Of a stretch of 64,000 bases of DNA, positions 1-64,000 are shown piece by piece. Numbering within the stretch: the stretch's first letter is position 1; each line of letters opens with the position of its first letter. The stretch is from a virus (taxonomy: Duplodnaviria > Heunggongvirae > Uroviricota > Caudoviricetes): IMG/VR virus record IMGVR_UViG_3300042888_001115, positions 11,067 through 75,066 of that record; one strand, given 5' to 3'. Made by a program: the position numbers and the translations under genes. Under the pieces are notes generated by a model. It saw only the letters and a list, made by a program, of their open reading frames with translations. It did no database searches and had not been told where the DNA came from.

Positions 1-1
1 T

Positions 2-739
2 TTAAAATATTTGATTATATAATTCCCAATATTGGGTATATTGAATTGCTTCTAATGTTGTTTCATTTAGATATTTATTCCATATCATTGGTTGATATGA
101 ATTCCAATTACAATTTTCACTACATAATGTAACATGTGAATTAGATACATCTACCATTTTTCCAGGATAACCTTCTACTGAAAATCTTCCTTTTTCAAAG
201 TTATCCCATCCATCTATACTAAATAATTTTTCTGTGTTAAACCAAAAAAATGTTCCACTATAATGCCAATTAGTTGTAACCCAAGGAGGACATGGTACAG
301 TTATTTGCATTATACCACTAAATGTTTTATCGGTTGTTAAATTATATTCAATATTAGATAAATAACGTTCTTCTAAATTAAAAAAATACATTGATAATAA
401 CCAAACCTTTACTACATTATTTTCAGCACCACCATTTTTACTTCCTTTATTATGTGCAAAAAATGTAAGTGAATTTTTGTTTTTAATTTCCTTTAAGGAT
501 TGTATAAAATATTCAGATTCTCTAGTTTCTGGATTATTTTGTACTAATTCAATTTCACAATTAGGAAATAAATTAATTAAATGTGAATTATTCCTTAATA
601 AATCATCTACTGCAATTTTAATAATTCTTTGTCCATTAAATAGTGGTAAATATTTATTTATTAAGGTGATATTATAATTTGCAAATTCGTTTATTTCCGA
701 ATTTTCAAAATAACAATAATATACTAAATTTTTAATCAT
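2..739 (-). CDS. hypothetical protein, 3' end beyond window
   Basis: 245-codon minus-strand ORF with no stop inside the window; N/K/I-rich composition like its neighbours. Confidence 0.5.
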   Translation of the reverse strand: MIKNLVYYCYFENSEINEFANYNITLINKYLPLFNGQRIIKIAVDDLLRNNSHLINLFPNCEIELVQNNPETRESEYFIQSLKEIKNKNSLTFFAHNKGSKNGGAENNVVKVWLLSMYFFNLEERYLSNIEYNLTTDKTFSGIMQITVPCPPWVTTNWHYSGTFFWFNTEKLFSIDGWDNFEKGRFSVEGYPGKMVDVSNSHVTLCSENCNWNSYQPMIWNKYLNETTLEAIQYTQYWELYNQIF

Positions 740-742
740 TTA

Positions 743-1327
743 TTATAACTTTTTAATTATTATTAAAACATCATCATATCTATTTTTATTTTTTCTCAAG
801 TCAATACATTCATAAGATATTCCTAATGAATTACATATTTCATCAAAGAATTGTTTTTCGTTATCCCAATCTTGTATATCTTCTATTATAAGTGTACCAC
901 CTTTTTTTACTTTTTCTAACCATTTTTGTATTGAAATTATTTGAGTTTGAATCGTATGTGGTCCATCATCTATTAAGTAATCTATTGAATTATCTTCAAA
1001 TTTATCAATAGTAGTATCTGAATATGCGGTATCTAATATTAGAGTTGTATTTGGTATTTTACTTACAAATTCTAAATCATTGTTATTCATTTCACTACCA
1101 TTATCAATACCTGTTATAGTTGAATTAATAAACCACTTACTCAATAAATTTAGAGAATCTCCTCTTCTAACACCAATTTCTACTATATTAAGTTTATCCA
1201 ATCTAACATCAGTAAATTCTGTTGAATAATATCCATTGATATAATCATGCAATGTTCCTTTGTCACTTTTTGGTTCTATTGAATCATAGAACTCTGAAAA
1301 TGTAATCATATTTTTTATTTTTTCCAA
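743..1327 (-). CDS. class I SAM-dependent methyltransferase
   Basis: Rossmann-like IVEIGVRRGDS motif followed by acidic LIDDGPH; length typical for a small-molecule or sugar MTase. Confidence 0.55.
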   Translation of the reverse strand: MEKIKNMITFSEFYDSIEPKSDKGTLHDYINGYYSTEFTDVRLDKLNIVEIGVRRGDSLNLLSKWFINSTITGIDNGSEMNNNDLEFVSKIPNTTLILDTAYSDTTIDKFEDNSIDYLIDDGPHTIQTQIISIQKWLEKVKKGGTLIIEDIQDWDNEKQFFDEICNSLGISYECIDLRKNKNRYDDVLIIIKKL

Positions 1328-2307
1328 AATGAATAAATGCCATTATCTAATTCGTAAGTATCCCAAACGAATTGGTTTCTTCTAGGTTGTTTTTGTGCCC
1401 ATTCCCACATATCTTTCAAACCATCTTCAAAATTGGTTTTATGTTCAAACCCTAATATATCAATAGATTTTTGCCAGGTTGGAATAGCATGTTTAACTTC
1501 ATGTCTACCCTCTTTATAAACCACTTCACCACCACCAATTACATTTCTTAATACTTCACATGCTTTATTAACTGTCCATTCCTCTACACCACCCAAATTA
1601 ATAATTTCTTTAGATGCGGTAGGTAATATAGCCGATTTCCATAATGGTTCAACAATATCATCAATACAACTAAATGCACGTGTTTGTTCACCATCACCAA
1701 ATATTGTCATTGGTAATCCGTTTAAATGTTGATACATCCAAATACCCAATACATTACGATACTTATCCCAAATATTTTGATTTCTACCATATACATTATG
1801 TGGACGGATAATACACCAATCTAAACCATGTTGCTCACCTGCAATTTGAATATCCATCTCACATCCATACTTAGCTACTCCATACGGGTCAATTGGTGTT
1901 TGTTGTTGCTTCTCATCAAATATTCCACCTTCACCATGTCCATATACTGCTAACGTAGATGTAAACACCAATCTTTTAACATTATGTTTAATACATTGAT
2001 TTAATATTCTTGCAGTTGCAACTAAATTGTTTTCATAATTGTATTGACGAATAAATGGAGATAATCCTTCTGCTGCATACGCTGCTAAATGAAACACATA
2101 ATCAAATTTATGATTTTCAAAACAATTTTCAATTGGATGTTCTACTAAGTTCATTTCCCAAAACGTAACTTTTGAATTCACATTTTCTTTGTAACCACCA
2201 GATAAATCATCTATCCCAACTACTTCTACATTTGGTACATTTTCAATTATATAATCTGCAAGTCTACTACCCAATAGCCCCGCTACACCTGTAATTAATA
2301 CTTTCAT
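1315..2307 (-). CDS. NAD-dependent sugar epimerase/dehydratase (SDR family)
   Basis: N-terminal MKVLITGVAGLLGS glycine-rich NAD fold, catalytic YGVAKYG (YxxxK), about 330 aa. Confidence 0.8.
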   Translation of the reverse strand: MKVLITGVAGLLGSRLADYIIENVPNVEVVGIDDLSGGYKENVNSKVTFWEMNLVEHPIENCFENHKFDYVFHLAAYAAEGLSPFIRQYNYENNLVATARILNQCIKHNVKRLVFTSTLAVYGHGEGGIFDEKQQQTPIDPYGVAKYGCEMDIQIAGEQHGLDWCIIRPHNVYGRNQNIWDKYRNVLGIWMYQHLNGLPMTIFGDGEQTRAFSCIDDIVEPLWKSAILPTASKEIINLGGVEEWTVNKACEVLRNVIGGGEVVYKEGRHEVKHAIPTWQKSIDILGFEHKTNFEDGLKDMWEWAQKQPRRNQFVWDTYELDNGIYSFWKK

Positions 2308-2708
2308 TAATCTTCAAATTTAATTGGTTCTAAATTGTTTTTTTGTCTATAATCATTTATTGCTGATTTTATAGCATCTTCTGCTAATACCGAACAATGG
2401 ATTTTAACTGGTGGTAGGTTTAATTCCTCTACCAATTCCATATTATCTAATTTAACCGCATCTTCCAATGTCATACCTTTTAACCACTCCGTTGCTAATG
2501 AAGATGCTGCTATTGCACTTCCACAACCAAATGTTTTAAATTTTGCATCAATAATTCTGTTATCTTCAACTTCTATTTGTAATCTCATTACATCACCACA
2601 TTCGGGTGCTCCTACTAGACCTGTACCCACGTTAGATTTACTTTTATCTAAAGTTCCTACGTTTTTTGGGTTTTGGTAATGGTCAATTACCTTTTCTGAA
2701 TATGCCAT
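2307..2708 (-). CDS. iscU: Fe-S cluster assembly scaffold IscU
   Basis: Nearly collinear with bacterial IscU: MAYSEKVIDHYQNPKNVG, GAPECGDVMRLQ, FKTFGCGSAIASS, PPVKIHCSVLAEDAIK; three conserved Cys plus LPPVK. Confidence 0.9.
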   Translation of the reverse strand: MAYSEKVIDHYQNPKNVGTLDKSKSNVGTGLVGAPECGDVMRLQIEVEDNRIIDAKFKTFGCGSAIAASSLATEWLKGMTLEDAVKLDNMELVEELNLPPVKIHCSVLAEDAIKSAINDYRQKNNLEPIKFED

Positions 2709-2714
2709 ATTATT

Positions 2715-3821
2715 TTAGTATGTTTTTGTTAAATCATCTTTGTTATCTACTTCGTTTAGATGGTCTCTATATAATTTGTTGTATTTGTGTATAGAATTAC
2801 CATTATTCATCCAATATTTCACTGCCGATGGGTTATTTATCCATAGATTTTTGTTTTCCCAATCAAATGTAGGTTCTGCGTAATAGGGTATTGGTAAGGG
2901 TTCTATGGGTTCATTTTGAGGAATATTTTCCACTATAACCTCATTTTGTTCCTTTTTTGTAGAATATTTTCCACTATCTCCGTATATTTGGTAATTTTTG
3001 TAGTTTTCTTCCATTAAATCATCTAAATTATCATATAAACCTAATTTTTCATCATTTTCTATTATTTCACCTAATAATTTTCTTTGTTTTGTCTTTTTAT
3101 CATCAATCATTCCGTTAAATGCGATAATTAACGCAACTGCCAATGGGTCAAACACAATTACAATCAAAAATATGAAGAATTTTACTACATTTTTCAATTC
3201 CATACCAAATGCTTCAGCTACAAAACGAAATCCACCCACTTCTTTCTCTAAATCTAAGTTTGTCACTTTGATTTTATTGATTTCATCGTTGCTTTTAGCA
3301 TTTTCGGTTTGTAAACTACTAATTTGTTTATTAATAGTTGCAACCTGTCTATCTTTACTATCAATTGAACGTAAAAGTCGGTTACTCACCTTACCTTTAT
3401 CTAAAATTGTGTTCTGAGTTGCCGACAATTGTCCTAATTGTGCCGACAACTGTCCGATTTGTGTTTCATTGGTAGTAATCTTAGTAGAATATACTGCAAT
3501 CTCTCTATCTACTTGTTGTAATTTAAGATTTTGCTGTTGGAATGCATTTGAAAGGTAACCAAATATACCAGCAGATGTAATTAGCATCAATAGTGCCACT
3601 GCTGATACTAAATACCACTTATTAAATCCACCAATATCATTCCATTTTTGTTTTAGATAAGTTGCTGCTACCAGTTTGGCAAATTCCAATGAACCTGCCA
3701 TTACCATAACAGATACAGCTGCTCCACTAAATAGAACACCCAATCCAGTTATAGAAAAAAATGCAGCACAACCAGCTATGATTAATGCTGATATTCCTAC
3801 TAACCATTTTAACCAATTCAT
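2715..3821 (-). CDS. membrane protein with central coiled-coil
   Basis: N-terminal hydrophobic segments, a QLSAQLGQLSAT repeat encoded by a direct DNA repeat near 3410-3450, and a second TM cluster. Confidence 0.5.
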   Translation of the reverse strand: MNWLKWLVGISALIIAGCAAFFSITGLGVLFSGAAVSVMVMAGSLEFAKLVAATYLKQKWNDIGGFNKWYLVSAVALLMLITSAGIFGYLSNAFQQQNLKLQQVDREIAVYSTKITTNETQIGQLSAQLGQLSATQNTILDKGKVSNRLLRSIDSKDRQVATINKQISSLQTENAKSNDEINKIKVTNLDLEKEVGGFRFVAEAFGMELKNVVKFFIFLIVIVFDPLAVALIIAFNGMIDDKKTKQRKLLGEIIENDEKLGLYDNLDDLMEENYKNYQIYGDSGKYSTKKEQNEVIVENIPQNEPIEPLPIPYYAEPTFDWENKNLWINNPSAVKYWMNNGNSIHKYNKLYRDHLNEVDNKDDLTKTY

Positions 3822-4003
3822 TATCCCTCTCTTTCTAGGTCAATTAAATCATTAACTTTACCTAATGCAAATAATAATTCATCAAACATCCTTACTGCAT
3901 CTGCATTAGAAATTTGTTTACTACCTTCTGCCGCTTGTTTTAAGAAGTTTGTTCTGATTTCAATTGCTTCTAAGTTTTGTCTAATTTGTACTTTGTATCT
4001 CAT
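3821..4003 (-). CDS. hypothetical small protein
   Basis: 60-aa ORF packed against its neighbour (overlapping stop/start). Confidence 0.4.
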   Translation of the reverse strand: MRYKVQIRQNLEAIEIRTNFLKQAAEGSKQISNADAVRMFDELLFALGKVNDLIDLEREG

Positions 4004-4015
4004 ATACTTTATTTT

Positions 4016-4873
4016 TTATAATAATTTGTTATTTTTATATAAATATTTGTTATTTAAAAATGTAACTATACCCTCCGCCCATAGTTGGTGGGCTTGAAAT
4101 CCAGGGTGTCCATCATTTATTATATCAACCCCAATTTCATCAAATATTCTTGTTTTAGTTTTTTCACTTAATGTAACAATATTATTTTCAAATTGACCAT
4201 TAATTTCTAATTTTAAAATTCTATTATTAAGAAAATTTGGAATAAATTTATTAAAATCAATTTGGTTAATAAAATAAGTGTAATTACCCGATATGTAATA
4301 TTCTATATTGTGTAATTTAAAAAATGAACATAATCCTAAATATTTTTTAGCAGTTTCTAACTCCCATTGAATTGGATTTATAAAACTATTAGAATATTGT
4401 TTAATTATAGAATCTATATTATCTTTATACACTATATTTGTCATAAACCCATCTGTAATCCAATTGAACGTAGTTGCTACACTATCTACTTTACCATTAT
4501 TATCATAATTAACATTTGCTACCAAATATTTATTATACTTGTTTGAAAATATATCTAATCTATTTATCGCGTCAGGTAATTCTAATATGAATAGGGTTTT
4601 TTTAACTTCATCTAGTGTATTTTTTAGAATGTAATCATATACTTTTCTAATAATTCTATCCGTACCACTACCACTCTTTGCATCGTTTATTATTTTAATC
4701 CCCATTTGTTTTCCAACCAACGTAGGATAACATACATCTACTTGAGATTCATACTCAAACCCATATTGTTTTTTATATGCTTCTCTAACGTGTTCTTTCT
4801 TTGCTTCAAATCCACCACCTTCGGTAAACGAGCAACCATTAAAATATATTTGATTAAATTTATTTTGTATCAT
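4016..4873 (-). CDS. SGNH/GDSL-fold hydrolase paralogue (1 of 5)
   Basis: Block I FNGCSFTEGGG near the N-terminus, SGSGTDR, and C-terminal DGHPGFQAH (DxxH). Paralogous to ORFs at 30219, 33296, 34077 and 35850. Confidence 0.5.
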   Translation of the reverse strand: MIQNKFNQIYFNGCSFTEGGGFEAKKEHVREAYKKQYGFEYESQVDVCYPTLVGKQMGIKIINDAKSGSGTDRIIRKVYDYILKNTLDEVKKTLFILELPDAINRLDIFSNKYNKYLVANVNYDNNGKVDSVATTFNWITDGFMTNIVYKDNIDSIIKQYSNSFINPIQWELETAKKYLGLCSFFKLHNIEYYISGNYTYFINQIDFNKFIPNFLNNRILKLEINGQFENNIVTLSEKTKTRIFDEIGVDIINDGHPGFQAHQLWAEGIVTFLNNKYLYKNNKLL

Positions 4874-4899
4874 AAAAAAAGGTAGTCTTTGTGACTACC
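4874..4899 (-). terminator. hairpin + T-run (intrinsic terminator or 5' attenuator)
   Basis: Gene-sense GGTAGTCACAAAGACTACC (perfect 7-bp stem) followed by TTTTTTT, immediately before the ATG at 4873. Confidence 0.45.
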
Positions 4900-4902
4900 T
4901 TT

Positions 4903-4915
4903 CAAATATACGAAA
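4903..4915 (-). promoter_or_regulatory. promoter -7-like motif TTTCGTATATTTG
   Basis: Gene-sense TTTCGTATATTTG matches the Bacteroidota -7 consensus TAnnTTTG; member of the recurring motif class. Confidence 0.35.
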
Positions 4916-4925
4916 TATAACTCAG

Positions 4926-5306
4926 TTATCCAACTTTAATGGATACTTTTTTTGGTTTCTTTTCTTCTATCTTAGGTAAAGAGATATGTAATATACCATC
5001 TTTTACCGTTGCTAATGTAGCACTAAGGTCCCAATTAGTTCCAATGTTTAATGATTCATCAACCGGAAGTGCAATCGCATTCCAAATTTTATCATCGGTT
5101 TCTTTTTCTATTGATTTAACTTTAATAAAGCTTTCCTCAATTGTAATTTCTAATGTTTCCTTTGTTTGACCAGGAACTGCTAATCCAATTCGTAAGATAT
5201 CTTCGGTTATATCAACTACTACTTGTTTGTGGGTTGATGTAGCTGTTTTTGTTTTTGGTGTTTCGAAAAAATCTTCAAATAATTTGTTGTAATCTACTAA
5301 ATACAT
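4926..5306 (-). CDS. small heat-shock protein, Hsp20/alpha-crystallin family
   Basis: Alpha-crystallin domain pattern, GILHISLPK, C-terminal I-x-I/V tail (VSIKVG), 126 aa. Confidence 0.7.
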   Translation of the reverse strand: MYLVDYNKLFEDFFETPKTKTATSTHKQVVVDITEDILRIGLAVPGQTKETLEITIEESFIKVKSIEKETDDKIWNAIALPVDESLNIGTNWDLSATLATVKDGILHISLPKIEEKKPKKVSIKVG

Positions 5307-5381
5307 AATTTAATGTTTTTTTTGTTAATAATATTCTATATAGTTCAAATACTATACCATTGGGTTTAATCTGACAATTTG

Positions 5382-6056
5382 TTAGAATTTACCAACATTA
5401 AATGAAAATTTGTCATCTTTTACCGACTGTCTTTCAATTACCGTACTCATATGGTCTGCCCAATGCATAATATACTGAATATTTGATTTAAGATATTTTG
5501 ATGTATCATATACTTTATAATATTTTTCATTGTCCTCATCGTATAGACCATCCGTAAGTTTTATACCAAAATATTCATTCTCATTGATTGCAATACCATA
5601 TTGTGATAATGTAAATAATGTTCTATCAGTTATTGCCATAAAAGAGTTTTTTTCATTTCTTTTGTATAACTCACCTCTATTTTCAATATGCCATTTAGAA
5701 TCATTTGGTGCATAATGTAGTTCTTCTTTAGTACCCAATTTACCCAAATCATGATGTATTGCAACAAATAGTAATTCTTCTTCGGTGAAATCACATACTC
5801 CACCCGCTTCTTCAAATGTTTTTTTCATTTTTAATGCGTTCTTACATACATTAAAGATATGGTCAATATACCCACCCTCATATGCATTGTGATAGTTTTT
5901 ATTACCACTTGCAGGTGATACCATTAAGTTTCCACCTAATTCATCATCCGAGTACATAAACAAAAGTTTTTCTAATCTTTCGCCTGTAAAATATTTGTTA
6001 ACGATGGCTAGAAACTTATCGTAGTTCTGCTTTAATTCTGATTCTGTCTTTTTCAT
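5382..6056 (-). CDS. HD-domain phosphohydrolase
   Basis: VAIHHDLGKLGT (HD motif) with an upstream His (YIDHIF). Confidence 0.6.
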   Translation of the reverse strand: MKKTESELKQNYDKFLAIVNKYFTGERLEKLLFMYSDDELGGNLMVSPASGNKNYHNAYEGGYIDHIFNVCKNALKMKKTFEEAGGVCDFTEEELLFVAIHHDLGKLGTKEELHYAPNDSKWHIENRGELYKRNEKNSFMAITDRTLFTLSQYGIAINENEYFGIKLTDGLYDEDNEKYYKVYDTSKYLKSNIQYIMHWADHMSTVIERQSVKDDKFSFNVGKF

Positions 6057-6355
6057 TTTGTTAAATTTTCTTTTGTTAAGATTTTATATAAAAGTTCAAT
6101 TTCTTCTTCAGTTTCTAACATTGGTAAGTTATCAAATAGGGTTACCAAATATTCACCCTCATTCAAATCCATATTTTTCCACTCATCACTTGCTATTGAT
6201 ATTAACGTAGGTCTTTCACTTACATCATCATCTTCTTTTGGTAAAGGTAATATCCAATAATAAAAATCAGTTTCACCATCACTTTCTTCTATTCGTATCG
6301 CTCCCCATCTTTTAAAGGAATGGTCGGTAATCGGTGTTTGTGGCATTGTTATCAT
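6053..6355 (-). CDS. hypothetical acidic protein
   Basis: 100-aa ORF overlapping the upstream stop. Confidence 0.45.
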   Translation of the reverse strand: MITMPQTPITDHSFKRWGAIRIEESDGETDFYYWILPLPKEDDDVSERPTLISIASDEWKNMDLNEGEYLVTLFDNLPMLETEEEIELLYKILTKENLTK

Positions 6356-6379
6356 AACTCAAATATACAACTTTTTTTC

Positions 6380-6988
6380 CTAATCACAAATAATTCTAAT
6401 GGATTTTTGAATTGAATCTAGTTTAGAATTTGAAAATAAATTACTATTTGGGGTTTCAATTGTATATTTTGCTTTGCCTATAATTGTAATTGTATCACCT
6501 TTCATTTTATATATTGGTGCACCCATAGTATTTATTTCACCGGAAAAATATCCTAATTGTGATGTACTATTTACAATAGGAATTATTTGGTCTTGCTGTG
6601 AAACTAAAGAAGGTAGTTGTGATATTTGTAATTGACCTGTATATGGATTAAAATACGTTTTAACCACTCTACCAATCGTATCGCCGGCTTTTAATATCCA
6701 ATAGTGAGAACTACTCCATTCTATTCTACCATTAACCGGAGAAGGTGTTTTATTTGGTTTGCCATCTACTAAGAATTTACCGGTGATTCTACTTAACGTT
6801 TGGTTTGTTAGAGTAGATAACGATAAATGATAAAATCCATTATTATCCAATGGTAAACTTTGCTTACCATTTGAACTTAATGCAGAATCAATTGTAAATG
6901 TAATTGTGTGAGTTTGTGGTATTGGTGTAACTATATCTTTATTACACGCCATTAAAGCCATAATACCTAAAAAGGGTAAAATCTTCAT
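6380..6988 (-). CDS. lipoprotein
   Basis: Signal peptide MKILPFLGIMALMAC with lipobox Cys; preceded by a promoter motif 22 nt upstream. Confidence 0.5.
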   Translation of the reverse strand: MKILPFLGIMALMACNKDIVTPIPQTHTITFTIDSALSSNGKQSLPLDNNGFYHLSLSTLTNQTLSRITGKFLVDGKPNKTPSPVNGRIEWSSSHYWILKAGDTIGRVVKTYFNPYTGQLQISQLPSLVSQQDQIIPIVNSTSQLGYFSGEINTMGAPIYKMKGDTITIIGKAKYTIETPNSNLFSNSKLDSIQKSIRIICD

Positions 6989-7012
6989 ATCTTAGAGTTT
7001 AGTGTTTATACT

Positions 7013-7023
7013 TAAAGATACGA
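7013..7023 (-). promoter_or_regulatory. promoter -7-like motif GTCGTATCTTTAAGTATA
   Basis: Consensus motif about 22 nt upstream of the lipoprotein ATG; TTG about 20 nt further upstream. Confidence 0.4.
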
Positions 7024-7070
7024 CTTTTTTGTGGTTTTTCCAATTATTTGAGAGTATTTGGTATAAACAA

Positions 7071-7081
7071 TTGATTATCAA
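7071..7081 (-). promoter_or_regulatory. palindromic TTGATTATCAA site (weak copy of the upstream 20-mer)
   Basis: TTGATTATCAATTACTTA about 48 nt upstream of the promoter motif. Confidence 0.3.
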
Positions 7082-7085
7082 TTAC

Positions 7086-7523
7086 TTATAATTGTTCAAA
7101 TCCTAATTTTGTGAATACGTTTATTGACCGTATGTTCCAATCATCTATATTGGTTAATATGTTCGTATTGGTATAATTTTGTATAACATAAAATAACATA
7201 TCCGTTGCTCCATACATTCTACTATAATTTGTAGTTTTTATAAATACATTGTAAATATAATAAGTTGTAGAATCTATACATTTTAACCAACAATATCCAA
7301 CAATTTCACCTTTATAATAAGATACAAACATTTTATCACCCCGTTCAATCCTATCTTCTGCAGCTTGGAGATTAAACATACCATCCCAATTTATTTCAGA
7401 GTTGAATAAATCAATACAATATTGAATAATAGTATCATCTGATATTTCTACTATCTTAAAATCCGAATGAATATTACGTTGTATTAAATCTTCATATTTT
7501 AATTTATATTCTATCATACTCAA
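7086..7523 (-). CDS. GNAT-like acetyltransferase (tentative)
   Basis: About 145 aa, YYKGEIVGYCWL and C-terminal FTKLGFEQL resembling GNAT motifs A and B. Confidence 0.4.
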   Translation of the reverse strand: MSMIEYKLKYEDLIQRNIHSDFKIVEISDDTIIQYCIDLFNSEINWDGMFNLQAAEDRIERGDKMFVSYYKGEIVGYCWLKCIDSTTYYIYNVFIKTTNYSRMYGATDMLFYVIQNYTNTNILTNIDDWNIRSINVFTKLGFEQL

Positions 7524-7565
7524 CTCCTAAATAATTAAAATTTTTCGGATTTAATTTAAAATCAA

Positions 7566-8075
7566 TCATATTAATCGTTTATCTATATGTGTGTGTCGTA
7601 ATCTTTCTGGTGAATTTACATCAAATATATCTTCATAATATGTTATATCAATTTTTAATATTTTACTAAGTTCTAATAACTTAGTATAATAGTTATTCAC
7701 CATTTCTTGTACTTCCGTATAGTTTGGTGTTGGTTCCCAAATATATTGCATCCCGCCATTTAAATGAGTACGTTCTCTGTTATATCTTAAGTATGCAATA
7801 CTTTCTGCACAAGATTTCAAATCCCTCCTACCTAGTAGCACTACTTTGTCAAACCTGCCGGCTAAGTCAACCCACCATTTCATTTCATCGGTTATCCCGG
7901 TAGGTATATGCCACATTATAATCTTAACTATGGTATTATCATCCTTGTCATTTGGTAAATAATCACTACCATTTTTAGTTGGTTCGGATACCCATTTTAA
8001 ATTATGTTCGGCTGCTAATTTTAGCAGTAAAGAACTAGTACCGGTTCTAGCCATTGCAATTATTACTATTTTCAT
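7566..8075 (-). CDS. sulfotransferase-like P-loop protein
   Basis: N-terminal AMARTGTSSL (5'-PSB-like) and LLGRRDLKSCAES (3'-PB-like R..S). Confidence 0.45.
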   Translation of the reverse strand: MKIVIIAMARTGTSSLLLKLAAEHNLKWVSEPTKNGSDYLPNDKDDNTIVKIIMWHIPTGITDEMKWWVDLAGRFDKVVLLGRRDLKSCAESIAYLRYNRERTHLNGGMQYIWEPTPNYTEVQEMVNNYYTKLLELSKILKIDITYYEDIFDVNSPERLRHTHIDKRLI

Positions 8076-8578
8076 TATATTAAAGATTTTTTAAATGTCA
8101 AATTCTCAACACATAAAAATAAAATTAAAGACCACCGCTCACCTGTTTTTATTTCCATAACTTCATGTTCGGTGTGACTGTTGAAACAATAAATTTCGCC
8201 TCTTTTTTTTGATAATAATTTATGTGGCTCATATAAATAAAAATCGCCCCCGGTGTATTCTTCATTTAGATTAGTGCCAACCGCCCATATTCTGTTTTTA
8301 TTTGTATCAGAATGTCTTGTAAATTTGTCGCCAATATTAAATTTATGCAAACCTATGTGTGTGGGATAATTATTAACAATAACATTTTTATTATCCATAA
8401 TCAATTTACCAATCATTCTATCAAATATCCATTTATAATTTTGAATATTTGGTATTTGCCATCCGGTGTAGTTAACCGCACTATTATTAGGATACCCACC
8501 ATCGGTTTTTATTACCGTCAATACTTTACTTAAATTTATGATATCTAAACATTCTTTTGGTGTAAAATAATTTTCCAT
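8075..8578 (-). CDS. 2OG-Fe(II) oxygenase (prolyl-hydroxylase-like)
   Basis: HxD...H triad candidates FTRHSDTN and NSHTEHEV, then GERWSL (R-x-S). Confidence 0.55.
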   Translation of the reverse strand: MENYFTPKECLDIINLSKVLTVIKTDGGYPNNSAVNYTGWQIPNIQNYKWIFDRMIGKLIMDNKNVIVNNYPTHIGLHKFNIGDKFTRHSDTNKNRIWAVGTNLNEEYTGGDFYLYEPHKLLSKKRGEIYCFNSHTEHEVMEIKTGERWSLILFLCVENLTFKKSLI

Positions 8579-8582
8579 ATGA

Positions 8583-9182
8583 TTATATTAATGAATTTGT
8601 TTTTTTTGTAATAATATCACCCATTCTATATTTGTTTGTAGTATCTAATAACTCTTTGTAATATAACTCATTATATTCTATTTCTAATTCATTAAATAGT
8701 GGATTAAAATTTCCATAATATAAATCTTCGTAATAAAAAATTGGTAAATTATTTAGTGTTGCAAAATTAAAAAGTGTTTCATTTAAAAAACTATATCTAT
8801 CGTATGTTGTTTGGAATTCGGCATCCGTAATATTGTAAAGGTTATAGATACGTGGTGTATTATTTAAAAATGATGCCTCTTTGTGTACAAGAATTGAACT
8901 TTCAACTTGTTCTTTTTGATTTTTTCTTAAAAGGATTACTATCTTATCAAAATCATTTACCAATGTATCTAATGAGACCGGTAACGTTCTATATGCTGAT
9001 TTTACGAATATATTTCGTTTAGTAATTAAATCGGAATATTCATTTTTATTTTTATGTACGTTTTCAACCATCCATTCAAACCAAGGCTCATTGAAGCATT
9101 CATATTCAGTTTTAATTTTTTCGAAATATTTTAGTATTGAGGTCGAACCACATCTAGGAGTATATAGAAGTAAAATTTTCAT
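8583..9182 (-). CDS. sulfotransferase-like P-loop protein (paralogue)
   Basis: YTPRCGSTSIL and LLRKNQKEQVESS motifs; same architecture as 7566..8075. Confidence 0.45.
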   Translation of the reverse strand: MKILLLYTPRCGSTSILKYFEKIKTEYECFNEPWFEWMVENVHKNKNEYSDLITKRNIFVKSAYRTLPVSLDTLVNDFDKIVILLRKNQKEQVESSILVHKEASFLNNTPRIYNLYNITDAEFQTTYDRYSFLNETLFNFATLNNLPIFYYEDLYYGNFNPLFNELEIEYNELYYKELLDTTNKYRMGDIITKKTNSLI

Positions 9183-9704
9183 TTATAGTTTAACTTTAAT
9201 TCCATTAATCCACACAATTCTATATGTAGAACAATTTAAAACATTTGTCTCATGTTCATGTATTGATGCGAAAAAATAAAGACAATCACCCTCATTTATT
9301 TTATAAACTACATTATTAATAATCAAATCACCACCAGCATCTCCGGTTGAAGTTTTTATTATAAAATGTAAACTCTCGGTATCATCGTATTTTGGGTCTT
9401 TGTGTTTTATTAACTTAGAACCATTGAAAGATATTGCACATATTATACCATCTTTACCTTGTGGTACATTTTCATTTTCTGAAAAATTAAGTTTTTCTTT
9501 TATTTTTTTAAACGCATTTACAATTAAATCCGGATAATCATATTTAACATCATTTGTAAATCTGGTAGTTTTTCTATTATTTGCCGCTCTACCTATTTGA
9601 AAAATGTTAGTATTATGGTTATCTAATGCCCATTTATTTAAAATATTACATTCATCATGTGTTAATACAGATGGGATGATTTCAATTGAATTTGTATCAA
9701 TCAT
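9183..9704 (-). CDS. 2OG-Fe(II) oxygenase-like (paralogue)
   Basis: IKHKDPKYDD (HxD) and ASIHEHET, then YRIVWI; second copy of the oxygenase. Confidence 0.5.
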   Translation of the reverse strand: MIDTNSIEIIPSVLTHDECNILNKWALDNHNTNIFQIGRAANNRKTTRFTNDVKYDYPDLIVNAFKKIKEKLNFSENENVPQGKDGIICAISFNGSKLIKHKDPKYDDTESLHFIIKTSTGDAGGDLIINNVVYKINEGDCLYFFASIHEHETNVLNCSTYRIVWINGIKVKL

Positions 9705-9706
9705 AT

Positions 9707-9988
9707 TTAAAATAAAGTTTTTTCCACTTTTTGTTTTGGAAAATATAGAGTATCAACACTTTCCCATTTTTTCAATGGACAATCATTAAAATCTGCTGAA
9801 AATATTTTTTTAGTTATTGGGCAACCACATTCGTTGCATATAACACCAATATCTAATTTAGTAGTGAGTACCTTTCTAGACGGACATACTTCACATATTT
9901 CATTTCTTTTTTCTGCTAGTAGTTTTTGATTTTCAGAAGGTTTATACGCTGTAACCCATGCATTGAAAATTTTTTTAAAATTCAACAT
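9707..9988 (-). CDS. Zn-ribbon small protein
   Basis: CEVCPSRK...CNECGCP, two CxxC pairs. Confidence 0.45.
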   Translation of the reverse strand: MLNFKKIFNAWVTAYKPSENQKLLAEKRNEICEVCPSRKVLTTKLDIGVICNECGCPITKKIFSADFNDCPLKKWESVDTLYFPKQKVEKTLF

Positions 9989-10003
9989 GTTTTTAAATTT
10001 TTA

Positions 10004-10081
10004 TTAAGAATTAGAACTAACAATTAATGCACCCATTTGTGTCATTATTGTATTTATTGTTTGAGTTTGAGTTGTTGTCAT
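10004..10081 (-). CDS. candidate 25-aa peptide ORF (MTTTQTQTINTIMTQMGALIVSSNS)
   Basis: ATG-initiated ORF with double TAA stop that fills most of the 115-nt gap between the Cys-rich protein and the Zn-ribbon gene; not in the track (<60 aa). Confidence 0.2.
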   Translation of the reverse strand: MTTTQTQTINTIMTQMGALIVSSNS

Positions 10082-10103
10082 TTTTAATTAATTTTTAATA
10101 TTA

Positions 10104-11654
10104 TTAAGATTTTGGAGCTACCGGTGGTACACAGTTAGCAAAATTAACACACTTACATGGAGCGGAATTGGCGTAGCAGGGGAAGGTGCTGAACGTTTGT
10201 TTAGTACAGGCCTCACCCTTTGCGCAGTCGGATTGTGAACAAGAAGCTTTCCTCTCGGAACAACTCGCACCAATATTATGTTCAATTGCAACAAATGAGG
10301 TATTGTCCATAGTTTGTGTTAAAAATAAATGTTGTCTTTCTACACTTATTGCCCATCCACTAAATATGGTATTTGTTCTTACAATTGTCGAAACTTCTTT
10401 TAGGACAGTTGTTAATGTTTCATTTTCAGTATTAATTAATATTACAGAATCACCAATTTGTATAGATTCATCTGACCCCAAACTTCCCAATGAAACAAAT
10501 TTAACATTATTATTTCTAACGATTAAATAATTAGAAGAAATTGTATCTTCCCAATAAGTAGTATCAGTAAATACAAGCTTAACATATTCTACAATTACAG
10601 AAACCTTTTCTTTTGCAGTTACCTCATTTGTACTGTATACTGTATTATTTACAAAATCTTCATATGTTATACCAAAATCAGCTGTATCCAATGTTAAATC
10701 AATATTATTTGGATTTGGAATATCAATTGTTTTTAATAAATCACCTACTTGTAAATCCAACGCAGTTTTGAATGAACCATCTGCCATTTCAACCGTATCG
10801 GTATCTAATAATTTAGGTGCTGCGAACAAATATTCATTATTTAAATATCTATTTTTATATGTATTTACTATCTCAAATGTTTCTGCATTATATTCTACAT
10901 CAGTATCTAATACTGCTCCGGTCAACGATGTGTAACCACCTAATGATATACTTTCTAAATTTGGAGGAAATAATAAATTTAATCCTCTAAAAACTTGTAT
11001 TTGATTTTGATATAAATTGTTCAAATCTAAATGAAATTCCATCAAAAAATACTCGTTGTTAACATTTTGTAAAACAATATTTAATTCCTCATTAGTTGAT
11101 ACTTTAAACAACTTAGGGTAAATATTCTTATCATATGCCGCACCAACTGCTTTTAAAATAAAATTTGGATGAATACCATTATCTGGTATTGTAGTTATGT
11201 TGTTTACAATTTCATTTGTTTCGTTAAGATATGCAAATTGAGAACCAAATGATGAATTTTTAATTAAATTCATAAAATTAATTTTATTTGCACAATACGT
11301 ATCATCTACCAATGCGGTAGTATCATATGCACTTCTAATAATCAACGTTGTATCGTTATCTTCAACATAAGGTACTGTTATAGAATTTGGACTAGAAATC
11401 ATATTTTTAAATTCAAATCCTAAAATGGTAGATAATTCAGTTAATTTGTTAGATAGTGGCTCTAAATTTCCGATGTATACTACCTTAGTAAATGTATTAT
11501 TACTAATGAAATTAGATAGTTCTGTTAAATCTAAGGAGGTTTCAGTACCTTCTAATGTAACATATATCCAGCCTAAATTAGTGTTTATTTCAATTGGTTT
11601 TAAATCACCATTTTTATCGTACATAAAGTCCGAACCTATTAATACTGTTCTCAT
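10104..11654 (-). CDS. large protein with Hint-like segment and Cys-rich C-terminal tail
   Basis: 516 aa; TVEMADGSFKTALDLQVGDLL resembles a Hint N-terminal block and VAIEHN precedes the tail; last ~50 aa hold 11 Cys and are encoded by a locally GC-rich stretch (10104-10270). Confidence 0.55.
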   Translation of the reverse strand: MRTVLIGSDFMYDKNGDLKPIEINTNLGWIYVTLEGTETSLDLTELSNFISNNTFTKVVYIGNLEPLSNKLTELSTILGFEFKNMISSPNSITVPYVEDNDTTLIIRSAYDTTALVDDTYCANKINFMNLIKNSSFGSQFAYLNETNEIVNNITTIPDNGIHPNFILKAVGAAYDKNIYPKLFKVSTNEELNIVLQNVNNEYFLMEFHLDLNNLYQNQIQVFRGLNLLFPPNLESISLGGYTSLTGAVLDTDVEYNAETFEIVNTYKNRYLNNEYLFAAPKLLDTDTVEMADGSFKTALDLQVGDLLKTIDIPNPNNIDLTLDTADFGITYEDFVNNTVYSTNEVTAKEKVSVIVEYVKLVFTDTTYWEDTISSNYLIVRNNNVKFVSLGSLGSDESIQIGDSVILINTENETLTTVLKEVSTIVRTNTIFSGWAISVERQHLFLTQTMDNTSFVAIEHNIGASCSERKASCSQSDCAKGEACTKQTFSTFPCYANSAPCKCVNFANCVPPVAPKS

Positions 11655-11689
11655 AATTTTAGTTTTCCTTATTATTTCTTATAAATATA

Positions 11690-12082
11690 CTAACTTTGTA
11701 ATTTAGTAGTTCTTTTGGTATATTTTCTTTTTGGTTTTGGTAGCGGTGGATTATCAATAGATGTGATTAAATCCCTTATTGCACCACATTGTTCGTATTG
11801 TTCTTTAGATACAAAGTAATCCATCATTTTATTTAGAAGGTCCTTATACTCACTCTTATTGATTGTAGCAAACATTTTACTATCGGTAAACTTAATAATT
11901 GCAACTTCTTCTAAATTTTCTTCAATAGCTCCTTTTAATATTTGTAAAATCCAGGGATATAAGGTATCACCATTCATAGAAATATAGTTTGAAACAGCAG
12001 GAGATGCATCTTCATCAAAGTATTTTCTCCAATTAGTTTTTGCGTACATATCGGTAATTTTTAATAATTTGTTAATATCCAT
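11690..12082 (-). CDS. hypothetical protein
   Basis: 130-aa ORF. Confidence 0.5.
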   Translation of the reverse strand: MDINKLLKITDMYAKTNWRKYFDEDASPAVSNYISMNGDTLYPWILQILKGAIEENLEEVAIIKFTDSKMFATINKSEYKDLLNKMMDYFVSKEQYEQCGAIRDLITSIDNPPLPKPKRKYTKRTTKLQS

Positions 12083-12092
12083 ATATAACTAT

Positions 12093-12821
12093 TTAATTTG
12101 TACGAACCACATCTTTTAAATAATCATCCATACTCGTAACTCTAGTTGTTACCGGCTTTACTACATCTGTTGATGCTGGTAAATTTTCTACTATTACACT
12201 ACCATCTTTGTTTTGATAAGTTTGGATTTTTGAAATTCCCGTAACTCTTATAGTAGTATCTTCAAATAAAAATCTAATTTGATTTATAATTGCATTATCA
12301 TTTAATATAGTTGGTTCGTTATTAACGTAAAATTGATATTCTACACTTTGTACGCCTGCTTGAGTGAATCTACTGCCTATACCTGTTTTACTAACTGAAT
12401 TTACTTGCACTGCAGTTACCGAACCACTAACTGACCCGGATGGATTATCTGCGGTAATTACACTACCACTATAAGAAATAGTATTTGTTTCTATATTAGA
12501 AGAAAATTTGTTTTTATTATATGCTAATGCTTTAGATATATCTAATTGGACTGAAATTATATCTTTAATAGTATAATATGGATTGCCTTCATCATACGCT
12601 TTTTTTAATGCGGAAAATATATGAGATGGTATGTAAATTGAATTACCTACACTTATAGTAAAATTAATATTATTAGAATCAAACACTTTATAGGTAATAG
12701 TATTAGGGTCTATGGTCGGTAATTCAATAAAGTTTTTGTCAAACACACCCGTTAAAAGTGCAGTTGATTTATTCTTTATTGAATAACTACCATAATCATT
12801 TACTATTTCTCTACTAAACAT
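12093..12821 (-). CDS. hypothetical protein (possible virion protein); start trimmed to MFSREIV
   Basis: The track's N-terminal extension (to 12908) overlaps a separate basic ORF in another frame; the internal ATG directly follows that ORF's TAA. Confidence 0.5.
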   Translation of the reverse strand: MFSREIVNDYGSYSIKNKSTALLTGVFDKNFIELPTIDPNTITYKVFDSNNINFTISVGNSIYIPSHIFSALKKAYDEGNPYYTIKDIISVQLDISKALAYNKNKFSSNIETNTISYSGSVITADNPSGSVSGSVTAVQVNSVSKTGIGSRFTQAGVQSVEYQFYVNNEPTILNDNAIINQIRFLFEDTTIRVTGISKIQTYQNKDGSVIVENLPASTDVVKPVTTRVTSMDDYLKDVVRTN

Positions 12822-12822
12822 T

Positions 12823-12948
12823 TTATCTTCCTTGTCCTTTGTACGCCTTTGGACGTGGACTGTGTTTGTTATAAGATTTCTTTGCCGAACCGGATTTACG
12901 AGAACCAAATGAAACCTTTGATGATGTTAATGAACCTTTCTTTGCCAT
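12823..12948 (-). CDS. small highly basic protein (41 aa, MAKKGSLTSSKVSFGSRKSGSAKKSYNKHSPRPKAYKGQGR)
   Basis: ATG ORF not in the track; its stop abuts the ATG of the downstream gene. Confidence 0.35.
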   Translation of the reverse strand: MAKKGSLTSSKVSFGSRKSGSAKKSYNKHSPRPKAYKGQGR

Positions 12949-12990
12949 AAATTGTTACTCCTTTGTTTAGGAATAAATATATGGAAATAA

Positions 12991-13236
12991 TTAATTCGTT
13001 GTATAAGCTACTTCATCTTTAAGGTATTTCTTAAGTGTATCGAACTCCTCTGCTTTTTCTGATACTGTCATTCTCAAACTTTTAAAGATAACTTTTAAAT
13101 CATCTATTGTTTGAATTTTGTTATCCCAATCAAACTCATACCAGTTAATAGGTTGAGGGGTCGGTTGTGGTTCTTGTACCTGTGTTTCTTCAATTGGAAA
13201 CAACTCTAATTGTTCTAATTCTTTTTTCTTTGCCAT
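12991..13236 (-). CDS. hypothetical acidic protein
   Basis: 81-aa ORF. Confidence 0.45.
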   Translation of the reverse strand: MAKKKELEQLELFPIEETQVQEPQPTPQPINWYEFDWDNKIQTIDDLKVIFKSLRMTVSEKAEEFDTLKKYLKDEVAYTTN

Positions 13237-13293
13237 TTTTATTTTATTTTTGTTAATTGAATTATTGTTTACTTACTAAATCAAATTTTTAAT

Positions 13294-13671
13294 CTATACT
13301 AATTTTTTCTCTCTACTTTTCCAATACATCGGTCCATAATGATGCGCAATCTCCTCACCTTCTTCTATATCTTTAATTGAATAAAATTCCATTATATTTA
13401 ATTCTTTCGATTTTATCCTCCAATCACAATTTGGGTGTGAACTATGATTATAAATTGAACCGTACCCAAAAGGTAAGTATGAAGTATCATTATCGTTAAC
13501 GTCGGTGAATACATAATCATACGATGGGTGGGTTGCTACCACAAATAATTTTATAAAATAGCATGTTTCTATAATTGTTCCGTTTGGTATAAATTCGCCG
13601 GCAAACACACCAAATCCCATTACTTCATCAATATAACGTACCTCTAATTTTGTTTGTGGTTTTATAACCAT
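13294..13671 (-). CDS. SET-domain protein lysine methyltransferase (minimal viral-type SET)
   Basis: GFGVFA (GxG), IYNHSSHPNC (NHSCxPN), EEIAHHYG (ELxFDY-like); 125 aa, like the minimal viral and bacterial SETs. Confidence 0.8.
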   Translation of the reverse strand: MVIKPQTKLEVRYIDEVMGFGVFAGEFIPNGTIIETCYFIKLFVVATHPSYDYVFTDVNDNDTSYLPFGYGSIYNHSSHPNCDWRIKSKELNIMEFYSIKDIEEGEEIAHHYGPMYWKSREKKLV

Positions 13672-13940
13672 TTTATTTTATTAATGATTGTATTAAATTC
13701 TTGTCTTTCTATCTTATCTGCGTTATACATTTCAAATTCATCCTTATCCTTATCGTTTCTTAAACAAATGATATGATATTCATTATTCATATCCGATTTG
13801 TATATTACATCTTTAACATATCCAAATTCAGCATCATCCATTGAAGCTCTAAACCTCATTACGAATATTGGTTTAGGTTTATGGACGATATTTGGATTCA
13901 CACTCATTGGTGGCGGGATTGGTATTGAATTTCCGAACAT
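13662..13940 (-). CDS. hypothetical protein
   Basis: 92-aa ORF overlapping the SET gene start. Confidence 0.45.
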   Translation of the reverse strand: MFGNSIPIPPPMSVNPNIVHKPKPIFVMRFRASMDDAEFGYVKDVIYKSDMNNEYHIICLRNDKDKDEFEMYNADKIERQEFNTIINKIKWL

Positions 13941-13946
13941 AGGATT

Positions 13947-13971
13947 GAGAGAGGGGGTTGGGGGGTGAGAG
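13947..13971 (+). repeat. G-rich island GAGAGAGGGGGTTGGGGGGTGAGAG (copy of the GGGGGTTG element, opposite orientation)
   Basis: Runs of 5-6 G in an otherwise AT-rich region; followed by GTCGTTTTTAAAC as in the copies at 24386 and 26557. Confidence 0.4.
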
Positions 13972-14012
13972 TAGTCGTTTTTAAACTTTTTAGTAAATCT
14001 TTTTTGTATATA

Positions 14013-14231
14013 TTAACTTATTGTACATTCAGTTCCATTCCATTGAATTCTATCCGCATCACACGCTATATGCCACTTCTCTACACCATCTACTAATTCT
14101 TTTGTGGTATAAGTAGGTATACTCAATTTAACGAAGGTGGCGAGGTTCTCCTTTCCATCTATAAGTACTCTCCAATGTAAATCACTACCTTCACTTACTT
14201 TTGTGTTATATCTAATTCTTACTTTATACAT
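14013..14231 (-). CDS. hypothetical protein
   Basis: 72-aa ORF. Confidence 0.4.
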   Translation of the reverse strand: MYKVRIRYNTKVSEGSDLHWRVLIDGKENLATFVKLSIPTYTTKELVDGVEKWHIACDADRIQWNGTECTIS

Positions 14232-14233
14232 TC

Positions 14234-15247
14234 TTATTTCTTTAGGTCTTTAATCTTTCCTTTACGCACTTTTGTTTTATCTAACTTAACTACCTCTTTG
14301 GTTTTATTATCAATTTGCCATTTACCCATTACCTTTTCGGTTACCTTTTGGTTTGGTTTCTTTGCATATGGTGCAAAAATTGCTTTACCATCAAATCCAC
14401 CATCATTAGATACCTCACCACTTTCCATATCTACTACATCATTAGCAAACTTAACGGGTTGGTGTTTCTCTTTTACTTCTTCATTATATCTCGCTACCGC
14501 TTTGATTAACTTTTCTTTGATTGGATTTTCGATATTGAATTCTATATTTGCTACATCGGCGTTTAAGATACCTAATTGCTCATCGATGTTATCCATTTTT
14601 AAATCAATATCTACCATTCGGTCTTTGATAAGTGTAATGGAATCGTTGATACTATTAAGGATTGTATTCGATTCGTATTCATAAGATTTAATATTATCAT
14701 CCCAATCAAATCCATAGTGAGTACCTTCGTTACCATTTTGACCAATGATATCCATTCTTCGTTCCGCTTCCCTTTCCATTTCGTCTTCGGCATACTTTCT
14801 CATTTCCTCCACAGCATCTATATTACTTTCATTTTCTTCTATTGGTGTTTCGTTTTCCCAATCTTTAAATTGACCTTTGTAATCTTCTTCTATCATTTCA
14901 TCATCTTCATCACCAAATTCTTTAAATGGAGCTTTGTCTTTACTATCTTCGGTCCAACTACCATATGAATGTCGTAGGTCCTTATATTCATTTTCATCAT
15001 CGTTTTTCCATTCGTTTAACTTTTCTTTTAAGTCTTCTCTTTCATAGTCGTGAATATCGGCGGAAAGTTGTTTGATTACATCATTCCAAGAACTCATTTC
15101 AAAGCCGGAAGCAATGGTGAGACCTTTAAAAACCTCCATTAATTCACTTAAATCAAAATCGGAGTGGTCTAATTCAATAGTTACTTGCTTACCATACATA
15201 GAAGCGGTAAACTTAGCGGGTGGGTTGGGTGTGTTAGAATATATCAT
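14234..15247 (-). CDS. acidic coiled-coil protein (scaffold or internal-protein-like)
   Basis: 337 aa, long D/E-rich tracts. Confidence 0.5.
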   Translation of the reverse strand: MIYSNTPNPPAKFTASMYGKQVTIELDHSDFDLSELMEVFKGLTIASGFEMSSWNDVIKQLSADIHDYEREDLKEKLNEWKNDDENEYKDLRHSYGSWTEDSKDKAPFKEFGDEDDEMIEEDYKGQFKDWENETPIEENESNIDAVEEMRKYAEDEMEREAERRMDIIGQNGNEGTHYGFDWDDNIKSYEYESNTILNSINDSITLIKDRMVDIDLKMDNIDEQLGILNADVANIEFNIENPIKEKLIKAVARYNEEVKEKHQPVKFANDVVDMESGEVSNDGGFDGKAIFAPYAKKPNQKVTEKVMGKWQIDNKTKEVVKLDKTKVRKGKIKDLKK

Positions 15248-15309
15248 TATAGTATTTTTATGTTACTATAAAGATAGTGAAAAGAAATGGAATAAAAAAA
15301 TAAAATACT

Positions 15310-16506
15310 CTAAAACTTTAAGTGTTCTCGTAAGTGTGTATCGAATATAAGATGATTACAATACTCTCTATTCTCATTAGCAATACCCATAGCAACCTCA
15401 ATACGTTCTTTCCACTCACTATCCTTCATATCCCTTATCCACTCTATATTATGGATTAAAGCGGGAATCCAACTACTATCGTATTGTTCAATGGGTTTTG
15501 AAATATTCCAATTAGAGTATATATCCCATAACTCATCCGTATATAGAGAACGATAGGGAGTAAGCCCATTCATTTCCATTAACTTATGTGCAAGGGGGTC
15601 TGTATGTATAAAGGGTTTACCTAAGTATAATAGTTTAGTAGTTTTCTCATTGAACTTAATAAGGTGTAAGTAAGGAGATATAATTGTAAACGTTTCATAC
15701 ACTACTTCCATTTGTGAGTGTATAGTATGTTCTATAAACTGATGTGTATAAGAATCCTTATGTATTCCATTGTTTTGACCTGAATTGGATAAGTAAGGAT
15801 TAAAATATGGAGAAGTGTAGTTTAATAACGGCAAGTGTACTTTATTATGTGTAGGTATAGTATTCGTTGTAAACTTTAATTCTACCTTATCATTTTGGAG
15901 AAAGTGTTTTGCTAACGATATCCTTACTCTATCCGTCAACTTATTAATATGTAGACCTACTCTATGCCCTTTAGGATGCTCTTTAAATACCTCACTTCCA
16001 TAGAAAAACATCTCACCGGGAAAGACCTCATTGTTATAATAGCTTTGTAATGCTACCTTATTAGAAAACTTAAAGTTAGTGTAGTTAATGAAAGGTATAT
16101 CCCATACTATCTTAACTCCTTTCATTTTCTCTATTCGTAGTAGTAACTCATCCGATTCTCTTACCTCATTGTGTATAAAGTAATCTTCGGTATGTTTTGC
16201 TATAATAATTAGGACCTTTGTACCCTCATCTAAACCCTCTAACCTATCTAATAGAGCGAGATAATCACTTTCCATTAGACCATGTTTGGTTATCAATAAA
16301 ACATTAATCCATCCGGCTTTAAATGGAGTAGAAAGGATTTCTTGTGGATTAGTAAACTCCCAATGGAAATTATACTCATCTAATTTAAAATTACGGGTAG
16401 TATGGTTAGAGGACCAGAGACGGGATATATTTTTTATCTCATCCTTTGTCCAAAAATAGGGTTCTATTGATTGCCAATCCGCAATGAAGTTTACATTTAT
16501 ATCCAT
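15310..16506 (-). CDS. large paralogous family A protein (possible glycosyltransferase)
   Basis: Shares C-terminal block LGKPFIHTDP...GL.PY with 16497, 37343, 52877 and 53967. Confidence 0.45.
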   Translation of the reverse strand: MDINVNFIADWQSIEPYFWTKDEIKNISRLWSSNHTTRNFKLDEYNFHWEFTNPQEILSTPFKAGWINVLLITKHGLMESDYLALLDRLEGLDEGTKVLIIIAKHTEDYFIHNEVRESDELLLRIEKMKGVKIVWDIPFINYTNFKFSNKVALQSYYNNEVFPGEMFFYGSEVFKEHPKGHRVGLHINKLTDRVRISLAKHFLQNDKVELKFTTNTIPTHNKVHLPLLNYTSPYFNPYLSNSGQNNGIHKDSYTHQFIEHTIHSQMEVVYETFTIISPYLHLIKFNEKTTKLLYLGKPFIHTDPLAHKLMEMNGLTPYRSLYTDELWDIYSNWNISKPIEQYDSSWIPALIHNIEWIRDMKDSEWKERIEVAMGIANENREYCNHLIFDTHLREHLKF

Positions 16507-17873
16507 CCTAATTCTTTTATCCTACCAAATATTGAGGTGTTATAATATACATCTTCGAAGTGTTTAATATTTTCTTTAGCGATAAGGTTTGCCTCATTTA
16601 TCAAATCGTTATATTCCATTTCATCCATATCTAACAATTGTTGGATTCTCTCAAACAATAAATCTAACCACATTGTGTTACCTACCTCTATGTAAGTATC
16701 TTTATTGAAATAATTAGCATTATACATTTGTAATAACTCCGGTCCTAATAAGCAATCATATTGTTTAAACCCATACTCTTTTACTAAATGATACATAACA
16801 GGATCAGTATTAATAAAAGGTTTACCTAATAAAATATTCTTTAATATTTTTTCAGTAGGTTTTCTATGTGCTTTTGATGGTTCTTTGGTATTAGTTTCAT
16901 ATACTATATCGATATCTGAATTGATAAATAGTTTAGCTAACCCTAAGAAATAATTTGGTGGGTGATACCCATGCTCTGCGTTTTTGTTTGGATTGTACCT
17001 TAGTGTACTACTTCGTTCTATAAAGTAAGAATCATGCTCCATATACTTTTCTAATGGATAATTAGTTTCACTTAATAATCTATTATGATGTACGAACTGA
17101 TGTTTATAGTTAATAGTTAAAAACATTTTAGGATGTGATATATAATCCGTAGTAACAAATCGTTTAACCAGTCTATACCTTTCACCGATACCATTACCGA
17201 TTGTACCCATATGAAACCCAATTCGTTTATCTTTTTTTAATCTACTGAATACATCTTTGTTATAATAGAAATTAGTAATGCCATCCCCACTCAATTCTTT
17301 TTGTAAATTAATATAATCGTAGAAATATATTTTGGGTTCAAACACTGCGGTCTCTGTATTAATCAATGGTGCGTTATGTATAACCTTTATATTATTACAT
17401 TTAGAAATTTTATCAAACATTATATCCTCAATCGCACCTCTAATACTAAATATGCTTTGTTCTAAATTACCACCAATGATTATAATCTTTACATCCGTAT
17501 TGATATATTTGTTTACTATATCACATAACGGTTGGTAATCCTCAGCGAACATTCCTATCTTTATAATATGAATTATGTCACTACACAAATCCGTATCAGG
17601 TATAGTTGTACCTACAACGTGCTCAATGGTATATCCATTCCAGTCACATTTTTGTTCCATAAAATTTTTGGTAAGGTCTTTGATTTCATCCAATTCTGCG
17701 TATGTGAAAAGTAACCCATTATCCTGCCGTTGATAGAAATTTATTTTCTTCATTATAACATATTTAGTTTGTGTACTACACATATAAGTATATGATTTTC
17801 CTAGAGTGGAAATTTTAACCTCACAATATTTGTGTACCAGGTTCACATATAAAAAAAAATTAATTTGTCGCAT
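16497..17873 (-). CDS. large paralogous family A protein (possible glycosyltransferase)
   Basis: C-terminal LGKPFINTDPVMYHLVKEYGFKQY block, 458 aa. Confidence 0.45.
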   Translation of the reverse strand: MRQINFFLYVNLVHKYCEVKISTLGKSYTYMCSTQTKYVIMKKINFYQRQDNGLLFTYAELDEIKDLTKNFMEQKCDWNGYTIEHVVGTTIPDTDLCSDIIHIIKIGMFAEDYQPLCDIVNKYINTDVKIIIIGGNLEQSIFSIRGAIEDIMFDKISKCNNIKVIHNAPLINTETAVFEPKIYFYDYINLQKELSGDGITNFYYNKDVFSRLKKDKRIGFHMGTIGNGIGERYRLVKRFVTTDYISHPKMFLTINYKHQFVHHNRLLSETNYPLEKYMEHDSYFIERSSTLRYNPNKNAEHGYHPPNYFLGLAKLFINSDIDIVYETNTKEPSKAHRKPTEKILKNILLGKPFINTDPVMYHLVKEYGFKQYDCLLGPELLQMYNANYFNKDTYIEVGNTMWLDLLFERIQQLLDMDEMEYNDLINEANLIAKENIKHFEDVYYNTSIFGRIKELGWI

Positions 17874-17890
17874 TACAAGAAATGGAGAAG

Positions 17891-17901
17891 TCGTATTTTT
17901 G
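17891..17901 (+). promoter_or_regulatory. plus-strand copy of the promoter motif (TCGTATTTTTG)
   Basis: GTCGTATTTTTGA on the plus strand, an exact TAnnTTTG; would drive antisense transcription toward the histone-like gene. Confidence 0.2.
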
Positions 17902-17936
17902 ATATCACATTTTGTGACATCAAAATTTTGGGCATG

Positions 17937-17964
17937 AAAAAACCGGATAGATTTCTCTACCCGG
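17937..17964 (-). terminator. intrinsic terminator
   Basis: Gene-sense CCGGGTAGAGAAATCTATCCGG hairpin then TTTTTT, 35 nt after the histone-like stop. Confidence 0.5.
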
Positions 17965-17998
17965 CCCTTACACTATGAAAAACTAACCAATAAAATTT

Positions 17999-18412
17999 CT
18001 ATTCAAACTCACTCGCTAACTCCTTAGATACAGCTCTGCTTTTCTTAGCCGTACTTATAGCGTGTTCATTCATTCTTAATAGTATCTCTTGTCCTATGTA
18101 CCTATTAGCTAAGTTCTCGTTTACAAATCTCTTTAGTGTTCTACTCTTATATACTACACTATATACGTCTTGCATTAAGTTCTCGCTATACTCTGATACT
18201 ATCTTATATAACTTCTCGTACTTTTGCTTTATTGTCTCTCTCTTTGTCAGCTTCTTAGCTATTATCTTTTTAGCTACCGCCTTTGTTTGTTTCTTAGCTA
18301 CTACCTTACGTGCCGCTGCTACCTTCTTAGCTATTAACTTAGGGCTTACTACCTTCTTAGCTCCTTTCTTAGTTACTACTTTCTTTGCTTTCATTGTTAC
18401 TTTCTTACTCAT
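17999..18412 (-). CDS. Lys/Ala-rich histone H1-like DNA-binding protein
   Basis: First ~57 aa are KAKKVVTKKGAKKVV...AKKIIAKKLTK repeats like an H1 tail or bacterial Hc1/Hc2 tail; C-terminal alpha-helical domain. Confidence 0.55.
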   Translation of the reverse strand: MSKKVTMKAKKVVTKKGAKKVVSPKLIAKKVAAARKVVAKKQTKAVAKKIIAKKLTKRETIKQKYEKLYKIVSEYSENLMQDVYSVVYKSRTLKRFVNENLANRYIGQEILLRMNEHAISTAKKSRAVSKELASEFE

Positions 18413-18459
18413 ATGTTTGTTATTTTGTTTTAAAGAATTTATTTTTGTTACCGCCCGTA

Positions 18460-18750
18460 TTAGTTAAGTCCGTATTGTGTTAATATGTTATTGCCTTCCG
18501 CTACCCGCTCTATTTGTTTATTACGTTGCTTTACTACATCATTCATTGCCTCACCCATTGCCATAGTCATACCCATCATAGTATCACTCGCTTGAAAGGG
18601 ACCATTTTCGTCATTGAATAATTTTTCAAGTGTTTGTATCGTAGCTTCGGCAGTATGTTTCGGTGTCCTGTCACTATGTACTATTGCTACTAATACTGAA
18701 TACAATTGACTTATTGCTTCCTGTTCGTTTGTTAGTTCTCTTTTACTCAT
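18460..18750 (-). CDS. hypothetical protein
   Basis: 96-aa ORF. Confidence 0.45.
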   Translation of the reverse strand: MSKRELTNEQEAISQLYSVLVAIVHSDRTPKHTAEATIQTLEKLFNDENGPFQASDTMMGMTMAMGEAMNDVVKQRNKQIERVAEGNNILTQYGLN

Positions 18751-18760
18751 ATGTTATTAT

Positions 18761-18937
18761 TTTATAGTTTTACTCATTGTTTGTAATGCATCGTATAAGT
18801 TTAATAGCTTATCCAATTGCTCATTGCTTAGATTCGTCATTGCTTTACAATCTGATTCCAATGCTATACCCATTGTTAATACTACCATTTTCAATTGCTT
18901 CTTACTCATTGTAATTGTGATGTCGCTTCTTTTCATG
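18761..18937 (-). CDS. small hypothetical protein (58 aa, MKRSDITITMSKKQLK...)
   Basis: ATG ORF below the track cutoff filling an intergenic gap; weak similarity to the N-terminus of 18460..18750. Confidence 0.3.
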
Positions 18938-18941
18938 TTGA

Positions 18942-19271
18942 TTATTTATGTGTTGAATTTAATTTATAAGATTTTTGTTGTAAGAACTCAGTCTCTATTG
19001 TATGTGCTAATTTCTTACCCTTTACTACATCCAGTATCCATACATTGTAAACATCAGCACCATACTTACGCATGTCCTTATGTAATAACCAAGTACATTC
19101 ACCGGTCCTAGCTTTACTCATATGTTTTTGAAATCTACGATTAGCTGCATATCGGACCGACTTAGTATGATAAAATTGTGATAAACTAGTAACACCTATA
19201 TAACACGCACCGGTTATAGTGTTTTCTATTTCGTATATTAAGTGCTTGCTATCCTTTCTTGTCTTAACCAT
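18942..19271 (-). CDS. GIY-YIG nuclease
   Basis: LIYEIENTITGACYIGVT (GIY-x10-YIG), downstream Arg and Glu. Confidence 0.6.
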   Translation of the reverse strand: MVKTRKDSKHLIYEIENTITGACYIGVTSLSQFYHTKSVRYAANRRFQKHMSKARTGECTWLLHKDMRKYGADVYNVWILDVVKGKKLAHTIETEFLQQKSYKLNSTHK

Positions 19272-19273
19272 AT

Positions 19274-19378
19274 TACTTGCTTTTAATTGTTTGAATAATT
19301 GTTTTGATTAATACCGACCCGAATAAACAAAGTGCGGTGATAATGATAAACTCTAAAATTGAAATTGATTGACCCATA
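19274..19378 (-). CDS. small single-TM peptide (MGQSISILEFIIITALCLFGSVLIKTIIQTIKSK)
   Basis: 35-aa hydrophobic ORF whose TAA overlaps the ATG of the GIY-YIG gene. Confidence 0.3.
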
Positions 19379-19413
19379 GTTGATAAAAATTAATGATTAA
19401 AAAAATTGATTGA

Positions 19414-19818
19414 TTAAGCCCAGTACATTATAAGGATATTCTCGACCTGCTTATTACCTAATCCCATCGCCTTCAATTCACGTTTAACCGATGGTATAAA
19501 TTTCTTATCAATCTGCCCGTAGCTCATAGGGTAGTCAGAAATGATACGAGTAATTTGAGCAGACTCTTTTTTCAACATACTAAAAAACGCACACGCCTTT
19601 AAAATTTCGGGTTTGTTTCTACATACTACCTTATGCATACGACCCATAAAATCCTTAAACATTACTATTGAATTAGGTTTTACCGCGTTACTCATTTTAG
19701 TAGCAGAAAAATTAACATAAACAGGTCTCTCGTTACGAGCAGTACTATAAGCTTTGTCAGTAAATTCATTTGTCATTTTGTTATTCATATATGATTTTTT
19801 TATAATGTGAGGAGTCAA
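19414..19818 (-). CDS. hypothetical protein (track start is TTG inside the conserved leader; likely true start MNNKMT at 19788)
   Basis: N-terminal MTPHIIKKSYM is encoded by leader-repeat copy C. Confidence 0.45.
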   Translation of the reverse strand: MTPHIIKKSYMNNKMTNEFTDKAYSTARNERPVYVNFSATKMSNAVKPNSIVMFKDFMGRMHKVVCRNKPEILKACAFFSMLKKESAQITRIISDYPMSYGQIDKKFIPSVKRELKAMGLGNKQVENILIMYWA

Positions 19819-19930
19819 ACCTTCGACTCAATACATAAAGATAACACTATTTCGTGGACTTTTAACACGTTTTAGGTACTATTTTAAAAATTCTTTATTG
19901 ACTATCAACGAGTTACGTCACCAAAAATGT
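19811..19930 (-). repeat. 120-nt promoter/leader module, copy C
   Basis: Contains ATCAACGAGTTACG, the TTATCTTTATGTATTGAGTCGA block and a GACTCCTCACATTATAAAAAAATCATATATG leader. Confidence 0.55.
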
Positions 19931-20084
19931 GGGACCGGCATAAGTCATTGACGCTGAACCACTTACACAAGTCACTCAAAATCAATGACTTATGTATTTC
20001 ACCCCTTCATATTAGAAAAAATCTAAATATATTCGAATTTATTAGATAATTTTCATTTCAAAGCGGTGCTATTTTAAATAATAT

Positions 20085-20450
20085 CTAACGAAACAAATCT
20101 CGTTTACATTTCCATTTCAATTTATCCGCGAGTTCATTGGCTTGATTCTCTAATGGATTGTCCTGGTAATTATAAATTTCTGTATATTCGTAGTATTTCT
20201 TTGTACTTTGTTTGTAGTGTGCCCATTCATGTATAATAGTATGAATGATATCAATGACTGATTTGTGATTGCTTTTATATACACTAATTATATTATCTTC
20301 AAAATCATAATCGCCACAATCATTATCTGATGCAATCGTTGCCCACTCTAAGGCCGGCAATGTGTGTCTTCTATAATTCAGACCAGCATTACGTTTGCAC
20401 CAATTCATAACTCTTAGAGCATCCTTTCTTTTGAATTGTTTTATTGTCAT
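20085..20450 (-). CDS. HExxH zinc-metallopeptidase-like protein
   Basis: IIHEWAHYKQ motif, 121 aa. Confidence 0.4.
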   Translation of the reverse strand: MTIKQFKRKDALRVMNWCKRNAGLNYRRHTLPALEWATIASDNDCGDYDFEDNIISVYKSNHKSVIDIIHTIIHEWAHYKQSTKKYYEYTEIYNYQDNPLENQANELADKLKWKCKRDLFR

Positions 20451-20567
20451 TTCGGTCAGTTTTAAAATAAACGGGTTAGGTGGTCGCTATTTTGAAGGGG
20501 TAAATATAAAGGGAGTAACCAAGCAACCATTTTAGAATAGTATTTATTCTGTCCTAACCCGTTATAA

Positions 20568-20580
20568 CTAAGATACGATA
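20568..20580 (-). promoter_or_regulatory. promoter-like motif TATCGTATCTTAG
   Basis: Variant of the consensus inside the 480-nt noncoding region. Confidence 0.25.
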
Positions 20581-20931
20581 ATTTATTTAATCTACCAAAT
20601 TATATTGAATCTTTTTGTGTGGGGTATGTGTGTAAAAATAGTCTCTAAAAAATTTTGCGGTCCGACTGAATGGATGGATAAGGTCTAAATGCCGTTGTGA
20701 TACCGATTGATTACACTCACACCTCTTTGTAACCCTTATGTGTGTTGAATTGTGGGGGTAAGTGGGTATAAGTGGGAAATTATTGTACGATGGACCTTAT
20801 TATTGCTCTATTCGGTATCAATATACGAATTTAGGGATATGATACACTATTCCATTTGATTTGATACGGTCTAATTAATAATACTTTCATTAAATAAAAT
20901 CTAATTTAAGTTAGATTTTTGGGAATATTAT

Positions 20932-21126
20932 CTAATGATACGTCGGTAATACATAATGGATATCTAATTCGTTTAAGACACTTTGTATCATTGAATCACC
21001 TATTCCACTATTGGTTTTTGTCCTCTCTAAATAGTGGTCCACATACATTTGAGCCGTTACTACCTTACCATCCTTAGTGACTTCTATCTTAATGATACCA
21101 CTTTGATTTGTTATTTCGTTATTCAT
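20932..21126 (-). CDS. small hypothetical protein
   Basis: 64-aa ORF followed by a 9-bp hairpin at 20896-20920. Confidence 0.35.
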   Translation of the reverse strand: MNNEITNQSGIIKIEVTKDGKVVTAQMYVDHYLERTKTNSGIGDSMIQSVLNELDIHYVLPTYH

Positions 21127-21127
21127 A

Positions 21128-21610
21128 TTATTTATTTTTTAATGTACGGATATATTCTTTTGCTTCATCCTTAGAGTAATAAGAACCTTCTATATTCTTA
21201 TCTCTATATTGTGTTTGTGTTATTGAGATATTGATTGCCTCCATTGGATTACCATTATACCATTCTTTACTATGTGGACTATATGGGTAACCTAATTTAT
21301 ACCTACAATAATGTTTCATTCGTAATTCCTCTATTGCTATATCCTCTTTGGGTTGTAAGTATAACACATTCCATTCACCTACGGGCATTGAATGTTTATA
21401 AGTGTTTAATCGTTTAGTAAAATTTTCTTTGGATTCAACCATACCTACCTTAAACCATCCTTTCATTTCACTATTCTCTACTATATACAAATAACCATTG
21501 CCTCTATTGACTATGGTATTTCTATTCCTTATTCCTACATTGATATTCCTTACCTTATGTTTTATACGCCTATCCATTGTATCGTATATTGTTAATTGTG
21601 TTTTATTCAT
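21128..21610 (-). CDS. T5orf172/GIY-YIG-superfamily domain protein
   Basis: GYLYIVENSEMKGWFKVGMV...RLNTY resembles the T5orf172 core (GYIYIL...KIG.T...R). Confidence 0.5.
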   Translation of the reverse strand: MNKTQLTIYDTMDRRIKHKVRNINVGIRNRNTIVNRGNGYLYIVENSEMKGWFKVGMVESKENFTKRLNTYKHSMPVGEWNVLYLQPKEDIAIEELRMKHYCRYKLGYPYSPHSKEWYNGNPMEAINISITQTQYRDKNIEGSYYSKDEAKEYIRTLKNK

Positions 21611-21641
21611 ACTCTAAGTTAAGACTTTATTTCGATATTAC

Positions 21642-21962
21642 CTAATTATTCATTTGTAATATTAACTCTATATTGTGTATAAACATATCTTTCCAACGGA
21701 TTTGTGCAATGGTTAATTGTTTTCTACGTTGTGGCTCATTACTATTGTATAAGGTATAGTAGTTATATGATGTATTCGTTCCACCATTTACCTTATTCCT
21801 TTGTAGTATTAGTGATTCATCTACTATCCCTTTATTAGTAGAACGTATATGTATTTGATAATAGTCTTCGTATTCATATACACCTTCTATATTATACCCA
21901 TCAGTTGTAAGGCTTAATACCCTTTCACCTTTCAGTTTACTTCTATTATGTATTATTAGCAT
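21642..21962 (-). CDS. MLxIxN-family small protein
   Basis: N-terminal MLIIHNRSKLKGE. Confidence 0.45.
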   Translation of the reverse strand: MLIIHNRSKLKGERVLSLTTDGYNIEGVYEYEDYYQIHIRSTNKGIVDESLILQRNKVNGGTNTSYNYYTLYNSNEPQRRKQLTIAQIRWKDMFIHNIELILQMNN

Positions 21963-22064
21963 ATCCTTTACTTTATTAGTTTTATTATTTCTATATACAC
22001 TACTATCATTATTAGTGTTATTATCATTACGCTTATAGTTAGTGTTAGTAGTGACATAGTGTTC

Positions 22065-22298
22065 TTATACATTCCTTCCTTCTATACATAAACTACATAG
22101 ACCATCTGAATTTAATCTTATATGATGTTTAGTACAATAATCTATTTCTATACTATGTGTATTATATGTTGTATTATTATCTGAACTACCGCTATTATTT
22201 CCTTTGCCACTCTTTTCTCTTATCCAATTATACATCCAATCGTTTGTGTTATTCACATCAATTATTTTTATATCTTTTTGTGTGTATCTATAATTCAT
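22065..22298 (-). CDS. small Cys/His-containing protein
   Basis: CTKHH...CSLC possible Zn-binding. Confidence 0.35.
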   Translation of the reverse strand: MNYRYTQKDIKIIDVNNTNDWMYNWIREKSGKGNNSGSSDNNTTYNTHSIEIDYCTKHHIRLNSDGLCSLCIEGRNV

Positions 22299-22305
22299 AT
22301 CTTAT

Positions 22306-22461
22306 TTATTTTTTCCATTCACCACTCTTTAATAAGTTTGTTATATAATCCATACTTTGTAATGTAGTAAGGTATACGGGTGCATCATACGTTTTACCTT
22401 TGTATATTACATACGTCGGATGCCATACCATACTACCATTATCTAATTCTAATTTATTCAT
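22306..22461 (-). CDS. small hypothetical protein (51 aa, MNKLELDNGSMVWHPTYV...)
   Basis: ATG ORF not in the track, in the gap between neighbouring ORFs. Confidence 0.3.
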   Translation of the reverse strand: MNKLELDNGSMVWHPTYVIYKGKTYDAPVYLTTLQSMDYITNLLKSGEWKK

Positions 22462-22636
22462 ATTCACTTTCTATTAAATTATTCTTATGAATCCATTTAC
22501 TTAACTCTAAAATTAATTTAACACTCTTATCATCTAATCTTTTACTTTGATTGACTAACCTTTCAATGGATTCTTTACTCAATAGGATGTACTCGTCTAT
22601 ACCATCCATATTACTAACTCTATTTACTATATTCAT
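22454..22636 (-). CDS. small hypothetical protein
   Basis: 60-aa ORF. Confidence 0.35.
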   Translation of the reverse strand: MNIVNRVSNMDGIDEYILLSKESIERLVNQSKRLDDKSVKLILELSKWIHKNNLIESEYE

Positions 22637-22776
22637 ATTATCTACGTTTGATTTGTTTATTGATTATCTTATTAAGGTATATAGTTGATACCCTACTTGC
22701 CTTACCCCTTTGTCTTATACCCCATATTAAATTATTGATTAAGAATATACTCTTTATACTATGTGCTCTATTCATA

Positions 22777-23121
22777 TTAATTATCGTTTTCAATTATTGT
22801 TTTCAATTCCCATATCATACTATCCATCGTATAAATATTTTCTATTCTTATGATATATCGTCTCAATACTCCTATTCCAACTTCAATTAAGTTTATTACA
22901 TATTCATACTCACTTGCTTTGTCCGGCCTTTCCCTTTCAATCTTCATTGTCAATTCCTTACCTTGGTATTTGTATTTGAATGAGAATGGGTCTTCATGCC
23001 TTATAATCATTTCATATGCCGATTTGGTTTCCTTCATCCGCCATACCTTCCATGATTCGGTAAAAGAATGTGTTATAATACGTTCCCCTTTTAATTTATG
23101 ATAGTTTTGTATTGTTAGCAT
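22777..23121 (-). CDS. MLTIxN-family small protein (start trimmed to MLTIQNYHKLKGE)
   Basis: The track's N-terminal extension overlaps the upstream gene; the internal Met restores the family N-terminus and abuts the upstream stop. Confidence 0.45.
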   Translation of the reverse strand: MLTIQNYHKLKGERIITHSFTESWKVWRMKETKSAYEMIIRHEDPFSFKYKYQGKELTMKIERERPDKASEYEYVINLIEVGIGVLRRYIIRIENIYTMDSMIWELKTIIENDN

Positions 23122-23126
23122 AAGGT

Positions 23127-23405
23127 TTATATTATATTTGCCATAAAATGTGTCATAGTAAGTAGAAACTTTTGACAATCCATTACATCCTTTCTTTGTA
23201 CCCACATTTGTTGTCCCTCATACGTCATACAATAGTAATCCCTATGTGGATGGTGCCGTTGTGGTGGGTGTATACGGCTTAGAGTGACCTTATTTAGTGG
23301 GTATCCGTTATCAATCCAAAATACATATGCCCAATTCGTTGTCTCTACCGATATGGTTGCTTTCGTATATAATCTTATCCTATCTATATTATGTATTGTC
23401 AACAT
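23127..23405 (-). CDS. MLTIxN-family small protein
   Basis: MLTIHNIDRIRLY. Confidence 0.5.
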   Translation of the reverse strand: MLTIHNIDRIRLYTKATISVETTNWAYVFWIDNGYPLNKVTLSRIHPPQRHHPHRDYYCMTYEGQQMWVQRKDVMDCQKFLLTMTHFMANII

Positions 23406-23726
23406 TTATATTGTATTTAATATTTTCTCAATTTTATCCCTAAATTTATCCGGTGTACTTAAACTTTCTTTTGTATAGTGATACATCTGGCCGTCAACTT
23501 CAATTCCATAAAAACTACAATCCTTATTTTCAAGAGGATTAAAAACTATCGTTGCCGTTTTATGTAAGGTTATATTTTTTCTTACCAAATGTGGTGGTGC
23601 GACCTCTCTTATTGAGAAATGTGTAACCTCACTTGTAGTATTATCCCAACCTTTGAAATACCATCCTTTGCCTTTTACATTTAATGAATACCCATTTATT
23701 TTATGGATGTTTTTAAGTATTAGCAT
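23406..23726 (-). CDS. MLTIxN-family small protein
   Basis: MLILKNIHKINGY. Confidence 0.5.
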   Translation of the reverse strand: MLILKNIHKINGYSLNVKGKGWYFKGWDNTTSEVTHFSIREVAPPHLVRKNITLHKTATIVFNPLENKDCSFYGIEVDGQMYHYTKESLSTPDKFRDKIEKILNTI

Positions 23727-24030
23727 CTTCGTCTTTTTTTATATTTGCAATTATACAATTCATATAATAGATTAGCCCTACGGGTGATATATCAATAGGG
23801 CGTATTAGGACCTCATATAATTTACCATTACGATTTGTTTTCATTCTATACATGCCCATTACTTCATCCTTATTCCTATCAAATGTAACGTACCATTGTG
23901 TTGATTTGTAATGGCCTACATTAGTTAGTACAAATTGATATTCGGTAGGGGCTTCAATTGCTTCATACACTTCCCACTTATCCGTTATTTGTTTGCCGTT
24001 AATTTTTTCTATGTTTCTTATCTTTAGCAT
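23713..24030 (-). CDS. MLTIxN-family small protein
   Basis: MLKIRNIEKINGK. Confidence 0.5.
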   Translation of the reverse strand: MLKIRNIEKINGKQITDKWEVYEAIEAPTEYQFVLTNVGHYKSTQWYVTFDRNKDEVMGMYRMKTNRNGKLYEVLIRPIDISPVGLIYYMNCIIANIKKDEDANT

Positions 24031-24031
24031 A

Positions 24032-24337
24032 TTATTTCATTATCATTATCATTTCAACCGCTCTTATAAAAGTTTGTTTATTACTTATTTGTTCTACCTT
24101 TAATAACATACTATTAATAGGAGTAGCTTCATTCCATATTATATAACCCTTATCCGTTTTAAATCTATTCAATACAATTTTAATATCACTATACGTTTTA
24201 TTTATATGTCTCAAATGAATATGATATTGTTCGTTACCCTCTTGATTCCAACTCCATGTGTTAAGTACATAATAAACTCCCGTACCACCATCAATTCTTT
24301 GATTGATTAGTGTAAACATATTTTCTATTGTAAGCAT
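24032..24337 (-). CDS. MLTIxN-family small protein (start trimmed to MLTIENM)
   Basis: Family motif at the internal Met. Confidence 0.45.
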   Translation of the reverse strand: MLTIENMFTLINQRIDGGTGVYYVLNTWSWNQEGNEQYHIHLRHINKTYSDIKIVLNRFKTDKGYIIWNEATPINSMLLKVEQISNKQTFIRAVEMIMIMK

Positions 24338-24385
24338 TGTATATATAGTTTTTACTATCAAAAAATTTAGGTAACGACACTTTTT

Positions 24386-24404
24386 CCCCCAACCCCCGCC
24401 CGCG
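24386..24404 (-). repeat. G/C-rich island (gene-sense CGCGGGCGGGGGTTGGGGGG)
   Basis: Followed in gene-sense by GTCGTTACCTAAATTTTTTGATAGT, as in the copy at 26557. Confidence 0.4.
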
Positions 24405-24728
24405 TTATTTACTGAAATTATTTAATTGTCCGCCTAACATTCCCGGAAACATTTTAAAAGATAATAAACCTTTTGTTAGTGTTACATAATCACTGCTTTG
24501 GTCATTATACATTCGCCATTCGTTTAATGTACTACTAAATTCGTTGTATCTTAATAGTTTAAAGTTTACATACTTTGGATGCTTTACACCAAATGTAGTA
24601 CCATAATCAAATCTTACTTTAATACTATAATCATGCTTTCGTTCCTCTATACTCATTACTACCCAATGTGCGTGTGGTGTATGTATTTTATTTCCTTCTA
24701 TCTTTTGTATGTTATCTATTGTTAGCAT
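24405..24728 (-). CDS. MLTIxN-family small protein
   Basis: MLTIDNIQKIEGN. Confidence 0.5.
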   Translation of the reverse strand: MLTIDNIQKIEGNKIHTPHAHWVVMSIEERKHDYSIKVRFDYGTTFGVKHPKYVNFKLLRYNEFSSTLNEWRMYNDQSSDYVTLTKGLLSFKMFPGMLGGQLNNFSK

Positions 24729-24740
24729 ATCATTTTTGTT

Positions 24741-25055
24741 TTAACCTAATGCAACTAATCTTAACTTATCTAAAAACTTATCTATATTACGAATATCTAA
24801 TAGGTTTATATAAAGTACGTGTCCAGTACTACTATGTAATTTATAATCATAGTTACCATCACGTCCCACCTCATCCCTATCTAATGTGACCGTTATTGCC
24901 CATTTTCTATTAGTTAATTCAAATATGTATTTATGGTTTTTTGTAGTGAACATTGGTACATCCATATCAAATTTTTCCTCAACCCTTTCTACATAAAAGT
25001 TTTTCTTACCCAATGTTTTATGTTGTATCTTATTTATGTTTTGTATTCGTAGCAT
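24741..25055 (-). CDS. MLTIxN-family small protein
   Basis: MLRIQNINKIQHK. Confidence 0.5.
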   Translation of the reverse strand: MLRIQNINKIQHKTLGKKNFYVERVEEKFDMDVPMFTTKNHKYIFELTNRKWAITVTLDRDEVGRDGNYDYKLHSSTGHVLYINLLDIRNIDKFLDKLRLVALG

Positions 25056-25058
25056 TAC

Positions 25059-25310
25059 TTATCTTTTTAAGAACCATTTACCAAATTTGAATATCATTTT
25101 GAAAATACCAATTATTAACAGCATAGGTATTATCACAGGCCAAAATATAGAGAATGCAGTAAATGCTTGTTCGTTACTTTCCCAATCATCATACCATCCA
25201 CCCTCACTTGCATATTTATCATAATCAAATCCAATTTTCACTCCAAAGTATTTGAAAAATGTTAGTGTTAAGAAAAATCCTATTATGTATATTGTTATTA
25301 TTGTTATCAT
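25059..25310 (-). CDS. small two-TM membrane protein
   Basis: Two hydrophobic helices flanking an acidic loop, 83 aa. Confidence 0.45.
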   Translation of the reverse strand: MITIITIYIIGFFLTLTFFKYFGVKIGFDYDKYASEGGWYDDWESNEQAFTAFSIFWPVIIPMLLIIGIFKMIFKFGKWFLKR

Positions 25311-25311
25311 A

Positions 25312-25437
25312 TTATTTCTTAGATTTTGATGCTTTAATCAATTTTGATGCTTTAATCAATAGTATTGTTATCCATACTACTGCCGTCAATACACATGCTA
25401 TTTCTACTATCAATGATATCGTTGCTATTGTTTTCAT
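25312..25437 (-). CDS. small single-TM peptide with LIKASK x2 repeat
   Basis: 41-aa ORF; ATG overlaps the uvdE stop (ATGA); repeat encoded by a 17-nt tandem duplication at 25322-25355. Confidence 0.3.
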   Translation of the reverse strand: MKTIATISLIVEIACVLTAVVWITILLIKASKLIKASKSKK

Positions 25438-26306
25438 TTTATGAATTTTAATATTGCTAAATCTTTTTGTTTTGCTTCTACCATTATGTCCACTATGTTA
25501 CCATACGTTTCAGGTATCCTTTCAACAAAATCACTATGTGCCTGTGGCTTACTACCCATCTTACTTTCAGAATAGTGAACTGCCGGCGTTATACCTTTCG
25601 GCCATGTACTCATAGCTAATTCTAATGCATCTTGCTCACTTAAATTTCCGGTATTGAATGTATGATGATGGTAATCAAATACAATAGGTATCTTTATTGC
25701 ATTGTGAATATACATTAAGTCTTTAACTGAATACATACTCGCCTTATCGTCATTCTCAATTGTTAATCTACTCTTTACTGAATCAGATAGTAGTTTAAAA
25801 TTATCTATGAACCTATCCATCGCACTTTGCTTATCCCCATACACTCCGTTACAATGTATATTAATTTTATTGTAAGGTGTTTTACTTAATCCTAATGCAT
25901 CCATTAATCTACCATGTACTTCTAAATCATTTATTGTATTTTGTACTACCGCTTCTTTAGGCGATACTAATACATTGAACGGACCTGGATGAAATGATAA
26001 TCTTTGTCCATACTTTGTTGCTTTATCACCACATCTTTTTAGTATGATTGCAATTTCATTCCAATCTTTTAATTGTTCAAATTGATATTCAGTAGCCCAT
26101 GGCACCATATCGGAACTCATACGATACATTTTAATACCATTCTGCTCATTCCATTCTATAATCCGTTCTAAGTCCGCTACATTTTGTATAACACAATCCG
26201 ATACATAATCCAGTCCCTTTTCTAAAAAAGTTCTCTTAATCATTGTTCGGTTTGTAGTGACCTTTTTACCCAAACTCATATTAATACATGCATATCCTAA
26301 ATTCAT
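25434..26306 (-). CDS. uvdE: UV-damage endonuclease UvdE
   Basis: N-terminal NLGYACIN, IKMYRMSSDMVPWA (UvdE family R-h-S-S-D), about 290 aa TIM-barrel length. Confidence 0.8.
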   Translation of the reverse strand: MNLGYACINMSLGKKVTTNRTMIKRTFLEKGLDYVSDCVIQNVADLERIIEWNEQNGIKMYRMSSDMVPWATEYQFEQLKDWNEIAIILKRCGDKATKYGQRLSFHPGPFNVLVSPKEAVVQNTINDLEVHGRLMDALGLSKTPYNKINIHCNGVYGDKQSAMDRFIDNFKLLSDSVKSRLTIENDDKASMYSVKDLMYIHNAIKIPIVFDYHHHTFNTGNLSEQDALELAMSTWPKGITPAVHYSESKMGSKPQAHSDFVERIPETYGNIVDIMVEAKQKDLAILKFIK

Positions 26307-26476
26307 ACTTTCTTTGTTTTTCGTTTGAGTAATTCAGTTTCTATTTTAGATATTCTACCTTCCATAGAATGTATTTTAAATCTATGTATGAAATTACCTA
26401 ATATTGTTTTAGGTATTCTAGCTTGCTCTGCAATCAATGATGCTTTCATTGCTCTTAGAATTTTTCTTAGTGCCAT
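26303..26476 (-). CDS. small protein, possibly HTH (start trimmed to MALRKIL)
   Basis: The track's N-terminal 17 aa (..IFRIFKYK..) are encoded by the promoter motif; real ATG lies 12 nt after the motif. Confidence 0.35.
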   Translation of the reverse strand: MALRKILRAMKASLIAEQARIPKTILGNFIHRFKIHSMEGRISKIETELLKRKTKKV

Positions 26477-26496
26477 ACTATGAATTAGTTTATACT

Positions 26497-26509
26497 TAAA
26501 GATACGAAA
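26497..26509 (-). promoter_or_regulatory. promoter -7-like motif TTTCGTATCTTTAAGTATAAAC
   Basis: 12 nt upstream of the trimmed ATG. Confidence 0.4.
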
Positions 26510-26556
26510 TATATATGAAACTATCAAAAAAAAATTAGGTTAAACGACCTTCGCTC

Positions 26557-26577
26557 AACCCCCGCCCCTTCCCCGCT
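26557..26577 (-). repeat. G/C-rich island (gene-sense GCGGGGAAGGGGCGGGGGTTG)
   Basis: Second copy of the GGGGGTTG...GTCGTT.ACCTAA.TTTTTTGATAGT element. Confidence 0.4.
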
Positions 26578-27052
26578 ACAATTGTTTTAGGTAATTGTTA
26601 CGATACAATTCTTTAAAGTATTGCTCAACACAATATATAAATGCATTTGCATTATCCATATCCTTTGGATGTATTGCATATGAAGGCATTAATGTATTCA
26701 AATCTAATTCTAAATGTAGTGAGTAATAAGGTTGTCCATCTTGATTATATTCTCTTTGTTTATCTAATATTAATCTACAACGATGGTTATATTCATATGA
26801 GTATAACTGAATTTCATAGTAATACGGGATTGATTTACTTTTATCTAATGTCTCACATACATTTTTAATCACATAATCAGTACCGGTTAAATGCACATCC
26901 AATATTCTTTTTACATTTCTTATTTCTAGCATATTATTTTGTTTTATCATTCGGTCATCAAACACACTCATATCACATACATCGCACCAGTCAGTATCAT
27001 CATAGTTAATTGGATTGTTGCATCTAATACAATCATGTACATTCATATCCAT
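26576..27052 (-). CDS. Zn-ribbon N-domain fused to MLxIxN-family domain
   Basis: CIRCNNP...CDVCD, then internal MLEIRNVKRILDV. Confidence 0.45.
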   Translation of the reverse strand: MDMNVHDCIRCNNPINYDDTDWCDVCDMSVFDDRMIKQNNMLEIRNVKRILDVHLTGTDYVIKNVCETLDKSKSIPYYYEIQLYSYEYNHRCRLILDKQREYNQDGQPYYSLHLELDLNTLMPSYAIHPKDMDNANAFIYCVEQYFKELYRNNYLKQL

Positions 27053-27372
27053 TTCATTTTTGATATATCTTGAATAATTGCATTCATATCAGTTGCTACC
27101 CAATTCCAATTCTTTATTAATACCTTATCTATATAACGAGTTTCTGTTGTCCTATAAACGTAACTATTAATTATACCCCACATACCATACTTACCCTCAG
27201 GATTAGCTTCTCTTGCTAAATAGATAGAACACAATGGTATGCAATCCTTATCCCTTATTCTAAATTCATATACCAATTTTTTTTCCTCTACATCATATAT
27301 GGTGCAACGTTCAAACAGGAAAAAATCACTTTCTGTCATTGGGTTACCTATATAATTCTTTATTGTTAGCAT
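27043..27372 (-). CDS. MLTIxN-family small protein
   Basis: MLTIKNYIGNPMT. Confidence 0.5.
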   Translation of the reverse strand: MLTIKNYIGNPMTESDFFLFERCTIYDVEEKKLVYEFRIRDKDCIPLCSIYLAREANPEGKYGMWGIINSYVYRTTETRYIDKVLIKNWNWVATDMNAIIQDISKMKWI

Positions 27373-27373
27373 A

Positions 27374-27670
27374 CTATTTAATTATAAGTTCGGTAATTCG
27401 TTTTATCATTTTCCGCTTTGTATCGATTTTATTCTTTGCTAATAAACTTCGTTGAACATTACCCACACTATCCCAATACCATAATTCATATAATGCGGTT
27501 TCACCTCTACCAATTGGATTTCGTTCTAAGCTCATTTCAAATCCAATGTTATGATTATTAGCTACAACTATTCTATATTGTGTATCGGTTTCCTCAATAC
27601 TATGAATAAACACAGTCGTGTCTCTAATCTTTGTATTTACAATTTCAATATAATTCTTAATTGTTAGCAT
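27374..27670 (-). CDS. MLTIxN-family small protein (start trimmed to MLTIKNYIEIV)
   Basis: Family motif at the internal Met. Confidence 0.45.
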   Translation of the reverse strand: MLTIKNYIEIVNTKIRDTTVFIHSIEETDTQYRIVVANNHNIGFEMSLERNPIGRGETALYELWYWDSVGNVQRSLLAKNKIDTKRKMIKRITELIIK

Positions 27671-27957
27671 ATCAATCCGTTTATACACCTAACTACATAT
27701 CGCATATTTTTTAGTTGGTCTTTTGTTATTGCCATATACTCCGTACCATATGTTAGTATGAACAATCCAATAGGTGTAGGTTTGCGGCTTATAGTACAAT
27801 ATATAAAATAGTTATAACCACGATTATTTATACTGATATGATAATGATTGAGTGAACTTCTAATTTTATTTATAGACCAACCATTCCCTACATCTGATAA
27901 TACAATGTTCTCACTATTTTTTATCGTTATCCGATTTTGTTTCAATGTTGGCTGCAT
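27664..27957 (-). CDS. MLTIxN-family-like small protein
   Basis: RITIKNSENIV after an 8-aa extension; 44-nt overlap with the upstream gene, so the start is uncertain. Confidence 0.4.
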   Translation of the reverse strand: MQPTLKQNRITIKNSENIVLSDVGNGWSINKIRSSLNHYHISINNRGYNYFIYCTISRKPTPIGLFILTYGTEYMAITKDQLKNMRYVVRCINGLIC

Positions 27958-28201
27958 TTAAAAGTTCAGTTAGTAATTTATTACCATTAACATCTTTTTT
28001 CTTACTAAGATTAGTATTAATTTCTGATAAAATTTCTACACCCTTTGTGCTATCATGTTCTTTGATACCCGCTAACTTTTGTAAATGTTCTACAACTTCC
28101 GGTTCAGGTGCATACACTTTTGGATTCAATAAACGTTTTTGTTCTTGCTTTGCACCTACTAACCAACCGATAATAAATGCCATAATTAATAATACTATCA
28201 T
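27914..28201 (-). CDS. small N-terminal-TM protein
   Basis: MIVLLIMAFIIGWLVG anchor. Confidence 0.4.
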   Translation of the reverse strand: MIVLLIMAFIIGWLVGAKQEQKRLLNPKVYAPEPEVVEHLQKLAGIKEHDSTKGVEILSEINTNLSKKKDVNGNKLLTELLNAANIETKSDNDKK

Positions 28202-28204
28202 AAT

Positions 28205-28510
28205 TTATTTCTTTTTATGTTTTTCTTTTAATGTTGTTATAATCACATTACGAACTTCTGCTTCAAATTCCTTACTATGTTCTCTCGCATAATCCGTTTG
28301 TGTTTTTGGTTTACTACCAATTGAGCCCATTGTGTCATCATTTAGTGAACTAGTTTTATACGGGTAAACTGCTCCTGTAATTTCCATATCAAAATACCCA
28401 CCATCTTTTTTAATTTGATTGGTTAATTGTTTTGTACCTTGTTTTATTCCTACCATAAATGCAACACACCATACAATAATCAATACAATTAGTGTTATTA
28501 TAATTTCCAT
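28205..28510 (-). CDS. small N-terminal-TM protein
   Basis: MEIIITLIVLIIVWCVAFMVG anchor. Confidence 0.4.
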   Translation of the reverse strand: MEIIITLIVLIIVWCVAFMVGIKQGTKQLTNQIKKDGGYFDMEITGAVYPYKTSSLNDDTMGSIGSKPKTQTDYAREHSKEFEAEVRNVIITTLKEKHKKK

Positions 28511-28851
28511 AACTTAGTTTTTTTCTTTTTTGGTTTAACAAATAAATTTATACCAATACCATGTTCATCACCCGATACTAAATCGTATGAACTATAAAGA
28601 TATATTTTTTTATTCTTTTTATCAATGATTGCCCTATCAATATAAATCATTTGATATTGTTCATTCGTTTCCTTTTCAATTCTATTTTTCCAATGTTCTC
28701 TTTGCCATTCAACCAAATCTCTAAATTGATTGTAATGTATTGTGTCTCTATTTGGATACTGTGCATTTACTAAGCATACCCACAATAACGATACTAATAA
28801 AATTGCTATTACTTTTTTCATATTACTTTGTTTTACTTTTTTTGTTCTCAC
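28498..28851 (-). CDS. small secreted protein
   Basis: Signal peptide KKVIAILLVSLLWVCLVNAQ. Confidence 0.4.
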   Translation of the reverse strand: MRTKKVKQSNMKKVIAILLVSLLWVCLVNAQYPNRDTIHYNQFRDLVEWQREHWKNRIEKETNEQYQMIYIDRAIIDKKNKKIYLYSSYDLVSGDEHGIGINLFVKPKKKKTKLWKL

Positions 28852-28932
28852 TTATTTTTTCATCTAATATTGTTATGCCAAATATAAGAATTGTCATTCC
28901 GCAAAATACAATCATTGAGTAATCCATATCAT

Positions 28933-29253
28933 TTAGTTTTTATGTGCTATACCTTTTTTATTAAATAAGTCATCGTAGCTACCACTTTCGTTTTCAATAA
29001 CTTCATCTTGTTCTAGTGAACCCATAACCCTTACTGCTTCTACAAATCCTTCGGTGAATATTAACTTTTCATTTTCATCGCTACCACTATAAAATTGTGC
29101 AGCAAATCCAGTTAATGTTTCTAAGTTTTCGATTTGTTCTTTTAACTTATCCACACGTACTTGCTTAGACCATTTACCCATATTGTTTACTGATTCATAG
29201 TATTTCCAATATTCTAATTCCTCTTTTAGTTTTTTTAATGCTTTTGTTTCCAT
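28933..29253 (-). CDS. hypothetical protein
   Basis: 106-aa ORF. Confidence 0.45.
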   Translation of the reverse strand: METKALKKLKEELEYWKYYESVNNMGKWSKQVRVDKLKEQIENLETLTGFAAQFYSGSDENEKLIFTEGFVEAVRVMGSLEQDEVIENESGSYDDLFNKKGIAHKN

Positions 29254-29269
29254 TGTATTTTTATTAATG

Positions 29270-29911
29270 TTAAAAAGGATTTGATGGTGTATGTAATTTT
29301 AATTCATCAATTTGTCTTTGTAACTCTTTTATTGTATCTACTATTGAACCATGTGTATATGTTGTATTACCATTAGTGTAAACAATATTAGTTCCATTTG
29401 TAGTTATACCGGGTGAATGAACACCATGTGTTGGTGCTGATGTTAATTGTCTACTTAACATTTCATCAATTATTTCCTCATACCTTACTCTAAATAAAGC
29501 AATAGTTCTAATATCAACTAATTCTATTTTGTGTTTTATATTCAAGCCGTTGCCATCCAATAATTTAAGTATGTGTTCACCATACGCAGGTGTTATGCCC
29601 CCACACCCCAATAATAATTCTAAATGCCATTTTGGTTTTTGTGGTAAGTTTAAATTTAATACATCTGCATAATAACATTCACCTGTTGCATTATGTATTG
29701 GATTAACTATCGTATAACCTTTGTATGTAAACCCACTAGTCTTATCCCAATTCTTAATTTTCATAGGTTTCTTTAATTTACTTTTATTTGTTGGTACATC
29801 TTTGCCACCCCATACTCCTAATAAACAACTGATATGGTCATAATTAACTAAGTAATCATAATCCGTATTAGATGTATCATTGCCACATATACTACATACC
29901 CATTGATTCAT
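29270..29911 (-). CDS. hypothetical protein with N-terminal CxxC
   Basis: 213-aa ORF, VCSICGND. Confidence 0.45.
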   Translation of the reverse strand: MNQWVCSICGNDTSNTDYDYLVNYDHISCLLGVWGGKDVPTNKSKLKKPMKIKNWDKTSGFTYKGYTIVNPIHNATGECYYADVLNLNLPQKPKWHLELLLGCGGITPAYGEHILKLLDGNGLNIKHKIELVDIRTIALFRVRYEEIIDEMLSRQLTSAPTHGVHSPGITTNGTNIVYTNGNTTYTHGSIVDTIKELQRQIDELKLHTPSNPF

Positions 29912-30122
29912 TTCGTTTTGTTTTATACAAAGATACTAAATGAATTATCAATATTGTACTATTCACCACTATAACCGGATTATCATTTCGTATAATTCCG
30001 TATGACATCCATAATACGCAACCAATTGAGTTTAATATTCTCAATAGTTTCATATTTTTAGATGTCATTGATATTAATGTAATGATTGTAGCTACATATC
30101 CTAATAATTCTATTACTTTCAT
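29892..30122 (-). CDS. small three-TM membrane protein (start trimmed to MKVIELL)
   Basis: The track's N-terminal FFRIFKYM is the promoter motif; ATG lies 5 nt after the motif, so the mRNA is probably leaderless. Confidence 0.4.
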   Translation of the reverse strand: MKVIELLGYVATIITLISMTSKNMKLLRILNSIGCVLWMSYGIIRNDNPVIVVNSTILIIHLVSLYKTKRNESMGM

Positions 30123-30127
30123 ATACT

Positions 30128-30140
30128 TAAAGATACGAAA
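30128..30140 (-). promoter_or_regulatory. promoter -7-like motif TTTTCGTATCTTTAAGTATATG
   Basis: Immediately upstream of the ATG. Confidence 0.4.
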
Positions 30141-30160
30141 AAATACCCATTTTACCAAAG

Positions 30161-30183
30161 AAAAAAGGTACTTTTTATGTACC
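30161..30183 (-). terminator. intrinsic terminator
   Basis: Gene-sense GGTACATAAAAAGTACC hairpin + TTTTTT after the SGNH gene stop. Confidence 0.45.
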
Positions 30184-30218
30184 CCTTGCTCCTATTGACT
30201 TCTATGGTATGCCACATA

Positions 30219-31046
30219 TTATAAAATATCGTAATGTGTATTGATATATTGGTATAAAAACTCAGCAAACTTTATGTTGCCGAAATAACCAGGATGTAAA
30301 TCGTTTAATATATCAGCTCCTAATTCATCCTTTATGGTATATCCTTTTTTCATTATCCAATTATGAAAATCAGTATATCCTTCTATATTCAATTCATTTG
30401 ATAATAGTGATTTATCCAAAACTCCTTTTAGTTTTTGTCCACCTTCAAAATATATAAATTTAATTTTATGGTATTTTAAAAATGTCAATAACATCTCTGC
30501 TTCTCTATTCATTTTAGCAACTTCAATATCATATTCAATAAAGTTATCTAAATATTTTTCTAATGCACCATCTTTATTTGCATTTTCAAAATCATTATGA
30601 CATCCATCCATATAATATCCACGTGTTGCGTATATGTGGTCTCTTACCCCATTCTCATTAATCATATGATTTACTATTACCCAACTATTTAAATTTGTTG
30701 AATACATATCTAATCTATGAAAATATGCTGGTAATTCTAATAACAATAGTAACTTATCTTTTTTATCCCAATTTCGTTTTACAAAATCAAAAGCTTCTCT
30801 AACTGCTCTACCAGTTCCGCCACCACTCGCTGCTTTGTTTTCTACCTTACATCCCAACATATCTGCCAATCTACTAGCATATGTAACTTCTAATGTGTTA
30901 TCCCACCATACATTATATTTTTCTTTATAAACATCACGTACTAATGTTACCTTATCATCTGCATATTTAATAGTTTCTAATCCGCCACCCGCACTATGTG
31001 AACATCCGGTTGCAAATACTATTTCTATGTTATGTTTATTTGTCAT
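30219..31046 (-). CDS. SGNH/GDSL-fold hydrolase paralogue (2 of 5)
   Basis: ATGCSHSAGGG, ASGGGTGR, LNDLHPGYFGN. Confidence 0.5.
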   Translation of the reverse strand: MTNKHNIEIVFATGCSHSAGGGLETIKYADDKVTLVRDVYKEKYNVWWDNTLEVTYASRLADMLGCKVENKAASGGGTGRAVREAFDFVKRNWDKKDKLLLLLELPAYFHRLDMYSTNLNSWVIVNHMINENGVRDHIYATRGYYMDGCHNDFENANKDGALEKYLDNFIEYDIEVAKMNREAEMLLTFLKYHKIKFIYFEGGQKLKGVLDKSLLSNELNIEGYTDFHNWIMKKGYTIKDELGADILNDLHPGYFGNIKFAEFLYQYINTHYDIL

Positions 31047-31255
31047 ATGAATTTTTTACACCTTTCGATTGATTCGTTTTCTGCTCTTGCTTTTGCTCTA
31101 TACATTATTCTAACAATAGCACCTAATTGTTCATCGGTTAAATCATCATCTAATATTATTTCTTTACGAATTAATAATGTTTCTTTAGCTTCCTCTGCCC
31201 ATGCTATTATTTCTTTTGCGTAATGTTTTTCCATATTAATTAAACCATTTATCAA
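31043..31255 (-). CDS. hypothetical protein
   Basis: 70-aa ORF. Confidence 0.4.
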   Translation of the reverse strand: MINGLINMEKHYAKEIIAWAEEAKETLLIRKEIILDDDLTDEQLGAIVRIMYRAKARAENESIERCKKFI

Positions 31256-31451
31256 ATTCAGTTGGCTCTGGTCTGTCTACTTTATTTGTGGGTGTTTTCT
31301 TTTTAGGTGTTTGTTTCTTTACAATAGTGGGATTTAATTCTGCTTTTAATTGAATTTTCTCTCTCATTGTTAAATCGGTCATTCTATGATATTGTTTTAA
31401 ATCCAATGCCGAGTCAACTATGTAATATCCATCCTTATCTTGCTTCAACAT
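31236..31451 (-). CDS. hypothetical protein
   Basis: 71-aa ORF. Confidence 0.4.
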   Translation of the reverse strand: MLKQDKDGYYIVDSALDLKQYHRMTDLTMREKIQLKAELNPTIVKKQTPKKKTPTNKVDRPEPTEFDKWFN

Positions 31452-31716
31452 TGCTTTCAGTTTTAATCATTTGTTTATGTATTCTCGCTGCTACTTCATA
31501 CCATTCATTTGTTACACATACTTCTAACATATCGGGTAACATGCTTTCATCAAACTCTAATTCGTTTTGCTCATCAGTATTTTTTTCGTATAACTCAATA
31601 AGTTCATCCATCACACCTTCCATAAACTCACTATCCTTTAATGTGTTTATAAGTTGCTGCATAAATAACTTTCTTATCTCACCATCTCCTTTGTGCTTAT
31701 CACGTCTGCTTTTCAT
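31435..31716 (-). CDS. hypothetical protein
   Basis: 93-aa ORF. Confidence 0.4.
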   Translation of the reverse strand: MKSRRDKHKGDGEIRKLFMQQLINTLKDSEFMEGVMDELIELYEKNTDEQNELEFDESMLPDMLEVCVTNEWYEVAARIHKQMIKTESNVEAR

Positions 31717-31717
31717 A

Positions 31718-32272
31718 TTAGTTATTGGTTGTATCGGTTAAAGGAACTATTGATTGTCTATTTGCATCACCATCACTTATAACTCTGATTGAATTGATTT
31801 CAGCTAAATCCGTTAAAGTGACCTTTTCTATATTAATACCCCACTCTTTAACTTTAGCACCAATTGTTTTTGTTAGTTCAACTTCAATATCAACCAGGTC
31901 TTCCCAATTCCTTTCCTCAATAATTTCTCTAATCATTGCACCGGTTGTATCTACTAATACATCAGTTGGGTGTGCTAACTTAGTTAAGAATAAATATGCA
32001 TCTTCAATATCATATCTAACAATTGCTCTTACTACTATGTTTCTATAATCTAATGATGTGATTGATTGTGGATGTAAATGTATTGATTGTGTTACAACGG
32101 TTTGATGCCATATTGAATCTACAAATGGTATTTTCCAATGTAGACCTGGATCTTTTATATCATTAAACTTACCAAATCTTAACACCAATGCTTTTTCCCA
32201 CATATCCACTACAAATACGGGCATTATTGAATGTCCAAATTGTTGTATTACTGCTATTAATTTATCAAACAT
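31718..32272 (-). CDS. SPFH/band-7 (stomatin/prohibitin-like) domain protein
   Basis: EKALVLRFGKFNDIKDPGLHWKIPFVDSI matches the SPFH N-terminal block. Confidence 0.55.
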   Translation of the reverse strand: MFDKLIAVIQQFGHSIMPVFVVDMWEKALVLRFGKFNDIKDPGLHWKIPFVDSIWHQTVVTQSIHLHPQSITSLDYRNIVVRAIVRYDIEDAYLFLTKLAHPTDVLVDTTGAMIREIIEERNWEDLVDIEVELTKTIGAKVKEWGINIEKVTLTDLAEINSIRVISDGDANRQSIVPLTDTTNN

Positions 32273-32286
32273 ATTCTTATTTTATA

Positions 32287-32297
32287 TAAAGATACGA
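32287..32297 (-). promoter_or_regulatory. promoter -7-like motif TTATCGTATCTTTATATAAA
   Basis: 20 nt upstream of the SPFH ATG. Confidence 0.4.
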
Positions 32298-32390
32298 TAA
32301 ATTTATGAGAATACCAAATCCTATTGAGATTTTCTATTCTTAGCTTTTACATCAATAGTGCCTTTGGTATTAGTTTTACCAACTGAATTA

Positions 32391-32660
32391 TTAGCTACTA
32401 CCTTGTTCTGCTTCTTCTTGTCCGACTTCATTATGTTCTGCAATAGGATGTCCTTTTGACTCATTGATTTGCTCATATTCTAAATCTTGTATTGTTTCTA
32501 AAAATATATAATCGTTGGATGTTTTAGGTCTTACTATGTAATCTGCTCCATAATATTCTTTTGCCAATTCCAAATCGTTTATTCGTTCACCATTGATTGT
32601 TTTTTTAACGATATATAATTTATCATTAAACCGCATCAATTGTCTATTGAATTGAAACAT
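32391..32660 (-). CDS. hypothetical protein
   Basis: 89-aa ORF. Confidence 0.4.
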   Translation of the reverse strand: MFQFNRQLMRFNDKLYIVKKTINGERINDLELAKEYYGADYIVRPKTSNDYIFLETIQDLEYEQINESKGHPIAEHNEVGQEEAEQGSS

Positions 32661-32661
32661 A

Positions 32662-32865
32662 TTATTTAGATTTTGTTTCTTTTGCTTTTTGCTCTGCTAA
32701 ATAATCACCTAATACTTTACTACCTCTCTTAGTAGTCATTAATTCTTTTTGTGAAACTCTTATACCATTACGATATACTCTTAATTCTAGCTCCTCACCA
32801 TTTTTTAACATAAAGAAATGATATTCAGGCTTAAAGAATTGCTTTATTTTTCTAAATATATTCAT
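32662..32865 (-). CDS. hypothetical protein
   Basis: 67-aa ORF. Confidence 0.4.
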   Translation of the reverse strand: MNIFRKIKQFFKPEYHFFMLKNGEELELRVYRNGIRVSQKELMTTKRGSKVLGDYLAEQKAKETKSK

Positions 32866-32900
32866 AGTTTAAATATACAATAAGTTATCCATTATACCAA

Positions 32901-32932
32901 ACAAAAATAGGGGTATTTTTTAATTACCCCTA
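32901..32932 (-). terminator. intrinsic terminator
   Basis: Perfect 9-bp palindrome ATAGGGGTA-N9-TACCCCTAT followed in gene-sense by TTTTTGTTTGG. Confidence 0.5.
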
Positions 32933-32956
32933 TTATTTAATATAAAATATATAATA

Positions 32957-33292
32957 TTATTCTGCTACTTCTTCTGTAATTTCCACAACTGGTCCAACAC
33001 CTGTCTCATGTACATCTTCAGGTGCAATACCATTCACATCTTTATCCCAAACAAAACAATATCCAGGGTTTGCTACTGATGCTGCTGATGCTTTTACTTT
33101 ATCATTTGGAGTGATAACTAAGTATCTGTCGGTTTCAAACTCATCCATACTTAACACATCTGCTGTGAATATAGTACCATCTTCATTTACTAATGTAACA
33201 CCAACTTGTCCAGCTTGAAATAATGCTTCGTTTGCATCTGATAATTCTCTGAATCCAGCGTATTTAACTTCTCTTGTTATTAATTCTGACAT
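32957..33292 (-). CDS. hypothetical protein with atypical (less N/K/I-rich) composition
   Basis: 111-aa ORF, Ala/Val/Glu-rich unlike its neighbours; possibly highly expressed or foreign. Confidence 0.45.
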   Translation of the reverse strand: MSELITREVKYAGFRELSDANEALFQAGQVGVTLVNEDGTIFTADVLSMDEFETDRYLVITPNDKVKASAASVANPGYCFVWDKDVNGIAPEDVHETGVGPVVEITEEVAE

Positions 33293-33295
33293 TTT

Positions 33296-34090
33296 TTAAT
33301 CTCCGTTTTCTTTTATATAAGTATTATGATTTATGTAATTAAGTATGTTTTTGGCTATAAATTTATGTCCAATTTCTCCAAAATGTGAATCTTTTACTAT
33401 CTTAGTAGTTTCAAATTCAATAATTAAATCAGTATTCCAATCTATATGATTACTACATTCATATGCTGTTTCTACAATACCTCTATCACATTCAAATTTA
33501 ATTAAATTAGGAAAATCTAATATAGTTGTATTTTCTTTTATACACTGCTCTATATTTGGATAACTCCATAAAAATACATTCTTAGTTATATTACTTTTAA
33601 TGTAATTTAATAGTGATAATATCATTACAACTGAATTTATTGATATCCAATCTTCAAAATCTAAGTGTGCCATATAAAATTGGCGGTATTTATCATTATC
33701 ATATTTTAAACCACCACCTGCTTGAAATGCAGTAGTTTCCCATTTTCCGTCATCATTTTTATATGGAACTTCGAATCTATGATAATGTGTTAATTGAAAT
33801 AATATAACATCATTTTCTTTTATGTTCGGTAAATCTTTTAATAACTTTTTAAATTGTTGAGAATTACTATCACCACCTTCGGCTCTTAATATCCAATCCA
33901 ATTTCAATTCATCTGCTATTATTTCAAAAAATGGTATTCCCTTTCTACCCAACCATTTGGTATATTCGGTTTCCATAAAATTAATGTCATCTTTTATTCT
34001 TGGTAATCCTGGATCTTCAAAATGTGAATAACCTAATAGATTGCCGGCACTATGTGAACATCCATATATGTATAACTTATCCATTTTCAA
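33296..34090 (-). CDS. SGNH/GDSL-fold hydrolase paralogue (3 of 5)
   Basis: IYGCSHSAGN, EGGDSN, KDSHFGEIGHK. Confidence 0.5.
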   Translation of the reverse strand: MKMDKLYIYGCSHSAGNLLGYSHFEDPGLPRIKDDINFMETEYTKWLGRKGIPFFEIIADELKLDWILRAEGGDSNSQQFKKLLKDLPNIKENDVILFQLTHYHRFEVPYKNDDGKWETTAFQAGGGLKYDNDKYRQFYMAHLDFEDWISINSVVMILSLLNYIKSNITKNVFLWSYPNIEQCIKENTTILDFPNLIKFECDRGIVETAYECSNHIDWNTDLIIEFETTKIVKDSHFGEIGHKFIAKNILNYINHNTYIKENGD

Positions 34091-34802
34091 AATGTTTTAT
34101 TATATAATCTGCCCAAAGTTTATGACCAGGTTCACCAAAGTGTCCATCTGGAATGGTATTGTTTGTTTCTTGTGCTAATGCCATTTTATTATCATACATA
34201 AAAGAACTAAATTTAGTGTATTTATCTGGCATTAAAAATATATTTGCATCATCTACTTCTATTAAATCGTTATCATGTGTCCATACACACACATTATCAC
34301 ATACTGAATTTAATAAATACTTTATTGCTTTAATTTCTCGAATTAATCTATCTTTGAATACTTTATTATTTCTATTTAGTATCACTCCTAATAATCCACT
34401 TTTGCTTAATCCATACATTTCAAATACATCATCCGGTGTTGTTGATATGCTACCTATATTAGTTGGTTGTAATACGTCATTTATTAGTATATCAAATCTT
34501 TCAAAGTAAGATATTCCAATTATAATATAATCATTTTTATTTATATCTTTTATATGTGCAAATACACTATCAAATATCATTTCATTTGATGCACCACCTC
34601 TAGCCGTATTAACTAATTCTAAATTGAAATGGTTAGACACATAATCAGGATAGATTAGAATTTCTTCTCCATCCTGTTTATTTAAATATTTTCTATATGA
34701 AAGTGTGGTCGGTGAATATGGGTTTTCTTTAGGTGAACGAATACACCCATCACCTGCGGTAAAAGAATCACCGAAACACCATAATTTATTTTGTGTAACC
34801 AT
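34077..34802 (-). CDS. SGNH/GDSL-fold hydrolase paralogue (4 of 5)
   Basis: WCFGDSFTAGDG (GDS block), ARGGASN, IPDGHFGEPGHK. Confidence 0.55.
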   Translation of the reverse strand: MVTQNKLWCFGDSFTAGDGCIRSPKENPYSPTTLSYRKYLNKQDGEEILIYPDYVSNHFNLELVNTARGGASNEMIFDSVFAHIKDINKNDYIIIGISYFERFDILINDVLQPTNIGSISTTPDDVFEMYGLSKSGLLGVILNRNNKVFKDRLIREIKAIKYLLNSVCDNVCVWTHDNDLIEVDDANIFLMPDKYTKFSSFMYDNKMALAQETNNTIPDGHFGEPGHKLWADYIIKHFENG

Positions 34803-34819
34803 TATTTAGTATTAATATA

Positions 34820-35086
34820 CTACCATTCAATCAACTTAGCAATAGGCCATGCTGGATTTGAAATACTTACTAAATGTGCTTCTTCTACTAATCTTTCTTT
34901 TAATTCATCATCTTCGATGTCTAAAAAATTAACATGTTCGTATTTCACTAATTCGTCTTCAGCAATTGTTATTGTTGAAAATGTATTATCTTTATTTAAT
35001 ACAATAAGTCCAAATAATTTTGCTTCTACTAATTCTACATTTCCAGCGTGCTCTAAAAATGGTTCAAATGCTTCTAAATTTATCAT
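34820..35086 (-). CDS. hypothetical acidic protein (start trimmed to MINLEAF)
   Basis: The track extension reads through low-complexity sequence. Confidence 0.4.
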   Translation of the reverse strand: MINLEAFEPFLEHAGNVELVEAKLFGLIVLNKDNTFSTITIAEDELVKYEHVNFLDIEDDELKERLVEEAHLVSISNPAWPIAKLIEW

Positions 35087-35121
35087 TTTGTTTTGTTTTA
35101 TATAAATATATGTTTTTATTA

Positions 35122-35853
35122 TTACAATGTAACTACACCACGTTTTTGTACAACTTTTGTTGCACAATCATTTGCGTATTCAATACTAACTTCTATACTT
35201 TTTGTTTTTAAATAACTAATTACTAATGAAGCCATAAAGGTATCACCTGCACCACTCAAATCTCTAACCTCAATATCGTTGTTAACCGGATATGTAATAC
35301 CATCATACATTGCACCTCGTTCACTCATTGTTATAATTAATCTTTCTCGCCACATTTCGTATTCCTGTCCTTTACAATTTTCCCACTCAACTTCATTTAT
35401 CTTAATGAATGTATAATTACGCATTTCTGCTGATAATGGTTTCTTTGTATCTATAAAAGTTAATGGATGTGAATCACTAATCAATTTCAAATCTGATAAT
35501 GATAGAAATCCTTTGTCATAATCACTTACAATAACTGCATCATAATCATTGAATGGAACTCTTTTAACATCAAATGAATTGCTAACCTTATCATTACTGT
35601 CAATTCTGATAATCATATGATTTGCTTTTTCCTCTACATATCTAGTCTTTGTAATTTGTTCTTTGTTAGTAACCAACTCAACTTTCTCAGCTCCCAACGA
35701 TTTAAGATTAGCTACTACATTACCACTCATACCCATATTGGTAATTGTTCTACTCGGTTCAAATATTGGCACAGGTCCTTCGGGACATAATCTTTTACAA
35801 TAACCATATACAAATACATCAGTACAACTATCACCGATAACTAAAACTTTCAT
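35122..35853 (-). CDS. pfkB-family sugar kinase, HldE/RfaE domain-I-like (heptose-7-phosphate kinase-like)
   Basis: MKVLVIGDSCTDVFVYG, PEGPVPI, GGNVVANL, YDAVIVSDYDKG, DLSGAGDTFMASL; collinear with the HldE kinase domain. Confidence 0.6.
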   Translation of the reverse strand: MKVLVIGDSCTDVFVYGYCKRLCPEGPVPIFEPSRTITNMGMSGNVVANLKSLGAEKVELVTNKEQITKTRYVEEKANHMIIRIDSNDKVSNSFDVKRVPFNDYDAVIVSDYDKGFLSLSDLKLISDSHPLTFIDTKKPLSAEMRNYTFIKINEVEWENCKGQEYEMWRERLIITMSERGAMYDGITYPVNNDIEVRDLSGAGDTFMASLVISYLKTKSIEVSIEYANDCATKVVQKRGVVTL

Positions 35854-36515
35854 AATAACGATTTCCTATAAGTATTAATATATTCAAAAAAATGATTAGC
35901 CATTCGTTGATGTCCTAACTCATTAAAATGTTTATCAATATTACCATTCGGTTCTATAATATGTTGTTCCTCTAATTGGTCTTGCCACTTTGTATAAAAC
36001 GAATAGTTTGTAAATTCGTTTGTTGAATTGGGTGCCGGAATAAAGTTTATAATTTCTTTATATTTTTTAAAATCTGAATGGGTTTGTCCTTCCGCACTCC
36101 AATAGTAAATTGGTATTTTATTTTTAATGCACCAATCATTTACCTGTTTCTTAAACCATTTGTAATTAACATTTCGCATTTCTATTAAATTATCTGCAAA
36201 TGTTCCATGATGTTTTATAAAGTATGCCTCCAAATCTATTAATTGTGCTTTTGTTGGATAAATATTATACCTATCAAAAAATGTAAATTCAAATACAACC
36301 TTATCACCTGGTTGAATTTCATCTCGCCTATCTATGAATTGCAATATAGATACCCAATTACATTGTCCAGGATGTGCACTATTTACTAATTCTAAATCTA
36401 ATTTATCCGCTAATACATACGGCCAACTAATTCTTAATTTATCTTCATCCAGTGGGTCAACTAAATTCATTCCAGTTGAAAATGAACATCCAAATACCCA
36501 AAGTTTATTTTTCAT
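35850..36515 (-). CDS. SGNH/GDSL-fold hydrolase paralogue (5 of 5; start trimmed to MKNKLWVF)
   Basis: LWVFGCSFSTG, AHPGQCN, DKHFNELGHQ. Confidence 0.5.
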   Translation of the reverse strand: MKNKLWVFGCSFSTGMNLVDPLDEDKLRISWPYVLADKLDLELVNSAHPGQCNWVSILQFIDRRDEIQPGDKVVFEFTFFDRYNIYPTKAQLIDLEAYFIKHHGTFADNLIEMRNVNYKWFKKQVNDWCIKNKIPIYYWSAEGQTHSDFKKYKEIINFIPAPNSTNEFTNYSFYTKWQDQLEEQHIIEPNGNIDKHFNELGHQRMANHFFEYINTYRKSLL

Positions 36516-36519
36516 TATC

Positions 36520-36657
36520 ATTCCAATTTAAAAAATCTTCACCTTTGTAATCGGGATGATTTTCTTTCATATAGTCAATACCTCTTACCCAAAAAAATGA
36601 AACGATTGCAGCCATTATAAAGCTGCAACCGATTCCTATTACATAACTCATTATCAT
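36520..36657 (-). CDS. small TM peptide (MIMSYVIGIGCSFIMAAIVSFFWVRGIDYMKENHPDYKGEDFLNWNDNEK)
   Basis: About 45-aa ORF not in the track; its stop overlaps the downstream ATG. Confidence 0.3.
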
Positions 36658-36660
36658 ATA

Positions 36661-37371
36661 TTATTCTTTTATTTCTATTGAACTCCAATCATTTGTTTCA
36701 CTGTCCCATATCCAAATAGGATTAGCTAATACATAACGAATGTTTAATAACGATGCATTCAAACTTATCATACCTTCTAGCGGCACTTCGGTTTCCTCTT
36801 TAATCATTCCACCACATTCATGTATGTGTCCAAATACGTGGACCTTAGGGTGTATGTCGTTGATTCTATTGGCTAACATTTCACATCCAACATGGTAGTT
36901 GCCTCTTACACTTACATCAAATCTACCATATCTCGGTGTATGTGTCACTAACAAATCTACACTTCCGTCCGTTGGAACTTTTTGCCATACTTCATCTAAC
37001 TCTGCGTTTCTTTGTTTCATAAATGCCCACATACCGAATACAGGAGACCATGGGCTACCATAGATACCTAATCCATCAATGTTTATAAAACTATCTTCTA
37101 AATAGGTAACTCCATAATTGTTTGCTAATAACCAATTACGCCTATCGGTTTGCTGTAACACAAAATCATGATTACCCGCTACTAATACTTTATGTTTTGC
37201 ATTTTGTTTGCTAAACCAATTCATAAATAAATCGGTTTCTTCAAACTCACCATAACGAGTACAATCCCCACTATGCACAATAATATCTACATAGGGTAAC
37301 TCACCATATAATTCAGTAATCTCAAGATGTCTACCATGAGTGTCACTTAAAAACATTATTTTCATAACCAA
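36661..37371 (-). CDS. calcineurin-like metallophosphoesterase
   Basis: FLSDTHGRH, HSGDCT, GNHD, VTHTP, GHIHE motif series. Confidence 0.75.
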   Translation of the reverse strand: MVMKIMFLSDTHGRHLEITELYGELPYVDIIVHSGDCTRYGEFEETDLFMNWFSKQNAKHKVLVAGNHDFVLQQTDRRNWLLANNYGVTYLEDSFINIDGLGIYGSPWSPVFGMWAFMKQRNAELDEVWQKVPTDGSVDLLVTHTPRYGRFDVSVRGNYHVGCEMLANRINDIHPKVHVFGHIHECGGMIKEETEVPLEGMISLNASLLNIRYVLANPIWIWDSETNDWSSIEIKE

Positions 37372-38500
37372 TTAATTTATCTATTTCTAATATTGTATTT
37401 GTAGGATTAAAACTATCCATTATAAACTTATAATTCTTTTCTAATCTTTGTTGAACACTATCCGATTCATATATTGCCTTAACTTTATCAATTGATAATT
37501 CATTGATTCGTTTTAAAGCATCTACAAATAGTTCTATTCTTTGTGTTTCCGTTTTATTATCATCCCAACCAATTTCTAATCCAAATACATCTTCAAATGT
37601 TTCTATTCCATATTGTCTCAATGCTGAGTTAAATCCATTACATTGTAAAGATAAGAATATATTTTTACATAACCAAGATCTAATTGTTTTTTCTGTTAAT
37701 CTTAAATCATCCCCACTATCACCACTGCTCTCAATAGTAAATGAAATATATGAATCTAATGAGTTTGTATTGATACTATCATACATATCATTTGTATCTG
37801 AACTTTGTATTTGTCCTAATGCTACCGCATCTTTGTTCTCATATATAAAAAACTCATTTACAAATTGATTTAAGTATTCGATATCAATTACTAAATCATC
37901 ATTACCACTACGTCCCCCACCAGGTCTATTTCTATAATTAATAAAATCTTCTATTGTAGAGAGATTACCAAACGTATCTTTTTTTATTATATTACCAAAG
38001 GTATAATAACATTCGTTTAATTCAATACCTTTTTTTTTGAGCAATTCAAATATTTTAAGTCTTCGTAAATTTATAGACCTATTAAAGAAATTAAACTTCT
38101 TTGTTCTATTATTGTTTGGTATATATGCTACTTTTGAAAACAAGTTTGTAAATGGATAACATCTATTTTTAAATGATATATCATTTTCAATACTATACAC
38201 ATCTAAATGCGTTGTTAAGAAATATATAGTATGATTTGTATTTCTATTTTCTACAATTGCTTTACGCCTATGTTCATTACAATATTCATGTTTAATAAAC
38301 AAAAATATATTTAATTTTAAATTTGGATTTACTGATTCATTTATCTTATCGATTGTATCTAATGTAATAAATAATACATCATTATCTTTAAGATTATCAA
38401 TAAAACTAAAATCATTATATTGTAATTCTATAAGATTATACCCAATTGATTCAAAATATTTAAAGTCTAAACCATAAATAGAATCGTAATAAAATGTCAT
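37343..38500 (-). CDS. large paralogous family A protein (possible glycosyltransferase)
   Basis: C-terminal NGFNSALRQYGIETFEDVFG block like 15310 and 16497. Confidence 0.4.
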   Translation of the reverse strand: MTFYYDSIYGLDFKYFESIGYNLIELQYNDFSFIDNLKDNDVLFITLDTIDKINESVNPNLKLNIFLFIKHEYCNEHRRKAIVENRNTNHTIYFLTTHLDVYSIENDISFKNRCYPFTNLFSKVAYIPNNNRTKKFNFFNRSINLRRLKIFELLKKKGIELNECYYTFGNIIKKDTFGNLSTIEDFINYRNRPGGGRSGNDDLVIDIEYLNQFVNEFFIYENKDAVALGQIQSSDTNDMYDSINTNSLDSYISFTIESSGDSGDDLRLTEKTIRSWLCKNIFLSLQCNGFNSALRQYGIETFEDVFGLEIGWDDNKTETQRIELFVDALKRINELSIDKVKAIYESDSVQQRLEKNYKFIMDSFNPTNTILEIDKLIGYENNVFK

Positions 38501-38501
38501 T

Positions 38502-38699
38502 TTATATTTTTAAATCTTTAATCGTATCAACTATATCTGCTTCATCTTTATATATTTCATATACCTTATCCAATGCGTCATTATAGGCCACTTCTGCTAT
38601 TTTATGTGCATCATCTAATTTAATATACGAAAATGTATCACCATCTTTGTTTTTAAGCGAAAGGAAGCCAGTTGCTTTTAATTTGTTTTCCCATTTCAT
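38502..38699 (-). CDS. small hypothetical protein
   Basis: 65-aa ORF. Confidence 0.4.
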   Translation of the reverse strand: MKWENKLKATGFLSLKNKDGDTFSYIKLDDAHKIAEVAYNDALDKVYEIYKDEADIVDTIKDLKI

Positions 38700-38702
38700 A
38701 TG

Positions 38703-38874
38703 TACTACTTTTTTGAATAAGTATCATCCTTTGTAAGTTTCCGTAATAAATCTTGCTGACCCTTTGTAAAATTACCCTTCTCAGTAAGATGTTTATCTAA
38801 CGATTCTAATAATTTAAGTTTGCGAGTAAAGTAATCTCTCGCTTGTTCTAATAGTAATCTATCGTATCTACTCA
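38703..38874 (-). CDS. small hypothetical protein (57 aa, MSRYDRLLLEQARDYF...)
   Basis: ATG ORF not in the track, in the 38700-38877 gap. Confidence 0.35.
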
Positions 38875-38877
38875 TAG

Positions 38878-40083
38878 TTATTCAAATGTATTTGTTACTA
38901 AATTATATTTCCATCGGTGCACTTTACCATTTACAATTATACCATCTAAATAATAAACATTATCTTTCTGATATAAATTTAATTTAAACATCCATGCTTT
39001 TGAATTGGTTTGATAGGTTGTGATATTGGTTTCTTTGAACGTTTTATAGTTATCAGTTGTTTTATAAACATTTAATTGAAATCCATTATACCAATTAGTG
39101 CCACTATCAATTGTTCTATTTAATAGAATTTCCGTTGTACCATCATTATCAATATCCGCTGCTACAATATCCAATACTAATGCCCATCCATTTGAATTAG
39201 GTTCACAAATAATTGTATTGTTACTAAACTCATTATTGTTATTCCAAAATATAGTAGATTTAGAATATCTATTTGAATTTGGAAATCCCTCAAATCCAGT
39301 CATTATAATATCGGGTTGTGTATCTTTATTTACATCCAATATTTCAATTGTTATATAACCAGAAGTTCCATTATATTTCCAATCAGTTGCATTAAAACTA
39401 CCATCACCACTACCATATAAAACTTTAATATAATTACCTGCGGTTACAACAATATCAATGTTTCCATCTTTATTTAGGTCACCACTTGCACCACCATGCC
39501 AAAACTTTTTGCCAATATCAGGTAATGTTCCTAATTTATATTTGCCTGTTTTTTTGTCACTCAATAACAATGTGTTTGTTTCACCTGGCCAATAATTATT
39601 ATCTTCAAATCCATGATTGATTAAAAATAAATCCGGCAAGCTATCATTATTAAAATCACCTACAATTGTTTTACGGGTGTTTTGATTACCATTATACTCT
39701 AATGGAAGCATACTATTATCTTTTGTATAAGAGTTGCCATTATTAATAAACACATCCGGTTTTGTATTAAATTCACCATCTGAACTATATGGATAAAATA
39801 TGTCTTCTCTACCATCGTTATTCATATCCACATATACAAATCCCAAATTATTAGTTCCATTATATCTACCTATATTTTTAATGCCAAATGTATTTCTAAG
39901 TGAATCAATACTAATAAATTTATTAGTATTTTTTAATTCATATGAGGTTTTGCCATAATATACAATTTTAGGTAATTCCGTTGGTATTATTGGTGTAACT
40001 ACAATTGGTTTAACGATTATTGGTGCAGTTTTAGAACATCCAAATAAGGTCACTACGATTAATGCTAATATAATTTTTTTCAT
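38878..40083 (-). CDS. FG-GAP/VCBS-repeat lipoprotein
   Basis: Lipoprotein signal MKKIILALIVVTLFGCSK; repeated D-x-N-x-D-G motifs (DFNNDSLPDLF, DLNKDGNIDIVV, DIDNDGTTEILL). Confidence 0.55.
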   Translation of the reverse strand: MKKIILALIVVTLFGCSKTAPIIVKPIVVTPIIPTELPKIVYYGKTSYELKNTNKFISIDSLRNTFGIKNIGRYNGTNNLGFVYVDMNNDGREDIFYPYSSDGEFNTKPDVFINNGNSYTKDNSMLPLEYNGNQNTRKTIVGDFNNDSLPDLFLINHGFEDNNYWPGETNTLLLSDKKTGKYKLGTLPDIGKKFWHGGASGDLNKDGNIDIVVTAGNYIKVLYGSGDGSFNATDWKYNGTSGYITIEILDVNKDTQPDIIMTGFEGFPNSNRYSKSTIFWNNNNEFSNNTIICEPNSNGWALVLDIVAADIDNDGTTEILLNRTIDSGTNWYNGFQLNVYKTTDNYKTFKETNITTYQTNSKAWMFKLNLYQKDNVYYLDGIIVNGKVHRWKYNLVTNTFE

Positions 40084-40086
40084 ATT

Positions 40087-40437
40087 TTAATTTTTAACAA
40101 ATAACTGAATACCTACTATTATAAATCCCAATGCTAAACACAATCCATTCTTTAAACTTAATGGCTCTTTGAATAGATAGTGTGACATCAATGTAAATAT
40201 AATTACACCGATACCAAATCCTAACAAACGGGAAGGCCATATCTGCCCACCAAACCCAGCTATGAATGAGTTTACACTTTGTATGTAAACCCATCCTAGT
40301 GGTAATGATGCTAATATAACCAACCATTGATACTTCTCATACCAACCATATTTGTAACTACCTTGTAATTGTAAGAATGTACCAATCTGTCCTAAGATAC
40401 CAAATAAGATACCTATGATTATTTTATTATAATTCAT
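40087..40437 (-). CDS. four-TM membrane protein
   Basis: 116 aa, four hydrophobic helices. Confidence 0.45.
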   Translation of the reverse strand: MNYNKIIIGILFGILGQIGTFLQLQGSYKYGWYEKYQWLVILASLPLGWVYIQSVNSFIAGFGGQIWPSRLLGFGIGVIIFTLMSHYLFKEPLSLKNGLCLALGFIIVGIQLFVKN

Positions 40438-41056
40438 TTGTTATATATTTTCTTTTCAAAATACATTCGTAATAATCCACAACCTCATCTTTGCCATCTT
40501 TACTACGAACCCATTTTTGTCCAAATTCTTTTTTACATTGTTCTATTCTCTCTCTCTTTGATTTGGTTTTATCGGTATGATTTTTATAATATAACCAACT
40601 TGTCCAATAGTGGTCGTGGTAAGGACTATAAATTGTTATTGCTATTTGATAACCAAAGAATACAAATGATAAAACAGGATTCCATTCAAATCTATAATCC
40701 TTATCATTCCATTTTGTTTTCCAGCCCAACCCACAATAACTGAAGCCTACTTTAAGTGGTACTGCAAAGTTATAGTTTTTCTTTTCTTCAAATAACTCCT
40801 CAAAAGATTTTATCTTACGTGCATATTGAGGATTTAATGCATTGTATTTCTTTTGTGCTGCTATTTCCGATGTAACGGCTGCAGTTATCAGTTTATTATT
40901 TCCTTTAACCCATTTTCTAGGAAAGAAATAAGGAACACCTATTGCTATTTTACCGGCATAGAAACCAACTTTAAATGGTTTGAATGGTGCGTTTAATATT
41001 CCCAACCAACTGAAACGATTTATTAAGTATTTTAATTCAAATTTTAACTTATTCAT
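40427..41056 (-). CDS. hypothetical protein
   Basis: 209-aa ORF. Confidence 0.45.
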   Translation of the reverse strand: MNKLKFELKYLINRFSWLGILNAPFKPFKVGFYAGKIAIGVPYFFPRKWVKGNNKLITAAVTSEIAAQKKYNALNPQYARKIKSFEELFEEKKNYNFAVPLKVGFSYCGLGWKTKWNDKDYRFEWNPVLSFVFFGYQIAITIYSPYHDHYWTSWLYYKNHTDKTKSKRERIEQCKKEFGQKWVRSKDGKDEVVDYYECILKRKYITNEL

Positions 41057-41057
41057 A

Positions 41058-41582
41058 TTACCTATTTAATTTTGTTATACATTCATCAATCTTATTTCTT
41101 AACTTACCTTTGAATTGCATTTCACCATTTACTTTTACGTGTCTCCATTGTGGGATATTCATAAACTTAAAGTGTAATGCTACATTCAAATCATCAATTG
41201 CTATCCAATTACTAATCTTATTATCTTTAACCCACTTTGCTATTTGTGCCGCTCGCATATAATCATTTGAACATCTACTCATCTTATACCACAGGTATTG
41301 ATATGTTGTTGTATCAATTAAGTGTGAACGATGTATTCCGTAGTGTTGAAAGATTGCTCCCATCTGGTCAAATGAAAAATGATTTCTCCAATCTGAGCTT
41401 AATACTAATTTTGCATTTGTTTCATCTAATATAGTTTTCAATGCTTCACATTCCGGTATATCCCAAGCGTATGGTATTGTAAACGGCTTAACTATTCCTT
41501 CATCAATAGTAACAATTCCATCACCCCAACTTCCCCAAGATAAAGGTCCATCTACATCTATGAATATTATTTTTTGTCTCAT
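41058..41582 (-). CDS. HAD-like phosphatase (tentative)
   Basis: IIFIDVDGPL (DxD motif I), LVLSSDW (motif II Ser), AIDD (motif IV). Confidence 0.4.
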   Translation of the reverse strand: MRQKIIFIDVDGPLSWGSWGDGIVTIDEGIVKPFTIPYAWDIPECEALKTILDETNAKLVLSSDWRNHFSFDQMGAIFQHYGIHRSHLIDTTTYQYLWYKMSRCSNDYMRAAQIAKWVKDNKISNWIAIDDLNVALHFKFMNIPQWRHVKVNGEMQFKGKLRNKIDECITKLNR

Positions 41583-41585
41583 AAC

Positions 41586-41891
41586 TTATTTGTTTGTTAT
41601 TATATCGTAATCGTACACTATTTCATTTAAGAATTTAATAAAACTAAATGGGTCAACCAATGTTTTAGAATCTATATCATATCTAATTGATTTACCACCA
41701 TCTACTGCTAATCGTCCTTTAAATTTGTTTTTATCAAATTCATCTCTATCAAGTGTATATGAACAATCATTATCATAATTTTCATGTACAAAATTAAATC
41801 TATAAAAATCAGGTTCAGTTTGTATTTTCTTTATCTCAACCTGCATTGCATTGATTGGATATAACTTATCTATGTTTTTTATTGTTAGCAT
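41586..41891 (-). CDS. MLTIxN-family small protein
   Basis: MLTIKNIDKLYPI. Confidence 0.5.
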   Translation of the reverse strand: MLTIKNIDKLYPINAMQVEIKKIQTEPDFYRFNFVHENYDNDCSYTLDRDEFDKNKFKGRLAVDGGKSIRYDIDSKTLVDPFSFIKFLNEIVYDYDIITNK

Positions 41892-41892
41892 A

Positions 41893-42186
41893 TTATCTTA
41901 CTTTTATTGGTTTTCTATATTTTTCTATTAAATAAATTATATCCGATATCAGTATTGATTTATTTTCCACAATAGTATTGGAAATCTTAAAGTATTTTGT
42001 TGGACTATATCTTATACTATATTTACCCCCATCACGTTCTTTCATCAAGTCAATTCGGAAATATCTATTAATATCCGTATCTAAAACTGCAAATGAATAT
42101 GAATTGGTAAAATCCTTAACTGAATGTATTTTATATTTGCCCAGTACTTCACCTATTACTTTATCTATATTGTGTATCTTTAGCAT
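41893..42186 (-). CDS. MLTIxN-family small protein (start trimmed to MLKIHNIDKV)
   Basis: Internal Met abuts the ligase stop. Confidence 0.45.
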   Translation of the reverse strand: MLKIHNIDKVIGEVLGKYKIHSVKDFTNSYSFAVLDTDINRYFRIDLMKERDGGKYSIRYSPTKYFKISNTIVENKSILISDIIYLIEKYRKPIKVR

Positions 42187-42187
42187 A

Positions 42188-43327
42188 TTATTCGTATTCG
42201 TTTCTGTCAATATTAATTACATATGGAAAACGGGGTATACCATCAGGTGTTAAATTAAAATACTTAATCGTTGCTTGCTTACCGATTAGTTTCTTTTTAC
42301 TCTTTAACATCTCAGCCGTTTCATCCCAAGTTCCTTTTACATTTGATTTGAAAGGTTTACCATCAATCGTTTCAAATACCATATAACCAGCAGTTCCAGT
42401 TCTATTACCTTCACCCTCTACGATATCTAAAATAGTATATTCATCATCAACAAACGATTTATGTTTTAATAAGTTCTTACTTCGTTTGTTTTCATACTTA
42501 CCATTCGTTCTTAACATCTGACCTTCGTAACCTTTCTCTACATACCCACCATATAATTCCATAACTTCATCTTCATTATCAACTTTATATGTTTGTACTA
42601 TTCTACAATACTTACCTACTTGTGAAAATGTTTCAAATAGTATTCCTAAATCATACATTCTTTTTACAAAGTTATTATCTGAACTAGGTAAATCGTATAT
42701 GTGATACTCTATACTTTTTTCACTTTCAATTAAATCCTCTTTAGTTGGTTTTGTTTTTTTAACCAAAGATACAATCTTATTGAAATCATTAGCGAACTTA
42801 TCGGCATATAACTCACCATCTAATATCAAATCAGGATTCATTACAAATACATGCCATAAGCTATACATGATATGTTGCGCTGAAAGAATAGGTTTACCAT
42901 TTCTGCTAAACATACCATCTTTTGTCACTATACAACGAATACCATCTAACTTAGCTTGCGAATAAATTGGATATGTAACCTTATCTTTACTATCTTCCCA
43001 TTTAGCGGCTAACATTGGTTCAAAGTATTGTGTTTTGTTTATGTGTTTGATATTCTCAAAGTAACCACTCTCTAACTTCTTTGTTCGTTTAGCTACCGCC
43101 TCTGCCATCGTTTGTTCTTTATCCGTAGTTTCATTTGCTCTACCAATATTCTTACCATAACAAATTGTCCACTCATTCGTAGTAATAGCACCGCCAACTT
43201 GTCCACTATGGGTTCGGTATTTATTACCTACTACTTCAATTGTCCATTCTTGCGTTGCACCGGTCTTTGTTTTTTTGTAAATAGTTTCTAATTTCATATT
43301 ATAAATTTTTGTTATATTAGGAGTCAT
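42188..43327 (-). CDS. ATP-dependent DNA ligase (T7-type minimal ligase)
   Basis: EPMLAAKW...QAKLDGIRC (motif I KxDGxR), OB-fold C-terminal region, 379 aa. The first 11 codons (MTPNITKIYNM) lie in the triplicated leader, so an alternative start at 43294 (MKLETIY) is possible. Confidence 0.85.
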   Translation of the reverse strand: MTPNITKIYNMKLETIYKKTKTGATQEWTIEVVGNKYRTHSGQVGGAITTNEWTICYGKNIGRANETTDKEQTMAEAVAKRTKKLESGYFENIKHINKTQYFEPMLAAKWEDSKDKVTYPIYSQAKLDGIRCIVTKDGMFSRNGKPILSAQHIMYSLWHVFVMNPDLILDGELYADKFANDFNKIVSLVKKTKPTKEDLIESEKSIEYHIYDLPSSDNNFVKRMYDLGILFETFSQVGKYCRIVQTYKVDNEDEVMELYGGYVEKGYEGQMLRTNGKYENKRSKNLLKHKSFVDDEYTILDIVEGEGNRTGTAGYMVFETIDGKPFKSNVKGTWDETAEMLKSKKKLIGKQATIKYFNLTPDGIPRFPYVINIDRNEYE

Positions 43328-43344
43328 TCTCTCGACTCAATACA

Positions 43345-43355
43345 TAAAGATACGA
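43345..43355 (-). promoter_or_regulatory. promoter -7-like motif GTCGTATCTTTATGTATTG
   Basis: Inside copy A, about 28 nt upstream of the first ATG. Confidence 0.4.
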
Positions 43356-43410
43356 CTTTATATTGGATTGGCAATGCCCTAAGTGAACTAATTTTGAAAG
43401 TTTTTATTGG

Positions 43411-43426
43411 GAATCAACGAGTTACG
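43411..43426 (-). promoter_or_regulatory. upstream element ATCAACGAGTTACG (UAS-class motif)
   Basis: Member of the ATCAAYKRGTTASG family, about 60 nt upstream of the -7 motif. Confidence 0.4.
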
Positions 43427-43472
43427 CCAATATAACCCTAACATATTAGGTATTTTTAATATATGATACCTA

Positions 43473-43796
43473 TTATTTAAAATTATAGTTATCCAATTTT
43501 GCCAAACATTTAGTTATCATAACTGCCAAATCGGCTGCACTTCTAACATCTGAATTATCTATTTCGACTTCGGTAGCTGCTGCCCATCCCATAACATATA
43601 GTTTATAATTACCTTGTGGTTTTTTATCTCTGTCTAAATAAACTTCACAATCCGGTTTGCCCGCACCATCATCTTTAAATACAAATACATAAGAATCATA
43701 ATTCATTCTTTGATTATGTAGATTATAAAATTCTTTTATGGTTCGGCTATTACACGTATAACCAACCATTTTTTCTATGTTTTTTATTGTTAGCAT
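43473..43796 (-). CDS. MLTIxN-family small protein
   Basis: MLTIKNIEKMVGY. Confidence 0.5.
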   Translation of the reverse strand: MLTIKNIEKMVGYTCNSRTIKEFYNLHNQRMNYDSYVFVFKDDGAGKPDCEVYLDRDKKPQGNYKLYVMGWAAATEVEIDNSDVRSAADLAVMITKCLAKLDNYNFK

Positions 43797-43797
43797 G

Positions 43798-44073
43798 TTA
43801 TATTAATTCATCTATTAAAAATCGGATAAAGATATCTCTATCCCCTATACTCTCTATTGGTAGGTAGTGTCTATTACCTGTCTCTTGGCAATACATAAGA
43901 TAATCACCATTGGATGTCTTAACCCTACCAATGCTAAAGTTAAACATATCAAAGGGTGAGCCATTATGTACTACTTTAATAAGATAGTTATCCTTCGACT
44001 TAGTCACATAGTGTATCTTCCAATGGCCAACGTATGTCCCCGTAAGAGAATCTATGTTTTTTATTGTAAGCAT
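43798..44073 (-). CDS. MLTIxN-family small protein (start trimmed to MLTIKNIDSL)
   Basis: The track has a duplicated motif, MLNLKNYNMLTIKNIDSL; the internal Met abuts the upstream stop. Confidence 0.45.
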   Translation of the reverse strand: MLTIKNIDSLTGTYVGHWKIHYVTKSKDNYLIKVVHNGSPFDMFNFSIGRVKTSNGDYLMYCQETGNRHYLPIESIGDRDIFIRFLIDELI

Positions 44074-44074
44074 A

Positions 44075-44338
44075 TTATAATTTTTCAAGTTTAGCAATTA
44101 CATCCATTACATCTTCGGGTCTTAAATAACCAAGTACATCATTCGTAATCGGCGTATCGTAACATATTTCACCATCTTTGAAAATAGCTAATTCATACAA
44201 TCCGATATCACCACCATACGAGTGCGGACTTTGTACTACTGATACTTCATATCCATTATCTAATTTAGTTCTACTTACAATACCAAAATCAGCACCCATA
44301 GGGTTTGTTTTAAATTCAATATCTTTAAATGTTTTCAT
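44075..44338 (-). CDS. hypothetical protein
   Basis: 87-aa ORF. Confidence 0.4.
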   Translation of the reverse strand: MKTFKDIEFKTNPMGADFGIVSRTKLDNGYEVSVVQSPHSYGGDIGLYELAIFKDGEICYDTPITNDVLGYLRPEDVMDVIAKLEKL

Positions 44339-44391
44339 AATTTGTTTTATTTAATCTATAAAGGTAGTTAATTTTTCTGATACTACCAAAT

Positions 44392-44742
44392 CTATTTATA
44401 TGCTTTAATAGGTTTAATTTTCATTTGCCAATTATTGTTACCCGCCATTTGGCATATCATATAACCAAACCAATCTTTGTTTTTAATACAATTCAAAGTC
44501 ACTTCGGTTCTTAAATGAGATGCGTGTGTTTGATACATAACATAGTTACCACTATATTTTGCACTACTATCCCTTAATAAAGTAAATCCAATATAATCTT
44601 GTATTGTTCCATTTCCTTTTGTCAATGAAACTGTTATTGCATACTTTTCCGTACCTTCGTTTATATCCTCAATAGATAATGTATAACCATCACATTCAAT
44701 ATAATCACCTTTAAGTTCATTATAGTTTTTAATATTTAACAT
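44392..44742 (-). CDS. MLTIxN-family small protein
   Basis: MLNIKNYNELKGD. Confidence 0.45.
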   Translation of the reverse strand: MLNIKNYNELKGDYIECDGYTLSIEDINEGTEKYAITVSLTKGNGTIQDYIGFTLLRDSSAKYSGNYVMYQTHASHLRTEVTLNCIKNKDWFGYMICQMAGNNNWQMKIKPIKAYK

Positions 44743-44745
44743 ACA

Positions 44746-45273
44746 CTATGGTTTAAGTAGTTTAATATGTTTACACGTTTGTGGTGTTTCTTTACTATAT
44801 TGGTATGCAGGACAAGTACAACTCCAGTCACTCGTACCCAATACATTTTCTGTCACTTGATATAATAAATTAGGACCTGATTGACTTGCTACACTATGTA
44901 TAATTTCGGTTAATGTCATATCAGTCATGCCCATTGTATCAGGTTGTACCACTTCTAAATTAACTTTATTTGCCACATCATACATACTATCGATAACAAA
45001 TTCCTTAAATCGTTCTATTGTTAGAATTGAATCTTTTACGATAGGTATATTTTCATGTATATACCAACCATCCATACCATCACCGATTGCACATATTTTA
45101 ACATTATATTGGTTTTTATCCCAATTCATTTCAAACAATACACAATTACTCCAACTTCCGTCGTGTACTTGTTGAACAAAGAATCCCTCTTTACATACAT
45201 CAATTTCAATTTCAGTATTTCCAAATTTAATTTTTTCGTTATCTACTTTGTGAAAGTTTTCTGGCTTTTTCAT
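44746..45273 (-). CDS. SWIM zinc-finger protein
   Basis: C-terminal WSCTCPAYQYSKETPQTCKHI (CxCx12CxH). Confidence 0.55.
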   Translation of the reverse strand: MKKPENFHKVDNEKIKFGNTEIEIDVCKEGFFVQQVHDGSWSNCVLFEMNWDKNQYNVKICAIGDGMDGWYIHENIPIVKDSILTIERFKEFVIDSMYDVANKVNLEVVQPDTMGMTDMTLTEIIHSVASQSGPNLLYQVTENVLGTSDWSCTCPAYQYSKETPQTCKHIKLLKP

Positions 45274-45674
45274 ATTTTATAAATTTTAATTTTTGTTAAT
45301 TTAGTTTGTTTATCGTTTGCTCCAATTAATATATCAATTCGTTTCTTATATCGTTTGTTCATTACATCGTGAACTCTATATGTACCATCATATTTACCGG
45401 CACCAACAATTCTAATCTTTTGTCCAAACTTATATTTCTTTTTTAAATCTCTACTAACTGCAATAATTCTATGTTTCTTTGGATTAGTAATCTTAAATCC
45501 ACTCGCAGTTATATTTGGTGTACTATCCGTTTCGGCTGCATTTGCTTTATATGTGGTTAGTGTCACTATTTCGGGAGTAATCGTTTCAATCATTGTGTTG
45601 ATTCTTAATTCCTCTCGTTCCATTTCGTAAGGTAAACATACCATTGCGATTGCTAGTATTATATTGTAATTCAT
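45270..45674 (-). CDS. 3D-domain (MltA-like) cell-wall-binding/lytic protein with signal peptide
   Basis: N-terminal hydrophobic leader; HRIIAVSRDLKKKYKFGQKIRIVGAGKYDGTYRVHDVMNKRYKKRIDIL matches the 3D-domain pattern with conserved Asp positions. Confidence 0.55.
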   Translation of the reverse strand: MNYNIILAIAMVCLPYEMEREELRINTMIETITPEIVTLTTYKANAAETDSTPNITASGFKITNPKKHRIIAVSRDLKKKYKFGQKIRIVGAGKYDGTYRVHDVMNKRYKKRIDILIGANDKQTKLTKIKIYKI

Positions 45675-45677
45675 AAC

Positions 45678-46007
45678 TTATAATAATTTAGGTGTCCATT
45701 CATCCGTTAGTAATTTAAGTTTGTCCATTAGACTATCCATATTGACAATATCTTCATGCTTTATCCAATAGGGATATCTTACACAATATGCTTCATTACT
45801 CCATTTTCCAATTGTATAATAACCATCCGATATAGCTGATGGGTTAAGTTCTACCGGCCTTCTATTTAATATAATGATATGTCTCATATTACCTCGCCAT
45901 ACATTAATTCTATATTCATCTCTCCTTTCATCAATATCCTCAATGTAGTTTTTATCATCCCATTCTTTACGGAATAGTTTTTCAAAGTTCTTAATTGTTA
46001 GTTTCAT
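45678..46007 (-). CDS. MLTIxN-family small protein (start trimmed to MKLTIKNFEKL)
   Basis: Family motif after the internal Met. Confidence 0.45.
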   Translation of the reverse strand: MKLTIKNFEKLFRKEWDDKNYIEDIDERRDEYRINVWRGNMRHIIILNRRPVELNPSAISDGYYTIGKWSNEAYCVRYPYWIKHEDIVNMDSLMDKLKLLTDEWTPKLL

Positions 46008-46368
46008 AATATTTTCTTTTATGTCTTTCTTCAAATTTATCTTCTACTAATTGTGCTGCTTTATTATATCCTTTATCTTTTAGTAATATGATTGCAAACA
46101 TATCAGCCGCAACTTCATCACTTTCGTTTCTATCCTTTGTGTGTTTCAACATTATATGTGCTACTTCATGTGCTTCTACCCACCGCAATTCATCTTTGGT
46201 CAATTTCACTTCACCATCTATGAATACACAACCCGAACTTGTCTCAGCGAAACCAAAACCACATTGTTCAAATAATGGTTTCATCACTTCATATCGGTAG
46301 TCATCTTTGGTTAGTATTGCAACTGCAACATCACTTTTGAACTCACTAAAATATGTTTTTGTTTTCAT
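45991..46368 (-). CDS. ImmA/IrrE-family HExxH metallopeptidase
   Basis: VEAHEVAHIMLKH plus downstream E..EVAADMFAIILL, typical ImmA architecture. Confidence 0.5.
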   Translation of the reverse strand: MKTKTYFSEFKSDVAVAILTKDDYRYEVMKPLFEQCGFGFAETSSGCVFIDGEVKLTKDELRWVEAHEVAHIMLKHTKDRNESDEVAADMFAIILLKDKGYNKAAQLVEDKFEERHKRKYYETNN

Positions 46369-46727
46369 TAACTTTTAATTAAATCGTTAAGCATACTTTG
46401 AATATTTACTACCGATGATATTCTTTCCTTATCATATCCTTTATGGAATAAAGGTAGATATGAACCATTCGGTCGTTTTTCAAATAACTGAACTTCAATG
46501 TGATTATTTACATTGTTTAATGTAATATCCATTCTCATTATTTCCGGTACTGCAAATGTTGTTGGTAACCAGTTGAAATGAACTCCATATTTTTTATATG
46601 TCCCATCATTTCCTAAATCGGTCACTTTGGTGCATACATATTGTTGTGTATTTGCGGAGAACATACCAATAGTAAATACCTTATCCATCAACATCATTGG
46701 TCCTCTTGCCATTTTTTGAATACTCAT
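46368..46727 (-). CDS. hypothetical protein
   Basis: 119-aa ORF. Confidence 0.45.
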   Translation of the reverse strand: MSIQKMARGPMMLMDKVFTIGMFSANTQQYVCTKVTDLGNDGTYKKYGVHFNWLPTTFAVPEIMRMDITLNNVNNHIEVQLFEKRPNGSYLPLFHKGYDKERISSVVNIQSMLNDLIKS

Positions 46728-46745
46728 AACTTATTGTTTTTAATT

Positions 46746-46997
46746 TTATCTATATAATGTTACAAACTCACCGAACTCTCTATCAAATACTTCTATTAAA
46801 TGGTCATAGTTACCCTTCATCATTTCTGCTTGAATAGCTTTACTATCTAATCCTAATTGTTTAGCTAATCTACTAGCCATACCAATCAATACAAACGCGT
46901 TACCATCAGGTCCCGTCAAATCGATTTCAATTCCTAACTTTTGTTCTTTACTTTTTATCATAACTTTTAATTTTATTTGTGTGTCTTTCCATTTCAT
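46746..46997 (-). CDS. hypothetical protein
   Basis: 83-aa ORF. Confidence 0.4.
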   Translation of the reverse strand: MKWKDTQIKLKVMIKSKEQKLGIEIDLTGPDGNAFVLIGMASRLAKQLGLDSKAIQAEMMKGNYDHLIEVFDREFGEFVTLYR

Positions 46998-47056
46998 GAT
47001 GTTGTTTTATCCACTCTCTAAGAATGAATAGAACTTTTGTTATTATTGTTTTCATA

Positions 47057-47434
47057 TTACCACCAACTTGTGTAATATACTGTCTTACCATTTGCTATTG
47101 CTTCCCTTGCTTTAGTAACAAATAACAAATCGTTTTCATTTTCTTCATCACCATTAGAACTCTCACCAAAAAAGAAACCGGATGTATCAGGCAAATTACC
47201 TTCTCTAATATCCGCTTCTAATGCATCTAAATCAAAAGTATCTAATACAACACAATCACCATTAAAACTATCCGATGTTCCACCCTTTGTATCATATATA
47301 GATTGCATCCATCCATGTAAGTTAGGATGTTTTCTCCAATAGTGAACTTCCTCTGGTTTAAAATTCTTAGTTTCAAAGTCTACATCCGTTTTCGGTTTTG
47401 CGTTAGTAGAAAACGCGTACATGTCTAATCCCAT
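47057..47434 (-). CDS. hypothetical protein
   Basis: 125-aa ORF. Confidence 0.45.
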   Translation of the reverse strand: MGLDMYAFSTNAKPKTDVDFETKNFKPEEVHYWRKHPNLHGWMQSIYDTKGGTSDSFNGDCVVLDTFDLDALEADIREGNLPDTSGFFFGESSNGDEENENDLLFVTKAREAIANGKTVYYTSWW

Positions 47435-47438
47435 AATT

Positions 47439-47777
47439 TTACTTTTTATTTTTTATTGATACAATATGTTTACAATCTTTACCTCGTCCGAAACCATGTG
47501 CCGGACAACTACAACTCCAAAATCCTTCATCATTTACTACTTTGTATATGTTACCTTTACTACCCGCCACTTTAAACTCTTTAAGTTTAGTTTTTATTAG
47601 TTTAGGTTTTTTACCATACTCAATTTTATCCCACATCCTTTCTAATTCATTCCAACTATACCATCTATTTACTTCTATCCACCCGCTGCTTTTTTCACCA
47701 CCGGTACATACAATCCATGTCTTACCGGATAAAGGTGATTCAAAACAAATAGGTGGTAATACTGATTTGATTCTCAT
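47439..47777 (-). CDS. SWIM zinc-finger protein
   Basis: WSCSCPAHGFGRGKDCKHI (CxCx10CxH). Confidence 0.55.
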   Translation of the reverse strand: MRIKSVLPPICFESPLSGKTWIVCTGGEKSSGWIEVNRWYSWNELERMWDKIEYGKKPKLIKTKLKEFKVAGSKGNIYKVVNDEGFWSCSCPAHGFGRGKDCKHIVSIKNKK

Positions 47778-47787
47778 AACTTATTTT

Positions 47788-48123
47788 TTAATATTGATAA
47801 TCTGCAATCTTTTCAACTGCGGTGTCAATCGTGTCAATCAAACTATCAATGTAAACCATATCAAATGTTTTCTTAATTGAACTATCTGCATTAATTAAGT
47901 GTACTTCAAATGTATCACTCCAATCTAATGTAATTAATACCCATCCTTTGTGATGATGTCCACTAACTTTAAATAATAAACCTTTATTATCTAAACTACT
48001 CATTTCACACATTCCCCAACTCCATACAACAGGACCAACGGAACGAATATTGGTTAATAACTCTGATACATTAAACTCTCTTTTAAGTAAAGAGAATGAA
48101 ACTGATTTGATTTTACTTGTCAT
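47788..48123 (-). CDS. hypothetical protein
   Basis: 111-aa ORF. Confidence 0.45.
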   Translation of the reverse strand: MTSKIKSVSFSLLKREFNVSELLTNIRSVGPVVWSWGMCEMSSLDNKGLLFKVSGHHHKGWVLITLDWSDTFEVHLINADSSIKKTFDMVYIDSLIDTIDTAVEKIADYQY

Positions 48124-48268
48124 AACTTATTTATTTTCTTTGAATACTCTTTGTTTATTATTATTGTTTCTATATCCGTATTAGTGGTCAATTGTGTAAT
48201 ATGTGAATAAGATAATTTGTTTATATTTACCCTATCACCTAACTTTGTCACTATGGTTATATCGTAGT
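48120..48268 (-). CDS. small hypothetical protein (52 aa, MKTYYDITIVTKLGDRV...)
   Basis: ATG ORF not in the track; its TGA overlaps the downstream ATG (ATGA). Confidence 0.3.
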
Positions 48269-48277
48269 ATGTTTTCA

Positions 48278-48682
48278 TTAGTCTAAATGATTTCTACCAC
48301 CGGCACCCATTGTACCAAATGATGCCGTACTCATAAATGTTTCAATACCATGTCTCTTAAATGGTTTTTCTTTCTTAGGTTTGATACCCATCTTACGATT
48401 GTATCTTTGTGTGAATAACAATAACAAATCATAGAACCTATCTTTCCAAAACTCTATTGCTTTTGTTTCTACTTTATCGTACCTATCAACACGCTTTGCT
48501 CTACCATACTTAGTAACAATAGGCTCACCCCAAACAGGTGTATAACATTTCACTTTTGTTTCACCTTCCATATCCTTCTTTGTTAAGTATGTTAAGGCTT
48601 CATTACATAAGTCTAAGGCTTCTTTATGATAACCTGCTTTGCTCATCCATTTTGATTTCTCAATCGATTCTATTAAGTTCAT
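48278..48682 (-). CDS. hypothetical protein
   Basis: 134-aa ORF. Confidence 0.45.
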   Translation of the reverse strand: MNLIESIEKSKWMSKAGYHKEALDLCNEALTYLTKKDMEGETKVKCYTPVWGEPIVTKYGRAKRVDRYDKVETKAIEFWKDRFYDLLLLFTQRYNRKMGIKPKKEKPFKRHGIETFMSTASFGTMGAGGRNHLD

Positions 48683-48683
48683 A

Positions 48684-48899
48684 TTAATTATTTTTAAAGT
48701 TTAAGTTAGAATATTTTTTCATATCGTATTGTCTCATTAAGTCACCCGCATTTAGTTTCAATGTTGGGTCCTCATATGATTGAGATATATTTAACTCCCG
48801 CATCCAATTCTGAAATTCTAAACTGCCCATTGTTTCTTCTCGTTGTTCTTCAATTTCTCTCATTTTAAGAAAGAATTTCATTTTAATTGTATCTAACAT
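48684..48899 (-). CDS. hypothetical protein
   Basis: 71-aa ORF. Confidence 0.4.
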   Translation of the reverse strand: MLDTIKMKFFLKMREIEEQREETMGSLEFQNWMRELNISQSYEDPTLKLNAGDLMRQYDMKKYSNLNFKNN

Positions 48900-48900
48900 T

Positions 48901-49095
48901 TTATTTGTTTTTATTTTTAAAAATTGCTTCTGTAATTATTAAGTAATACCATCTCGGTAAGTAAAATAAACATTTAATGAATACATAAAGATTGTATTTT
49001 ACATCATGTTCTAATGCTCTACCTTTCATTTGTTTTTTAATTGTATATAGTAACGGAAATAACGCTACAAAATATACTATCATAAATGTTCTCAT
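48901..49095 (-). CDS. small two-TM membrane protein
   Basis: MRTFMIVYFVALFPLLYTI hydrophobic. Confidence 0.4.
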   Translation of the reverse strand: MRTFMIVYFVALFPLLYTIKKQMKGRALEHDVKYNLYVFIKCLFYLPRWYYLIITEAIFKNKNK

Positions 49096-49096
49096 A

Positions 49097-49783
49097 TTAA
49101 CATCCCCTCAATGCATACTTGCCGTTTAATTGTTTAGCTAAATACCAACCACGCTTTGCTGAATGTTTTGTTAATGATTGATGATGATGAATAAAACTGC
49201 CACCATTCAATATCGTTTTGTTACCCCTAATATCAACATCATAGTACGTTTTCAATTCAGTAAAACTTGCATCAAATCTATTATTCATAAACTGCCATAT
49301 TTGTTTTGTAATCTGCCCATATGGTTGCTTAGAACGTGGATGAACTTTTGGTGTGTTTGTCACTACGGCTTTTTGTTTGTTTTGATAATATAAATTCATT
49401 ATTGTTTGATACACATTACTACCTTTACCTTGTATCGTATTGTAATATCCATCTGCTAAACCCAATTTCATATTACCTAACATACGAGCAATAACTACAT
49501 TATTATCATTCAACTTCATATTCTGTCTATGAATACCTTTTGAACTATTGTAGTTTGGATTCTTAGGATGCAAATAGATGTCAATGTATGTTGCTTTACG
49601 CCAAGGTACATCATTTTGTTTACCAACACTCCAATTTGTTACTACTGATTTTCGGTTATTATGTCTACCTTTCAATACTACCCAACCAAAGATTTGCTCT
49701 AATACTTTTTTAATTTCGATAACTTGCTCCTCACTTTTCATTGGGATAGTTGCGATAAAGGTTTTTGTTCTATTGATACTCAT
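49097..49783 (-). CDS. hypothetical basic protein
   Basis: 228-aa ORF. Confidence 0.45.
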   Translation of the reverse strand: MSINRTKTFIATIPMKSEEQVIEIKKVLEQIFGWVVLKGRHNNRKSVVTNWSVGKQNDVPWRKATYIDIYLHPKNPNYNSSKGIHRQNMKLNDNNVVIARMLGNMKLGLADGYYNTIQGKGSNVYQTIMNLYYQNKQKAVVTNTPKVHPRSKQPYGQITKQIWQFMNNRFDASFTELKTYYDVDIRGNKTILNGGSFIHHHQSLTKHSAKRGWYLAKQLNGKYALRGC

Positions 49784-49793
49784 GTTGTTTGTT

Positions 49794-50144
49794 TTATTTT
49801 ATATAAGAAGGTCCATACTCACCCCATTGTGCAGTTCCATCTATAATGTTACCACGTGCGTGTTTTGCTGGTGCTTTCCAAGTTGCCGGTTTCAATAAGT
49901 CACCTTTCTTAATTGGTGCACCTTTTAAATCACCATCAACTCTACTAATGAAACCCCAACAAGTAGTTCCAGTCCATAAACGGATATACTTATTACCAAT
50001 TTCAACTACTAACTCCTTATATTGTCTAACCATATCAGCAGTAGTATAATACTTTAATCGTTTTGCATTCACTTCATCAATAAATGTGGCAACAATAGGA
50101 TTGCCTTTAAGATACTCTATTGCTTTTGCATCGGTTGTTCTCAT
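49794..50144 (-). CDS. hypothetical protein
   Basis: 116-aa ORF. Confidence 0.45.
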   Translation of the reverse strand: MRTTDAKAIEYLKGNPIVATFIDEVNAKRLKYYTTADMVRQYKELVVEIGNKYIRLWTGTTCWGFISRVDGDLKGAPIKKGDLLKPATWKAPAKHARGNIIDGTAQWGEYGPSYIK

Positions 50145-50145
50145 A

Positions 50146-50634
50146 TTATCTATTTTGGTTTAAGGTAAATAATTTTTTATTGTTATATCTTTGTTCATCT
50201 TGTTTTATAGTATCTGCATAATTATTGAATGCACTATAATCTCTTTGTTTAGCATCTTCATCCGCATCTTCGTTTGATATTACTCTATACTCACCATTTA
50301 CTATTCTATCATCTTCGGTAAAACCCGCACCATCATATTCAGGTTCAATTTCCTCATCAATAGCATTTTTAAGAATATCACGTTCTCTATCGTATTGTTC
50401 AGCATTAAACTTACTTACATACTCTAATGCTTCATCTAAGCTTTTACACTCATCATATAAAGCAGTTTGTATTTTATCTCTCAATACTTCGGATTTCTTT
50501 AATTCATTAGTAAAGTATTCTATACTACTAATATTTGTACCCAACTCTTTTAAGTGAGATTCATTTTGTTCTACTAACTTACTAGTTGCATAATACAACT
50601 GATTCAATTCCAATAATGTTAATTCTAAATTCAT
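50146..50634 (-). CDS. coiled-coil acidic protein
   Basis: 162-aa ORF. Confidence 0.45.
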   Translation of the reverse strand: MNLELTLLELNQLYYATSKLVEQNESHLKELGTNISSIEYFTNELKKSEVLRDKIQTALYDECKSLDEALEYVSKFNAEQYDRERDILKNAIDEEIEPEYDGAGFTEDDRIVNGEYRVISNEDADEDAKQRDYSAFNNYADTIKQDEQRYNNKKLFTLNQNR

Positions 50635-50664
50635 ATGTTATAGTTTTTAATTTAATTAATTTAT

Positions 50665-50898
50665 TTAAGCCGCTCTTAACCATTGTTGATAAATTACATC
50701 GTAGTCACATCCTTTATTAGATGCCAACTTCTCAAACAGGCGTTCTCTTATAATACTATCGTACACCCATAGGTAATCATATACATCACAATAGGTATTT
50801 AAGGTTTTCCATAGACCATCAAAGGTAGCCATTGGATTAATACCTTTACCCATGTCATCGGTTGGGTAATTCTTTAGATAAAATTCTCTAATACTCAT
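50665..50898 (-). CDS. hypothetical protein
   Basis: 77-aa ORF. Confidence 0.4.
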   Translation of the reverse strand: MSIREFYLKNYPTDDMGKGINPMATFDGLWKTLNTYCDVYDYLWVYDSIIRERLFEKLASNKGCDYDVIYQQWLRAA

Positions 50899-50910
50899 AT
50901 TTTATAGTTT

Positions 50911-51049
50911 TTATTTATTTTTACGAGCCCAATTCTTTTGAGCTTTTTTCTTTTTGTTTGGTACTACCTTTGGTTTATACCTACCATCAAACACACCCGC
51001 TTCTTTTTGGTCACTTCGTTTGATAGTTCGTTCATACGCCGTTTTCATT
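50911..51049 (-). CDS. small basic protein (45 aa, MKTAYERTIKRSDQKEAGVFDGRYKPKVVPNKKKKAQKNWARKNK)
   Basis: ATG ORF not in the track; its start overlaps the stop of the preceding small ORF. Confidence 0.3.
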
Positions 51050-51156
51050 ATCTATCTTTTAATCTTACAAACACTTCTTTGATTTTTGGTGTTTCTAATC
51101 TTTTCAAAAATTTCTCTAATTTTTTATCTAAGAATTTCTTTTGTTTCTTTGTCATA
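51049..51156 (-). CDS. small basic protein (35 aa, MTKKQKKFLDKKLEKFLKRLETPKIKEVFVRLKDR)
   Basis: ATG ORF not in the track, in the 258-nt gap. Confidence 0.3.
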
Positions 51157-52005
51157 CTATTTTACTTTTACTAATTTACTTTGAGCGGCTTTTGTTATCA
51201 TTGGATTAACATCATACACACTAAACTTGCTATCCATAGGGATAATGAATTTGTTATGTGCAGTATCAATCTTAGTTCTAACAAACTTAAACTTCAATCC
51301 TACAATTACACCCGTCTCATCTAAGTGTCTCATATCGTATGCATCACCATCAATTACTTTATAACCCATAAATGATATTGGTAATTGTTTACCTTCAAAT
51401 ACCATAGCAACTCTACCTTTATTATTTTCTAATAACTCTAATGATTGTAACATATTGTAACCACTAAAAGAATAAGTCAAATCATAGTTAGAATACTTAT
51501 CTAACAACTTAAAGCGATTAGCAACCTTAGTATAATCATAAAATGTCACTTCGTTGAATATATCGAAAATCACTTTACCATTGAATTTAAACAATGTTGG
51601 CTGAATATCGGATGTGCCATTTAATCTAACTGAAAATGTAAAACCTTTAGCAATTGCATCAGCTTTAGCTTTACTAATCTCAGCTACTAACCAACCCATA
51701 AAGAACTCTCTATGCTCAAAGAACAATTTAGTTTTTTTAATACGAGCTTTATTGATTGCGTTTTTCTTAACGTCAATTCTATTGTGTCCACTTTCAGTTA
51801 AACACGCTTCTCTACATTCAGCCGTTGAACCCGGACAAACATTGTAACCACTTTGTTCAGCAGGAGCAAGATACAATATATAAGTCATTTCATTGTACTT
51901 TAAACCTTTAGCAATTTTAGATGAACTTGCTACACTACCTAAATAAGATAAACCAGTTAACTTTTTAGCATTACCAATTGTTGTAAACTTCATTGTGTTA
52001 TTCAT
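51157..52005 (-). CDS. hypothetical protein
   Basis: 282-aa ORF. Confidence 0.5.
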   Translation of the reverse strand: MNNTMKFTTIGNAKKLTGLSYLGSVASSSKIAKGLKYNEMTYILYLAPAEQSGYNVCPGSTAECREACLTESGHNRIDVKKNAINKARIKKTKLFFEHREFFMGWLVAEISKAKADAIAKGFTFSVRLNGTSDIQPTLFKFNGKVIFDIFNEVTFYDYTKVANRFKLLDKYSNYDLTYSFSGYNMLQSLELLENNKGRVAMVFEGKQLPISFMGYKVIDGDAYDMRHLDETGVIVGLKFKFVRTKIDTAHNKFIIPMDSKFSVYDVNPMITKAAQSKLVKVK

Positions 52006-52029
52006 ATTATTATTTTTAAATTTTAGAAA

Positions 52030-52185
52030 TTATTTACTATCGTTATGTTTAAATACTATTTCAAACTTTCTATCTTCAATAGAAAAACTATCTAAAACGA
52101 TTTGTAATTGTTTAGAAAGATTATCTAATTTAGACTCATCCGTAAATTCAAACTCAATGTTGAACTGAAATGTTACATTACTCAT
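52030..52185 (-). CDS. small hypothetical protein (start trimmed to MSNVTFQ)
   Basis: The track's N-terminal MSPYITKIYNM is leader-repeat copy B. Confidence 0.35.
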   Translation of the reverse strand: MSNVTFQFNIEFEFTDESKLDNLSKQLQIVLDSFSIEDRKFEIVFKHNDSK

Positions 52186-52233
52186 ATTATAAATTTTTGT
52201 TATATAAGGACTCATTCTCTCGACTCAATACAT

Positions 52234-52244
52234 AAAGGTACGAC
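52234..52244 (-). promoter_or_regulatory. promoter -7-like motif GTCGTACCTTTATGTATTG
   Basis: Inside copy B. Confidence 0.35.
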
Positions 52245-52308
52245 TTTATATTGGACTTTGAACAGTCAAAGGTAACTATTTTTAGGTTTTTCAAAGATTT
52301 TTGACTGA

Positions 52309-52324
52309 CTATCAATGAGTTACA
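52309..52324 (-). promoter_or_regulatory. upstream element ATCAATGAGTTACA (UAS-class motif)
   Basis: Family ATCAAYKRGTTASG. Confidence 0.35.
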
Positions 52325-52399
52325 TATATGATTTTTTTATATATGGGTAAAAAGGTGTAGACATAGATAACCCATTGAGAATCAATAAGTTATAACTCT

Positions 52400-52419
52400 T
52401 TGATAATCAATGGGTTAGG
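52400..52419 (-). promoter_or_regulatory. conserved 20-mer TTGATAATCAATGGGTTAGG with upstream imperfect inverted partner (52368-52389)
   Basis: One of three near-identical 20-mers; palindromic TTGATAATCAA core. Confidence 0.45.
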
Positions 52420-52475
52420 AATTTGAGTTATTATATTACATTTTTATATAATATCAACCCTTATTTTATGTATTA

Positions 52476-52880
52476 TTACCAGGAAATTTCCCAATCTTTA
52501 AACTCTGCCGCTAAACAATCTATTTTATAATCCATTCTGCCACCAACAACTTCCTGAATTTTATTTTTTGCTACATTTCTGATACCATTAATACCATGTG
52601 TTAATTCTAAATTGTTTCCCTCTTTAATTCCTTTACGATAGTTCGATTCATTCTGCCAAATATGTGCATTGATTTGTGATAATACTACAATTGCTCTAAT
52701 CGTTTCGCCACTAATTGGCTTGTCACTATTATCTAAACACAATTGAATATCATGTACGATATCCGCAATTTCCTGTGCGTATTCTGCTTTGTGTTCAGGA
52801 ATCTTTACTTCTTTTAATTGAGCTATACTCAATCTGTCAATTAACTCCGCTAATGTTGGGAGATATTTTCTTTCACTCAT
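52476..52880 (-). CDS. hypothetical protein
   Basis: 134-aa ORF. Confidence 0.45.
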   Translation of the reverse strand: MSERKYLPTLAELIDRLSIAQLKEVKIPEHKAEYAQEIADIVHDIQLCLDNSDKPISGETIRAIVVLSQINAHIWQNESNYRKGIKEGNNLELTHGINGIRNVAKNKIQEVVGGRMDYKIDCLAAEFKDWEISW

Positions 52881-53974
52881 AGTTGTATGTTTTTTAAATA
52901 ACGAATTAATGTATTTCTATTGTGTTCAAATTCTTCAAAGTTATCATAATAAATACTATGTAAATCGGAGTATGATAAACTAGCAAATTCATTTACCTTA
53001 GTATTAAATGCATCTAAATCATATCCCATATTATTACAATGATACAAAGGACATTCAAATGAAAATCCAAAGTATTTACTAAATTGTTCCAATGTATTTT
53101 CAGGTCCCCAAAAACTAAATGGATTCATAAACATTAATGGTTTATAAATCTTTTCTGAATAGTGTAGTATATTACTTCTATCTGCGTATGGATGTACGGG
53201 TGTACGTGAACTAAATCCTTCCGTTATAATTTCAAAGTAAGTATTATGAAAATGCGTTACGTTTGTATTTTGTGGTTGAAAGTAAACAGGATTTGCTATA
53301 TGTTTAATATCATTTTCAAATACATAATTTGCATTGTTATCACCATCTAATTCTATTGGTAATACTTTATATGCATCTGATTTTAAAATATATTCCATAT
53401 CCGAATTACTCACATCATACATTCTACTATCAAACTTGTCATTAGCCAATGTCCAATTAAAACTAACTAAACCATCATCTAAATTATTATTGTTGTATAA
53501 TGATTCAAATATTTTGAACCTTTCAGTTCTCATATGATGATTAAGAAACAAATATTTCTTTAATCGTTTTTTAGTTCTTAATACATCCCATTGTATAAAT
53601 TTGTTTGATTGTGTAAACCCATCTTTTGTAAAGTTGTCTGCTAATTGTAAGGCGTGTAATGGAAAAAATACATGCGATTTGAATTGACAATTGAGTATGT
53701 TTACCGTCAGTATTTTAAGATTAAACCCACTCAACTCTGCTTCTAATCGTTTATAGGTATTTACATCAATATAACTTTCAGTAGAAATAAAATCTAAATA
53801 TACGTTTTCAATGTTTTGTTTTTTTATGAATAATCCAATACGTTCAATTTTAGGACGAGATGAATCTTCCATTATACTTAATACTAAACATTCTTTTGTA
53901 GGTTTTATATAACCACACGGTAAATGGTCATATTCTACAAACTCTTTATTCTCATATCTAAAATATTTATTCAA
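52877..53974 (-). CDS. large paralogous family A protein (possible glycosyltransferase)
   Basis: C-terminal YKPLMFMNPFSFWGPENTLEQFSKYFGF block. Confidence 0.4.
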   Translation of the reverse strand: MNKYFRYENKEFVEYDHLPCGYIKPTKECLVLSIMEDSSRPKIERIGLFIKKQNIENVYLDFISTESYIDVNTYKRLEAELSGFNLKILTVNILNCQFKSHVFFPLHALQLADNFTKDGFTQSNKFIQWDVLRTKKRLKKYLFLNHHMRTERFKIFESLYNNNNLDDGLVSFNWTLANDKFDSRMYDVSNSDMEYILKSDAYKVLPIELDGDNNANYVFENDIKHIANPVYFQPQNTNVTHFHNTYFEIITEGFSSRTPVHPYADRSNILHYSEKIYKPLMFMNPFSFWGPENTLEQFSKYFGFSFECPLYHCNNMGYDLDAFNTKVNEFASLSYSDLHSIYYDNFEEFEHNRNTLIRYLKNIQL

Positions 53975-55223
53975 CTGAAAACAATTTTATAGTATTAATC
54001 TTTTCTTTCTCTATTAGTTTAACTAAAACATGATAGTTGTACTCACAATTAAAATAAGTTTCATCAACCAGTTCTCTTAACGTTTCTATATCCATACTTG
54101 CTAATTCATCCAATATCTTTAAAAATTTAGCAAACCTTCTTTTATAAAATATAGCCTTTGCGTTATCCTCATGTCTAACTTCATCCATTATCTCATAAAA
54201 TTCGGTAGTATCATCTAATATACTTGCATCATATAATTGTGGGAACAACTTAAATCCATATTCCTCTAATCCTTTATAGATACCCGCACTACCAAATATC
54301 AAAAATGGTTTCTTACATACGATAGGTCTAAATGCCTTCTCAGTTAGTGAACAAAAATCAACCGGGTCACTTAGCGTTTCTATTACTAAATCAATTAATG
54401 CGTTATTATTCTTTTCAAAGTTTACCCACTTACAATTGTAATAGTGTCCACCTTCTAATTCATTTTGAAATACTCTAACAGGAAATTGAAATGAATCATC
54501 TATATCATCCAATAGTTTTTTATTACCATCTCGTTCTCTCTCTGAATATGTGATATACTTTTTACCATCATCCCAATGTCTAAAAAAGAAAGTTGCTTCA
54601 CACTTACTTAACATCCTATTATCTAATAAGTGTTTGTATAAGTGCATTCTTGCTTCTCTCGGTTGGTTGTTAGTAGTATAGAAATGTTTTTGTGCATTTG
54701 AACTATTAACTACAATATTTTCTGCTTCTATTTTCTCTATATTGTTTTCCAAAAAGTAAGGTAAACATCCTAAGTTATAGATTACATTTATATTTTCCCA
54801 ATCATGCGACCAATTCTTTGATGCGATACTAATAAATACCTTATCAATTTGGTCACCGAAAAAACGATTAAGGTGAAATACCAATTCAGGTACAGGACCA
54901 CCGACAGTAAGAAAGTCCATATCCTCACCATAGAATATGAACTTCTTTATAACACCAGTCCTAAGTTTGTCTAAAATTTCTTTTGATTTCTCTAATTGTA
55001 AGAAACCAGGTATTGCAGATGAAATTGATTCAGTATAGAACATACAATAAACTTCATCATCCTCTACAAATTTTATATCACCATACTTTTGTACGCTGAA
55101 TATAAATTGTTTCATATGTCCTTGTCTAATATAATTGTTTTGACCTTCCTCTGAATAGAAGTCTAAATCAATAACACCCCAATTGGATTTATATTCTGTA
55201 AACTTAATTTTAATCTCTTGCAT
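53967..55223 (-). CDS. large paralogous family A protein (possible glycosyltransferase)
   Basis: CKKPFLIFGSAGIYKGLEEYGFKLFPQLYD block. Confidence 0.4.
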   Translation of the reverse strand: MQEIKIKFTEYKSNWGVIDLDFYSEEGQNNYIRQGHMKQFIFSVQKYGDIKFVEDDEVYCMFYTESISSAIPGFLQLEKSKEILDKLRTGVIKKFIFYGEDMDFLTVGGPVPELVFHLNRFFGDQIDKVFISIASKNWSHDWENINVIYNLGCLPYFLENNIEKIEAENIVVNSSNAQKHFYTTNNQPREARMHLYKHLLDNRMLSKCEATFFFRHWDDGKKYITYSERERDGNKKLLDDIDDSFQFPVRVFQNELEGGHYYNCKWVNFEKNNNALIDLVIETLSDPVDFCSLTEKAFRPIVCKKPFLIFGSAGIYKGLEEYGFKLFPQLYDASILDDTTEFYEIMDEVRHEDNAKAIFYKRRFAKFLKILDELASMDIETLRELVDETYFNCEYNYHVLVKLIEKEKINTIKLFSVE

Positions 55224-55626
55224 ATGTCTTATAATAACTATATAAACTCATTAAATCTCCCCCACATTTTTCAACCGCTTCATCCCAAATATTTAAACCA
55301 AAGACGGTTTTAAAATCATGTTCTAATTTATAAAGTATCTTTTGTTCGTCTTTATGTGCTTCTAATTCTAACTTAATGGCTTTTAATCGTTTCATTCTAC
55401 TTGCTTCTAATGCCGATTCAACACGATTCTTTTCATCAGTACCACCATAGTTGTCATATGTTTGTTGATATGCCTGTTTTGCGGTTGCTCGCATTTTATC
55501 AGCTTCACCAAACATGAACGAATAATCATAATCACCATTTTGTATCTTATCAAATAAAGGTGCTCTATCTGAAAGGGGTTTCTTTCTTTTACCTGTTGCC
55601 CACCATCTGAATTTGTTGTATGCCAT
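55210..55626 (-). CDS. hypothetical protein
   Basis: 138-aa ORF. Confidence 0.45.
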   Translation of the reverse strand: MAYNKFRWWATGKRKKPLSDRAPLFDKIQNGDYDYSFMFGEADKMRATAKQAYQQTYDNYGGTDEKNRVESALEASRMKRLKAIKLELEAHKDEQKILYKLEHDFKTVFGLNIWDEAVEKCGGDLMSLYSYYKTYARD

Positions 55627-55628
55627 AA

Positions 55629-55922
55629 CTAACCATTTAATTGAATATTCATAACTTGTCTTCGTAAGTAGATTTCGTTTAATTTATGTGTAACCTCTGA
55701 TACTATTCTTTCGTCCTTTATAACTTCTGCTACCGCACTTTCAACATCAGCGGTACAAAAACGAGTATCATAGTAGGCATTTATCCTATCCATTGTTTCC
55801 TCTACTTTAGCTTCCCAATATTGCTCGGTTAATTTTGATTCAGATGCAAATTGTTCATATAAATAATCTTCATCACCACTTTCATTAATTGGTGTGTTTG
55901 TTGGTAGTTGTTGTTTGCTCAT
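55629..55922 (-). CDS. hypothetical protein
   Basis: 97-aa ORF. Confidence 0.4.
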   Translation of the reverse strand: MSKQQLPTNTPINESGDEDYLYEQFASESKLTEQYWEAKVEETMDRINAYYDTRFCTADVESAVAEVIKDERIVSEVTHKLNEIYLRRQVMNIQLNG

Positions 55923-56082
55923 AATATTCTTTTAATGTTTTTTCTATAAAGTGTATTCCCTCACTATCACCACTATATGCATCATATGAGGTGTAAAGAC
56001 GGACAAACTTTTCAATTCCATATGTTTCTAATTCATATATAACGGAACTAAGGTTTGATATTTGACAATGATTAAATCCCAT
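55885..56082 (-). CDS. hypothetical protein
   Basis: 65-aa ORF. Confidence 0.35.
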   Translation of the reverse strand: MGFNHCQISNLSSVIYELETYGIEKFVRLYTSYDAYSGDSEGIHFIEKTLKEYYEQTTTTNKHTN

Positions 56083-56407
56083 CTTTTAATCCTCTCTTTT
56101 TTATAAGTATATCCATAGATGCACTTTCGTTTTGTTTTATAATCGGTTTTAAACTATCATACAACCCATCCTTAAACACTTCATCCGTTCCCTTATCACT
56201 ATTTGCTACTGCCGTAGAAATGTGTGCAAATCGTTTTAATTTGTACGGAGAGAGTGGTACAATATGTTGTTTGAGACTTAGGGCTTTAGCATCCAGGTAC
56301 TCGAATAATTCCGAGTCGGTCATTTGTTTTAGTTCCTCGTCTGTCTTATTAAATTCCATACTCAAATATACTAATAAATAATGAATTAAAAAAATAAAGG
56401 GGAACAT
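56072..56407 (-). CDS. hypothetical protein with N-terminal TM
   Basis: 111-aa ORF. Confidence 0.4.
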   Translation of the reverse strand: MFPFIFLIHYLLVYLSMEFNKTDEELKQMTDSELFEYLDAKALSLKQHIVPLSPYKLKRFAHISTAVANSDKGTDEVFKDGLYDSLKPIIKQNESASMDILIKKRGLKDGI

Positions 56408-56418
56408 TTCTGCTCCCC
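56388..56418 (-). terminator. intrinsic terminator
   Basis: Gene-sense GGGGAGCAGAAATGTTCCCC hairpin + TTTATTTTTTT after the 56430 stop. Confidence 0.45.
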
Positions 56419-56429
56419 GTTTGTATGTT

Positions 56430-58277
56430 TTAAACTACATTTTGTGTAGATATATTCATTAATGGATTTTCCAAATCTAAATTATCAATTGTGTTAGTAC
56501 CACGTTTTGATTTAGATTTAATATGTCCTTTATGTTTAGTATTCCCAAATAATTCTGCTTTTCTCTTTGAAGCATTTCCAAATGATGGTAAAAACGATGT
56601 GTATGAAGGCATAGTAGTTGCATCAGTCCAATTAATGTCACTAAAGTAACCATCCTCTTGCTTATTTTCCATTTTAGAAATAAAAGCACTTTTCAAATTT
56701 TCATTAACTACATTAACAATTGTATCGTGTTTATCATGCCATCCGGTTACAAAACTATCTCCAATATGTTTGCGAAATGCTTTGTCTATATTATTCTTAT
56801 CATATTGTGATTCCTTACATTTTGTTTCAATTGATTTGAAGCTTTTCAAAAAGTTAGAATCATCCATTTCTTCTTTAGAGGTAAAATATCTTCGACTAGA
56901 TTGGTTTACCTTATCAAGTGTTTGTTTACCATCTTCTGTTTCCCAATAATATGTATTGATTGGATGCATTGGATTGTTATAATACTCACATATTGCAATA
57001 AAATCAGTAATAACGTTTTCTAAATTACTTAATTCTATCTTTGGTTTCCATATTCTACCAGACGAATCCATATATTGAAATACTTTAGTTATATAGTTAT
57101 ATAAAAATATAGATAAAATAAACATTGATGGTTTTGATATTATCGCAGTTAACGCTTCATTATTATTTTCGTTACTTCCAATTTTGTTAAAAACTTTAGC
57201 AACTTTTAATAAATCTGATTTCATACTCTTTAAATCCGATTCGCTTATTTCACAATCTTTGCTTAAGATAGATGATAACATTTGTTGTTCATTCTTAAAT
57301 CCAAATCTTTGTAATTGCTTTATATCATAATAACATGTATCTGCTATAACTGATATGAGATATTCAAATCCACCATCTTTCTTTTGAAACTTACCTGTTC
57401 CAAATTTTACTGGATTTGCTTTACCATATAACATCTCCAATATCCCACCTACTGAACTATCAGTTGTTTCTGATGCAATATTATCTCTAACAAAAATTGT
57501 AAATGGATTCTTTGTTAACTTAAACTTATGTAGAAATTCTGACCAACTAGTGGATGAATTACTATACCATATAAATTTGGCTATATCTTCAAATGAATCT
57601 GCTTCAGTAATTTCAATTATATTGATAGGGCATTCACTTAAATATTTTAAATATATATTCGTTGTTTCTTCAACTGAAAGTCCTTTGAATTCTTTAATTT
57701 GTTTTGAAGGATTTGTTGAGGTACATTTTGTTTCTAAATCTTTTAAAGATTCAAATTTTATTTCCTTATCATTAACTATAAATGGTGCAAATTGAATTTC
57801 AGCATTTGTTTTTGGTAATTTACCAGTCAAATCACTTATATATTGTGTCATTCTATGTTGCCCATTAACTGAAAAATATTTATCTTTAAATCTCTTTTCA
57901 GAAAAATAGTTAATATCATCTTTCAAATAAGCAATAGATGTATCATATATTGCCTTTTGCGATAATTCTGCATTTAATTTTGAAATTTCTTTAGTAGCTA
58001 ATTCACTTTTCAATACTTTGATAATTGTTTTCGCTGAAATATAATATACCGGCGATGATGTACCAAATCCATTGGTAGCCGCCGTAACCATATTTTTACG
58101 AACTGCTTTCTTTAGTTCTTTAATATATCTATTGATTCTAGTTGAATTAATAAATTTATCTTTATTTTCAAATATATATCTTAAATCACTACCCAATGCT
58201 TCAACTGCAATTCTTAATGATTTTTTGATTTCTATTTTCTTTTTTCCATTTGAAATGGTAAAAATTGTTTTTAACAT
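56430..58277 (-). CDS. DGQHR-domain (DndB/DpdB-like, ParB-fold) protein
   Basis: YFSVNGQHRMTQYI (DGQHR variant) about 140 aa from the N-terminus in a 615-aa protein; preceded by a promoter motif 25 nt upstream. Confidence 0.35.
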   Translation of the reverse strand: MLKTIFTISNGKKKIEIKKSLRIAVEALGSDLRYIFENKDKFINSTRINRYIKELKKAVRKNMVTAATNGFGTSSPVYYISAKTIIKVLKSELATKEISKLNAELSQKAIYDTSIAYLKDDINYFSEKRFKDKYFSVNGQHRMTQYISDLTGKLPKTNAEIQFAPFIVNDKEIKFESLKDLETKCTSTNPSKQIKEFKGLSVEETTNIYLKYLSECPINIIEITEADSFEDIAKFIWYSNSSTSWSEFLHKFKLTKNPFTIFVRDNIASETTDSSVGGILEMLYGKANPVKFGTGKFQKKDGGFEYLISVIADTCYYDIKQLQRFGFKNEQQMLSSILSKDCEISESDLKSMKSDLLKVAKVFNKIGSNENNNEALTAIISKPSMFILSIFLYNYITKVFQYMDSSGRIWKPKIELSNLENVITDFIAICEYYNNPMHPINTYYWETEDGKQTLDKVNQSSRRYFTSKEEMDDSNFLKSFKSIETKCKESQYDKNNIDKAFRKHIGDSFVTGWHDKHDTIVNVVNENLKSAFISKMENKQEDGYFSDINWTDATTMPSYTSFLPSFGNASKRKAELFGNTKHKGHIKSKSKRGTNTIDNLDLENPLMNISTQNVV

Positions 58278-58300
58278 ACTTTTAAATTTTAGTGTTTATT

Positions 58301-58312
58301 AAATATACGAAA
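58301..58312 (-). promoter_or_regulatory. promoter -7-like motif TTTCGTATATTTAATA
   Basis: About 25 nt upstream of ATG 58277. Confidence 0.4.
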
Positions 58313-58331
58313 TATAATTGGATTTACCAAA

Positions 58332-58934
58332 TTATATATTTTGTTCTTTGTATAATTTCATATACTTGTCACTCATTTTTTTGTAGTTCATTCTGAAATT
58401 AGGGGGCATTGCTTCATAGATAGCTTTATTACTATATGGTGCGTTGCCTGGTCTACTCCATCTCTTTGAGTATCTCATCCAATTATAAAACTGAATATAT
58501 GCATTTGCTTTCTTAATGTAATCGTTAAGGTCAATTGGTAGTTTCCATTTCTTAATTAACTTTACCGAGCGTTTCTCATTATCCAATTCTAAATCTCTAC
58601 TCCATTCTATTGCGTTTTTAATGCTACGAATTTTCTTGCCACCCAACCAATCGTCTAAATGGGTCACTCCGGTCGAACCGGTTTTCCATATGTTAGTGCT
58701 CTTATCTTGCCATTGTGTTAAGTGTGCATATTCATGTGTTAATATACCTAACCAATCTTTACTTTTACCCGCTACTACTAATCTCATAGTTTCCTCACAA
58801 AAGTAACCACTACATCTTATATTACCACTCAATACTAAATATTTTACAGGTCGTATTTGGCATCTAATCCCCACTTCCTTACAATGTCCTTTCACATGAT
58901 TAATGAAAGCTCTTACGTTTTTTGTTAATGCCAT
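58332..58934 (-). CDS. SprT-like HExxH zinc-metallopeptidase domain protein
   Basis: LGILTHEYAHLTQW with upstream Cys/His-rich segment. Confidence 0.45.
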   Translation of the reverse strand: MALTKNVRAFINHVKGHCKEVGIRCQIRPVKYLVLSGNIRCSGYFCEETMRLVVAGKSKDWLGILTHEYAHLTQWQDKSTNIWKTGSTGVTHLDDWLGGKKIRSIKNAIEWSRDLELDNEKRSVKLIKKWKLPIDLNDYIKKANAYIQFYNWMRYSKRWSRPGNAPYSNKAIYEAMPPNFRMNYKKMSDKYMKLYKEQNI

Positions 58935-58954
58935 TTTGTTTTATTATTAATTTA

Positions 58955-58987
58955 AAAAATAAAGGAGGGTACAAATTGTACCCCCCT
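58955..58987 (-). terminator. intrinsic terminator
   Basis: GGGTACAAATTGTACCC 7-bp palindrome followed in gene-sense by TTTATTTTTT, after the cobS-like stop. Confidence 0.5.
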
Positions 58988-59043
58988 TAGTTATTTAGGT
59001 ATAGTCGTTATGAGTATGTATAAAACTATACCCTCATAACATA

Positions 59044-60276
59044 TTACCAAACAATAGTATCGTCATTCGCATCTTCCTCTTTCACTTCGTTGAATAACTT
59101 TTCACCTTCATTCTCATCTACTACGAATTTTTGTATAAGTTGCTTAATGTAAGTACGCTCACTATCCATACCACCATCTTGTGAATAGAACGGGAAGATT
59201 GCTACCTCAGCTGCTTCTAACAAACTGAAACCATCATACAACAAACCTGCCATCTCTACTGAAATACGAGTTGATACAGCAGTTGTCAATTTACCCGCCT
59301 CACCTTTGATTTGGTCTCTAGTGTGTGCCGCAATCTCTGCTACTGATTTCAAATTGTAATCATTCGTATCAGGATATAACATCTTTAACAATTCATATTC
59401 CTGCTCAGCATTCAATACATCTACCTCAATTGTCACGAATCTATCTAACAATGCTCTATCCATTACACGCGTTGCAGTATATTCAGAACCGATGTTTGCA
59501 GTTGCAATAAAGGTAACACCTTCTGCCACCTTAACAATTGGTGAATTTTCTTGCTCATCTAATCGTAAGTATCTTTGTGTTTGGTCTAACACTGTCATTA
59601 GGATATTAGCGGCTTCTGGATGAGCTCTACTTAATTCATCTAATAACACAACTGCGTAAGGTGTCTTAATAGCTTTAACGAATGCACTCTCACTAAAATA
59701 AGTACCACTTGCTTTGTTAAAGTGTGTGTTACCAATTAATGCCGCCCTCGGGTCTTGCGTCGCACCTAAGTTAAAGTAATGAAACGGTCTTTTCAATGCC
59801 GCAACTAATGCTTTAGCTGCCATTGTCTTACCACTACCCGCAGGTCCTGTCATCATAATATTTCGCGCTCGAACCGCTGAACGTAATAAATATTTCCACT
59901 TCAACTCGTTCATAATTAAGTTAGCAGGTTTTAACGCCATACCCTCTTTATGAATGAAATCGATAACATCTTTATGCTCCGTTGGATTTTCTACGATAGT
60001 TTCAGCGATATCCGTATTCATCGGCTTAACCAACATATCCGTATATTCTTGCATTTCTACCATACGATAGCTTTTAGCTCCGTTTTTGTTTACATGCGCA
60101 CGAATTGCTTTATTTTGTGCTGATGCTTTTTTTCGTAAAGAACTACCTACTATTGTAGAATCTGAACTACTTAATACATCACCCGCAGTATTAACTAAGT
60201 TAAAACGGGATTTAAGATTTTCTACTTTGTACACTTCATTTGTGTAACCATACTCTTGTGTTGCTTTTTTACTCAT
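59044..60276 (-). CDS. cobS: MoxR/CobS-like AAA+ ATPase
   Basis: Walker A MMTGPAGSGKTM, Walker B VVLLDELSRAHPE, followed by a MoxR-type ANILMTVLDQ segment; 410 aa. Confidence 0.7.
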   Translation of the reverse strand: MSKKATQEYGYTNEVYKVENLKSRFNLVNTAGDVLSSSDSTIVGSSLRKKASAQNKAIRAHVNKNGAKSYRMVEMQEYTDMLVKPMNTDIAETIVENPTEHKDVIDFIHKEGMALKPANLIMNELKWKYLLRSAVRARNIMMTGPAGSGKTMAAKALVAALKRPFHYFNLGATQDPRAALIGNTHFNKASGTYFSESAFVKAIKTPYAVVLLDELSRAHPEAANILMTVLDQTQRYLRLDEQENSPIVKVAEGVTFIATANIGSEYTATRVMDRALLDRFVTIEVDVLNAEQEYELLKMLYPDTNDYNLKSVAEIAAHTRDQIKGEAGKLTTAVSTRISVEMAGLLYDGFSLLEAAEVAIFPFYSQDGGMDSERTYIKQLIQKFVVDENEGEKLFNEVKEEDANDDTIVW

Positions 60277-60322
60277 AACTGAATTTTTAATGTTTATTGT
60301 TTAATTATTGTTTGATATATCA

Positions 60323-60335
60323 TAAAGATACGAAA
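60323..60335 (-). promoter_or_regulatory. promoter -7-like motif TTTCGTATCTTTATGATAT
   Basis: About 50 nt upstream of the cobS-like ATG. Confidence 0.4.
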
Positions 60336-60418
60336 TTCTGCCCACACTACCAAAACTATTTATAACCTATTGAATATCAACACATTATACACATCCATTT
60401 AGGGTAATGTATAACACA

Positions 60419-60438
60419 TTGATAATCAATTAGTTAAG
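60419..60438 (-). promoter_or_regulatory. conserved 20-mer TTGATAATCAATTAGTTAAG
   Basis: About 85 nt upstream of the promoter motif. Confidence 0.45.
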
Positions 60439-60451
60439 TTTTAGTGTGTTT

Positions 60452-62596
60452 TTACGCTTTTTTCATAAAAAGCTCATTCATTGTTTTAATGATAGGAACG
60501 ATTTGTTTAACATCAATAAAACGGCTGTCACTTCCGTACATTGTTTTAAAGTTGTCAGATGAACTACTATATGAACTGCCACCAACAAAGTAACTCATAA
60601 CTTGTATACCCATATCTTTGATTTGTCCTACCATTTTCTTAGTGTGTAACAAAGCGTTTCTACCACTATAAGAACATTGTTGATTTGAGAATGTTGGCTC
60701 ACCATCACATATGTTTAAGAAATAAGAATCCATATCTTTGTTGCTCTCTACAAAATGTTTAAGTATCGCTTGATAACATAAACCTTCAGGTGTTGTACCA
60801 TTGGCGTGTAATGCAGGAAACAATCTCTTAACTTTCTCAAACTTATCAAATCTACTATCATACGCAATACATATGTAAGGTTTATCACCCCACGTACCTC
60901 TGATAGAAACTTGTACATTTAAGTTACTTACCATTGATGCTGCTTTACAAATAGCAATTGTTACGGCTAATGTATCATCCCACACACTACCACTCATTGA
61001 ACCACTACCATCAATAGTAACGTGCAACATTACTTTCTTAAACCTATCTACTTCTTTGGTACTGAATACATTTACATAATCATATCCTAATGCTGCTACC
61101 ATTCTCTTATCAATTCTACCATTCTTTTGGCGTGGATTGATTGTTTCTCTTTCCTCACTACGAACTGCAATACGCTTACCTAAGATTGTACCCATTACGA
61201 TACCTCTTTGTAAAGTATCAGCATTCCAGTTATTCCATTTATCATTCCAAAAACTAGCGAAAGGGAACGAACTATCTTGCATCAATCCTTCGGTCATTTT
61301 CTTAGATACGATACATTGAACCGGTTGAATATATCCACCATTCTCTAATTTAGTATCACCTACGGATTGCATTTCAGTTCCACTCTCAGCCATTTGGTCT
61401 AAGGTTTCATCCTCTTTCTTAGTTAATCCTTTCTTTTTGATATTGTTATTAACGAAGTCCTTTTGCTTTTGGATTTGTTTATCCAATTGTTTCTTAGCAG
61501 TATCACTCATTAAATCTTTACCATTACCAGTTTGTGAAGCACCACTCGTAGAGTCACCTTTCTCACCCATCACAGGTGCATCACCACCACTACCACCCAT
61601 TTCATCGTTTTGTTTATCACCTGCCTCTGCTCCAGTTTCATTACCTGCTTCGTTTACATCTGCAGGGTCACCATTACCCTTACCTTTACCATCTTTACTT
61701 AAATCAACTAAGATATGTTGTAAGATAGTGTTGGTAATCTTTTCTGCTACCTCTAATGAATCGGTTGTATTTTTTAATCTACTAATATTCTTAAGGTCTA
61801 ATGTTTCGTAGATTTCTTTCAAACCTTTCAATTTGTTAAGGTCAGTATTTTGATTTGTGATATTGATAATACGGAACATATACGATTGTAATGTTTCATC
61901 CGTATATTCATCACTTATCAATCCTTTGTCAATAGTCTTATCATAGAAATACTCATCATACAATGCTCTATAATAGTCTCTATAACCTGGACAAGTATTG
62001 TAGATATATTGGTCAATCCTTCTATCCTCTACAAAGTTTACCAATGATTTAACTACATCAAATAATTGTTCTTTGTTTCGATAATGTTGTGTACCATCAA
62101 AAGAAGGGTCATTTACATCTAAACCCGCTGCTTTTGCAAAGTTATTAAACATTTCGGTTGGTGCAGAATAAGCAGGCATTAATTCAAAGTCCGTAAGAAC
62201 AATGTGTGATGCTTCGTGCAATGCCAAACCTACCGCGATATCAAACTTTTCAGGTTTAACCTCAGCTGATAATACTACCGATTTACCATCAGTATAAGAA
62301 TCACCTTTACGCGAAAACTTTACAGGAATGTTTTTGTTTGTAAGAATGTTCACAAAGTTAGCAATTGCTCTCCTATGTGCATTCAACTTAATAAGGTCAG
62401 CAGTACTGCTTTCTACCTTATTGTACTCTTTTGGTTTCCAAGTATCACCACCCCAATATGTAGTAGGTGTGTCATAGGAACTCCATTCATCAGCCCAAAA
62501 TGAACTCGCTGATTTTTTCTCTTTCTTTTTACTAGTGTACGAACCTTTAGTTAAATAATCTAAAGTACCCGTCTTAAAACTGTCATACCAACTCAT
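60452..62596 (-). CDS. cobT: CobT-like protein with C-terminal VWA domain
   Basis: VTIDGSGSMSG MIDAS (DxSxS), central acidic/Gly-rich linker, 714 aa, adjacent to the AAA+ partner. Confidence 0.6.
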   Translation of the reverse strand: MSWYDSFKTGTLDYLTKGSYTSKKKEKKSASSFWADEWSSYDTPTTYWGGDTWKPKEYNKVESSTADLIKLNAHRRAIANFVNILTNKNIPVKFSRKGDSYTDGKSVVLSAEVKPEKFDIAVGLALHEASHIVLTDFELMPAYSAPTEMFNNFAKAAGLDVNDPSFDGTQHYRNKEQLFDVVKSLVNFVEDRRIDQYIYNTCPGYRDYYRALYDEYFYDKTIDKGLISDEYTDETLQSYMFRIINITNQNTDLNKLKGLKEIYETLDLKNISRLKNTTDSLEVAEKITNTILQHILVDLSKDGKGKGNGDPADVNEAGNETGAEAGDKQNDEMGGSGGDAPVMGEKGDSTSGASQTGNGKDLMSDTAKKQLDKQIQKQKDFVNNNIKKKGLTKKEDETLDQMAESGTEMQSVGDTKLENGGYIQPVQCIVSKKMTEGLMQDSSFPFASFWNDKWNNWNADTLQRGIVMGTILGKRIAVRSEERETINPRQKNGRIDKRMVAALGYDYVNVFSTKEVDRFKKVMLHVTIDGSGSMSGSVWDDTLAVTIAICKAASMVSNLNVQVSIRGTWGDKPYICIAYDSRFDKFEKVKRLFPALHANGTTPEGLCYQAILKHFVESNKDMDSYFLNICDGEPTFSNQQCSYSGRNALLHTKKMVGQIKDMGIQVMSYFVGGSSYSSSSDNFKTMYGSDSRFIDVKQIVPIIKTMNELFMKKA

Positions 62597-62632
62597 ACTC
62601 TTTAAGTTTATATGTGAATAAATATTGTTAGA

Positions 62633-62678
62633 AGATAGTAGGGGAATCGAACCCCTACCATGTTTCCAAAACTATCTT
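62633..62678 (-). ncRNA. tRNA-like minihelix (T-arm + acceptor stem, no D or anticodon arms)
   Basis: Minus-strand AGATAGT-TT-TGGAAACATGG-T-AGGGG-TTCGATT-CCCCT-ACTATCT: canonical T-loop TTCGATT in a 5-bp GC stem, flanked by a perfect 7-bp acceptor-like stem; no full cloverleaf could be folded. Confidence 0.3.
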
Positions 62679-62915
62679 AGTTTATCTGCGAATTAAGCAG
62701 AAATCTTAGCTCTACTAGCTAATTGTTGTAATCTTTGAGAATAGTACAACGCTCTACTTGTGTAGTAAGTACGCTTTTGCTCACTACTTGTAGTGTTTGC
62801 ATTTGTTAAAGCTTCTGTCAATTGATTCGTGATAAATTCGAACTTTGATTTTAAAGTAACCATTTTGTGTTTTCCAGTTTTTTATGTGGTGGCTCCACGT
62901 TTATTAAAAAAATCT

Positions 62916-63185
62916 TTAATTGCTTTTCATACCTTTACATACCCCATATCCTTGTCTTTGTGATAATCTATATAATCGTGCAGCATCTGCAGCAGGCATA
63001 ATTTGTATTTCGTTACCCGTCTTATGATTTGCTATTGCAACCCCACCAACTTTTTCTACCGAACTACAATTGATACAATTTCGATATCCGTATTTTTCAT
63101 ATCTAAGTTGCGGCATATCGTTTTTACATTTAATACATTTAATCATTAATAACTTACCCATAATTATTATTGTTTGATGAAACAT
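62916..63185 (-). CDS. C4 zinc-finger small protein (possible DksA/TraR-type); start uncertain
   Basis: CIKCKN...CINCSS; the track's N-terminal YRIFM is encoded by the promoter motif, so the start is at 63185 or 63161. Confidence 0.4.
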   Translation of the reverse strand: MFHQTIIIMGKLLMIKCIKCKNDMPQLRYEKYGYRNCINCSSVEKVGGVAIANHKTGNEIQIMPAADAARLYRLSQRQGYGVCKGMKSN

Positions 63186-63195
63186 AAAGATACGA
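63185..63195 (-). promoter_or_regulatory. promoter -7-like motif TTATCGTATCTTTATG
   Basis: Consensus motif. Confidence 0.4.
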
Positions 63196-63293
63196 TAAAT
63201 ATCTGAAACCGCCAAACATTTTGGAAAGTATTTTGTAAGGTACTGATATTCAGTTAGTTACACATTAGCGTTTATTCTAATATAGATAAGTCA

Positions 63294-63313
63294 TTGATTA
63301 TCAATTAGTTAGG
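63294..63313 (-). promoter_or_regulatory. conserved 20-mer TTGATTATCAATTAGTTAGG
   Basis: About 100 nt upstream of the promoter motif. Confidence 0.45.
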
Positions 63314-63746
63314 TAAATTGGTGTATTTCGTTGTATCTATTCAATATAGACCTAATGTTTTCAGCACCTACCGGATTTGCTGAATGTATTAAATATGTAG
63401 GCATTGGTAAACCATTTTCACTACAATATTCAATTAACCATTTTGCACAATCATATCCCGTTTTTTCTTTGAAATCTGCTTTTAATGGGTCAGGTGGATT
63501 TTCTCTACCACCATTATCAAAATAGTAGTTTATATGTTCCTCACCTAAATCGTGGTCAAACGATACAATATTAGGGAGGCCATTAAGTGCGATTGTTCCT
63601 ATAAATTCACCATAAGACCTAACTACTTTCCATTTTAAATCTTTATACCTACTATCACCACTTTTTTTAAAGGATGCTTTAGGTTCTCTAATATCATCTA
63701 AATATAAATTGTAACTCTCTTGCATATCACGTTTCCATTTAATCAT
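63309..63746 (-). CDS. hypothetical protein
   Basis: 145-aa ORF. Confidence 0.45.
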   Translation of the reverse strand: MIKWKRDMQESYNLYLDDIREPKASFKKSGDSRYKDLKWKVVRSYGEFIGTIALNGLPNIVSFDHDLGEEHINYYFDNGGRENPPDPLKADFKEKTGYDCAKWLIEYCSENGLPMPTYLIHSANPVGAENIRSILNRYNEIHQFT

Positions 63747-63760
63747 TGGTTACCCCCATA

Positions 63761-63790
63761 AATAAAAAAGGGGATAATTTCTTATCCCCT
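63761..63790 (-). terminator. intrinsic terminator (possibly bidirectional)
   Basis: GGGGATAATTTCTTATCCCC perfect 8-bp stem flanked by an A-run on one side and a T-run on the other. Confidence 0.5.
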
Positions 63791-63799
63791 TTATATAAA

Positions 63800-63958
63800 T
63801 TACTTAGTAGTAATTGTAGAATCTACTTTTGTAGAATCCGTAACTACTGATGTTGAATCGGTTTGAACTGACGTTGAATCCGTTTTCACTTCTGTTGTTG
63901 TTGCTCCACCACATGCTGTTAAAGATGCGATAGCAACAATTGCTAACATTTTTTTCAT
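63800..63958 (-). CDS. small lipoprotein with TDSTSV heptad-like repeats (52 aa)
   Basis: MKKMLAIVAIASLTACGG lipobox, then repeated TDSTSVQ/TDSTSVV/TDSTKV; ATG ORF not in the track. Confidence 0.4.
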   Translation of the reverse strand: MKKMLAIVAIASLTACGGATTTEVKTDSTSVQTDSTSVVTDSTKVDSTITTK

Positions 63959-64000
63959 TTGTTTTGTTTTTGTTATTGTTATTTAATGTTTATATGTCTA

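Follow-up and report, generated by a model that had tools for sequence, protein, structure and literature searches.

A mobile, optional vSET-like SET gene and a core gene for a lysine-rich protein with separate inheritance in a freshwater jumbo phage

The window analysed here is a 64,000-nucleotide stretch of viral DNA (IMGVR_UViG_3300042888_001115:11067-75066). From strong PHROG matches and from its nearest relatives, the source genome is a phage, namely a freshwater jumbo phage with a genome of roughly 240 kb, which belongs to a group of related phages with contigs of up to 243 kb. Two ORFs were confirmed on the minus strand, at 13294-13671 (SET-domain protein) and 17999-18412 (Lys-rich protein). 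They are 4.3 kb apart, with five genes and one terminator between them, and both belong to one region that looks accessory or early. The features of the locus, with the evidence for each of them in brackets, are as follows:

8075..8578, minus strand: 2OG-Fe(II) oxygenase, PF13640, about 4.7 kb from SET here, of a family whose genes recur next to viral SET genes elsewhere (Pfam, enrichment test)
13251..13679, minus strand: 429-nt cassette with SET as its only gene (alignment of the window DNA with that of the related locus L007; tblastn synteny tables)
13294..13671, minus strand: minimal SET-domain protein, 125 aa, vSET-like (Pfam, PDB match, motifs)
14013..14231, minus strand: g72, a second, independent small accessory cassette (synteny tables, DNA alignment)
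17891..17900, plus strand: promoter-like motif TCGTATNTTT, sole opposite-strand copy, reading TCGTATTTTT (motif count)
17900..17922, no strand assigned: near-perfect palindrome TGATGTCACAAAATGTGATATCA (in the gap that separates the terminator from the following gene)
17937..17964, minus strand: intrinsic-terminator-like hairpin with a 9-bp stem, a GAAA loop and T6 (sequence, RNA fold, hairpin scan)
17999..18412, minus strand: core phage gene encoding a bipartite protein of 137 aa, in which a polycationic tail is joined to a helical domain (ORF list, family)
18002..18241, minus strand: conserved, predicted all-helical C-terminal domain of about 80 aa (family alignments, dN/dS)
18242..18412, minus strand: Lys/Ala/Val-rich tail, residues 1-57, net charge +22 (composition, family alignment)

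The first-pass annotation had described the 125-aa protein as a SET protein with all signature blocks and had likened it to vSET, and both points hold. The Pfam profile PF00856 matched it with 52.2 bits (gathering cut-off, 22.4; E=9e-14) over profile positions 1-105 of 105, and the top match among the solved structures was vSET of PBCV-1 (1n3j, E=6.2e-12), followed by Set7 of S. pombe. The only further Pfam row, the related PR/SET-type PRDM2_PR, was sub-threshold (13.9 bits vs 27), and the Pfam search detected no domain outside the SET core of the protein. The motifs G19-F-G21, Y74-N-H-S...P80-N81 and E107...Y112-G...Y116-W are kept across 12 homologues and vSET. At the N-terminal end, the SAM-binding motif GxG (G19-F20-G21) contains G21, which is invariant in the alignment of 11 homologues with vSET. 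The NHSxxPN motif (Y74-N75-H76-S77-S-H-P80-N81), with its invariant N75 and H76, corresponds to the (Y/R)xNHSxxPN motif that contributes to the pseudoknot and the SAM pocket of SET domains. The ELxF/Y-type C-terminal motif (E106-E107-I-A-H-H-Y112-G) includes the nearly invariant Y112, which is aligned with Tyr105 of vSET. Among the homologues, which are 122-142 aa long, all SAM-binding and catalytic motifs show little or no variation down to 31% identity. Judged by these features, the 125-aa protein is a genuine minimal SET-domain protein and probably a SAM-dependent protein-lysine methyltransferase, for which the full-length alignment to vSET predicts a knot-like beta fold.

This protein is a further case of the already known viral minimal SET kind. 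Its closest solved relative, vSET (A612L) from Paramecium bursaria chlorella virus 1 (PDB 1n3j, 2g46, 3kma), is likewise virus-encoded, about 120 aa long and devoid of pre-SET and post-SET domains, and the GxG, NHSxxPN and EEIxxxYGxxYW blocks of the two proteins align, but their identity is only about 31%. vSET is the enzyme of a eukaryotic-alga virus and methylates the host histone H3 on K27. As the host of the present phage presumably has no H3, the substrate must differ from that of vSET. SET genes are widespread in viral contigs (at least 149 confirmed), and SET ORFs are also phage-encoded in the Stenotrophomonas phage vB_SmaM_Ps15 (ORF62), in PHROG 28741 (phrog_28741, E=5e-5 with our protein) and in the huge phage LR756501. 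None of these three has, to our knowledge, a characterised substrate. Unlike them, the SET gene of the window belongs to a distinct freshwater jumbo-phage lineage, in which it resides on a mobile cassette. For ORF62 of Ps15, the published listing gives a SET domain but no function (PMC9025141). A 735-kb uncultured phage encodes a protein with 37% identity to ours.

The 137-aa protein had been annotated as histone-H1-like. Its first 57 residues are indeed Lys/Ala-rich (37% K, 18% A, 16% V and a single Pro), but the histone homology does not stand. In Pfam, HC2 (PF07382) gave 16 bits vs a cut-off of 40 (E=0.013) and matched the low-complexity tail only, while Hc1 (PF07432) and linker histone H1/H5 (PF00538) gave no match at E<=1; the NCBIfam model NF038053 (Burkholderia H1-like) gave 17.9 bits vs a cut-off of 80. 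With all histone-like models far under their cut-offs, homology to H1, Hc1 or Hc2 was rejected, and the likeness is compositional only.

The tail, which is N-terminal, differs in length among relatives through indels (proteins of 125-189 aa), and its DNA contains 33-nt imperfect tandem repeats, with a tandem repeat at 18291-18362. The C-terminal domain is under strong purifying selection (dN/dS 0.10-0.19) and has no match in Pfam, PHROG, NCBIfam or the PDB. The protein as a whole found neither a sequence nor a fold match in the PDB, and two AlphaFold2 models of it consist only of helices, at low confidence. By its conservation and its predicted helices, the C-terminal stretch of about 80 aa is a new helical domain family, and a more fitting description of the Lys-rich protein is that of a new conserved helical domain with a polycationic tail of variable length. 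The family has more than 400 members, all metagenomic or viral; a set of 1.84 billion proteins contains only 14 of its representatives at the 50% identity level. Since distant members possess an extra N-terminal domain ahead of the Lys-rich segment, this segment is a linker or a tail, not the defining feature of the family. The gene is core and syntenic in all related loci examined (17 or more). No second Lys/Ala-rich ORF was found in the 64-kb window, in which the sole further 30-residue stretch retained by the filter for basic residues, at 45411-45500, is not Lys/Ala-rich. Among the bacterial proteins in which a functional domain carries an H1-like Lys/Ala tail, the Streptomyces protein DdbA joins an H1-like domain to a DksA-like domain (PMC3643593); our protein resembles it in combining a low-complexity polycationic segment with a separately conserved globular or helical domain, here predicted from the sequence. 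Unlike DdbA, to which it shows no sequence relationship, it has a C-terminal domain that is new, with no counterpart in Pfam or the PDB.

The stop codon of the Lys-rich gene is immediately followed by the hairpin CCGGGTAGA-GAAA-TCTATCCGG and then T6, which bears out the strong terminator that had been placed beside this gene. It is unique in the window, has an RNA fold z of -4.5 and was found by a dedicated hairpin scan, the generic pattern scan having missed it; it separates the SET and Lys-rich transcription units. The palindrome at 17900..17922 may serve as an operator or form a second hairpin. As to the antisense promoter motif also reported at this place, the window contains 10 copies of TCGTATNTTT vs 1.6 expected, nine of them on the coding strand upstream of genes; a copy of this enriched motif is present next to the Lys-rich gene, but a lone copy on the opposite strand is no more than chance would give.

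Between the window and L007, the SET cassette is a clean 429-nt indel with flanks that are about 99% identical. Its boundaries are formed by a short A-rich direct repeat (AAAATAAAAT...ATGG), found ahead of the start codons of both SET and g81. SET is missing from numerous related loci (L007-L010, L011-L013, L020, L023-L025, L027-L030, L032 and L113), which are SET-less over the span inspected, in most cases +/-10 kb, and all of them retain the Lys-rich gene and its neighbours. The second cassette, g72, is likewise missing from the SET-less relatives, and also from the SET-positive L115. In L115 SET occupies the same slot as in the window, and it is found at other positions in L037, L021, L026 and L014; altogether, SET is located at four or more different positions in the related phages. 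When the window is compared with L115, dS is 0.09 for SET and 0.63-0.69 for the Lys-rich gene. This difference within the same genome pair indicates a recent exchange of the cassette, which, by this measure, is much younger than its surroundings. Between the SET start codon and the stop codon of the preceding gene there is a 10-nt overlap, consistent with translational coupling. The dN/dS of SET is 0.69 against the closest allele (few substitutions) and 0.36 against a 54%-identical homologue; these values are above that of the core Lys-rich gene and compatible with relaxed constraint.

The SET and Lys-rich proteins had also been proposed to form an enzyme-substrate pair. SET would then methylate tail lysines of the phage's own Lys-rich protein, thereby tuning a chromatin-like compaction of the phage or host DNA, by analogy with the cpnSET and Hc1/Hc2 proteins of Chlamydia pneumoniae or the Go1-SET and MC1-alpha proteins of Methanosarcina mazei. 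The enzyme class and the substrate class both match this precedent, in which prokaryotic SET enzymes methylate small basic DNA-binding proteins of their own organism (PMC3980110). The Lys-rich protein is also the sole H1-like polycation in the 64-kb window; its gene shares the strand and the region of SET, which recurs at variable positions up to 10 kb downstream of it in about five lineages of the phage group; and an unrelated viral lineage encodes a 73-aa Lys-rich repeat protein whose gene runs up to the SET start codon with a gap of 0 nt. Against such a pair, SET-less relatives, some of which have near-identical flanks, still carry the Lys-rich gene at 77-91% identity, and the dS values point to distinct histories of the two genes. 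Furthermore, the type of tail varies among relatives independently of whether SET is present, and the H3K27-like motif 'AARK' is missing in the SET-positive L115. A survey of 48 viral SET lineages gave no enrichment of Lys-rich ORFs in the vicinity of SET (5/206 vs 20/717, p=0.69), and the K-domain of the Lys-rich family occurs within 10 kb of SET at one of 80 IMG/VR SET loci (L037). In the window itself, five genes and the terminator stand between the two genes. Unlike the cpnSET and Go1-SET systems, the present putative pair is not co-inherited, and its Lys-rich member is not homologous to Hc1, Hc2 or MC1. Together, these comparisons show that the SET and Lys-rich genes are inherited independently in the related phages, with neither co-inheritance nor conserved linkage, which leaves an enzyme-substrate 'phage chromatin' pair unsupported, and we regard methylation of the phage's own tail as unlikely. 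We consider somewhat less probable still its fullest version, a phage 'chromatin' writer system in which the mobile SET modifies a DNA-coating protein of the phage on its polycationic tail. If true, such a system would regulate the compaction or the accessibility of the phage or host DNA during infection, and the 2OG-Fe(II) oxygenases, which lie directly beside SET in related phages, could hydroxylate or demethylate the mark.

These oxygenases suggest another setting for SET, namely a phage protein-modification island together with tandem 2OG-Fe(II) oxygenases and, sometimes, radical-SAM enzymes and a g516-like protein. The members of the island would share a protein or peptide substrate and, for instance, combine lysine methylation with hydroxylation or oxidative demethylation on it, although we know of no common substrate of SET and 2OG oxygenases. 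The genes encoding 2OG-oxygenase-like proteins occur at most 2 kb from SET, often 0-22 nt away, in 11/48 SET lineages (26/337 near genes vs 5/717 far genes, OR 11.9, p=2e-9), but these 11 lineages are related phages, which makes the counts non-independent. The gene order is 2OG, 2OG, SET, radical SAM in L014, and g516-like genes are near SET in 14 loci. The window contains both the PF13640 oxygenase and g516 (10104-11654), but SET is not adjacent to the oxygenase, from which its cassette, on this hypothesis, would simply have been displaced by about 4.7 kb. As paralogues of 2OG oxygenases fill the accessory islands of large aquatic phages, the adjacency may reflect a shared location in such an island instead of a joint function, and we hold the island to be a tentative possibility, less doubtful than the pair. 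What appears most improbable is that SET, as a decaying or non-catalytic passenger, currently does nothing for the phage. Its polymorphic presence and its comparatively high dN/dS against the closest allele would fit such a passenger, but its reading frame is intact, its SAM-binding and catalytic motifs are conserved in distant homologues, its dN/dS is lower against the 54%-identical homologue, it is maintained in many viral lineages, and its start codon overlaps the preceding gene as expected for translational coupling.

We propose that the locus contains two functionally independent genes, an optional, mobile and host-directed SET gene and a core gene for a Lys-rich nucleic-acid-binding protein, a reading to which we give a probability of about 0.6. 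SET is an accessory, recombinationally mobile single-gene cassette encoding a vSET-like minimal enzyme, which very probably, in view of its conserved motifs, transfers a methyl group from S-adenosyl-methionine to the epsilon-amino group of a protein lysine. Because SET is dispensable in near-identical strains and moves between positions and backgrounds, we infer that it provides an optional host-interaction ('moron'-type) function, and that it is not an obligatory partner of a core phage protein. By analogy with the characterised prokaryotic and viral minimal SET enzymes, its target would most likely be a small basic nucleic-acid-binding protein of the host; this host-directed role is suggested by dispensability and analogy. 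As for the Lys-rich protein, which is an analogue, not a homologue, of H1/Hc1-type tails, its polycationic tail most likely binds DNA or RNA electrostatically, whereas its conserved helical domain probably mediates oligomerisation or the binding of a partner. It is worth noting that the dispensability of SET is also compatible with an optional modification of the phage's own Lys-rich protein.

The features needed here lie in the window as follows; genes carry a g and the length, in amino acids, of their product, and numbered L and P handles designate related loci and the Lys-rich family proteins, respectively.
8075-8578, 2OG oxygenase gene, PF13640-like family
10104-11654, minus strand, g516
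12823-12948, minus strand, g41
13294-13671, minus strand, SET gene (125 aa)
14013-14231, minus strand, g72
15310-16506, minus strand, g398
16497-17873, minus strand, g458
17900-17922, second palindrome after the Lys-rich gene
17937-17964, minus strand, terminator-like hairpin
17999-18412, minus strand, Lys-rich gene (137 aa)

The SET gene is a real, motif-complete gene resembling vSET, the minimal SET protein of chlorovirus PBCV-1. In the Pfam search, its product matched the entire PF00856 profile (E=9e-14; 52.2 bits vs a gathering score of 22.4), and the closest solved structure by sequence was that of vSET (PDB 1n3j; E=6.2e-12), with S. pombe Set7 ranking next. When the protein was aligned with vSET and the 11 homologues from the databases, three motifs proved invariant or nearly so, G19-F-G21, Y74-N75-H76-S77...P80-N81 and E107...Y112-G...Y116-W, and Y112 was aligned to the catalytic Tyr105 of vSET. 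With a score above the gathering threshold and complete motifs, the SET domain recognized by the first-pass annotation is bona fide, and we infer that the protein is an active SAM-dependent protein-lysine methyltransferase. Minimal SET enzymes are known chiefly from eukaryotic chromatin and one algal virus, the substrate of vSET being H3K27, and a lysine methyltransferase whose bacterial host has no histones raises the question of its target. Phage SET ORFs were annotated earlier without a function, such as the phrog_28741 group and ORF62 of Stenotrophomonas phage Ps15 (PMC9025141), and our literature search found no functional study of any phage SET enzyme.

SET is an accessory, mobile cassette, which is inherited independently of the Lys-rich gene, five genes and a terminator lying between the two. 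At least 17 distinct loci have in common a block comprising, in this order, g96, the Lys-rich gene, g458, g398, g337, g92, g81, g41, g271, g130 and g516, across which the K-domain (the conserved C-terminal part of the Lys-rich protein) ranges from 100% down to 59% identity. SET lies outside this block. In L007-L010 and L020, g92 and g81, which flank SET in the window, are 98-100% identical to their window counterparts and SET is missing; the DNA alignment reveals a clean 429-nt indel (window 13251-13679), with both sides ~99% identical, bounded by the A-rich leader AAAATAAAAT...ATGG that also precedes the SET and g81 start codons. The slot between g92 and g81 is occupied by an unrelated 146-aa gene in L011-L013, and in L115 it holds a SET gene 87% identical to that of the window in a diverged background (g92 64%, g81 84%). 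Because the dS between the window and L115 is 0.09 for SET vs 0.63-0.69 for the Lys-rich gene, the SET cassette has been exchanged recently and its history is not that of its neighbours. Many relatives have no SET gene within 10 kb, and more divergent SET genes (38-54% identity) are found at other sites in relatives, as follows.
L037, between g130 and g516
L021 and L026, beyond g516
L014, with 2OG oxygenases on one side and a radical-SAM gene on the other

The sequence variants of the Lys-rich tail (residues 1-57) do not co-vary with SET, since each tail type was seen with and without a SET gene in the slot: the 'VSPKLIAKK' type occurs in the window (SET in the slot) and in L021 (slot empty), and the 'PKKKVVAKK' type in L007 (no SET) and L115 (SET). 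The tail motif 'AAARKV', considered as a mimic of the 'AARKS' site that vSET modifies at H3K27, was rejected, as it is absent from the SET-positive L115 and present where the g92/g81 slot is empty of SET (L021; P0072 of L011).

Minimal SET enzymes are common in phage metagenomes, beyond the phage group studied here, in which they are mobile single-gene cassettes. SET-like genes were confirmed in at least 149 viral contigs of IMG/VR; 80 loci were kept, and their dereplication at 80% identity yielded 48 SET lineages. A K-domain was found within 10 kb of SET in one of the 80 loci, and the SET contigs had none in common with the 13 K-domain contigs. Among the 48 lineages, Lys-rich ORFs were not enriched near SET (5/206 within 1 kb vs 20/717 at ≥3 kb; Fisher p=0.69), and we therefore rejected a general association of SET with such ORFs. 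The first-pass annotation had proposed that the SET enzyme and the Lys-rich protein, seen as histone-H1-like, form a phage chromatin-like enzyme/substrate pair. This pair, interesting if true, lacks comparative support: SET stands outside the conserved block, the dS values differ, the tail does not follow SET and the neighbourhood is not enriched. The unrelated L040-L044 viral lineage provides an anecdotal exception, with a 73-aa 'AKTAKKKMMGGGM' repeat protein ending immediately 5' of the SET start codon. In L041 (8027-8248) and L044 (9752-9964), a 70-73-aa Lys/Met/Gly repeat protein (MKGKAKTAKKKMMRGGGM...) adjoins SET, at 0 nt from the start codon in L041, and is surrounded by several small, very basic proteins ~2 kb upstream of the large terminase gene. 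More distant SET homologues were seen in an integrative element and in a bacterial genome fragment with EF-P, tRNA synthetase, TIM and PGK genes (L016 and L017, on JGI metagenome contigs 28 and 102 kb long). In this fragment three small SET paralogues lie within ~6 kb, beside an aminoglycoside-resistance-like gene and one for a GNAT acetyltransferase.

The adjacency of SET to 2OG oxygenases is a more concrete and better-supported lead than the Lys-rich protein. Tandem genes resembling 2OG-Fe(II) oxygenases were strongly enriched within 2 kb of SET (26/337 vs 5/717 at ≥3 kb; OR 11.9, p=2e-9), with the reservations that the lineages are related and that accessory islands are full of oxygenase paralogues. 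This proximity occurs in 11 of the 48 lineages, with a spacing of 0-22 nt in seven (L014, L021, L026, L034, L035, L043 and L060). It could reflect a protein-modification island or a mere shared location in accessory islands, and we regard a joint role of SET with the oxygenases as rather unlikely.

Regarding the target, the prokaryotic precedents, cpnSET acting on Hc1 and Go1-SET acting on MC1-alpha (PMC3980110), suggest by analogy that SET likely acts on a small basic nucleic-acid-binding protein. We hold the Lys-rich protein of the phage itself for a minority possibility, quite improbable as the target. By analogy with these precedents, a host protein would be the most probable target, and, since SET is dispensable, we propose that it serves an optional function in host interaction. 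The SET-positive and SET-negative natural variants with near-identical flanks offer a ready comparison for finding the target.

As to the Lys-rich gene itself, it is a core gene encoding a new conserved domain. In its product, residues 1-57 carry a net charge of +22, Lys making up 37% of them, Ala 18% and Val 16%; no second ORF of this kind occurs elsewhere in the 64-kb window. The Lys-rich gene and SET are both on the minus strand, where all the other sizeable ORFs lie too. The protein scored 16 bits against the Pfam HC2 model (cut-off 40) and 17.9 bits against the NCBIfam Burkholderia H1-like model (cut-off 80), the Pfam search reported no Hc1 or linker-histone model even at E≤1, and no match was found in PHROGs or PDB. 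As no HMM reaches its cut-off, the histone-like label, which the first-pass annotation had itself made dependent on HMM support, does not hold, and the likeness to histones is compositional only.

The Lys-rich family is large and phylogenetically narrow, with >400 members, all unnamed, in a database of 5.8 billion proteins, and HMMER, run exhaustively over 1.84 billion representatives, yielded no more than 14 clusters at 50% identity. Conservation centres on the C-terminal ~80 residues, whose core is ...Y-S-E-N-L-M-Q-D-V-Y-S-V-V-Y-R-x-K-T-L-K-R-F-V-N-E-N-L-A..., and the dN/dS of this domain (0.10-0.19) points to strong purifying selection. The tail keeps its character and not its sequence, repeat indels changing its length to give proteins of 125-189 aa; a 33-nt imperfect tandem repeat inside the tail-coding DNA (window 18291-18362; 2.3 copies, 80% matches) probably underlies this polymorphism among relatives. 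Distant members (183-214 aa; P0140, P0141, P0146, P0153 and P0174; loci L027, L028, L030 and L113) possess an extra N-terminal domain of ~80-100 aa, with the pattern ..NGI.H.H.KQIAEFV....T.KQF.K.DF.. and no Pfam match, ahead of the Lys-rich segment, so that the polycationic segment is a linker in these proteins. Two AlphaFold2 runs, one using a full-length alignment and the other a more diverse C-domain alignment, gave helical models of low confidence (pLDDT 68 and 64; pTM ~0.27), with which a Foldseek search of PDB found no meaningful match. We infer that the tail is a polycationic nucleic-acid binder and that the new domain joined to it is helical and may serve in oligomerisation or partner binding; an analogous architecture is seen in Streptomyces DdbA (PMC3643593). 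The family that the Lys-rich protein defines is uncharacterised and strongly conserved, belongs to the core genes of abundant freshwater jumbo phages and probably has a role in nucleic-acid binding.

Several neighbouring genes deserve mention. The very basic 41-aa product of g41 (MAKKGSLTSSKVSFGSRKSGSAKKSYNKHSPRPKAYKGQGR) is 83-100% identical in closer relatives and 60-90% in more distant ones; metagenome annotations list it among their genes, and it has no family match. The small accessory cassette g72, directly after the g337 stop codon, is missing, along with SET, from L007-type relatives, and also from L115; one other viral lineage (L085, L089, L090, L106 and L110) has weak homologues, of 31-36% identity, at ~2 kb from its SET gene. 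As L115 has SET without g72 and the other co-occurrences represent one lineage, g72 was rejected as a firm candidate for a SET partner. Just downstream of the Lys-rich gene, g398 and g458, both without family matches, appear to be paralogues; they share motifs such as LGKPFI.TDP and give overlapping matches in distant relatives, as if they were one gene there. The product of g516, with its Cys-rich C-terminus and no Pfam or PDB match, recurs near SET in 14 loci, some of them in distant phages, at 23-30% identity. In the PHROG, NCBIfam, Pfam and PDB searches, nothing exceeded the threshold for the Lys-rich protein, g458, g398, g337, g92, g72, g81 or g516.

Directly 3' of the Lys-rich stop codon, the hairpin CCGGGTAGA-GAAA-TCTATCCGG followed by T6 resembles an intrinsic terminator. 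A generic built-in terminator scan missed it; direct folding (z=-4.5 for the intergenic RNA downstream of the gene) and a dedicated hairpin scan detected it, in agreement with the terminator that had been noticed beside this gene.

The antisense promoter motif also noticed there corresponds to TCGTATTTTT (17891-17900, plus strand), a copy of the enriched motif TCGTATNTTT. The window contains 10 copies of this motif vs 1.6 expected, and the following nine, of the form TCGTAT(C/A)TTT and often extended to TTTCGTATCTTTAAGTAT, are intergenic, on the coding strand and upstream of genes that include the ligase and CobS-like genes.
4904-4913, minus strand
7014-7023, minus strand
26498-26507, minus strand
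30129-30138, minus strand
32288-32297, minus strand
43346-43355, minus strand
58301-58310, minus strand
60324-60333, minus strand
63186-63195, minus strand
Because of these nine copies, the motif is probably a phage promoter element. Its core, TAtcTTTa, is similar to the Bacteroidota -7 box; the -7-like TAnnTTTG was not enriched upstream of the window genes, and no copy of the motif lies directly upstream of SET or the Lys-rich gene. No function can be claimed for the lone opposite-strand copy at 17891-17900, which is within chance expectation (~0.8 per strand).

The window (~30% G+C) holds 124 tightly packed genes in one direction, with no tRNA gene found by a tRNA scan of the 64 kb. Among the assignable products are the following.
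T4-type ATP DNA ligase (phrog_114, E=3e-75)
CobS-like AAA+ protein and CobT-like protein
UvdE, GIY-YIG/SegE-like protein and T5orf172 protein
SPFH protein, NAD-dependent epimerase and 2OG-Fe(II) oxygenase
two genes of unassigned role with strong PHROG matches
A megablast of the 10-22 kb region against 50,697 phage records gave no match. The closest relatives in the phage collection are the uncultured huge phages LR7565xx, Caulobacter phage Cr30 and Microcystis phage Mel-JY01, identical genes are found on freshwater metagenome contigs, and Lys-rich family members are carried by contigs of 224-243 kb, with P0153 on that of 224 kb and P0174 on that of 243 kb, from which we conclude that the source is a freshwater jumbo phage. 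A Shine-Dalgarno-like core was present within 20 nt upstream of only 11 of the 124 predicted genes, which hints at a host making little use of Shine-Dalgarno sequences.

Follow-up and report, generated by a model that had tools for sequence, protein, structure and literature searches.

The closest described counterparts of the repeat analysed here are the promoter-early stem-loop (PeSL) elements of T4-type phages (Arbiol et al. 2010, PMC2839356; Comeau et al. 2014, PMC4122927), in which a G/C-rich stem-loop, usually located inside the promoter or upstream of it, acts as terminator or attenuator, and indel junctions map to the loop or to the stretch from the -10 to the ATG. Stem-loops that stabilise mRNA from its 5' end are known from the ompA and papA leaders of E. 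coli and from the 5' stabilisers of B. subtilis (reviewed in PMC3997798). In T4, the A+U-rich sites of RegA lack structure and contain both a poly(A) tract and the AUG, and RegB cleaves GGAG in early leaders (PMC3014915).

Our window, the whole 64,000-nt stretch analysed, comes from an uncultured phage that probably infects a member of the Bacteroidota, and holds exactly three full copies of a promoter cassette, all on the minus strand (19778-19916, 43287-43425 and 52175-52323). They lie where a preliminary description had placed a 120-nt module, upstream of the DNA ligase, a small (51-aa) ORF and ORF 19414, and were recovered by a covariance model at 93.7 (19778-19873), 92.9 (43287-43382) and 92.7 bits (52175-52270), with E about 1e-12; the next-best match, at 35 bits, has only the promoter core in common with the cassette. 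The 17-mer TTTATGTATTGAGTCGA occurs exactly three times; when as many as 3 mismatches are tolerated, the number of matches rises to 6, compared with an expectation of 0.47 from shuffles. The repeat is thus real, while its size had been underestimated: the conserved unit runs from the GTAACTCGTTGAT half-operator (43425, 52323, 19916) to the true ATG (43297, 52185, 19788), roughly 130 bases of near-identical sequence, and in all three copies similarity stops at this second ATG, the abrupt end previously noticed after 11 codons. Copy 2 has a 10-nt insertion separating operator from promoter, and copy 3 differs from copy 1 at about 14 positions in loop and leader. The features, numbered by cassette, are as follows.

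43406-43425, minus strand: cassette 1, proximal operator-like half-palindrome GTAACTCGTTGATTCCCAAT; -7 box 72 nt downstream
43372-43375, minus strand: cassette 1, degenerate -33 element ATTG (TTTGG in relatives), 19 nt before the -7 box
43345-43352, minus strand: cassette 1, -7 box TATCTTTA, Bacteroidota TAnnTTTG type (numbering of PMC6847099)
43321-43338, minus strand: cassette 1, hairpin GAGTC-GAGAGAAT-GACTC, -5.9 kcal/mol, predicted to lie 2-3 nt after the transcription start
43298-43320, minus strand: cassette 1, A-rich leader CTAATATAACAAAAATTTATAAT, unstructured, non-coding
42188-43297, minus strand: ATP-dependent DNA ligase CDS, true start ATG 43297-43295, MKLETIYKK...
52367-52420, no strand assigned: pair of complete operators, each a 25-bp palindrome, upstream of cassette 2
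52304-52323, minus strand: cassette 2, proximal half-palindrome GTAACTCATTGATAGTCAGT; -7 box 82 nt downstream, with a 10-nt insertion that copies 1 and 3 lack
52233-52240, minus strand: cassette 2, -7 box TACCTTTA
52209-52226, minus strand: cassette 2, degenerate hairpin GAGTC-GAGAGAAT-GAGTC, 3' arm like copy 1 and unlike orthologous cassettes
52186-52208, minus strand: cassette 2, A-rich leader, like copy 1 and unlike orthologous cassettes
52030-52185, minus strand: 51-aa ORF, MSNVTFQF..., true start 52185
19941-20000, no strand assigned: operator palindromes ATAAGTCATTGA...TCAATGACTTAT upstream of cassette 3
19897-19916, minus strand: cassette 3, proximal half-palindrome GTAACTCGTTGATAGTCAAT; -7 box 72 nt downstream
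19836-19843, minus strand: cassette 3, -7 box TATCTTTA
19812-19829, minus strand: cassette 3, hairpin GAGTC(GA)-AGGT-(TT)GACTC, 7 pairs with wobbles, -7.5 kcal/mol, TTG inside
19789-19811, minus strand: cassette 3, A-rich leader
19414-19788, minus strand: 124-aa protein of unknown function, MNNKMTNEF...

Like PeSL (PMC2839356, PMC4122927), these cassettes are repeated composite motifs of about 100 nt that combine a strong host-type promoter with a stem-loop, end at the start codon of the downstream gene and precede small genes of unknown function in variable regions; the two systems also share indels between close relatives whose junctions fall within the cassette, here in the leader and near the loop. 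They differ in their Bacteroidota -33/-7 promoter and leader without a Shine-Dalgarno sequence, in a stem-loop that is short, contains A/U, lacks a U-tract and lies within the transcript, in the attached operator phased by the helical turn, and in number, with only 3 copies in 64 kb versus about 50 per T4-type genome.

The 11 shared "codons" are an untranslated leader, and nothing is prepended to the proteins. The peptides previously read from them (MTPNITKIYNM, MSPYITKIYNM and (TTG)TPHIIKKSYM) are as reported. All 38 ligase homologues begin MKL(E/D/P)..., with unrelated sequence upstream of that start, which in the window is the second ATG (43297-43295, MKLETIYKK), and alignments with annotated ligases of cultured phages begin at residues 1-6 of this short form. 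In the relative L001 the same pseudo-peptide, there MTPHITKNHNM, stands before another protein, and the ligase ORF opens with MKLETIYKK. Among 45 distinct cassette variants surveyed from metagenomes, the upstream AUG is absent in 30, a stop intervenes in one and the frame is lost in one, leaving an open, in-frame upstream reading in 13; the distance from -7 box to ATG is 47 nt in 32, 46 in 10 and 41-42 in 3. Ligase homologues and leader variants agree on the second ATG, the start that had been thought probable. The alternative offered alongside it, a prepended common peptide or translational coupling, is not supported, given the 1-nt length variation (46/47), the stop and out-of-frame cases, and the unrelated downstream proteins in relatives. 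That the upstream ATG or TTG is used, either adding a common short peptide or translating a small upstream ORF, draws on the open and in-frame state of all three window copies and the 13 variants, and on some public gene calls that use the long form, but in addition to the missing start codons, the stop and the frameshift, it faces leader indels of 1 nt rather than multiples of three, third codon positions conserved equally with the others, an extension absent from all ligase homologues, and a peptide that moves with the cassette, not with the gene; it is already largely refuted, and we regard it as extremely improbable. The A-rich leader, about 25 nt without a Shine-Dalgarno sequence, ends at the real ATG, and a Shine-Dalgarno-like core is present in just 8 of the window's 99 genes, with an A peak at -11 to -13.

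The -7-type promoter already noticed inside the shared block has the Bacteroidota form TTTGG (-33), N19-20, TATCTTT(A/G) (-7), a consensus and numbering taken from Flavobacterium johnsoniae, an organism other than this host (PMC6847099). In most relatives the -7 box TATCTTTA/G has TTTGG 19-20 nt upstream; in all three window copies the -33 element is degenerate. The promoter core recurs in eight further intergenic promoters of the window. By this consensus, defined in another organism, the invariant A of TAT would be the first transcribed nucleotide, with the hairpin following 2-3 nt later.

The full operator is a 25-bp palindrome, TAACTCGTTGATAATCAACGAGTTA, and the cassette site is half of it, only one palindrome half being well conserved at the proximal position. 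Its distance from the -7 box moves in steps of one helical turn, at 62 nt in 21 cassettes, 72/73 in 30 (26 scored directly, and 4 whose nearest match, at 29, was spurious and whose real site lies at 72) and 82 in 4. At class I activator-dependent promoters of E. coli, CRP-type sites are centred near -61.5, -71.5 and -82.5. The present arrangement resembles these in its 10-bp steps (62/72/82 nt), in a site centre near -62/-72/-82 by Flavobacterium numbering and in the weak -33 elements of the window copies, and departs from them in the half-conserved proximal site and in that the putative regulator could equally be a repressor looping to upstream operators. A search for an operator-binding protein identified none. 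Co-regulation of the three downstream genes, as first suggested, is plausible because they have a common promoter and a phased operator, but they do not form a fixed set.

The hairpin comprises 4-6 bp and begins 2-3 nt after the predicted start site, the remainder of the leader being predicted unpaired. A GAGTC/GACTC stem enclosing ATG had been described for all copies; this stem is confined to copies 1 and 3. Copy 2 has GAGTC...GAGTC, so that a G-G mismatch falls at its centre, and in copy 3 the stem contains TTG instead of ATG. Compensatory changes demonstrate selection on this structure: stems covary (GAGTC/GACTC, GGGTT/GACCC, GGGTTA/TAACCC, TACC/GGTA, TATTCC/GGAGTA), diverged cassettes have unrelated stems at the same position, and one pair of the first alignment is AU 10 times and GC 7 times with no one-sided changes. 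In a further alignment (A5) of 60 distinct sequences, which are phylogenetically related and were fitted to the model, 86% of cells were paired versus 78.8 ± 0.9 in shuffles and 21 were double changes versus 7.4 ± 2.7 (0/500 shuffles reaching either value), and slid registers gave at most 71% and at most 5. The energy is weak, -4.1 to -7.5 kcal/mol in most variants and -2.1 in the weakest, and single-sequence tests gave no excess stability over shuffled sequence (z -0.9 to +0.2). Since the hairpin is broken in window copy 2, L039, L043, L112, L126 and L002, it must be dispensable for some genes. As in the known 5' stabilisers, a small hairpin a few nucleotides from the predicted 5' end is followed by an unstructured leader, and structure is conserved rather than stem sequence; unlike in those, the loop sequence is also conserved and the hairpin is missing in some copies. 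Conservation of the loop (GAGAGAAU-like) and the CACAU motif exceeds the needs of a pure stabiliser.

We think it reasonably probable that the copies are complete and portable cassettes for co-regulated expression, with a 5'-terminal hairpin that would stabilise the mRNA. A dimeric DNA-binding regulator would occupy the candidate half-palindrome, whose centre lies some 62, 72 or 82 bp ahead of the start site and keeps to one face of the helix, and a host sigma-A-type promoter (-33 TTTGG, 19-20-nt spacer, -7 TATCTTT(A/G)) would then drive transcription, presumably from the invariant A of TAT, 2-3 nt ahead of the 4-6-bp hairpin. The hairpin may shield the message from 5'-end-dependent decay by offering RppH or RNase E/G/J-type enzymes fewer unpaired 5' nucleotides than they need for entry. 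The unstructured, Shine-Dalgarno-less A-rich leader of about 25 nt would lead to the real ATG as an efficient Bacteroidota-style initiation region, and the operator protein would turn the whole gene set on or off jointly. To our knowledge, 5'-end-dependent decay is uncharacterised in Bacteroidota.

The preliminary description had instead proposed that the hairpin sequesters the first in-frame ATG; in a Shine-Dalgarno-less host this would mask a decoy AUG and prevent initiation 30 nt too early. AUG is indeed depleted near start codons in Bacteroidetes, presumably for want of Shine-Dalgarno guidance (PMC6847099), and spans loop and 3' arm in 15 of the 45 variants, but most of the 30 variants lacking it retain the hairpin, copy 3 has TTG, and AUG is retained despite a broken hairpin in window copy 2, L039, L043 and L126; the enclosed ATG is incidental, and masking is highly unlikely. 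That the hairpin has no function, the copies resembling one another through recent duplication and gene conversion of the promoter region only, would fit the evident gene conversion, the unremarkable energy and the persistence of broken versions across several genomes; at least 5 unrelated stems at one position, equally distant from the -7 box, and changes that are compensatory, not one-sided, make this unlikely.

A more serious, if still doubtful, possibility is that hairpin and CACAU/A-rich leader form an RNA operator through which a phage protein, a translational repressor or site-specific endoribonuclease, controls all cassette-driven mRNAs post-transcriptionally, as RegA and RegB control early mRNAs in T4 (PMC3014915), where an A/U-rich initiation region or purine motif, a feature the present leaders also have in common, is shared by many early leaders and recognised by one phage protein. 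The loop purines (GAGAGAAU, GAAAAAGU, GGAGAG) and the leader CACAU(A/U)A...A-run...UAUAAUAUG are conserved even where the stem has been replaced, and leader length is nearly fixed. However, our motif occupies a hairpin loop some 30 nt ahead of the AUG, a search gave no homologue of the T4 proteins, RegA-like or other RNA-binding protein, and the 124-aa protein (ORF19) has no match in Pfam, PHROG or PDB; several cassettes that lost the hairpin retain the leader, and recent common ancestry with gene conversion could account for the conservation. The 23-nt invariant core AGTCGTATCTTTATGTATTGRGT might alternatively be a promoter for a phage-encoded RNA polymerase or sigma-like factor, with the hairpin belonging to the region that this enzyme or factor recognises or where it initiates. 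Between about -15 and +8 the core is conserved more tightly than a host promoter requires, the -33 elements of the window copies are poor and several large window proteins have no recognisable family; against this, the core is the Bacteroidota -7 consensus, correctly spaced from TTTGG in most relatives, only the -33 and -7 elements are common to other window promoters, and no RNA polymerase gene was detected, so we consider such a promoter improbable.

Returning to the portable cassette, recombination between cassettes and their transfer from gene to gene among related phages are evident. The commonest gene behind the cassette in relatives encodes the 124-aa product of ORF 19414. Among 38 ligase loci, even the closest relatives (L001 and L088, about 90% identical) do not have the cassette adjoining the ligase; they carry two intervening genes, both missing in the window, and the junction falls in the 25-nt leader. 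The 51-aa ORF is absent in L043/L095 and L188, where the cassette adjoins the GP88-like gene. Compared with close relatives, indel boundaries coincide with two of the window's three cassettes. Because about 130 nt are near-identical and end at the ATG, the cassette also serves as a recombination substrate, moving genes in and out behind it. Copy 2 is a mosaic: its upstream part has 1 difference from its orthologues versus 9 from copy 1, and its hairpin 3' arm and leader have 2 differences from copy 1 versus 7-8 from the orthologues.

The three regions named in the preliminary description align on the minus strand, which carries all the long ORFs of this window (G+C 30%), from a GTAACTCGTTGAT motif to an ATG, past which the similarity ends. 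We call the unit a cassette (~130 nt: operator half-site, promoter, hairpin and A-rich leader); copies 1, 2 and 3 precede the DNA ligase gene, a 51-aa ORF and ORF 19414 (ORF19). The repeat is real, but the length of 120 nt originally assigned to it is too short, since conservation continues for ~70-80 nt upstream of the -7 box. A covariance model built from 39 related cassettes and run over the window with all filters off scored 93.7, 92.9 and 92.7 bits at 19778-19873, 43287-43382 and 52175-52270, and its next match (6978-7050, 35 bits) comprised the promoter core only, without hairpin or leader; thus, with the rest of the window scanned, there are exactly three full copies in the 64 kb, the number first reported. 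The 17-mer TTTATGTATTGAGTCGA likewise occurs exactly three times, and six times when up to 3 mismatches are allowed, vs. 0.47 expected from shuffles. Scans of the whole window gave no Rfam 15 match at gathering score and no tRNA. A reading as a MITE or homing site was rejected: terminal inverted repeats and target duplications are absent, and both the orientation and the distance to the ATG are fixed.

The eleven codons shared by the copies had been taken as probable 5'-UTR with the real start at the second ATG or, alternatively, as a prepended common peptide. The first view is borne out by the ligase homologues, by a survey of leaders and by the arrangement at a related locus. Ligase homologues at 38 loci in related sequences (41-90% identity) all start at MKL(E/D/P)(T)IYKK or no more than two residues away, the sequence upstream of that start being unrelated to the cassette, and in cultured phages the ligases begin to align at residues 1-6 of the short form. 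At L001, which together with L088 is the closest relative of our ligase locus (~90% identical), the ligase ORF begins MKLETIYKK and the cassette lies ~650 nt upstream, ahead of a different protein, where ORF calling yields an analogous pseudo-extension (MTPHITKNHNM-MRKITKEAV...). Among 45 distinct leaders, collected by pattern scans of IMG/VR and metagenome contigs plus the covariance model, an upstream AUG is lacking in 30, in frame and open in 13, followed by a stop in one and out of frame in one. The -7 box stands 47 nt from the ATG in 32 of them, 46 nt in 10 and 41-42 nt in three, so that leader length changes by single nucleotides and not by codons. The conserved start codon, frame and codon-like substitution pattern of an N-terminal extension or upstream ORF were not found, and a prepended peptide on the cassette genes is essentially excluded. 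The conservation at third positions and its abrupt stop at the ATG arise because the cassette moves and recombines as a unit. We therefore assign the following starts.

True start codons behind the cassettes
43297-43295, minus strand, ligase (369 aa), copy 1
52185-52183, minus strand, 51-aa ORF (51 aa), copy 2
19788-19786, minus strand, ORF19 (124 aa), copy 3

Automatic gene calls push the start of the first gene after each cassette into the leader: the window ligase would become 379 aa instead of 369 aa, and public calls for the ORF19 family give 124, 134 and 140 aa, the longer ones starting within the cassette.

The promoter has a -7 box TATCTTTA, with TACCTTTA in copy 2 and TATCTTTG in diverged relatives. 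The Bacteroidetes consensus for sigma-A (sigma-ABfr) promoters, from F. johnsoniae, comprises a -7 element TAnnTTTG spanning -12 to -5 and a -33 element TTTG (PMC6847099); the cassette box conforms to the former (TAHHTTTG), though its final G is A in the window. Most relatives have TTTGG(C/T) 19-20 nt upstream of the -7 box, where TTTG is expected at about 19-21 nt, and in the window copies this position is degenerate (ATTG, TGTT and TGTT). A TAT after the -7 box is invariant in all variants and stands where the start is expected, about 5 nt past the element; transcription would start at or beside its A, if the F. johnsoniae numbering carries over to the presumed host. Eight further promoters of the host type, with -7 box TAT(C/A)TTTA, were found; TTTG occupies the -33 zone in seven, and the hairpin is absent from their short, plain leaders.

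Further host-type promoters
63192, minus strand, intergenic
60330, minus strand, intergenic
58307, minus strand, intergenic
32877, minus strand, intergenic
32294, minus strand, intergenic
30135, minus strand, intergenic; only ~5 nt left ahead of the ATG
26504, minus strand, intergenic
7020, minus strand, intergenic; without TTTG in the -33 zone

Copy 2 holds an extra perfect -7 consensus, TACCTTTG (52267-52274, minus strand; TTTG 17 nt upstream), 34 nt upstream of its own cassette -7 box; it is also present in the related locus L043 and may form a tandem promoter.

After the hairpin the leader reads (C)UCACAU(A/U)A, an A-run and UAUAAUAUG, and is predicted to be unpaired; A occupies -3 and -12/-13, but -6 is U. 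A Shine-Dalgarno-like core was seen in 8 of the 99 window genes, where A peaks at -11 to -13 (67-78% at -12 and -11) and 62% have T at -1. A-12/A-13 has been reported for the Bacteroidetes initiation context (PMC6847099). We infer a host among the Bacteroidota, which would fit the few Shine-Dalgarno cores and the upstream A peak.

Arrays of a full 25-bp palindrome, TAACTCGTTGATAATCAACGAGTTA / TAACnnnTTGATAATCAAnnnGTTA, precede the cassettes and some other promoters and are probably the operators of one dimeric regulator.

Palindrome arrays
7063-7088
~19941-20000
52367-52420
60363-60439
63236-63314

In relatives, two to five palindromic sites stand ahead of every cassette, and one half-palindrome is integral to the cassette itself. 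Across 58 distinct upstream regions the half-palindrome lies 62 nt from the -7 box in 21, 72/73 nt in 30 (26 scored directly, and four more whose nearest match, at 29, was spurious and whose real site was at 72) and 82 nt in four. These distances differ by helical turns, with the centre near -62, -72 or -82, the geometry to be expected of a protein that has to face RNA polymerase or a partner when bound; displacement by integral helical turns only is the pattern of class I activator sites. A loose half-site pattern is not enriched in the window (29 vs. 20 in shuffles), only full palindromes and their positions being informative. PHROG and Pfam scans of 30 window proteins returned ligase domains, the GP88-like family, a CobS/AAA-like protein, a cREC_REC domain and a GIY-YIG fragment, with no DNA-binding or helix-turn-helix candidate near the operators. 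A separate inverted repeat, TAGGTAT-N12-ATACCTA (43447-43472, minus strand), without a T-run, is found where the gene upstream of cassette 1 ends and is kept in L001 and L088.

The hairpin starts 2-3 nt past the invariant A, with a stem of 4-6 bp and a purine-rich loop of 8-10 nt, and unrelated stems occupy its position.

Stems at the same position in the cassette (related loci in brackets)
GAGTC/GACTC; GGGT(T)/(G)ACCC
GGGTTA/TAACCC (L015, L032); TACC/GGTA (L048, L005)
TATTCC/GGAGTA (L021); TGAGA/TCTCA (L055)

Compensatory stem changes thus occur naturally among relatives. In a first alignment of 18 sequences, 10 have A-U and 7 have G-C as the second stem pair, and one-sided changes are absent. 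In 60 distinct sequences, which are related and whose alignment was fitted to the model, 86% of cells are paired vs. 78.8 +/- 0.9 in shuffles and 21 show double changes vs. 7.4 +/- 2.7 (0 of 500 shuffles reaching either value), while slid registers do not exceed 71% pairing and 5 double changes. The independent, unrelated stems at one position are, in our judgement, a stronger argument for the hairpin than these alignment statistics, and such comparisons show the predicted hairpin to be structurally constrained. Its folding energy is about -4 to -7.5 kcal/mol in most variants and -2.1 in the weakest, unexceptional vs. shuffles of single sequences, and it has been lost in window copy 2 and in L039, L043, L112, L126 and L002. 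Neither strand carries the U-tract of an intrinsic terminator, a role we rejected; we also discarded an outer stem, TATGT/ACATA, because its 5' arm shares bases with the -7 box and should therefore be absent from the transcript.

In relatives the cassette is followed by members of at least ten gene families, the commonest being the ORF19 family and the GP88-like family (MxxMKFTTIG...). At cassette 1, L001 and L088 carry two genes (99 and 112 aa) between the cassette ATG and the ligase that the window is without, and the 25 nt before our ATG align to both flanks of that two-gene segment. The 51-aa ORF lies between cassette 2 and the GP88-like gene in the window and in L039, L112 and L126; in L043/L095 and L188 the cassette directly adjoins the GP88-like gene. 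Copy 2 is a mosaic, its upstream 30 nt following its orthologues (one difference from L039, nine from copy 1) and its 3' arm and leader following copy 1 (two differences, vs. 7-8 from the orthologues). The broken hairpins in L039, L112, L126 and L043 look like products of a crossover within the loop: their 5' arm is of the GAGTC type and their 3' arm is GGTAGTCAC, as found in L048. Judged by sequence comparison, these indels and chimeric cassettes in close relatives show that cassettes recombine.

The nearest described system is the promoter-early stem-loop (PeSL) cassette of T4-type phages, a repeated promoter and stem-loop that ends at the ATG of variable small genes and recombines within the loop or between promoter and ATG (PMC2839356; PMC4122927). 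Circular excision products (mini-circles) are a further PeSL trait. Ours is likewise a host-type promoter within a repeated ~100-nt motif ending at the downstream ATG, and it likewise recombines, with indels and chimeric cassettes in related genomes. The PeSL stem-loop, however, is a G/C-rich terminator or attenuator within or near the promoter, whereas here it is a weak transcribed 5' hairpin of 4-6 pairs, downstream of the -7 box and with no U-tract after it; the promoter type also differs, Shine-Dalgarno sequences are absent and a phased operator is present. The cassette acts, like a PeSL, as recombination linker and expression module but is not a PeSL member, since the terminator-type stem-loop is missing. 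Promoter-leader cassettes appear to be agents of gene gain and loss also beyond the proteobacterial T4-like phages in which PeSLs were defined. Among the reports listed by one full-text literature search (phage, Bacteroidetes, early promoter, stem-loop, intergenic), none described a comparable cassette in phages of Bacteroidota, whose transcription and translation signals are, to our knowledge, almost undescribed. We regard the finding as a solid regulatory module and a useful annotation correction, not a new principle; its compact, comparatively validated parts (phased operator, -33/-7 promoter, covarying 5' hairpin and fixed-length leader lacking a Shine-Dalgarno sequence) could be reused as an expression module.

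Overall, the comparisons show a repeated non-coding promoter-leader cassette with a phased operator and a constrained hairpin, subject to recombination, and we consider the following account of how it works fairly probable as a whole. Host RNA polymerase would start at the A after the -7 box; the nascent 5' end would fold with no more than 3 nt unpaired, hindering 5'-end-dependent decay; the A-rich unstructured stretch would recruit ribosomes without a Shine-Dalgarno sequence; and a dimeric regulator at the operators would switch the cassette genes together. Decay would be hindered because RppH and RNase E-type enzymes require single-stranded 5' ends (PMC3997798), and the start of the stem, 2-3 nt after the invariant A, falls within the 0-4 unpaired 5' nucleotides of a stabilizer only if the predicted start site is right. 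We propose the stabilizer role, taken by itself, tentatively and with some doubt.

The main rival to stabilization makes the leader hairpin an RNA operator bound by a phage protein, as with T4 RegA/RegB, which would account better for the conservation of the loop and for the CACAU motif; we think it unlikely. We give similarly little credence to a broader scheme, a phage regulon for a Shine-Dalgarno-less host that would join a DNA operator phased by helical turns to an RNA operator (5' hairpin, purine loop and CACAU/A-rich leader) bound by a phage protein, and would double as a recombination linker shuffling accessory genes; if true, it would be a Bacteroidota-phage counterpart of the T4 PeSLs with an added post-transcriptional layer. 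The original proposal was that the hairpin hides the first in-frame ATG. Copies 1 and 3 preserve the GAGTC/GACTC stem invoked for it, but copy 2 has GAGTC...GAGTC instead, copy 3 has TTG in place of the enclosed ATG, and two thirds of the variants lack that ATG altogether, making such a role very improbable.

The ligase region had no megablast match among 50,697 phage records, and there is no cultured close relative; tblastn found ligases only below 48% identity, in an uncultured phage and in phages of Caulobacter, Sinorhizobium and other alphaproteobacteria. For ORF19, an AlphaFold2 model from a shallow alignment was unusable (pLDDT 51) and a profile search of PDB sequences found nothing, leaving a RegA-like repressor, suggested by similar size, unsupported. 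The 714-aa and 615-aa proteins, examined as candidates for a hidden RNA polymerase, had no match in PDB sequence searches. Just downstream of ORF19, a 109-aa ORF (18942-19271, minus strand) is a possible truncated homing endonuclease, with weak similarity to the GIY-YIG domain of the SegE type. The GP88 family protein (PF17338; phrog_1617, function unknown; 282 aa, 51157-52005, minus strand) directly follows the cassette in many relatives, and a 145-aa protein (63309-63746, minus strand) has a cREC_REC domain (cyclic-phosphate processing receiver, E 9.5e-22). Paralogous ~100-aa proteins beginning MLxIxNI(D/E/N)(K/S/R) start at 44073, 43796, 42186, 41891, 25055, 24030 and 23405 (minus strand), and the conserved 5' ends of their genes make up the window's largest family of direct repeats; L001 is missing two of the members (41586-42210) and has another between its cassette and its ligase. 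At four related loci (L054 2525-2602, L066 8709-8786, L060 and L064) the promoter core and first hairpin half (GGGTCGAGAGAG, GAGTTTAGAGAGAG) are joined to entirely different downstream sequence, with operator palindromes in place of the A-rich leader in L054 and L066.

Follow-up and report, generated by a model that had tools for sequence, protein, structure and literature searches.

African swine fever virus carries tandem multigene (MGF) families, which evolve by unequal crossing-over and birth-and-death. In phage T4, the internal proteins IPI, IPII and IPIII and the Alt protein share a capsid-targeting sequence (CTS) that is conserved also at the DNA level, and their loci vary between relatives (PMC3012670, PMC9026906, PMC12373910). 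The CTS ends in an L/I-x-E prohead-protease site, which is cut after the Glu (PMC9026906). Hyperplastic regions of T4-type phages undergo modular shuffling mediated by PeSL elements (Arbiol et al., 2010, PMC2839356; PMC4122927), and analogous elements at the T-even IP loci are attributed to Repoila et al. (1994), as cited there.

The window analysed here is the whole stretch of 64,000 nt of viral DNA (IMGVR_UViG_3300042888_001115:11067-75066). Like the T4 proteins with a CTS, the products of the gene family that it carries are small accessory proteins, several in one large phage, with a conserved N-terminal peptide of ~10 residues; in both cases the peptide is conserved in the DNA and the loci are variable among relatives. 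The T4 cargo proteins are mutually unrelated, whereas the members of the window family are homologous along whole proteins. Furthermore, the T4 sequence has an L/I-x-E site and is removed, whereas the window family lacks such a site, and its motif is part of a confidently predicted domain and is internal in some members. As in the MGF families, many diverged paralogues lie in tandem, copy number differs between close strains, and the most conserved segment is near the N-terminus. The window family differs from the MGFs in host domain and in that its genes belong to a phage and stand in polycistronic arrays with translational coupling; the two are not related in sequence, and the frozen block in the window is just about 12–21 nt long.

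Members of the family and homology of their bodies

The original prediction stated that at least 18 ORFs in the window share an MLTIKN-type start conserved in the DNA, that one of them carries a Zn ribbon, and that the remaining ~90 residues are unrelated; all but the last part stands. When all ORFs in the six frames of the window were searched with a profile HMM of the family, exactly 18 matched (E 1e-26 to 3.5e-17), with no further match at E ≤ 10. All 18 lie on the minus strand (Table 1), and their coordinates agree with the arrays first proposed: eight members at 21642-25055, broken by four small non-family ORFs (22065-22793); four at 26576-27957; two at 41586-42186; three, with one non-family ORF (44075-44338), at 43473-44742; and a single member at 45678-46007. 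Most copies begin 1–3 nt past the preceding stop, forming stop-N-ATG coupled tandem arrays, and the arrays occupy accessory regions in an uncultured lineage of phages, the longest contigs of which are ~250 kb. The Zn-ribbon fusion was confirmed, since the CxxC...CxxC pattern is present and the four Cys and the extension are kept in an orthologue.

Table 1. Coordinates, N-termini and support of the family members in the window (tagless, first 12 residues removed)
Coordinates	Strand	N-terminus	Length (aa)	Support	Remarks
21642..21962	-	MLIIHNRSKL	106	HMM E 1e-23; tagless leave-one-out E 1.3e-11	
22777..23121	-	MLTIQNYHKL	114	full and tagless HMM; exact 12-mer at 23110-23121	orthologue group commonest in metagenomes
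23127..23405	-	MLTIHNIDRI	92	full and tagless HMM	Leu2 = TTG
23406..23726	-	MLILKNIHKI	106	full-length HMM E 8e-23; tagless profile-profile 91%, E 1e-6	most divergent body
23713..24030	-	MLKIRNIEKI	105	full and tagless HMM	
24032..24337	-	MLTIENMFTL	101	full and tagless HMM	same start Met in orthologues P0009, P0087
24405..24728	-	MLTIDNIQKI	107	12-mer match; full and tagless HMM	
24741..25055	-	MLRIQNINKI	104	full and tagless HMM	
26576..27052	-	CxxC...CxxC Zn-ribbon extension	158	full and tagless HMM; orthologue P0155	motif MLEIRN begins at residue 41 (nt 26932)
27043..27372	-	MLTIKNYIGN	109	12-mer match; full and tagless HMM	
27374..27670	-	MLTIKNYIEI	98	full and tagless HMM; orthologue P0144	
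27664..27957	-	8-residue extension, MQPTLKQNRITIKN	97	full and tagless HMM; orthologue P0153	motif without preceding Met; P0153 starts identically
41586..41891	-	MLTIKNIDKL	101	12-mer match; full and tagless HMM	missing from syntenic locus L001
41893..42186	-	MLKIHNIDKV	97	full and tagless HMM	missing from L001; start coupled to DNA-ligase stop (TAA-T-ATG)
43473..43796	-	MLTIKNIEKM	107	12-mer match; full and tagless HMM; orthologues P0001 (95%), P0080	
43798..44073	-	MLTIKNIDSL	91	full and tagless HMM	first AlphaFold target; 277-nt cassette missing from L001, both junctions at ATG
44392..44742	-	MLNIKNYNEL	116	full and tagless HMM	Leu2 = TTA
45678..46007	-	MKLTIKNFEKL	109	full and tagless HMM	single copy; one additional residue ahead of motif

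When the first 12 residues were cut off, 17 of the 18 bodies scored better than every one of 680 decoys when searched with leave-one-out HMMs (E 1e-11 to 3e-3). The eighteenth (23406-23726) was ambiguous by tagless HMM and was recovered by hhalign against the tagless family profile (probability 91%, E 1e-6, 78 columns), so that the claim of unrelated bodies was not borne out. Identity between the bodies is 12–27%. Across the family, 455 clusters (50% identity) align along the full profile length; ~10 cluster representatives have the motif internally with no Met ahead of it, and 11 start with MKLTIKN. Each copy has orthologues in other contigs (62–95% identity), with dN/dS in the bodies of 0.17–0.84, mostly 0.2–0.45, which indicates that the copies are functional genes under purifying selection.

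The profile comparisons show the 18 genes to be diverged copies of one protein domain rather than unrelated proteins with a packaging tag. MLTIKN forms the first conserved segment in this domain and is probably not a detachable tag: L2 (97%), I4 (99%) and N6 (98%) are conserved alongside Y30 (99%), R50 (91%) and Y58 (87%), and to about the same extent, with L48 at 86%. An AlphaFold2 model of the 43798-44073 product is a single domain (pLDDT 90.3, pTM 0.80), in which residues 1–10 have a pLDDT of 88, and in the Zn-ribbon-fused copy residues 41–158 are modelled confidently, with a pLDDT of 90 for the internal motif block, and helices and strands follow one another as in the first model; such predicted models cannot prove the N-terminal segment indispensable. 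The domain is predicted to span ~95 residues and to consist of an antiparallel sheet of five strands, with an extended segment that includes a one-turn helix at the N-terminus and a further helix at the C-terminus.

The frozen first codons and whole-gene gain and loss

The conservation reported for the DNA at the starts is real and exceeds what the peptide needs: Leu2 is CTA in 13 of 17 members, as compared with 9.2% of the Leu codons of the window (p=6e-11), and ACA, ATA and AAC are over-used at codons 3, 4 and 6. With ≤2 mismatches allowed, the plus-strand 12-mer TATTGTTAGCAT was matched 35 times, whereas shuffled sequence gave 18.5 ± 4.8 matches and none of 100 shuffles reached 35; an exact copy is present at five of the member starts. 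Among 106 distinct members, counts that are not phylogenetically independent gave CTA for L2 in 71/95, ACA for T3 in 77/81, ATA for I4 in 89/102 and AAC for N6 in 59/103. Conserved residues of the body are at background codon usage (L48: TTA 39, TTG 28, CTA 13), and synonymous freezing is confined to the tag. Use of CTA depends on the Leu directly adjoining the ATG, the CTN:TTR ratio being 79:7 with Leu at codon 2 and 1:8 otherwise (Fisher p=4e-7); in the L001 orthologue (at 8089) of member 45678..46007, the Leu codon is TTA. The frozen block is the first 12–21 nt of coding sequence (ATG CTA ACA ATA ..AAC ATA); most copies of the window, and of 12 related loci as well, carry ATGCTAACAATA(..AAC ATA) at their start.

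Seven gene-sized indels between near-identical genomes were found within the arrays, drawn from a few related pairs. The arrays of L003 and L004 are 93–100% identical, most blocks being 98–100%, and differ by indels of 326, 337, 344 and 384 nt. L028 and L031 differ by 331 nt, L009 and L030 by 643 nt comprising two genes, and the window and L001 by the 277 nt of gene 43798-44073. In six of the seven in-array indels, both junctions lie at an equal offset (−5 to +18) from the family ATG, and in two of these six the junctions fall within the ORF, generating in-frame chimeras. The seventh (384 nt) lies between two ATGCTAACA starts, the left one belonging to a non-family gene. Every arrangement appears in independent assemblies of at least two samples. 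The junction of the window insertion at 41586-42186 coincides with an AATAA microhomology and not with a tag. The identical 5′ prefix shared by window copies has a median of 6 nt, reaches ≥12 nt in 12 of 120 pairs and is at most 23 nt; crossovers would therefore be of microhomology scale.

These junctions support the conclusion that the near-identical first codons are the spot where whole copies come and go between close phage relatives, in keeping with the first alternative offered in the original prediction, by which the start serves a diversifying family as a handle for recombination or gene conversion. Against a preference of recombination for the block, only in-register indels keep genes intact in compact coupled arrays, and survivorship can mimic junctions at the ATG; this concern is smaller for the two in-ORF chimeras. 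All three hallmarks of a family evolving by unequal crossing-over were found, namely homologous tandem units, in-register variation of copy number and a synonymously uniform segment. We consider it probable that the family is a lineage-specific expansion of one domain, whose 5′ block is frozen because copies pair and recombine there. The 5′ blocks of different copies would pair, and unequal, in-register crossovers would add, delete or hybridise whole genes. Each crossover would overwrite the 5′ end of one copy with that of another, and the block would consequently stay uniform. Recombination may cause the codon freezing rather than merely exploit a frozen block, cause and effect not being separated here.

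The PeSL regions resemble the window family in having short conserved DNA blocks repeated beside small non-essential genes, and in that close relatives differ by the insertion, deletion or replacement of whole genes, with junctions that fall in the repeats. The window likewise has a short conserved block that recurs at the edges of variable small genes, and indel junctions within it, the latter in few events and with a possible survivorship bias. Nevertheless, PeSLs are intergenic promoter-plus-terminator cassettes that flank unrelated ORFans, whereas the window block is the first 12–21 coding nt of paralogues. An intergenic early promoter with a stem-loop terminator of the PeSL type was not found, the block being coding and having neither promoter nor hairpin; promoter-like sites were not enriched (45 versus 58.6 in shuffles), and one terminator-like hairpin occurs in 21–29 kb. 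The arrays also recall integron gene cassettes (attC x attI) as promoterless single-gene units gained or lost unit-wise at a short repeat. This likeness may be taken as an analogy only: no integrase or structured attC-like site was identified, the site lies within the ORF, and the cassettes are mutually homologous.

Other explanations of the conserved start

The frozen AUGCUAACAAUA block might instead act in translation, as an RNA operator over the start codon bound by a phage or host factor that co-regulates the copies, for which T4 RegA would be an analogue, or as a re-initiation signal of the stop-N-AUG coupled genes. We regard this as possible, if rather unlikely. The freezing is linked to direct contact with the start codon, Shine–Dalgarno motifs are nearly absent (9 of 112 genes), the sequence upstream is rich in A at positions −11 to −13 and −3, and most copies start immediately behind a stop. 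Against this, position +4 in non-family genes is A in 63/94 and C in only 2/94, which shows that the block is no general optimum for initiation and disfavours the shared translation-initiation region suggested originally. Moreover, three of the four non-family genes having Leu2 use TTR, a regulator and an RNA structure were not found, and the coincidence of indel junctions with the block is left unexplained. Translational control is compatible with recombination at the block and does not exclude it.

Avoidance of a restriction-type site is an improbable cause. ATG TTR ACA would create GTTRAC, a HincII/HpaI-type palindrome, and so push Leu2 to CTN between ATG and ACA, which would account for the dependence of CTA on contact with the ATG. 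In 150 kb of the phage group GTTAAC occurs 15 times versus 28 expected and GTTGAC three times versus 10, and palindromes are strongly depleted in general (GAATTC 14 versus 61 expected, CTATAG 2 versus 30). Yet the depletion of GTTRAC is only moderate, the site is present in four of seven members with TTR at codon 2, and neither the preference for CTA over CTT (70:6, against a background of about 1:0.75) nor the over-use of ACA, ATA and AAC is explained.

The original prediction favoured a capsid-targeting tag like that of T4, borne by unrelated proteins, whereby the decapeptide would direct these to the prohead, be removed by the prohead protease and leave the proteins to be injected as early effectors. 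This reading fails because homology extends over the entire proteins, the finding named at the outset as counting against it; a T4-type CTS on unrelated proteins is ruled out by the tagless body homology, in both HMM and hhalign comparisons, and by the domain-wide conservation. Capsid targeting by the decapeptide, with cleavage and injection, is very improbable; packaging as such may conceivably occur. The motif is N-terminal and the most conserved block, and the phage has several accessory genes of T4-superfamily type. phiKZ-like phages have paralogous families of cleaved head proteins, so that body homology alone is compatible with packaging. Nevertheless, the defining unrelated cargo is missing, the motif is predicted confidently in both AlphaFold models (pLDDT 88–90), and it is internal and Met-less in several members and lies behind a Zn ribbon in one. 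Neither a conserved L/I-x-E nor any conserved Glu follows the motif: [LI]xE with the Glu at position 20 or earlier occurs in 16/165 members at scattered positions, so the protease site is not conserved; E accounts for 21% at position 8, and the N of position 6 is invariant. The T4-type late promoter TATAAATA is not enriched in sense (six sense, seven antisense) and is absent upstream of the arrays, and the window genes that were scanned included no structural or protease gene. Since the bodies are homologous, form one predicted domain and lack a protease site, we conclude that this is an expanded paralogous family and not a set of T4-type tagged proteins.

That the 5′ identity is a mere leftover of recent tandem duplication, with no special constraint, has next to no probability: the copies do stand in tandem, but this reading is contradicted by bodies of only 12–27% identity, by the conserved body residues' codons being randomised to background, and by the separate orthologues of each copy, from which the duplications are old while the tag codons stay fixed.

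Distribution and putative function

The family comprises at least 455 sequence clusters, found only in uncultured phage contigs of up to about 250 kb. Searches of Pfam, PHROGs, NCBIfam, PADLOC and PDB sequences gave no significant match, with none above a curated threshold and each database family matched by a single one of the 18 at most. Foldseek comparison with PDB and BFVD folds likewise gave no significant match (E above 0.2), and tblastn of two members against 50,697 deposited phage records returned none. The accessory genes of T4-superfamily type in this phage include DNA ligase, T4 RNA ligase 1, GP88 and Kyano_Gp96; its DNA ligase is nearest to that of a huge uncultured phage and next to those of T4-like phages.

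Our most likely guess at the function of the family is that of variable binding proteins. The products would be variable-surface binders made within the infected cell, where they may serve host takeover or counter-defence.

Homology beyond the shared start

A profile built from the candidate ORFs and run against the six-frame ORF set of the window returned exactly 18 members (E 1e-26 to 3.5e-17) and no other ORF at E ≤ 10, in agreement with the original prediction of at least 18 ORFs with a common MLTIKN-type start, whose placement also matches ours (see table). The confident genes at 20–48 kb of the window, where the overall G+C content is 30%, all lie on the minus strand. One member, 26576-27052, has a CxxC...CxxC extension ahead of the motif, and the four cysteines are kept in its orthologue P0155, bearing out the Zn-ribbon fusion that had been proposed. 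A terminator-like hairpin with a T-run (26561-26537, minus strand) follows just after this gene.

Positions of family arrays and neighbouring genes in the window
Feature	Position	Strand	Match	Remarks
T5orf172 (GIY-YIG-related) domain protein	21128-21610	minus	Pfam E 1.3e-5	directly downstream of first array
Array, 8 members	21642-25055	minus		broken by four small unrelated ORFs at 22065-22793
UV-damage endonuclease UvdE	25434-26306	minus	Pfam E 1e-64	between first two arrays
Array, 4 members	26576-27957	minus
Second paralogous set, ORF	30219-31046	minus
SPFH/Band-7 protein	31718-32272	minus	E 5e-22
Second paralogous set, ORF	33296-34090	minus
Second paralogous set, ORF	34077-34802	minus	Pfam Lipase_GDSL E 8e-5, 23.2 bits vs 23.6	sole ORF of the set near the cut-off
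PfkB kinase	35122-35853	minus		with second paralogous set
Second paralogous set, ORF	35850-36521	minus
Metallophosphoesterase	36661-37371	minus		with second paralogous set
FG-GAP lipoprotein	38878-40083	minus		with second paralogous set
Array, 2 members	41586-42186	minus
Array, 3 members	43473-44742	minus		one unrelated ORF in between
Small ORF ending in SWIM-type zinc finger	44746-45273	minus	Pfam SWIM E 6e-4	just above cut-off
Lone member	45678-46007	minus
HExxH metallopeptidase-like ORF	45991-46368	minus	weak M48/M78 matches	ends at start of lone member
Small ORF ending in SWIM-type zinc finger	47439-47777	minus	Pfam SWIM E 2.5e-4	just above cut-off

The remaining ~90 residues of each member, here called the body, had been taken to be unrelated from one protein to the next. 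We removed the first 12 residues (MLTIKN and six more) and searched a profile from 17 bodies against the left-out body, with 480 other window ORFs and 200 shuffles of the left-out body as decoys. The left-out body was the top match in 17 of the 18 cases, at E 1.3e-11 to 3.3e-3, the best decoys falling near E 0.01–0.3. For the exception, 23406-23726, profile–profile comparison of its tagless orthologue group with the tagless rest of the family gave a 91% probability (E 9.6e-7, 78 aligned columns). Tagless bodies are recognized by profiles, and conservation runs along the whole chain; the claim of unrelated bodies is not upheld. Two other minus-strand ORFs, 13665-14012 and 12096-12926, gave weak recurrent tagless matches (E ~0.1) and were dropped, being absent from the full-profile search at E ≤ 10.

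In a search of 1.84 billion cluster representatives, at least 455 clusters match the family at E ≤ 1e-3, and among the 150 clusters listed nearly all are 90–115 residues long and match over the full profile. The alignment of 150 members is conserved at L2 (97%), I4 (99%) and N6 (98%) in the start, and at E25 (61%), Y30 (99%), L48 (86%), R50 (91%, plus K in 7%) and Y58 (87%) in the body, with further conservation at an aromatic position 18, I/V20, I/F32, G56 and F82. The N-terminal block is the longest run of conservation, yet not the sole conserved part. In ~10 cluster representatives the motif is internal and lacks a preceding Met (e.g. SLLTIEN at residue 52, KYLTIKN at residue 50), and 11 representatives start with MKLTIKN.

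An AlphaFold2 model of 43798-44073, made with the family alignment, consists of one confident domain (mean pLDDT 90.3, pTM 0.80) with an N-terminal extended segment, a one-turn helix at residues 7–10, five antiparallel strands and a C-terminal helix. Residues 1–10 have a pLDDT of 88 and are therefore predicted as ordered. In the model of the Zn-ribbon-fused copy, residues 41–158 repeat this order of helices and strands, with the internal motif block at pLDDT 90; the extension is poorly predicted. The succession L-x-I-x-N, then I-x-K-L/I, then G would fit a buried strand, a helix cap and a turn.

The family is undescribed and has no relative in Pfam, PHROGs or PDB. No match passed the curated threshold in Pfam, PHROGs, NCBIfam, PADLOC or PDB sequences, and no family there drew matches from two or more of the 18 members; Foldseek found no specific fold relative, with E no lower than 0.2 in BFVD and 0.7 in PDB. 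Two members searched by tblastn against 50,697 deposited phage genomes gave no match, and the string MLTIKN was not found in the literature searched.

Frozen codons and in-register junctions at the start block

The conservation had been said to extend to the DNA, and here, as in the ORF set, its placement and the fusion, the original prediction is confirmed, the unrelated bodies being the part of the observation that did not survive. The plus-strand 12-mer TATTGTTAGCAT, which reads ATG CTA ACA ATA in gene sense, has 35 matches in the window at ≤2 mismatches as compared with 18.5 ± 4.8 in shuffles, none of 100 shuffles reaching 35; five exact copies stand at member starts. Tag codons are biased beyond background: Leu2 is CTA in 13 of 17 window members versus a CTA share of 9.2% among Leu codons of long ORFs in the window (p=6e-11), and ACA, ATA and AAC are over-used at codons 3, 4 and 6.

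Related arrays on other contigs, with up to 16 copies each, were gathered by exact-protein look-ups and a DNA-pattern scan (loci L001-L006, L008, L009, L018, L019, L021, L028, L030 and L031). In the 106 distinct members from the window and these loci, L2 is CTA in 71 of 95, T3 ACA in 77 of 81, I4 ATA in 89 of 102 and N6 AAC in 59 of 103. Equally conserved residues of the body use background codons (L48: TTA 39, TTG 28, CTA 13; R50: AGA 54, AGG 27; Y30: TAT 85, TAC 16), and common descent alone is therefore not enough to preserve codons in this family. The CTN:TTR ratio is 79:7 for Leu at codon 2 and 1:8 for Leu with at least one codon before it (Fisher p=4e-7, on counts that are not phylogenetically independent); the choice of CTA is tied to direct contact with the start codon. 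Synonymous divergence in orthologues is 0.16 (pS) in the tag versus 0.31 in the body, with too few sites for significance. No tRNA genes were found in the window, so there is no window-encoded tRNA-Leu(UAG) to account for CTA.

Avoidance of the palindrome GTTRAC, which ATG TTR ACA would form, may contribute to this bias: GTTAAC was observed 15 times against 28 expected. Its contribution would be partial only, and it leaves the use of CTA over CTT, and the other frozen codons, unexplained. Several 6-bp palindromes are strongly avoided in the 150 kb of the window and related loci (observed versus expected: GAATTC 14 and 61, CTATAG 2 and 30, GTATAC 18 and 52, GGTACC 2 and 17), which suggests pressure from host restriction systems.

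Loci L003 and L004, on contigs from different samples, are 93–100% identical across the array, with most blocks at 98–100%, and differ there by gene-sized indels of 326, 337, 344 and 384 nt. For each of the first three, the two junctions lie at equal offset from a family start codon (+15/+15, −5/−5 and 0/0). An in-frame chimera is seen in L003 (gene at 10643), its first 21 nt being those of one L004 copy and the remainder those of the following copy. The 384-nt unit, which L004 has and the near-identical L003 lacks, lies between two ATGCTAACA starts, of which the left belongs to a non-family gene, L004 12574-12954 (126 aa), itself opening with ATGCTAACA (MLT...). This gene has no family, Pfam or HMM match and resembles a foreign gene that bears the first three codons of the tag. 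Further units are one of 331 nt (L028 versus L031, junctions +18/+18), a two-gene unit of 643 nt (L009 versus L030, −2/−2) and an extra 277 nt in the window as compared with the syntenic L001, which corresponds to gene 43798-44073 and has its junctions exactly at two ATGs. The two-member array of the window, also an insertion, is an exception: it is flanked by the stop of the ligase gene and the start of the HAD gene, and its junction is an AATAA microhomology. These in-register junctions support a recombination handle, which had been listed as an alternative.

The L003 and L004 arrangements were each assembled from more than one sample, and we infer that misassembly is unlikely because the repeat is shorter than usual assembly k-mers. 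Two caveats bear on a recombination handle. The tags share only short exact homology: the identical prefix among window copies has a median of 6 nt, reaches at least 12 nt in 12 of 120 pairs and has a maximum of 23 nt. The in-register pattern may also be inflated by selection, because only in-register events leave genes intact.

Modular shuffling has been described for T4-type hyperplastic regions, where small genes come and go through intergenic promoter and stem-loop cassettes (PeSLs) and through analogous elements at the T-even IP loci (PMC2839356, PMC4122927). The arrays resemble such shuffling in that small genes are gained and lost at a repeated block; in contrast to the intergenic PeSLs, the repeated block here is the coding-sequence start of a paralogous family. 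The T5orf172 gene is a possible nuclease or mobile-element gene beside the recombining array. Between 43473-43796 and the DNA ligase gene lies a 143-nt spacer (43329-43471) with the hairpin AGGTATcatatattaaaaATACCT; the corresponding stretch in L001 is just a few bases long.

Capsid targeting and translation initiation as proposed explanations

The leading interpretation of the original prediction was a tag like the capsid-targeting sequence (CTS) of T4 internal proteins, borne by unrelated cargo that is injected. The T4 CTS comprises the first 10 residues of IPIII, with targeting mainly through residues 4 and 7 and processing through residues 8 and 10; gp21 cleaves after Glu in L/I-x-E, and the cargo proteins are mutually unrelated (PMC9026906, PMC3012670). 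Such a reading depends on unrelated bodies and fails because the bodies here are homologous. Nor is a cleavage site conserved: just 16 of 165 members have [LI]xE with its Glu in the first 20 residues, and its position varies among them. Both AlphaFold models predict the motif with confidence, it is internal in some members, and TATAAATA, scanned as a T4-type late promoter, is not enriched in gene sense (6 versus 7 antisense) and stands upstream of none of the arrays. Specific support for packaging was not found, and we regard a packaging tag on these proteins as very improbable. Before small phage proteins with a conserved N-terminal peptide are said to carry a packaging signal, their bodies should be compared by profile searches. 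A sigma-70 promoter scan gave fewer sites than in shuffles, and the window genes scanned have accessory functions only (UvdE, SPFH protein, HAD domain, DNA ligase, CobS-like AAA protein, GP88 and sugar epimerase).

A shared translation-initiation region, also put forward earlier, is rejected as a general optimum: of 94 non-family genes, 63 have A at +4 and 2 have C. Among the four non-family genes with Leu2, three use TTR.

Genomic setting and proposed role of the family

Related contigs reach 249–297 kb. The DNA ligase is 47% identical to that of an uncultured 595-kb phage and 44% to that of T4-like Cr30, the CobS-like protein is closest to those of another huge uncultured phage and a Microcystis phage, and other neighbours are T4 RNA ligase 1, Cpn10, GP88 and Kyano_Gp96. 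A T4-like classification is only suggestive, because no cultured relative is close. The 112 minus-strand genes of the window have a Kozak-like start context. Upstream of them, A is enriched at −11 to −13, where it reaches 77%, and also at −3, where A/G account for 79%; a Shine–Dalgarno motif is present in only nine. Initiation without Shine–Dalgarno motifs is known in Bacteroidota, and this resemblance may hint at a Bacteroidota-type host. A scan of 596 Gb of bacterial and archaeal genomes with the family 18-mer gave 71 matches, and no family member accompanies any of them; as chance matches they were rejected as a host clue.

The UvdE and SPFH/Band-7 genes are unusual accessory genes for a phage. 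Four ORFs of 220–275 aa form a second paralogous set with an N-terminal FG(C/D)S(F/H)(S/T)xG motif, and with the PfkB, metallophosphoesterase and FG-GAP genes may constitute a sugar or cell-surface modification cluster. The two SWIM ORFs are interleaved with family members, and the L001 orthologue of the HExxH ORF bears a weak Peptidase_U49 (Lit-like) mark.

The copies are functional. For nine of those in the window, orthologues at 62–92% identity occur in other loci, with body dN/dS of 0.17–0.84, mostly 0.2–0.45; the duplications are therefore old and each copy has been kept by selection. Phages rarely keep many paralogues. The density of copies (18 in 25 kb of the window, up to 16 within ~9 kb in relatives), together with the number of clusters, suggests that one small domain is under strong diversifying pressure, most likely from an arms race with host factors. 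Isoelectric points of the family proteins range from 5.1 to 9.7.

We propose that the translationally coupled arrays arose by multiplication of one domain whose core and polar residues N6, Y30, R50 and Y58 are conserved and whose surfaces are highly variable. Through recombination in register at the conserved 5′ blocks, copies would be added, removed and hybridised, and the block would stay uniform. Judging from the copy number, the diversity and the type of fold, the products are most likely intracellular binding proteins that would act against variable host targets during infection.

A further possibility, which we consider unlikely, is that the frozen block of 12–21 nt is a selected cassette-exchange site rather than a mere by-product. 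Co-infecting phages of the lineage would then swap, add and drop members of a pan-repertoire of over 450 variants of this small binding domain, an integron-like arsenal whose attachment site is the ORF start and which would occasionally capture a foreign gene, as L004 12574-12954 would exemplify by its ATGCTAACA opening; the T5orf172 gene could be the initiator of such exchanges.

In conclusion, the 18 genes belong to an expanded family of phage proteins that had not been described before and that has a recombination handle in its coding sequence. It offers a clean natural example of how microhomology within coding sequence can organise gene-cassette turnover in a virus. The idea behind PeSLs and IP loci, so far applied to intergenic regulatory cassettes, is thereby extended to the genes' own first codons.
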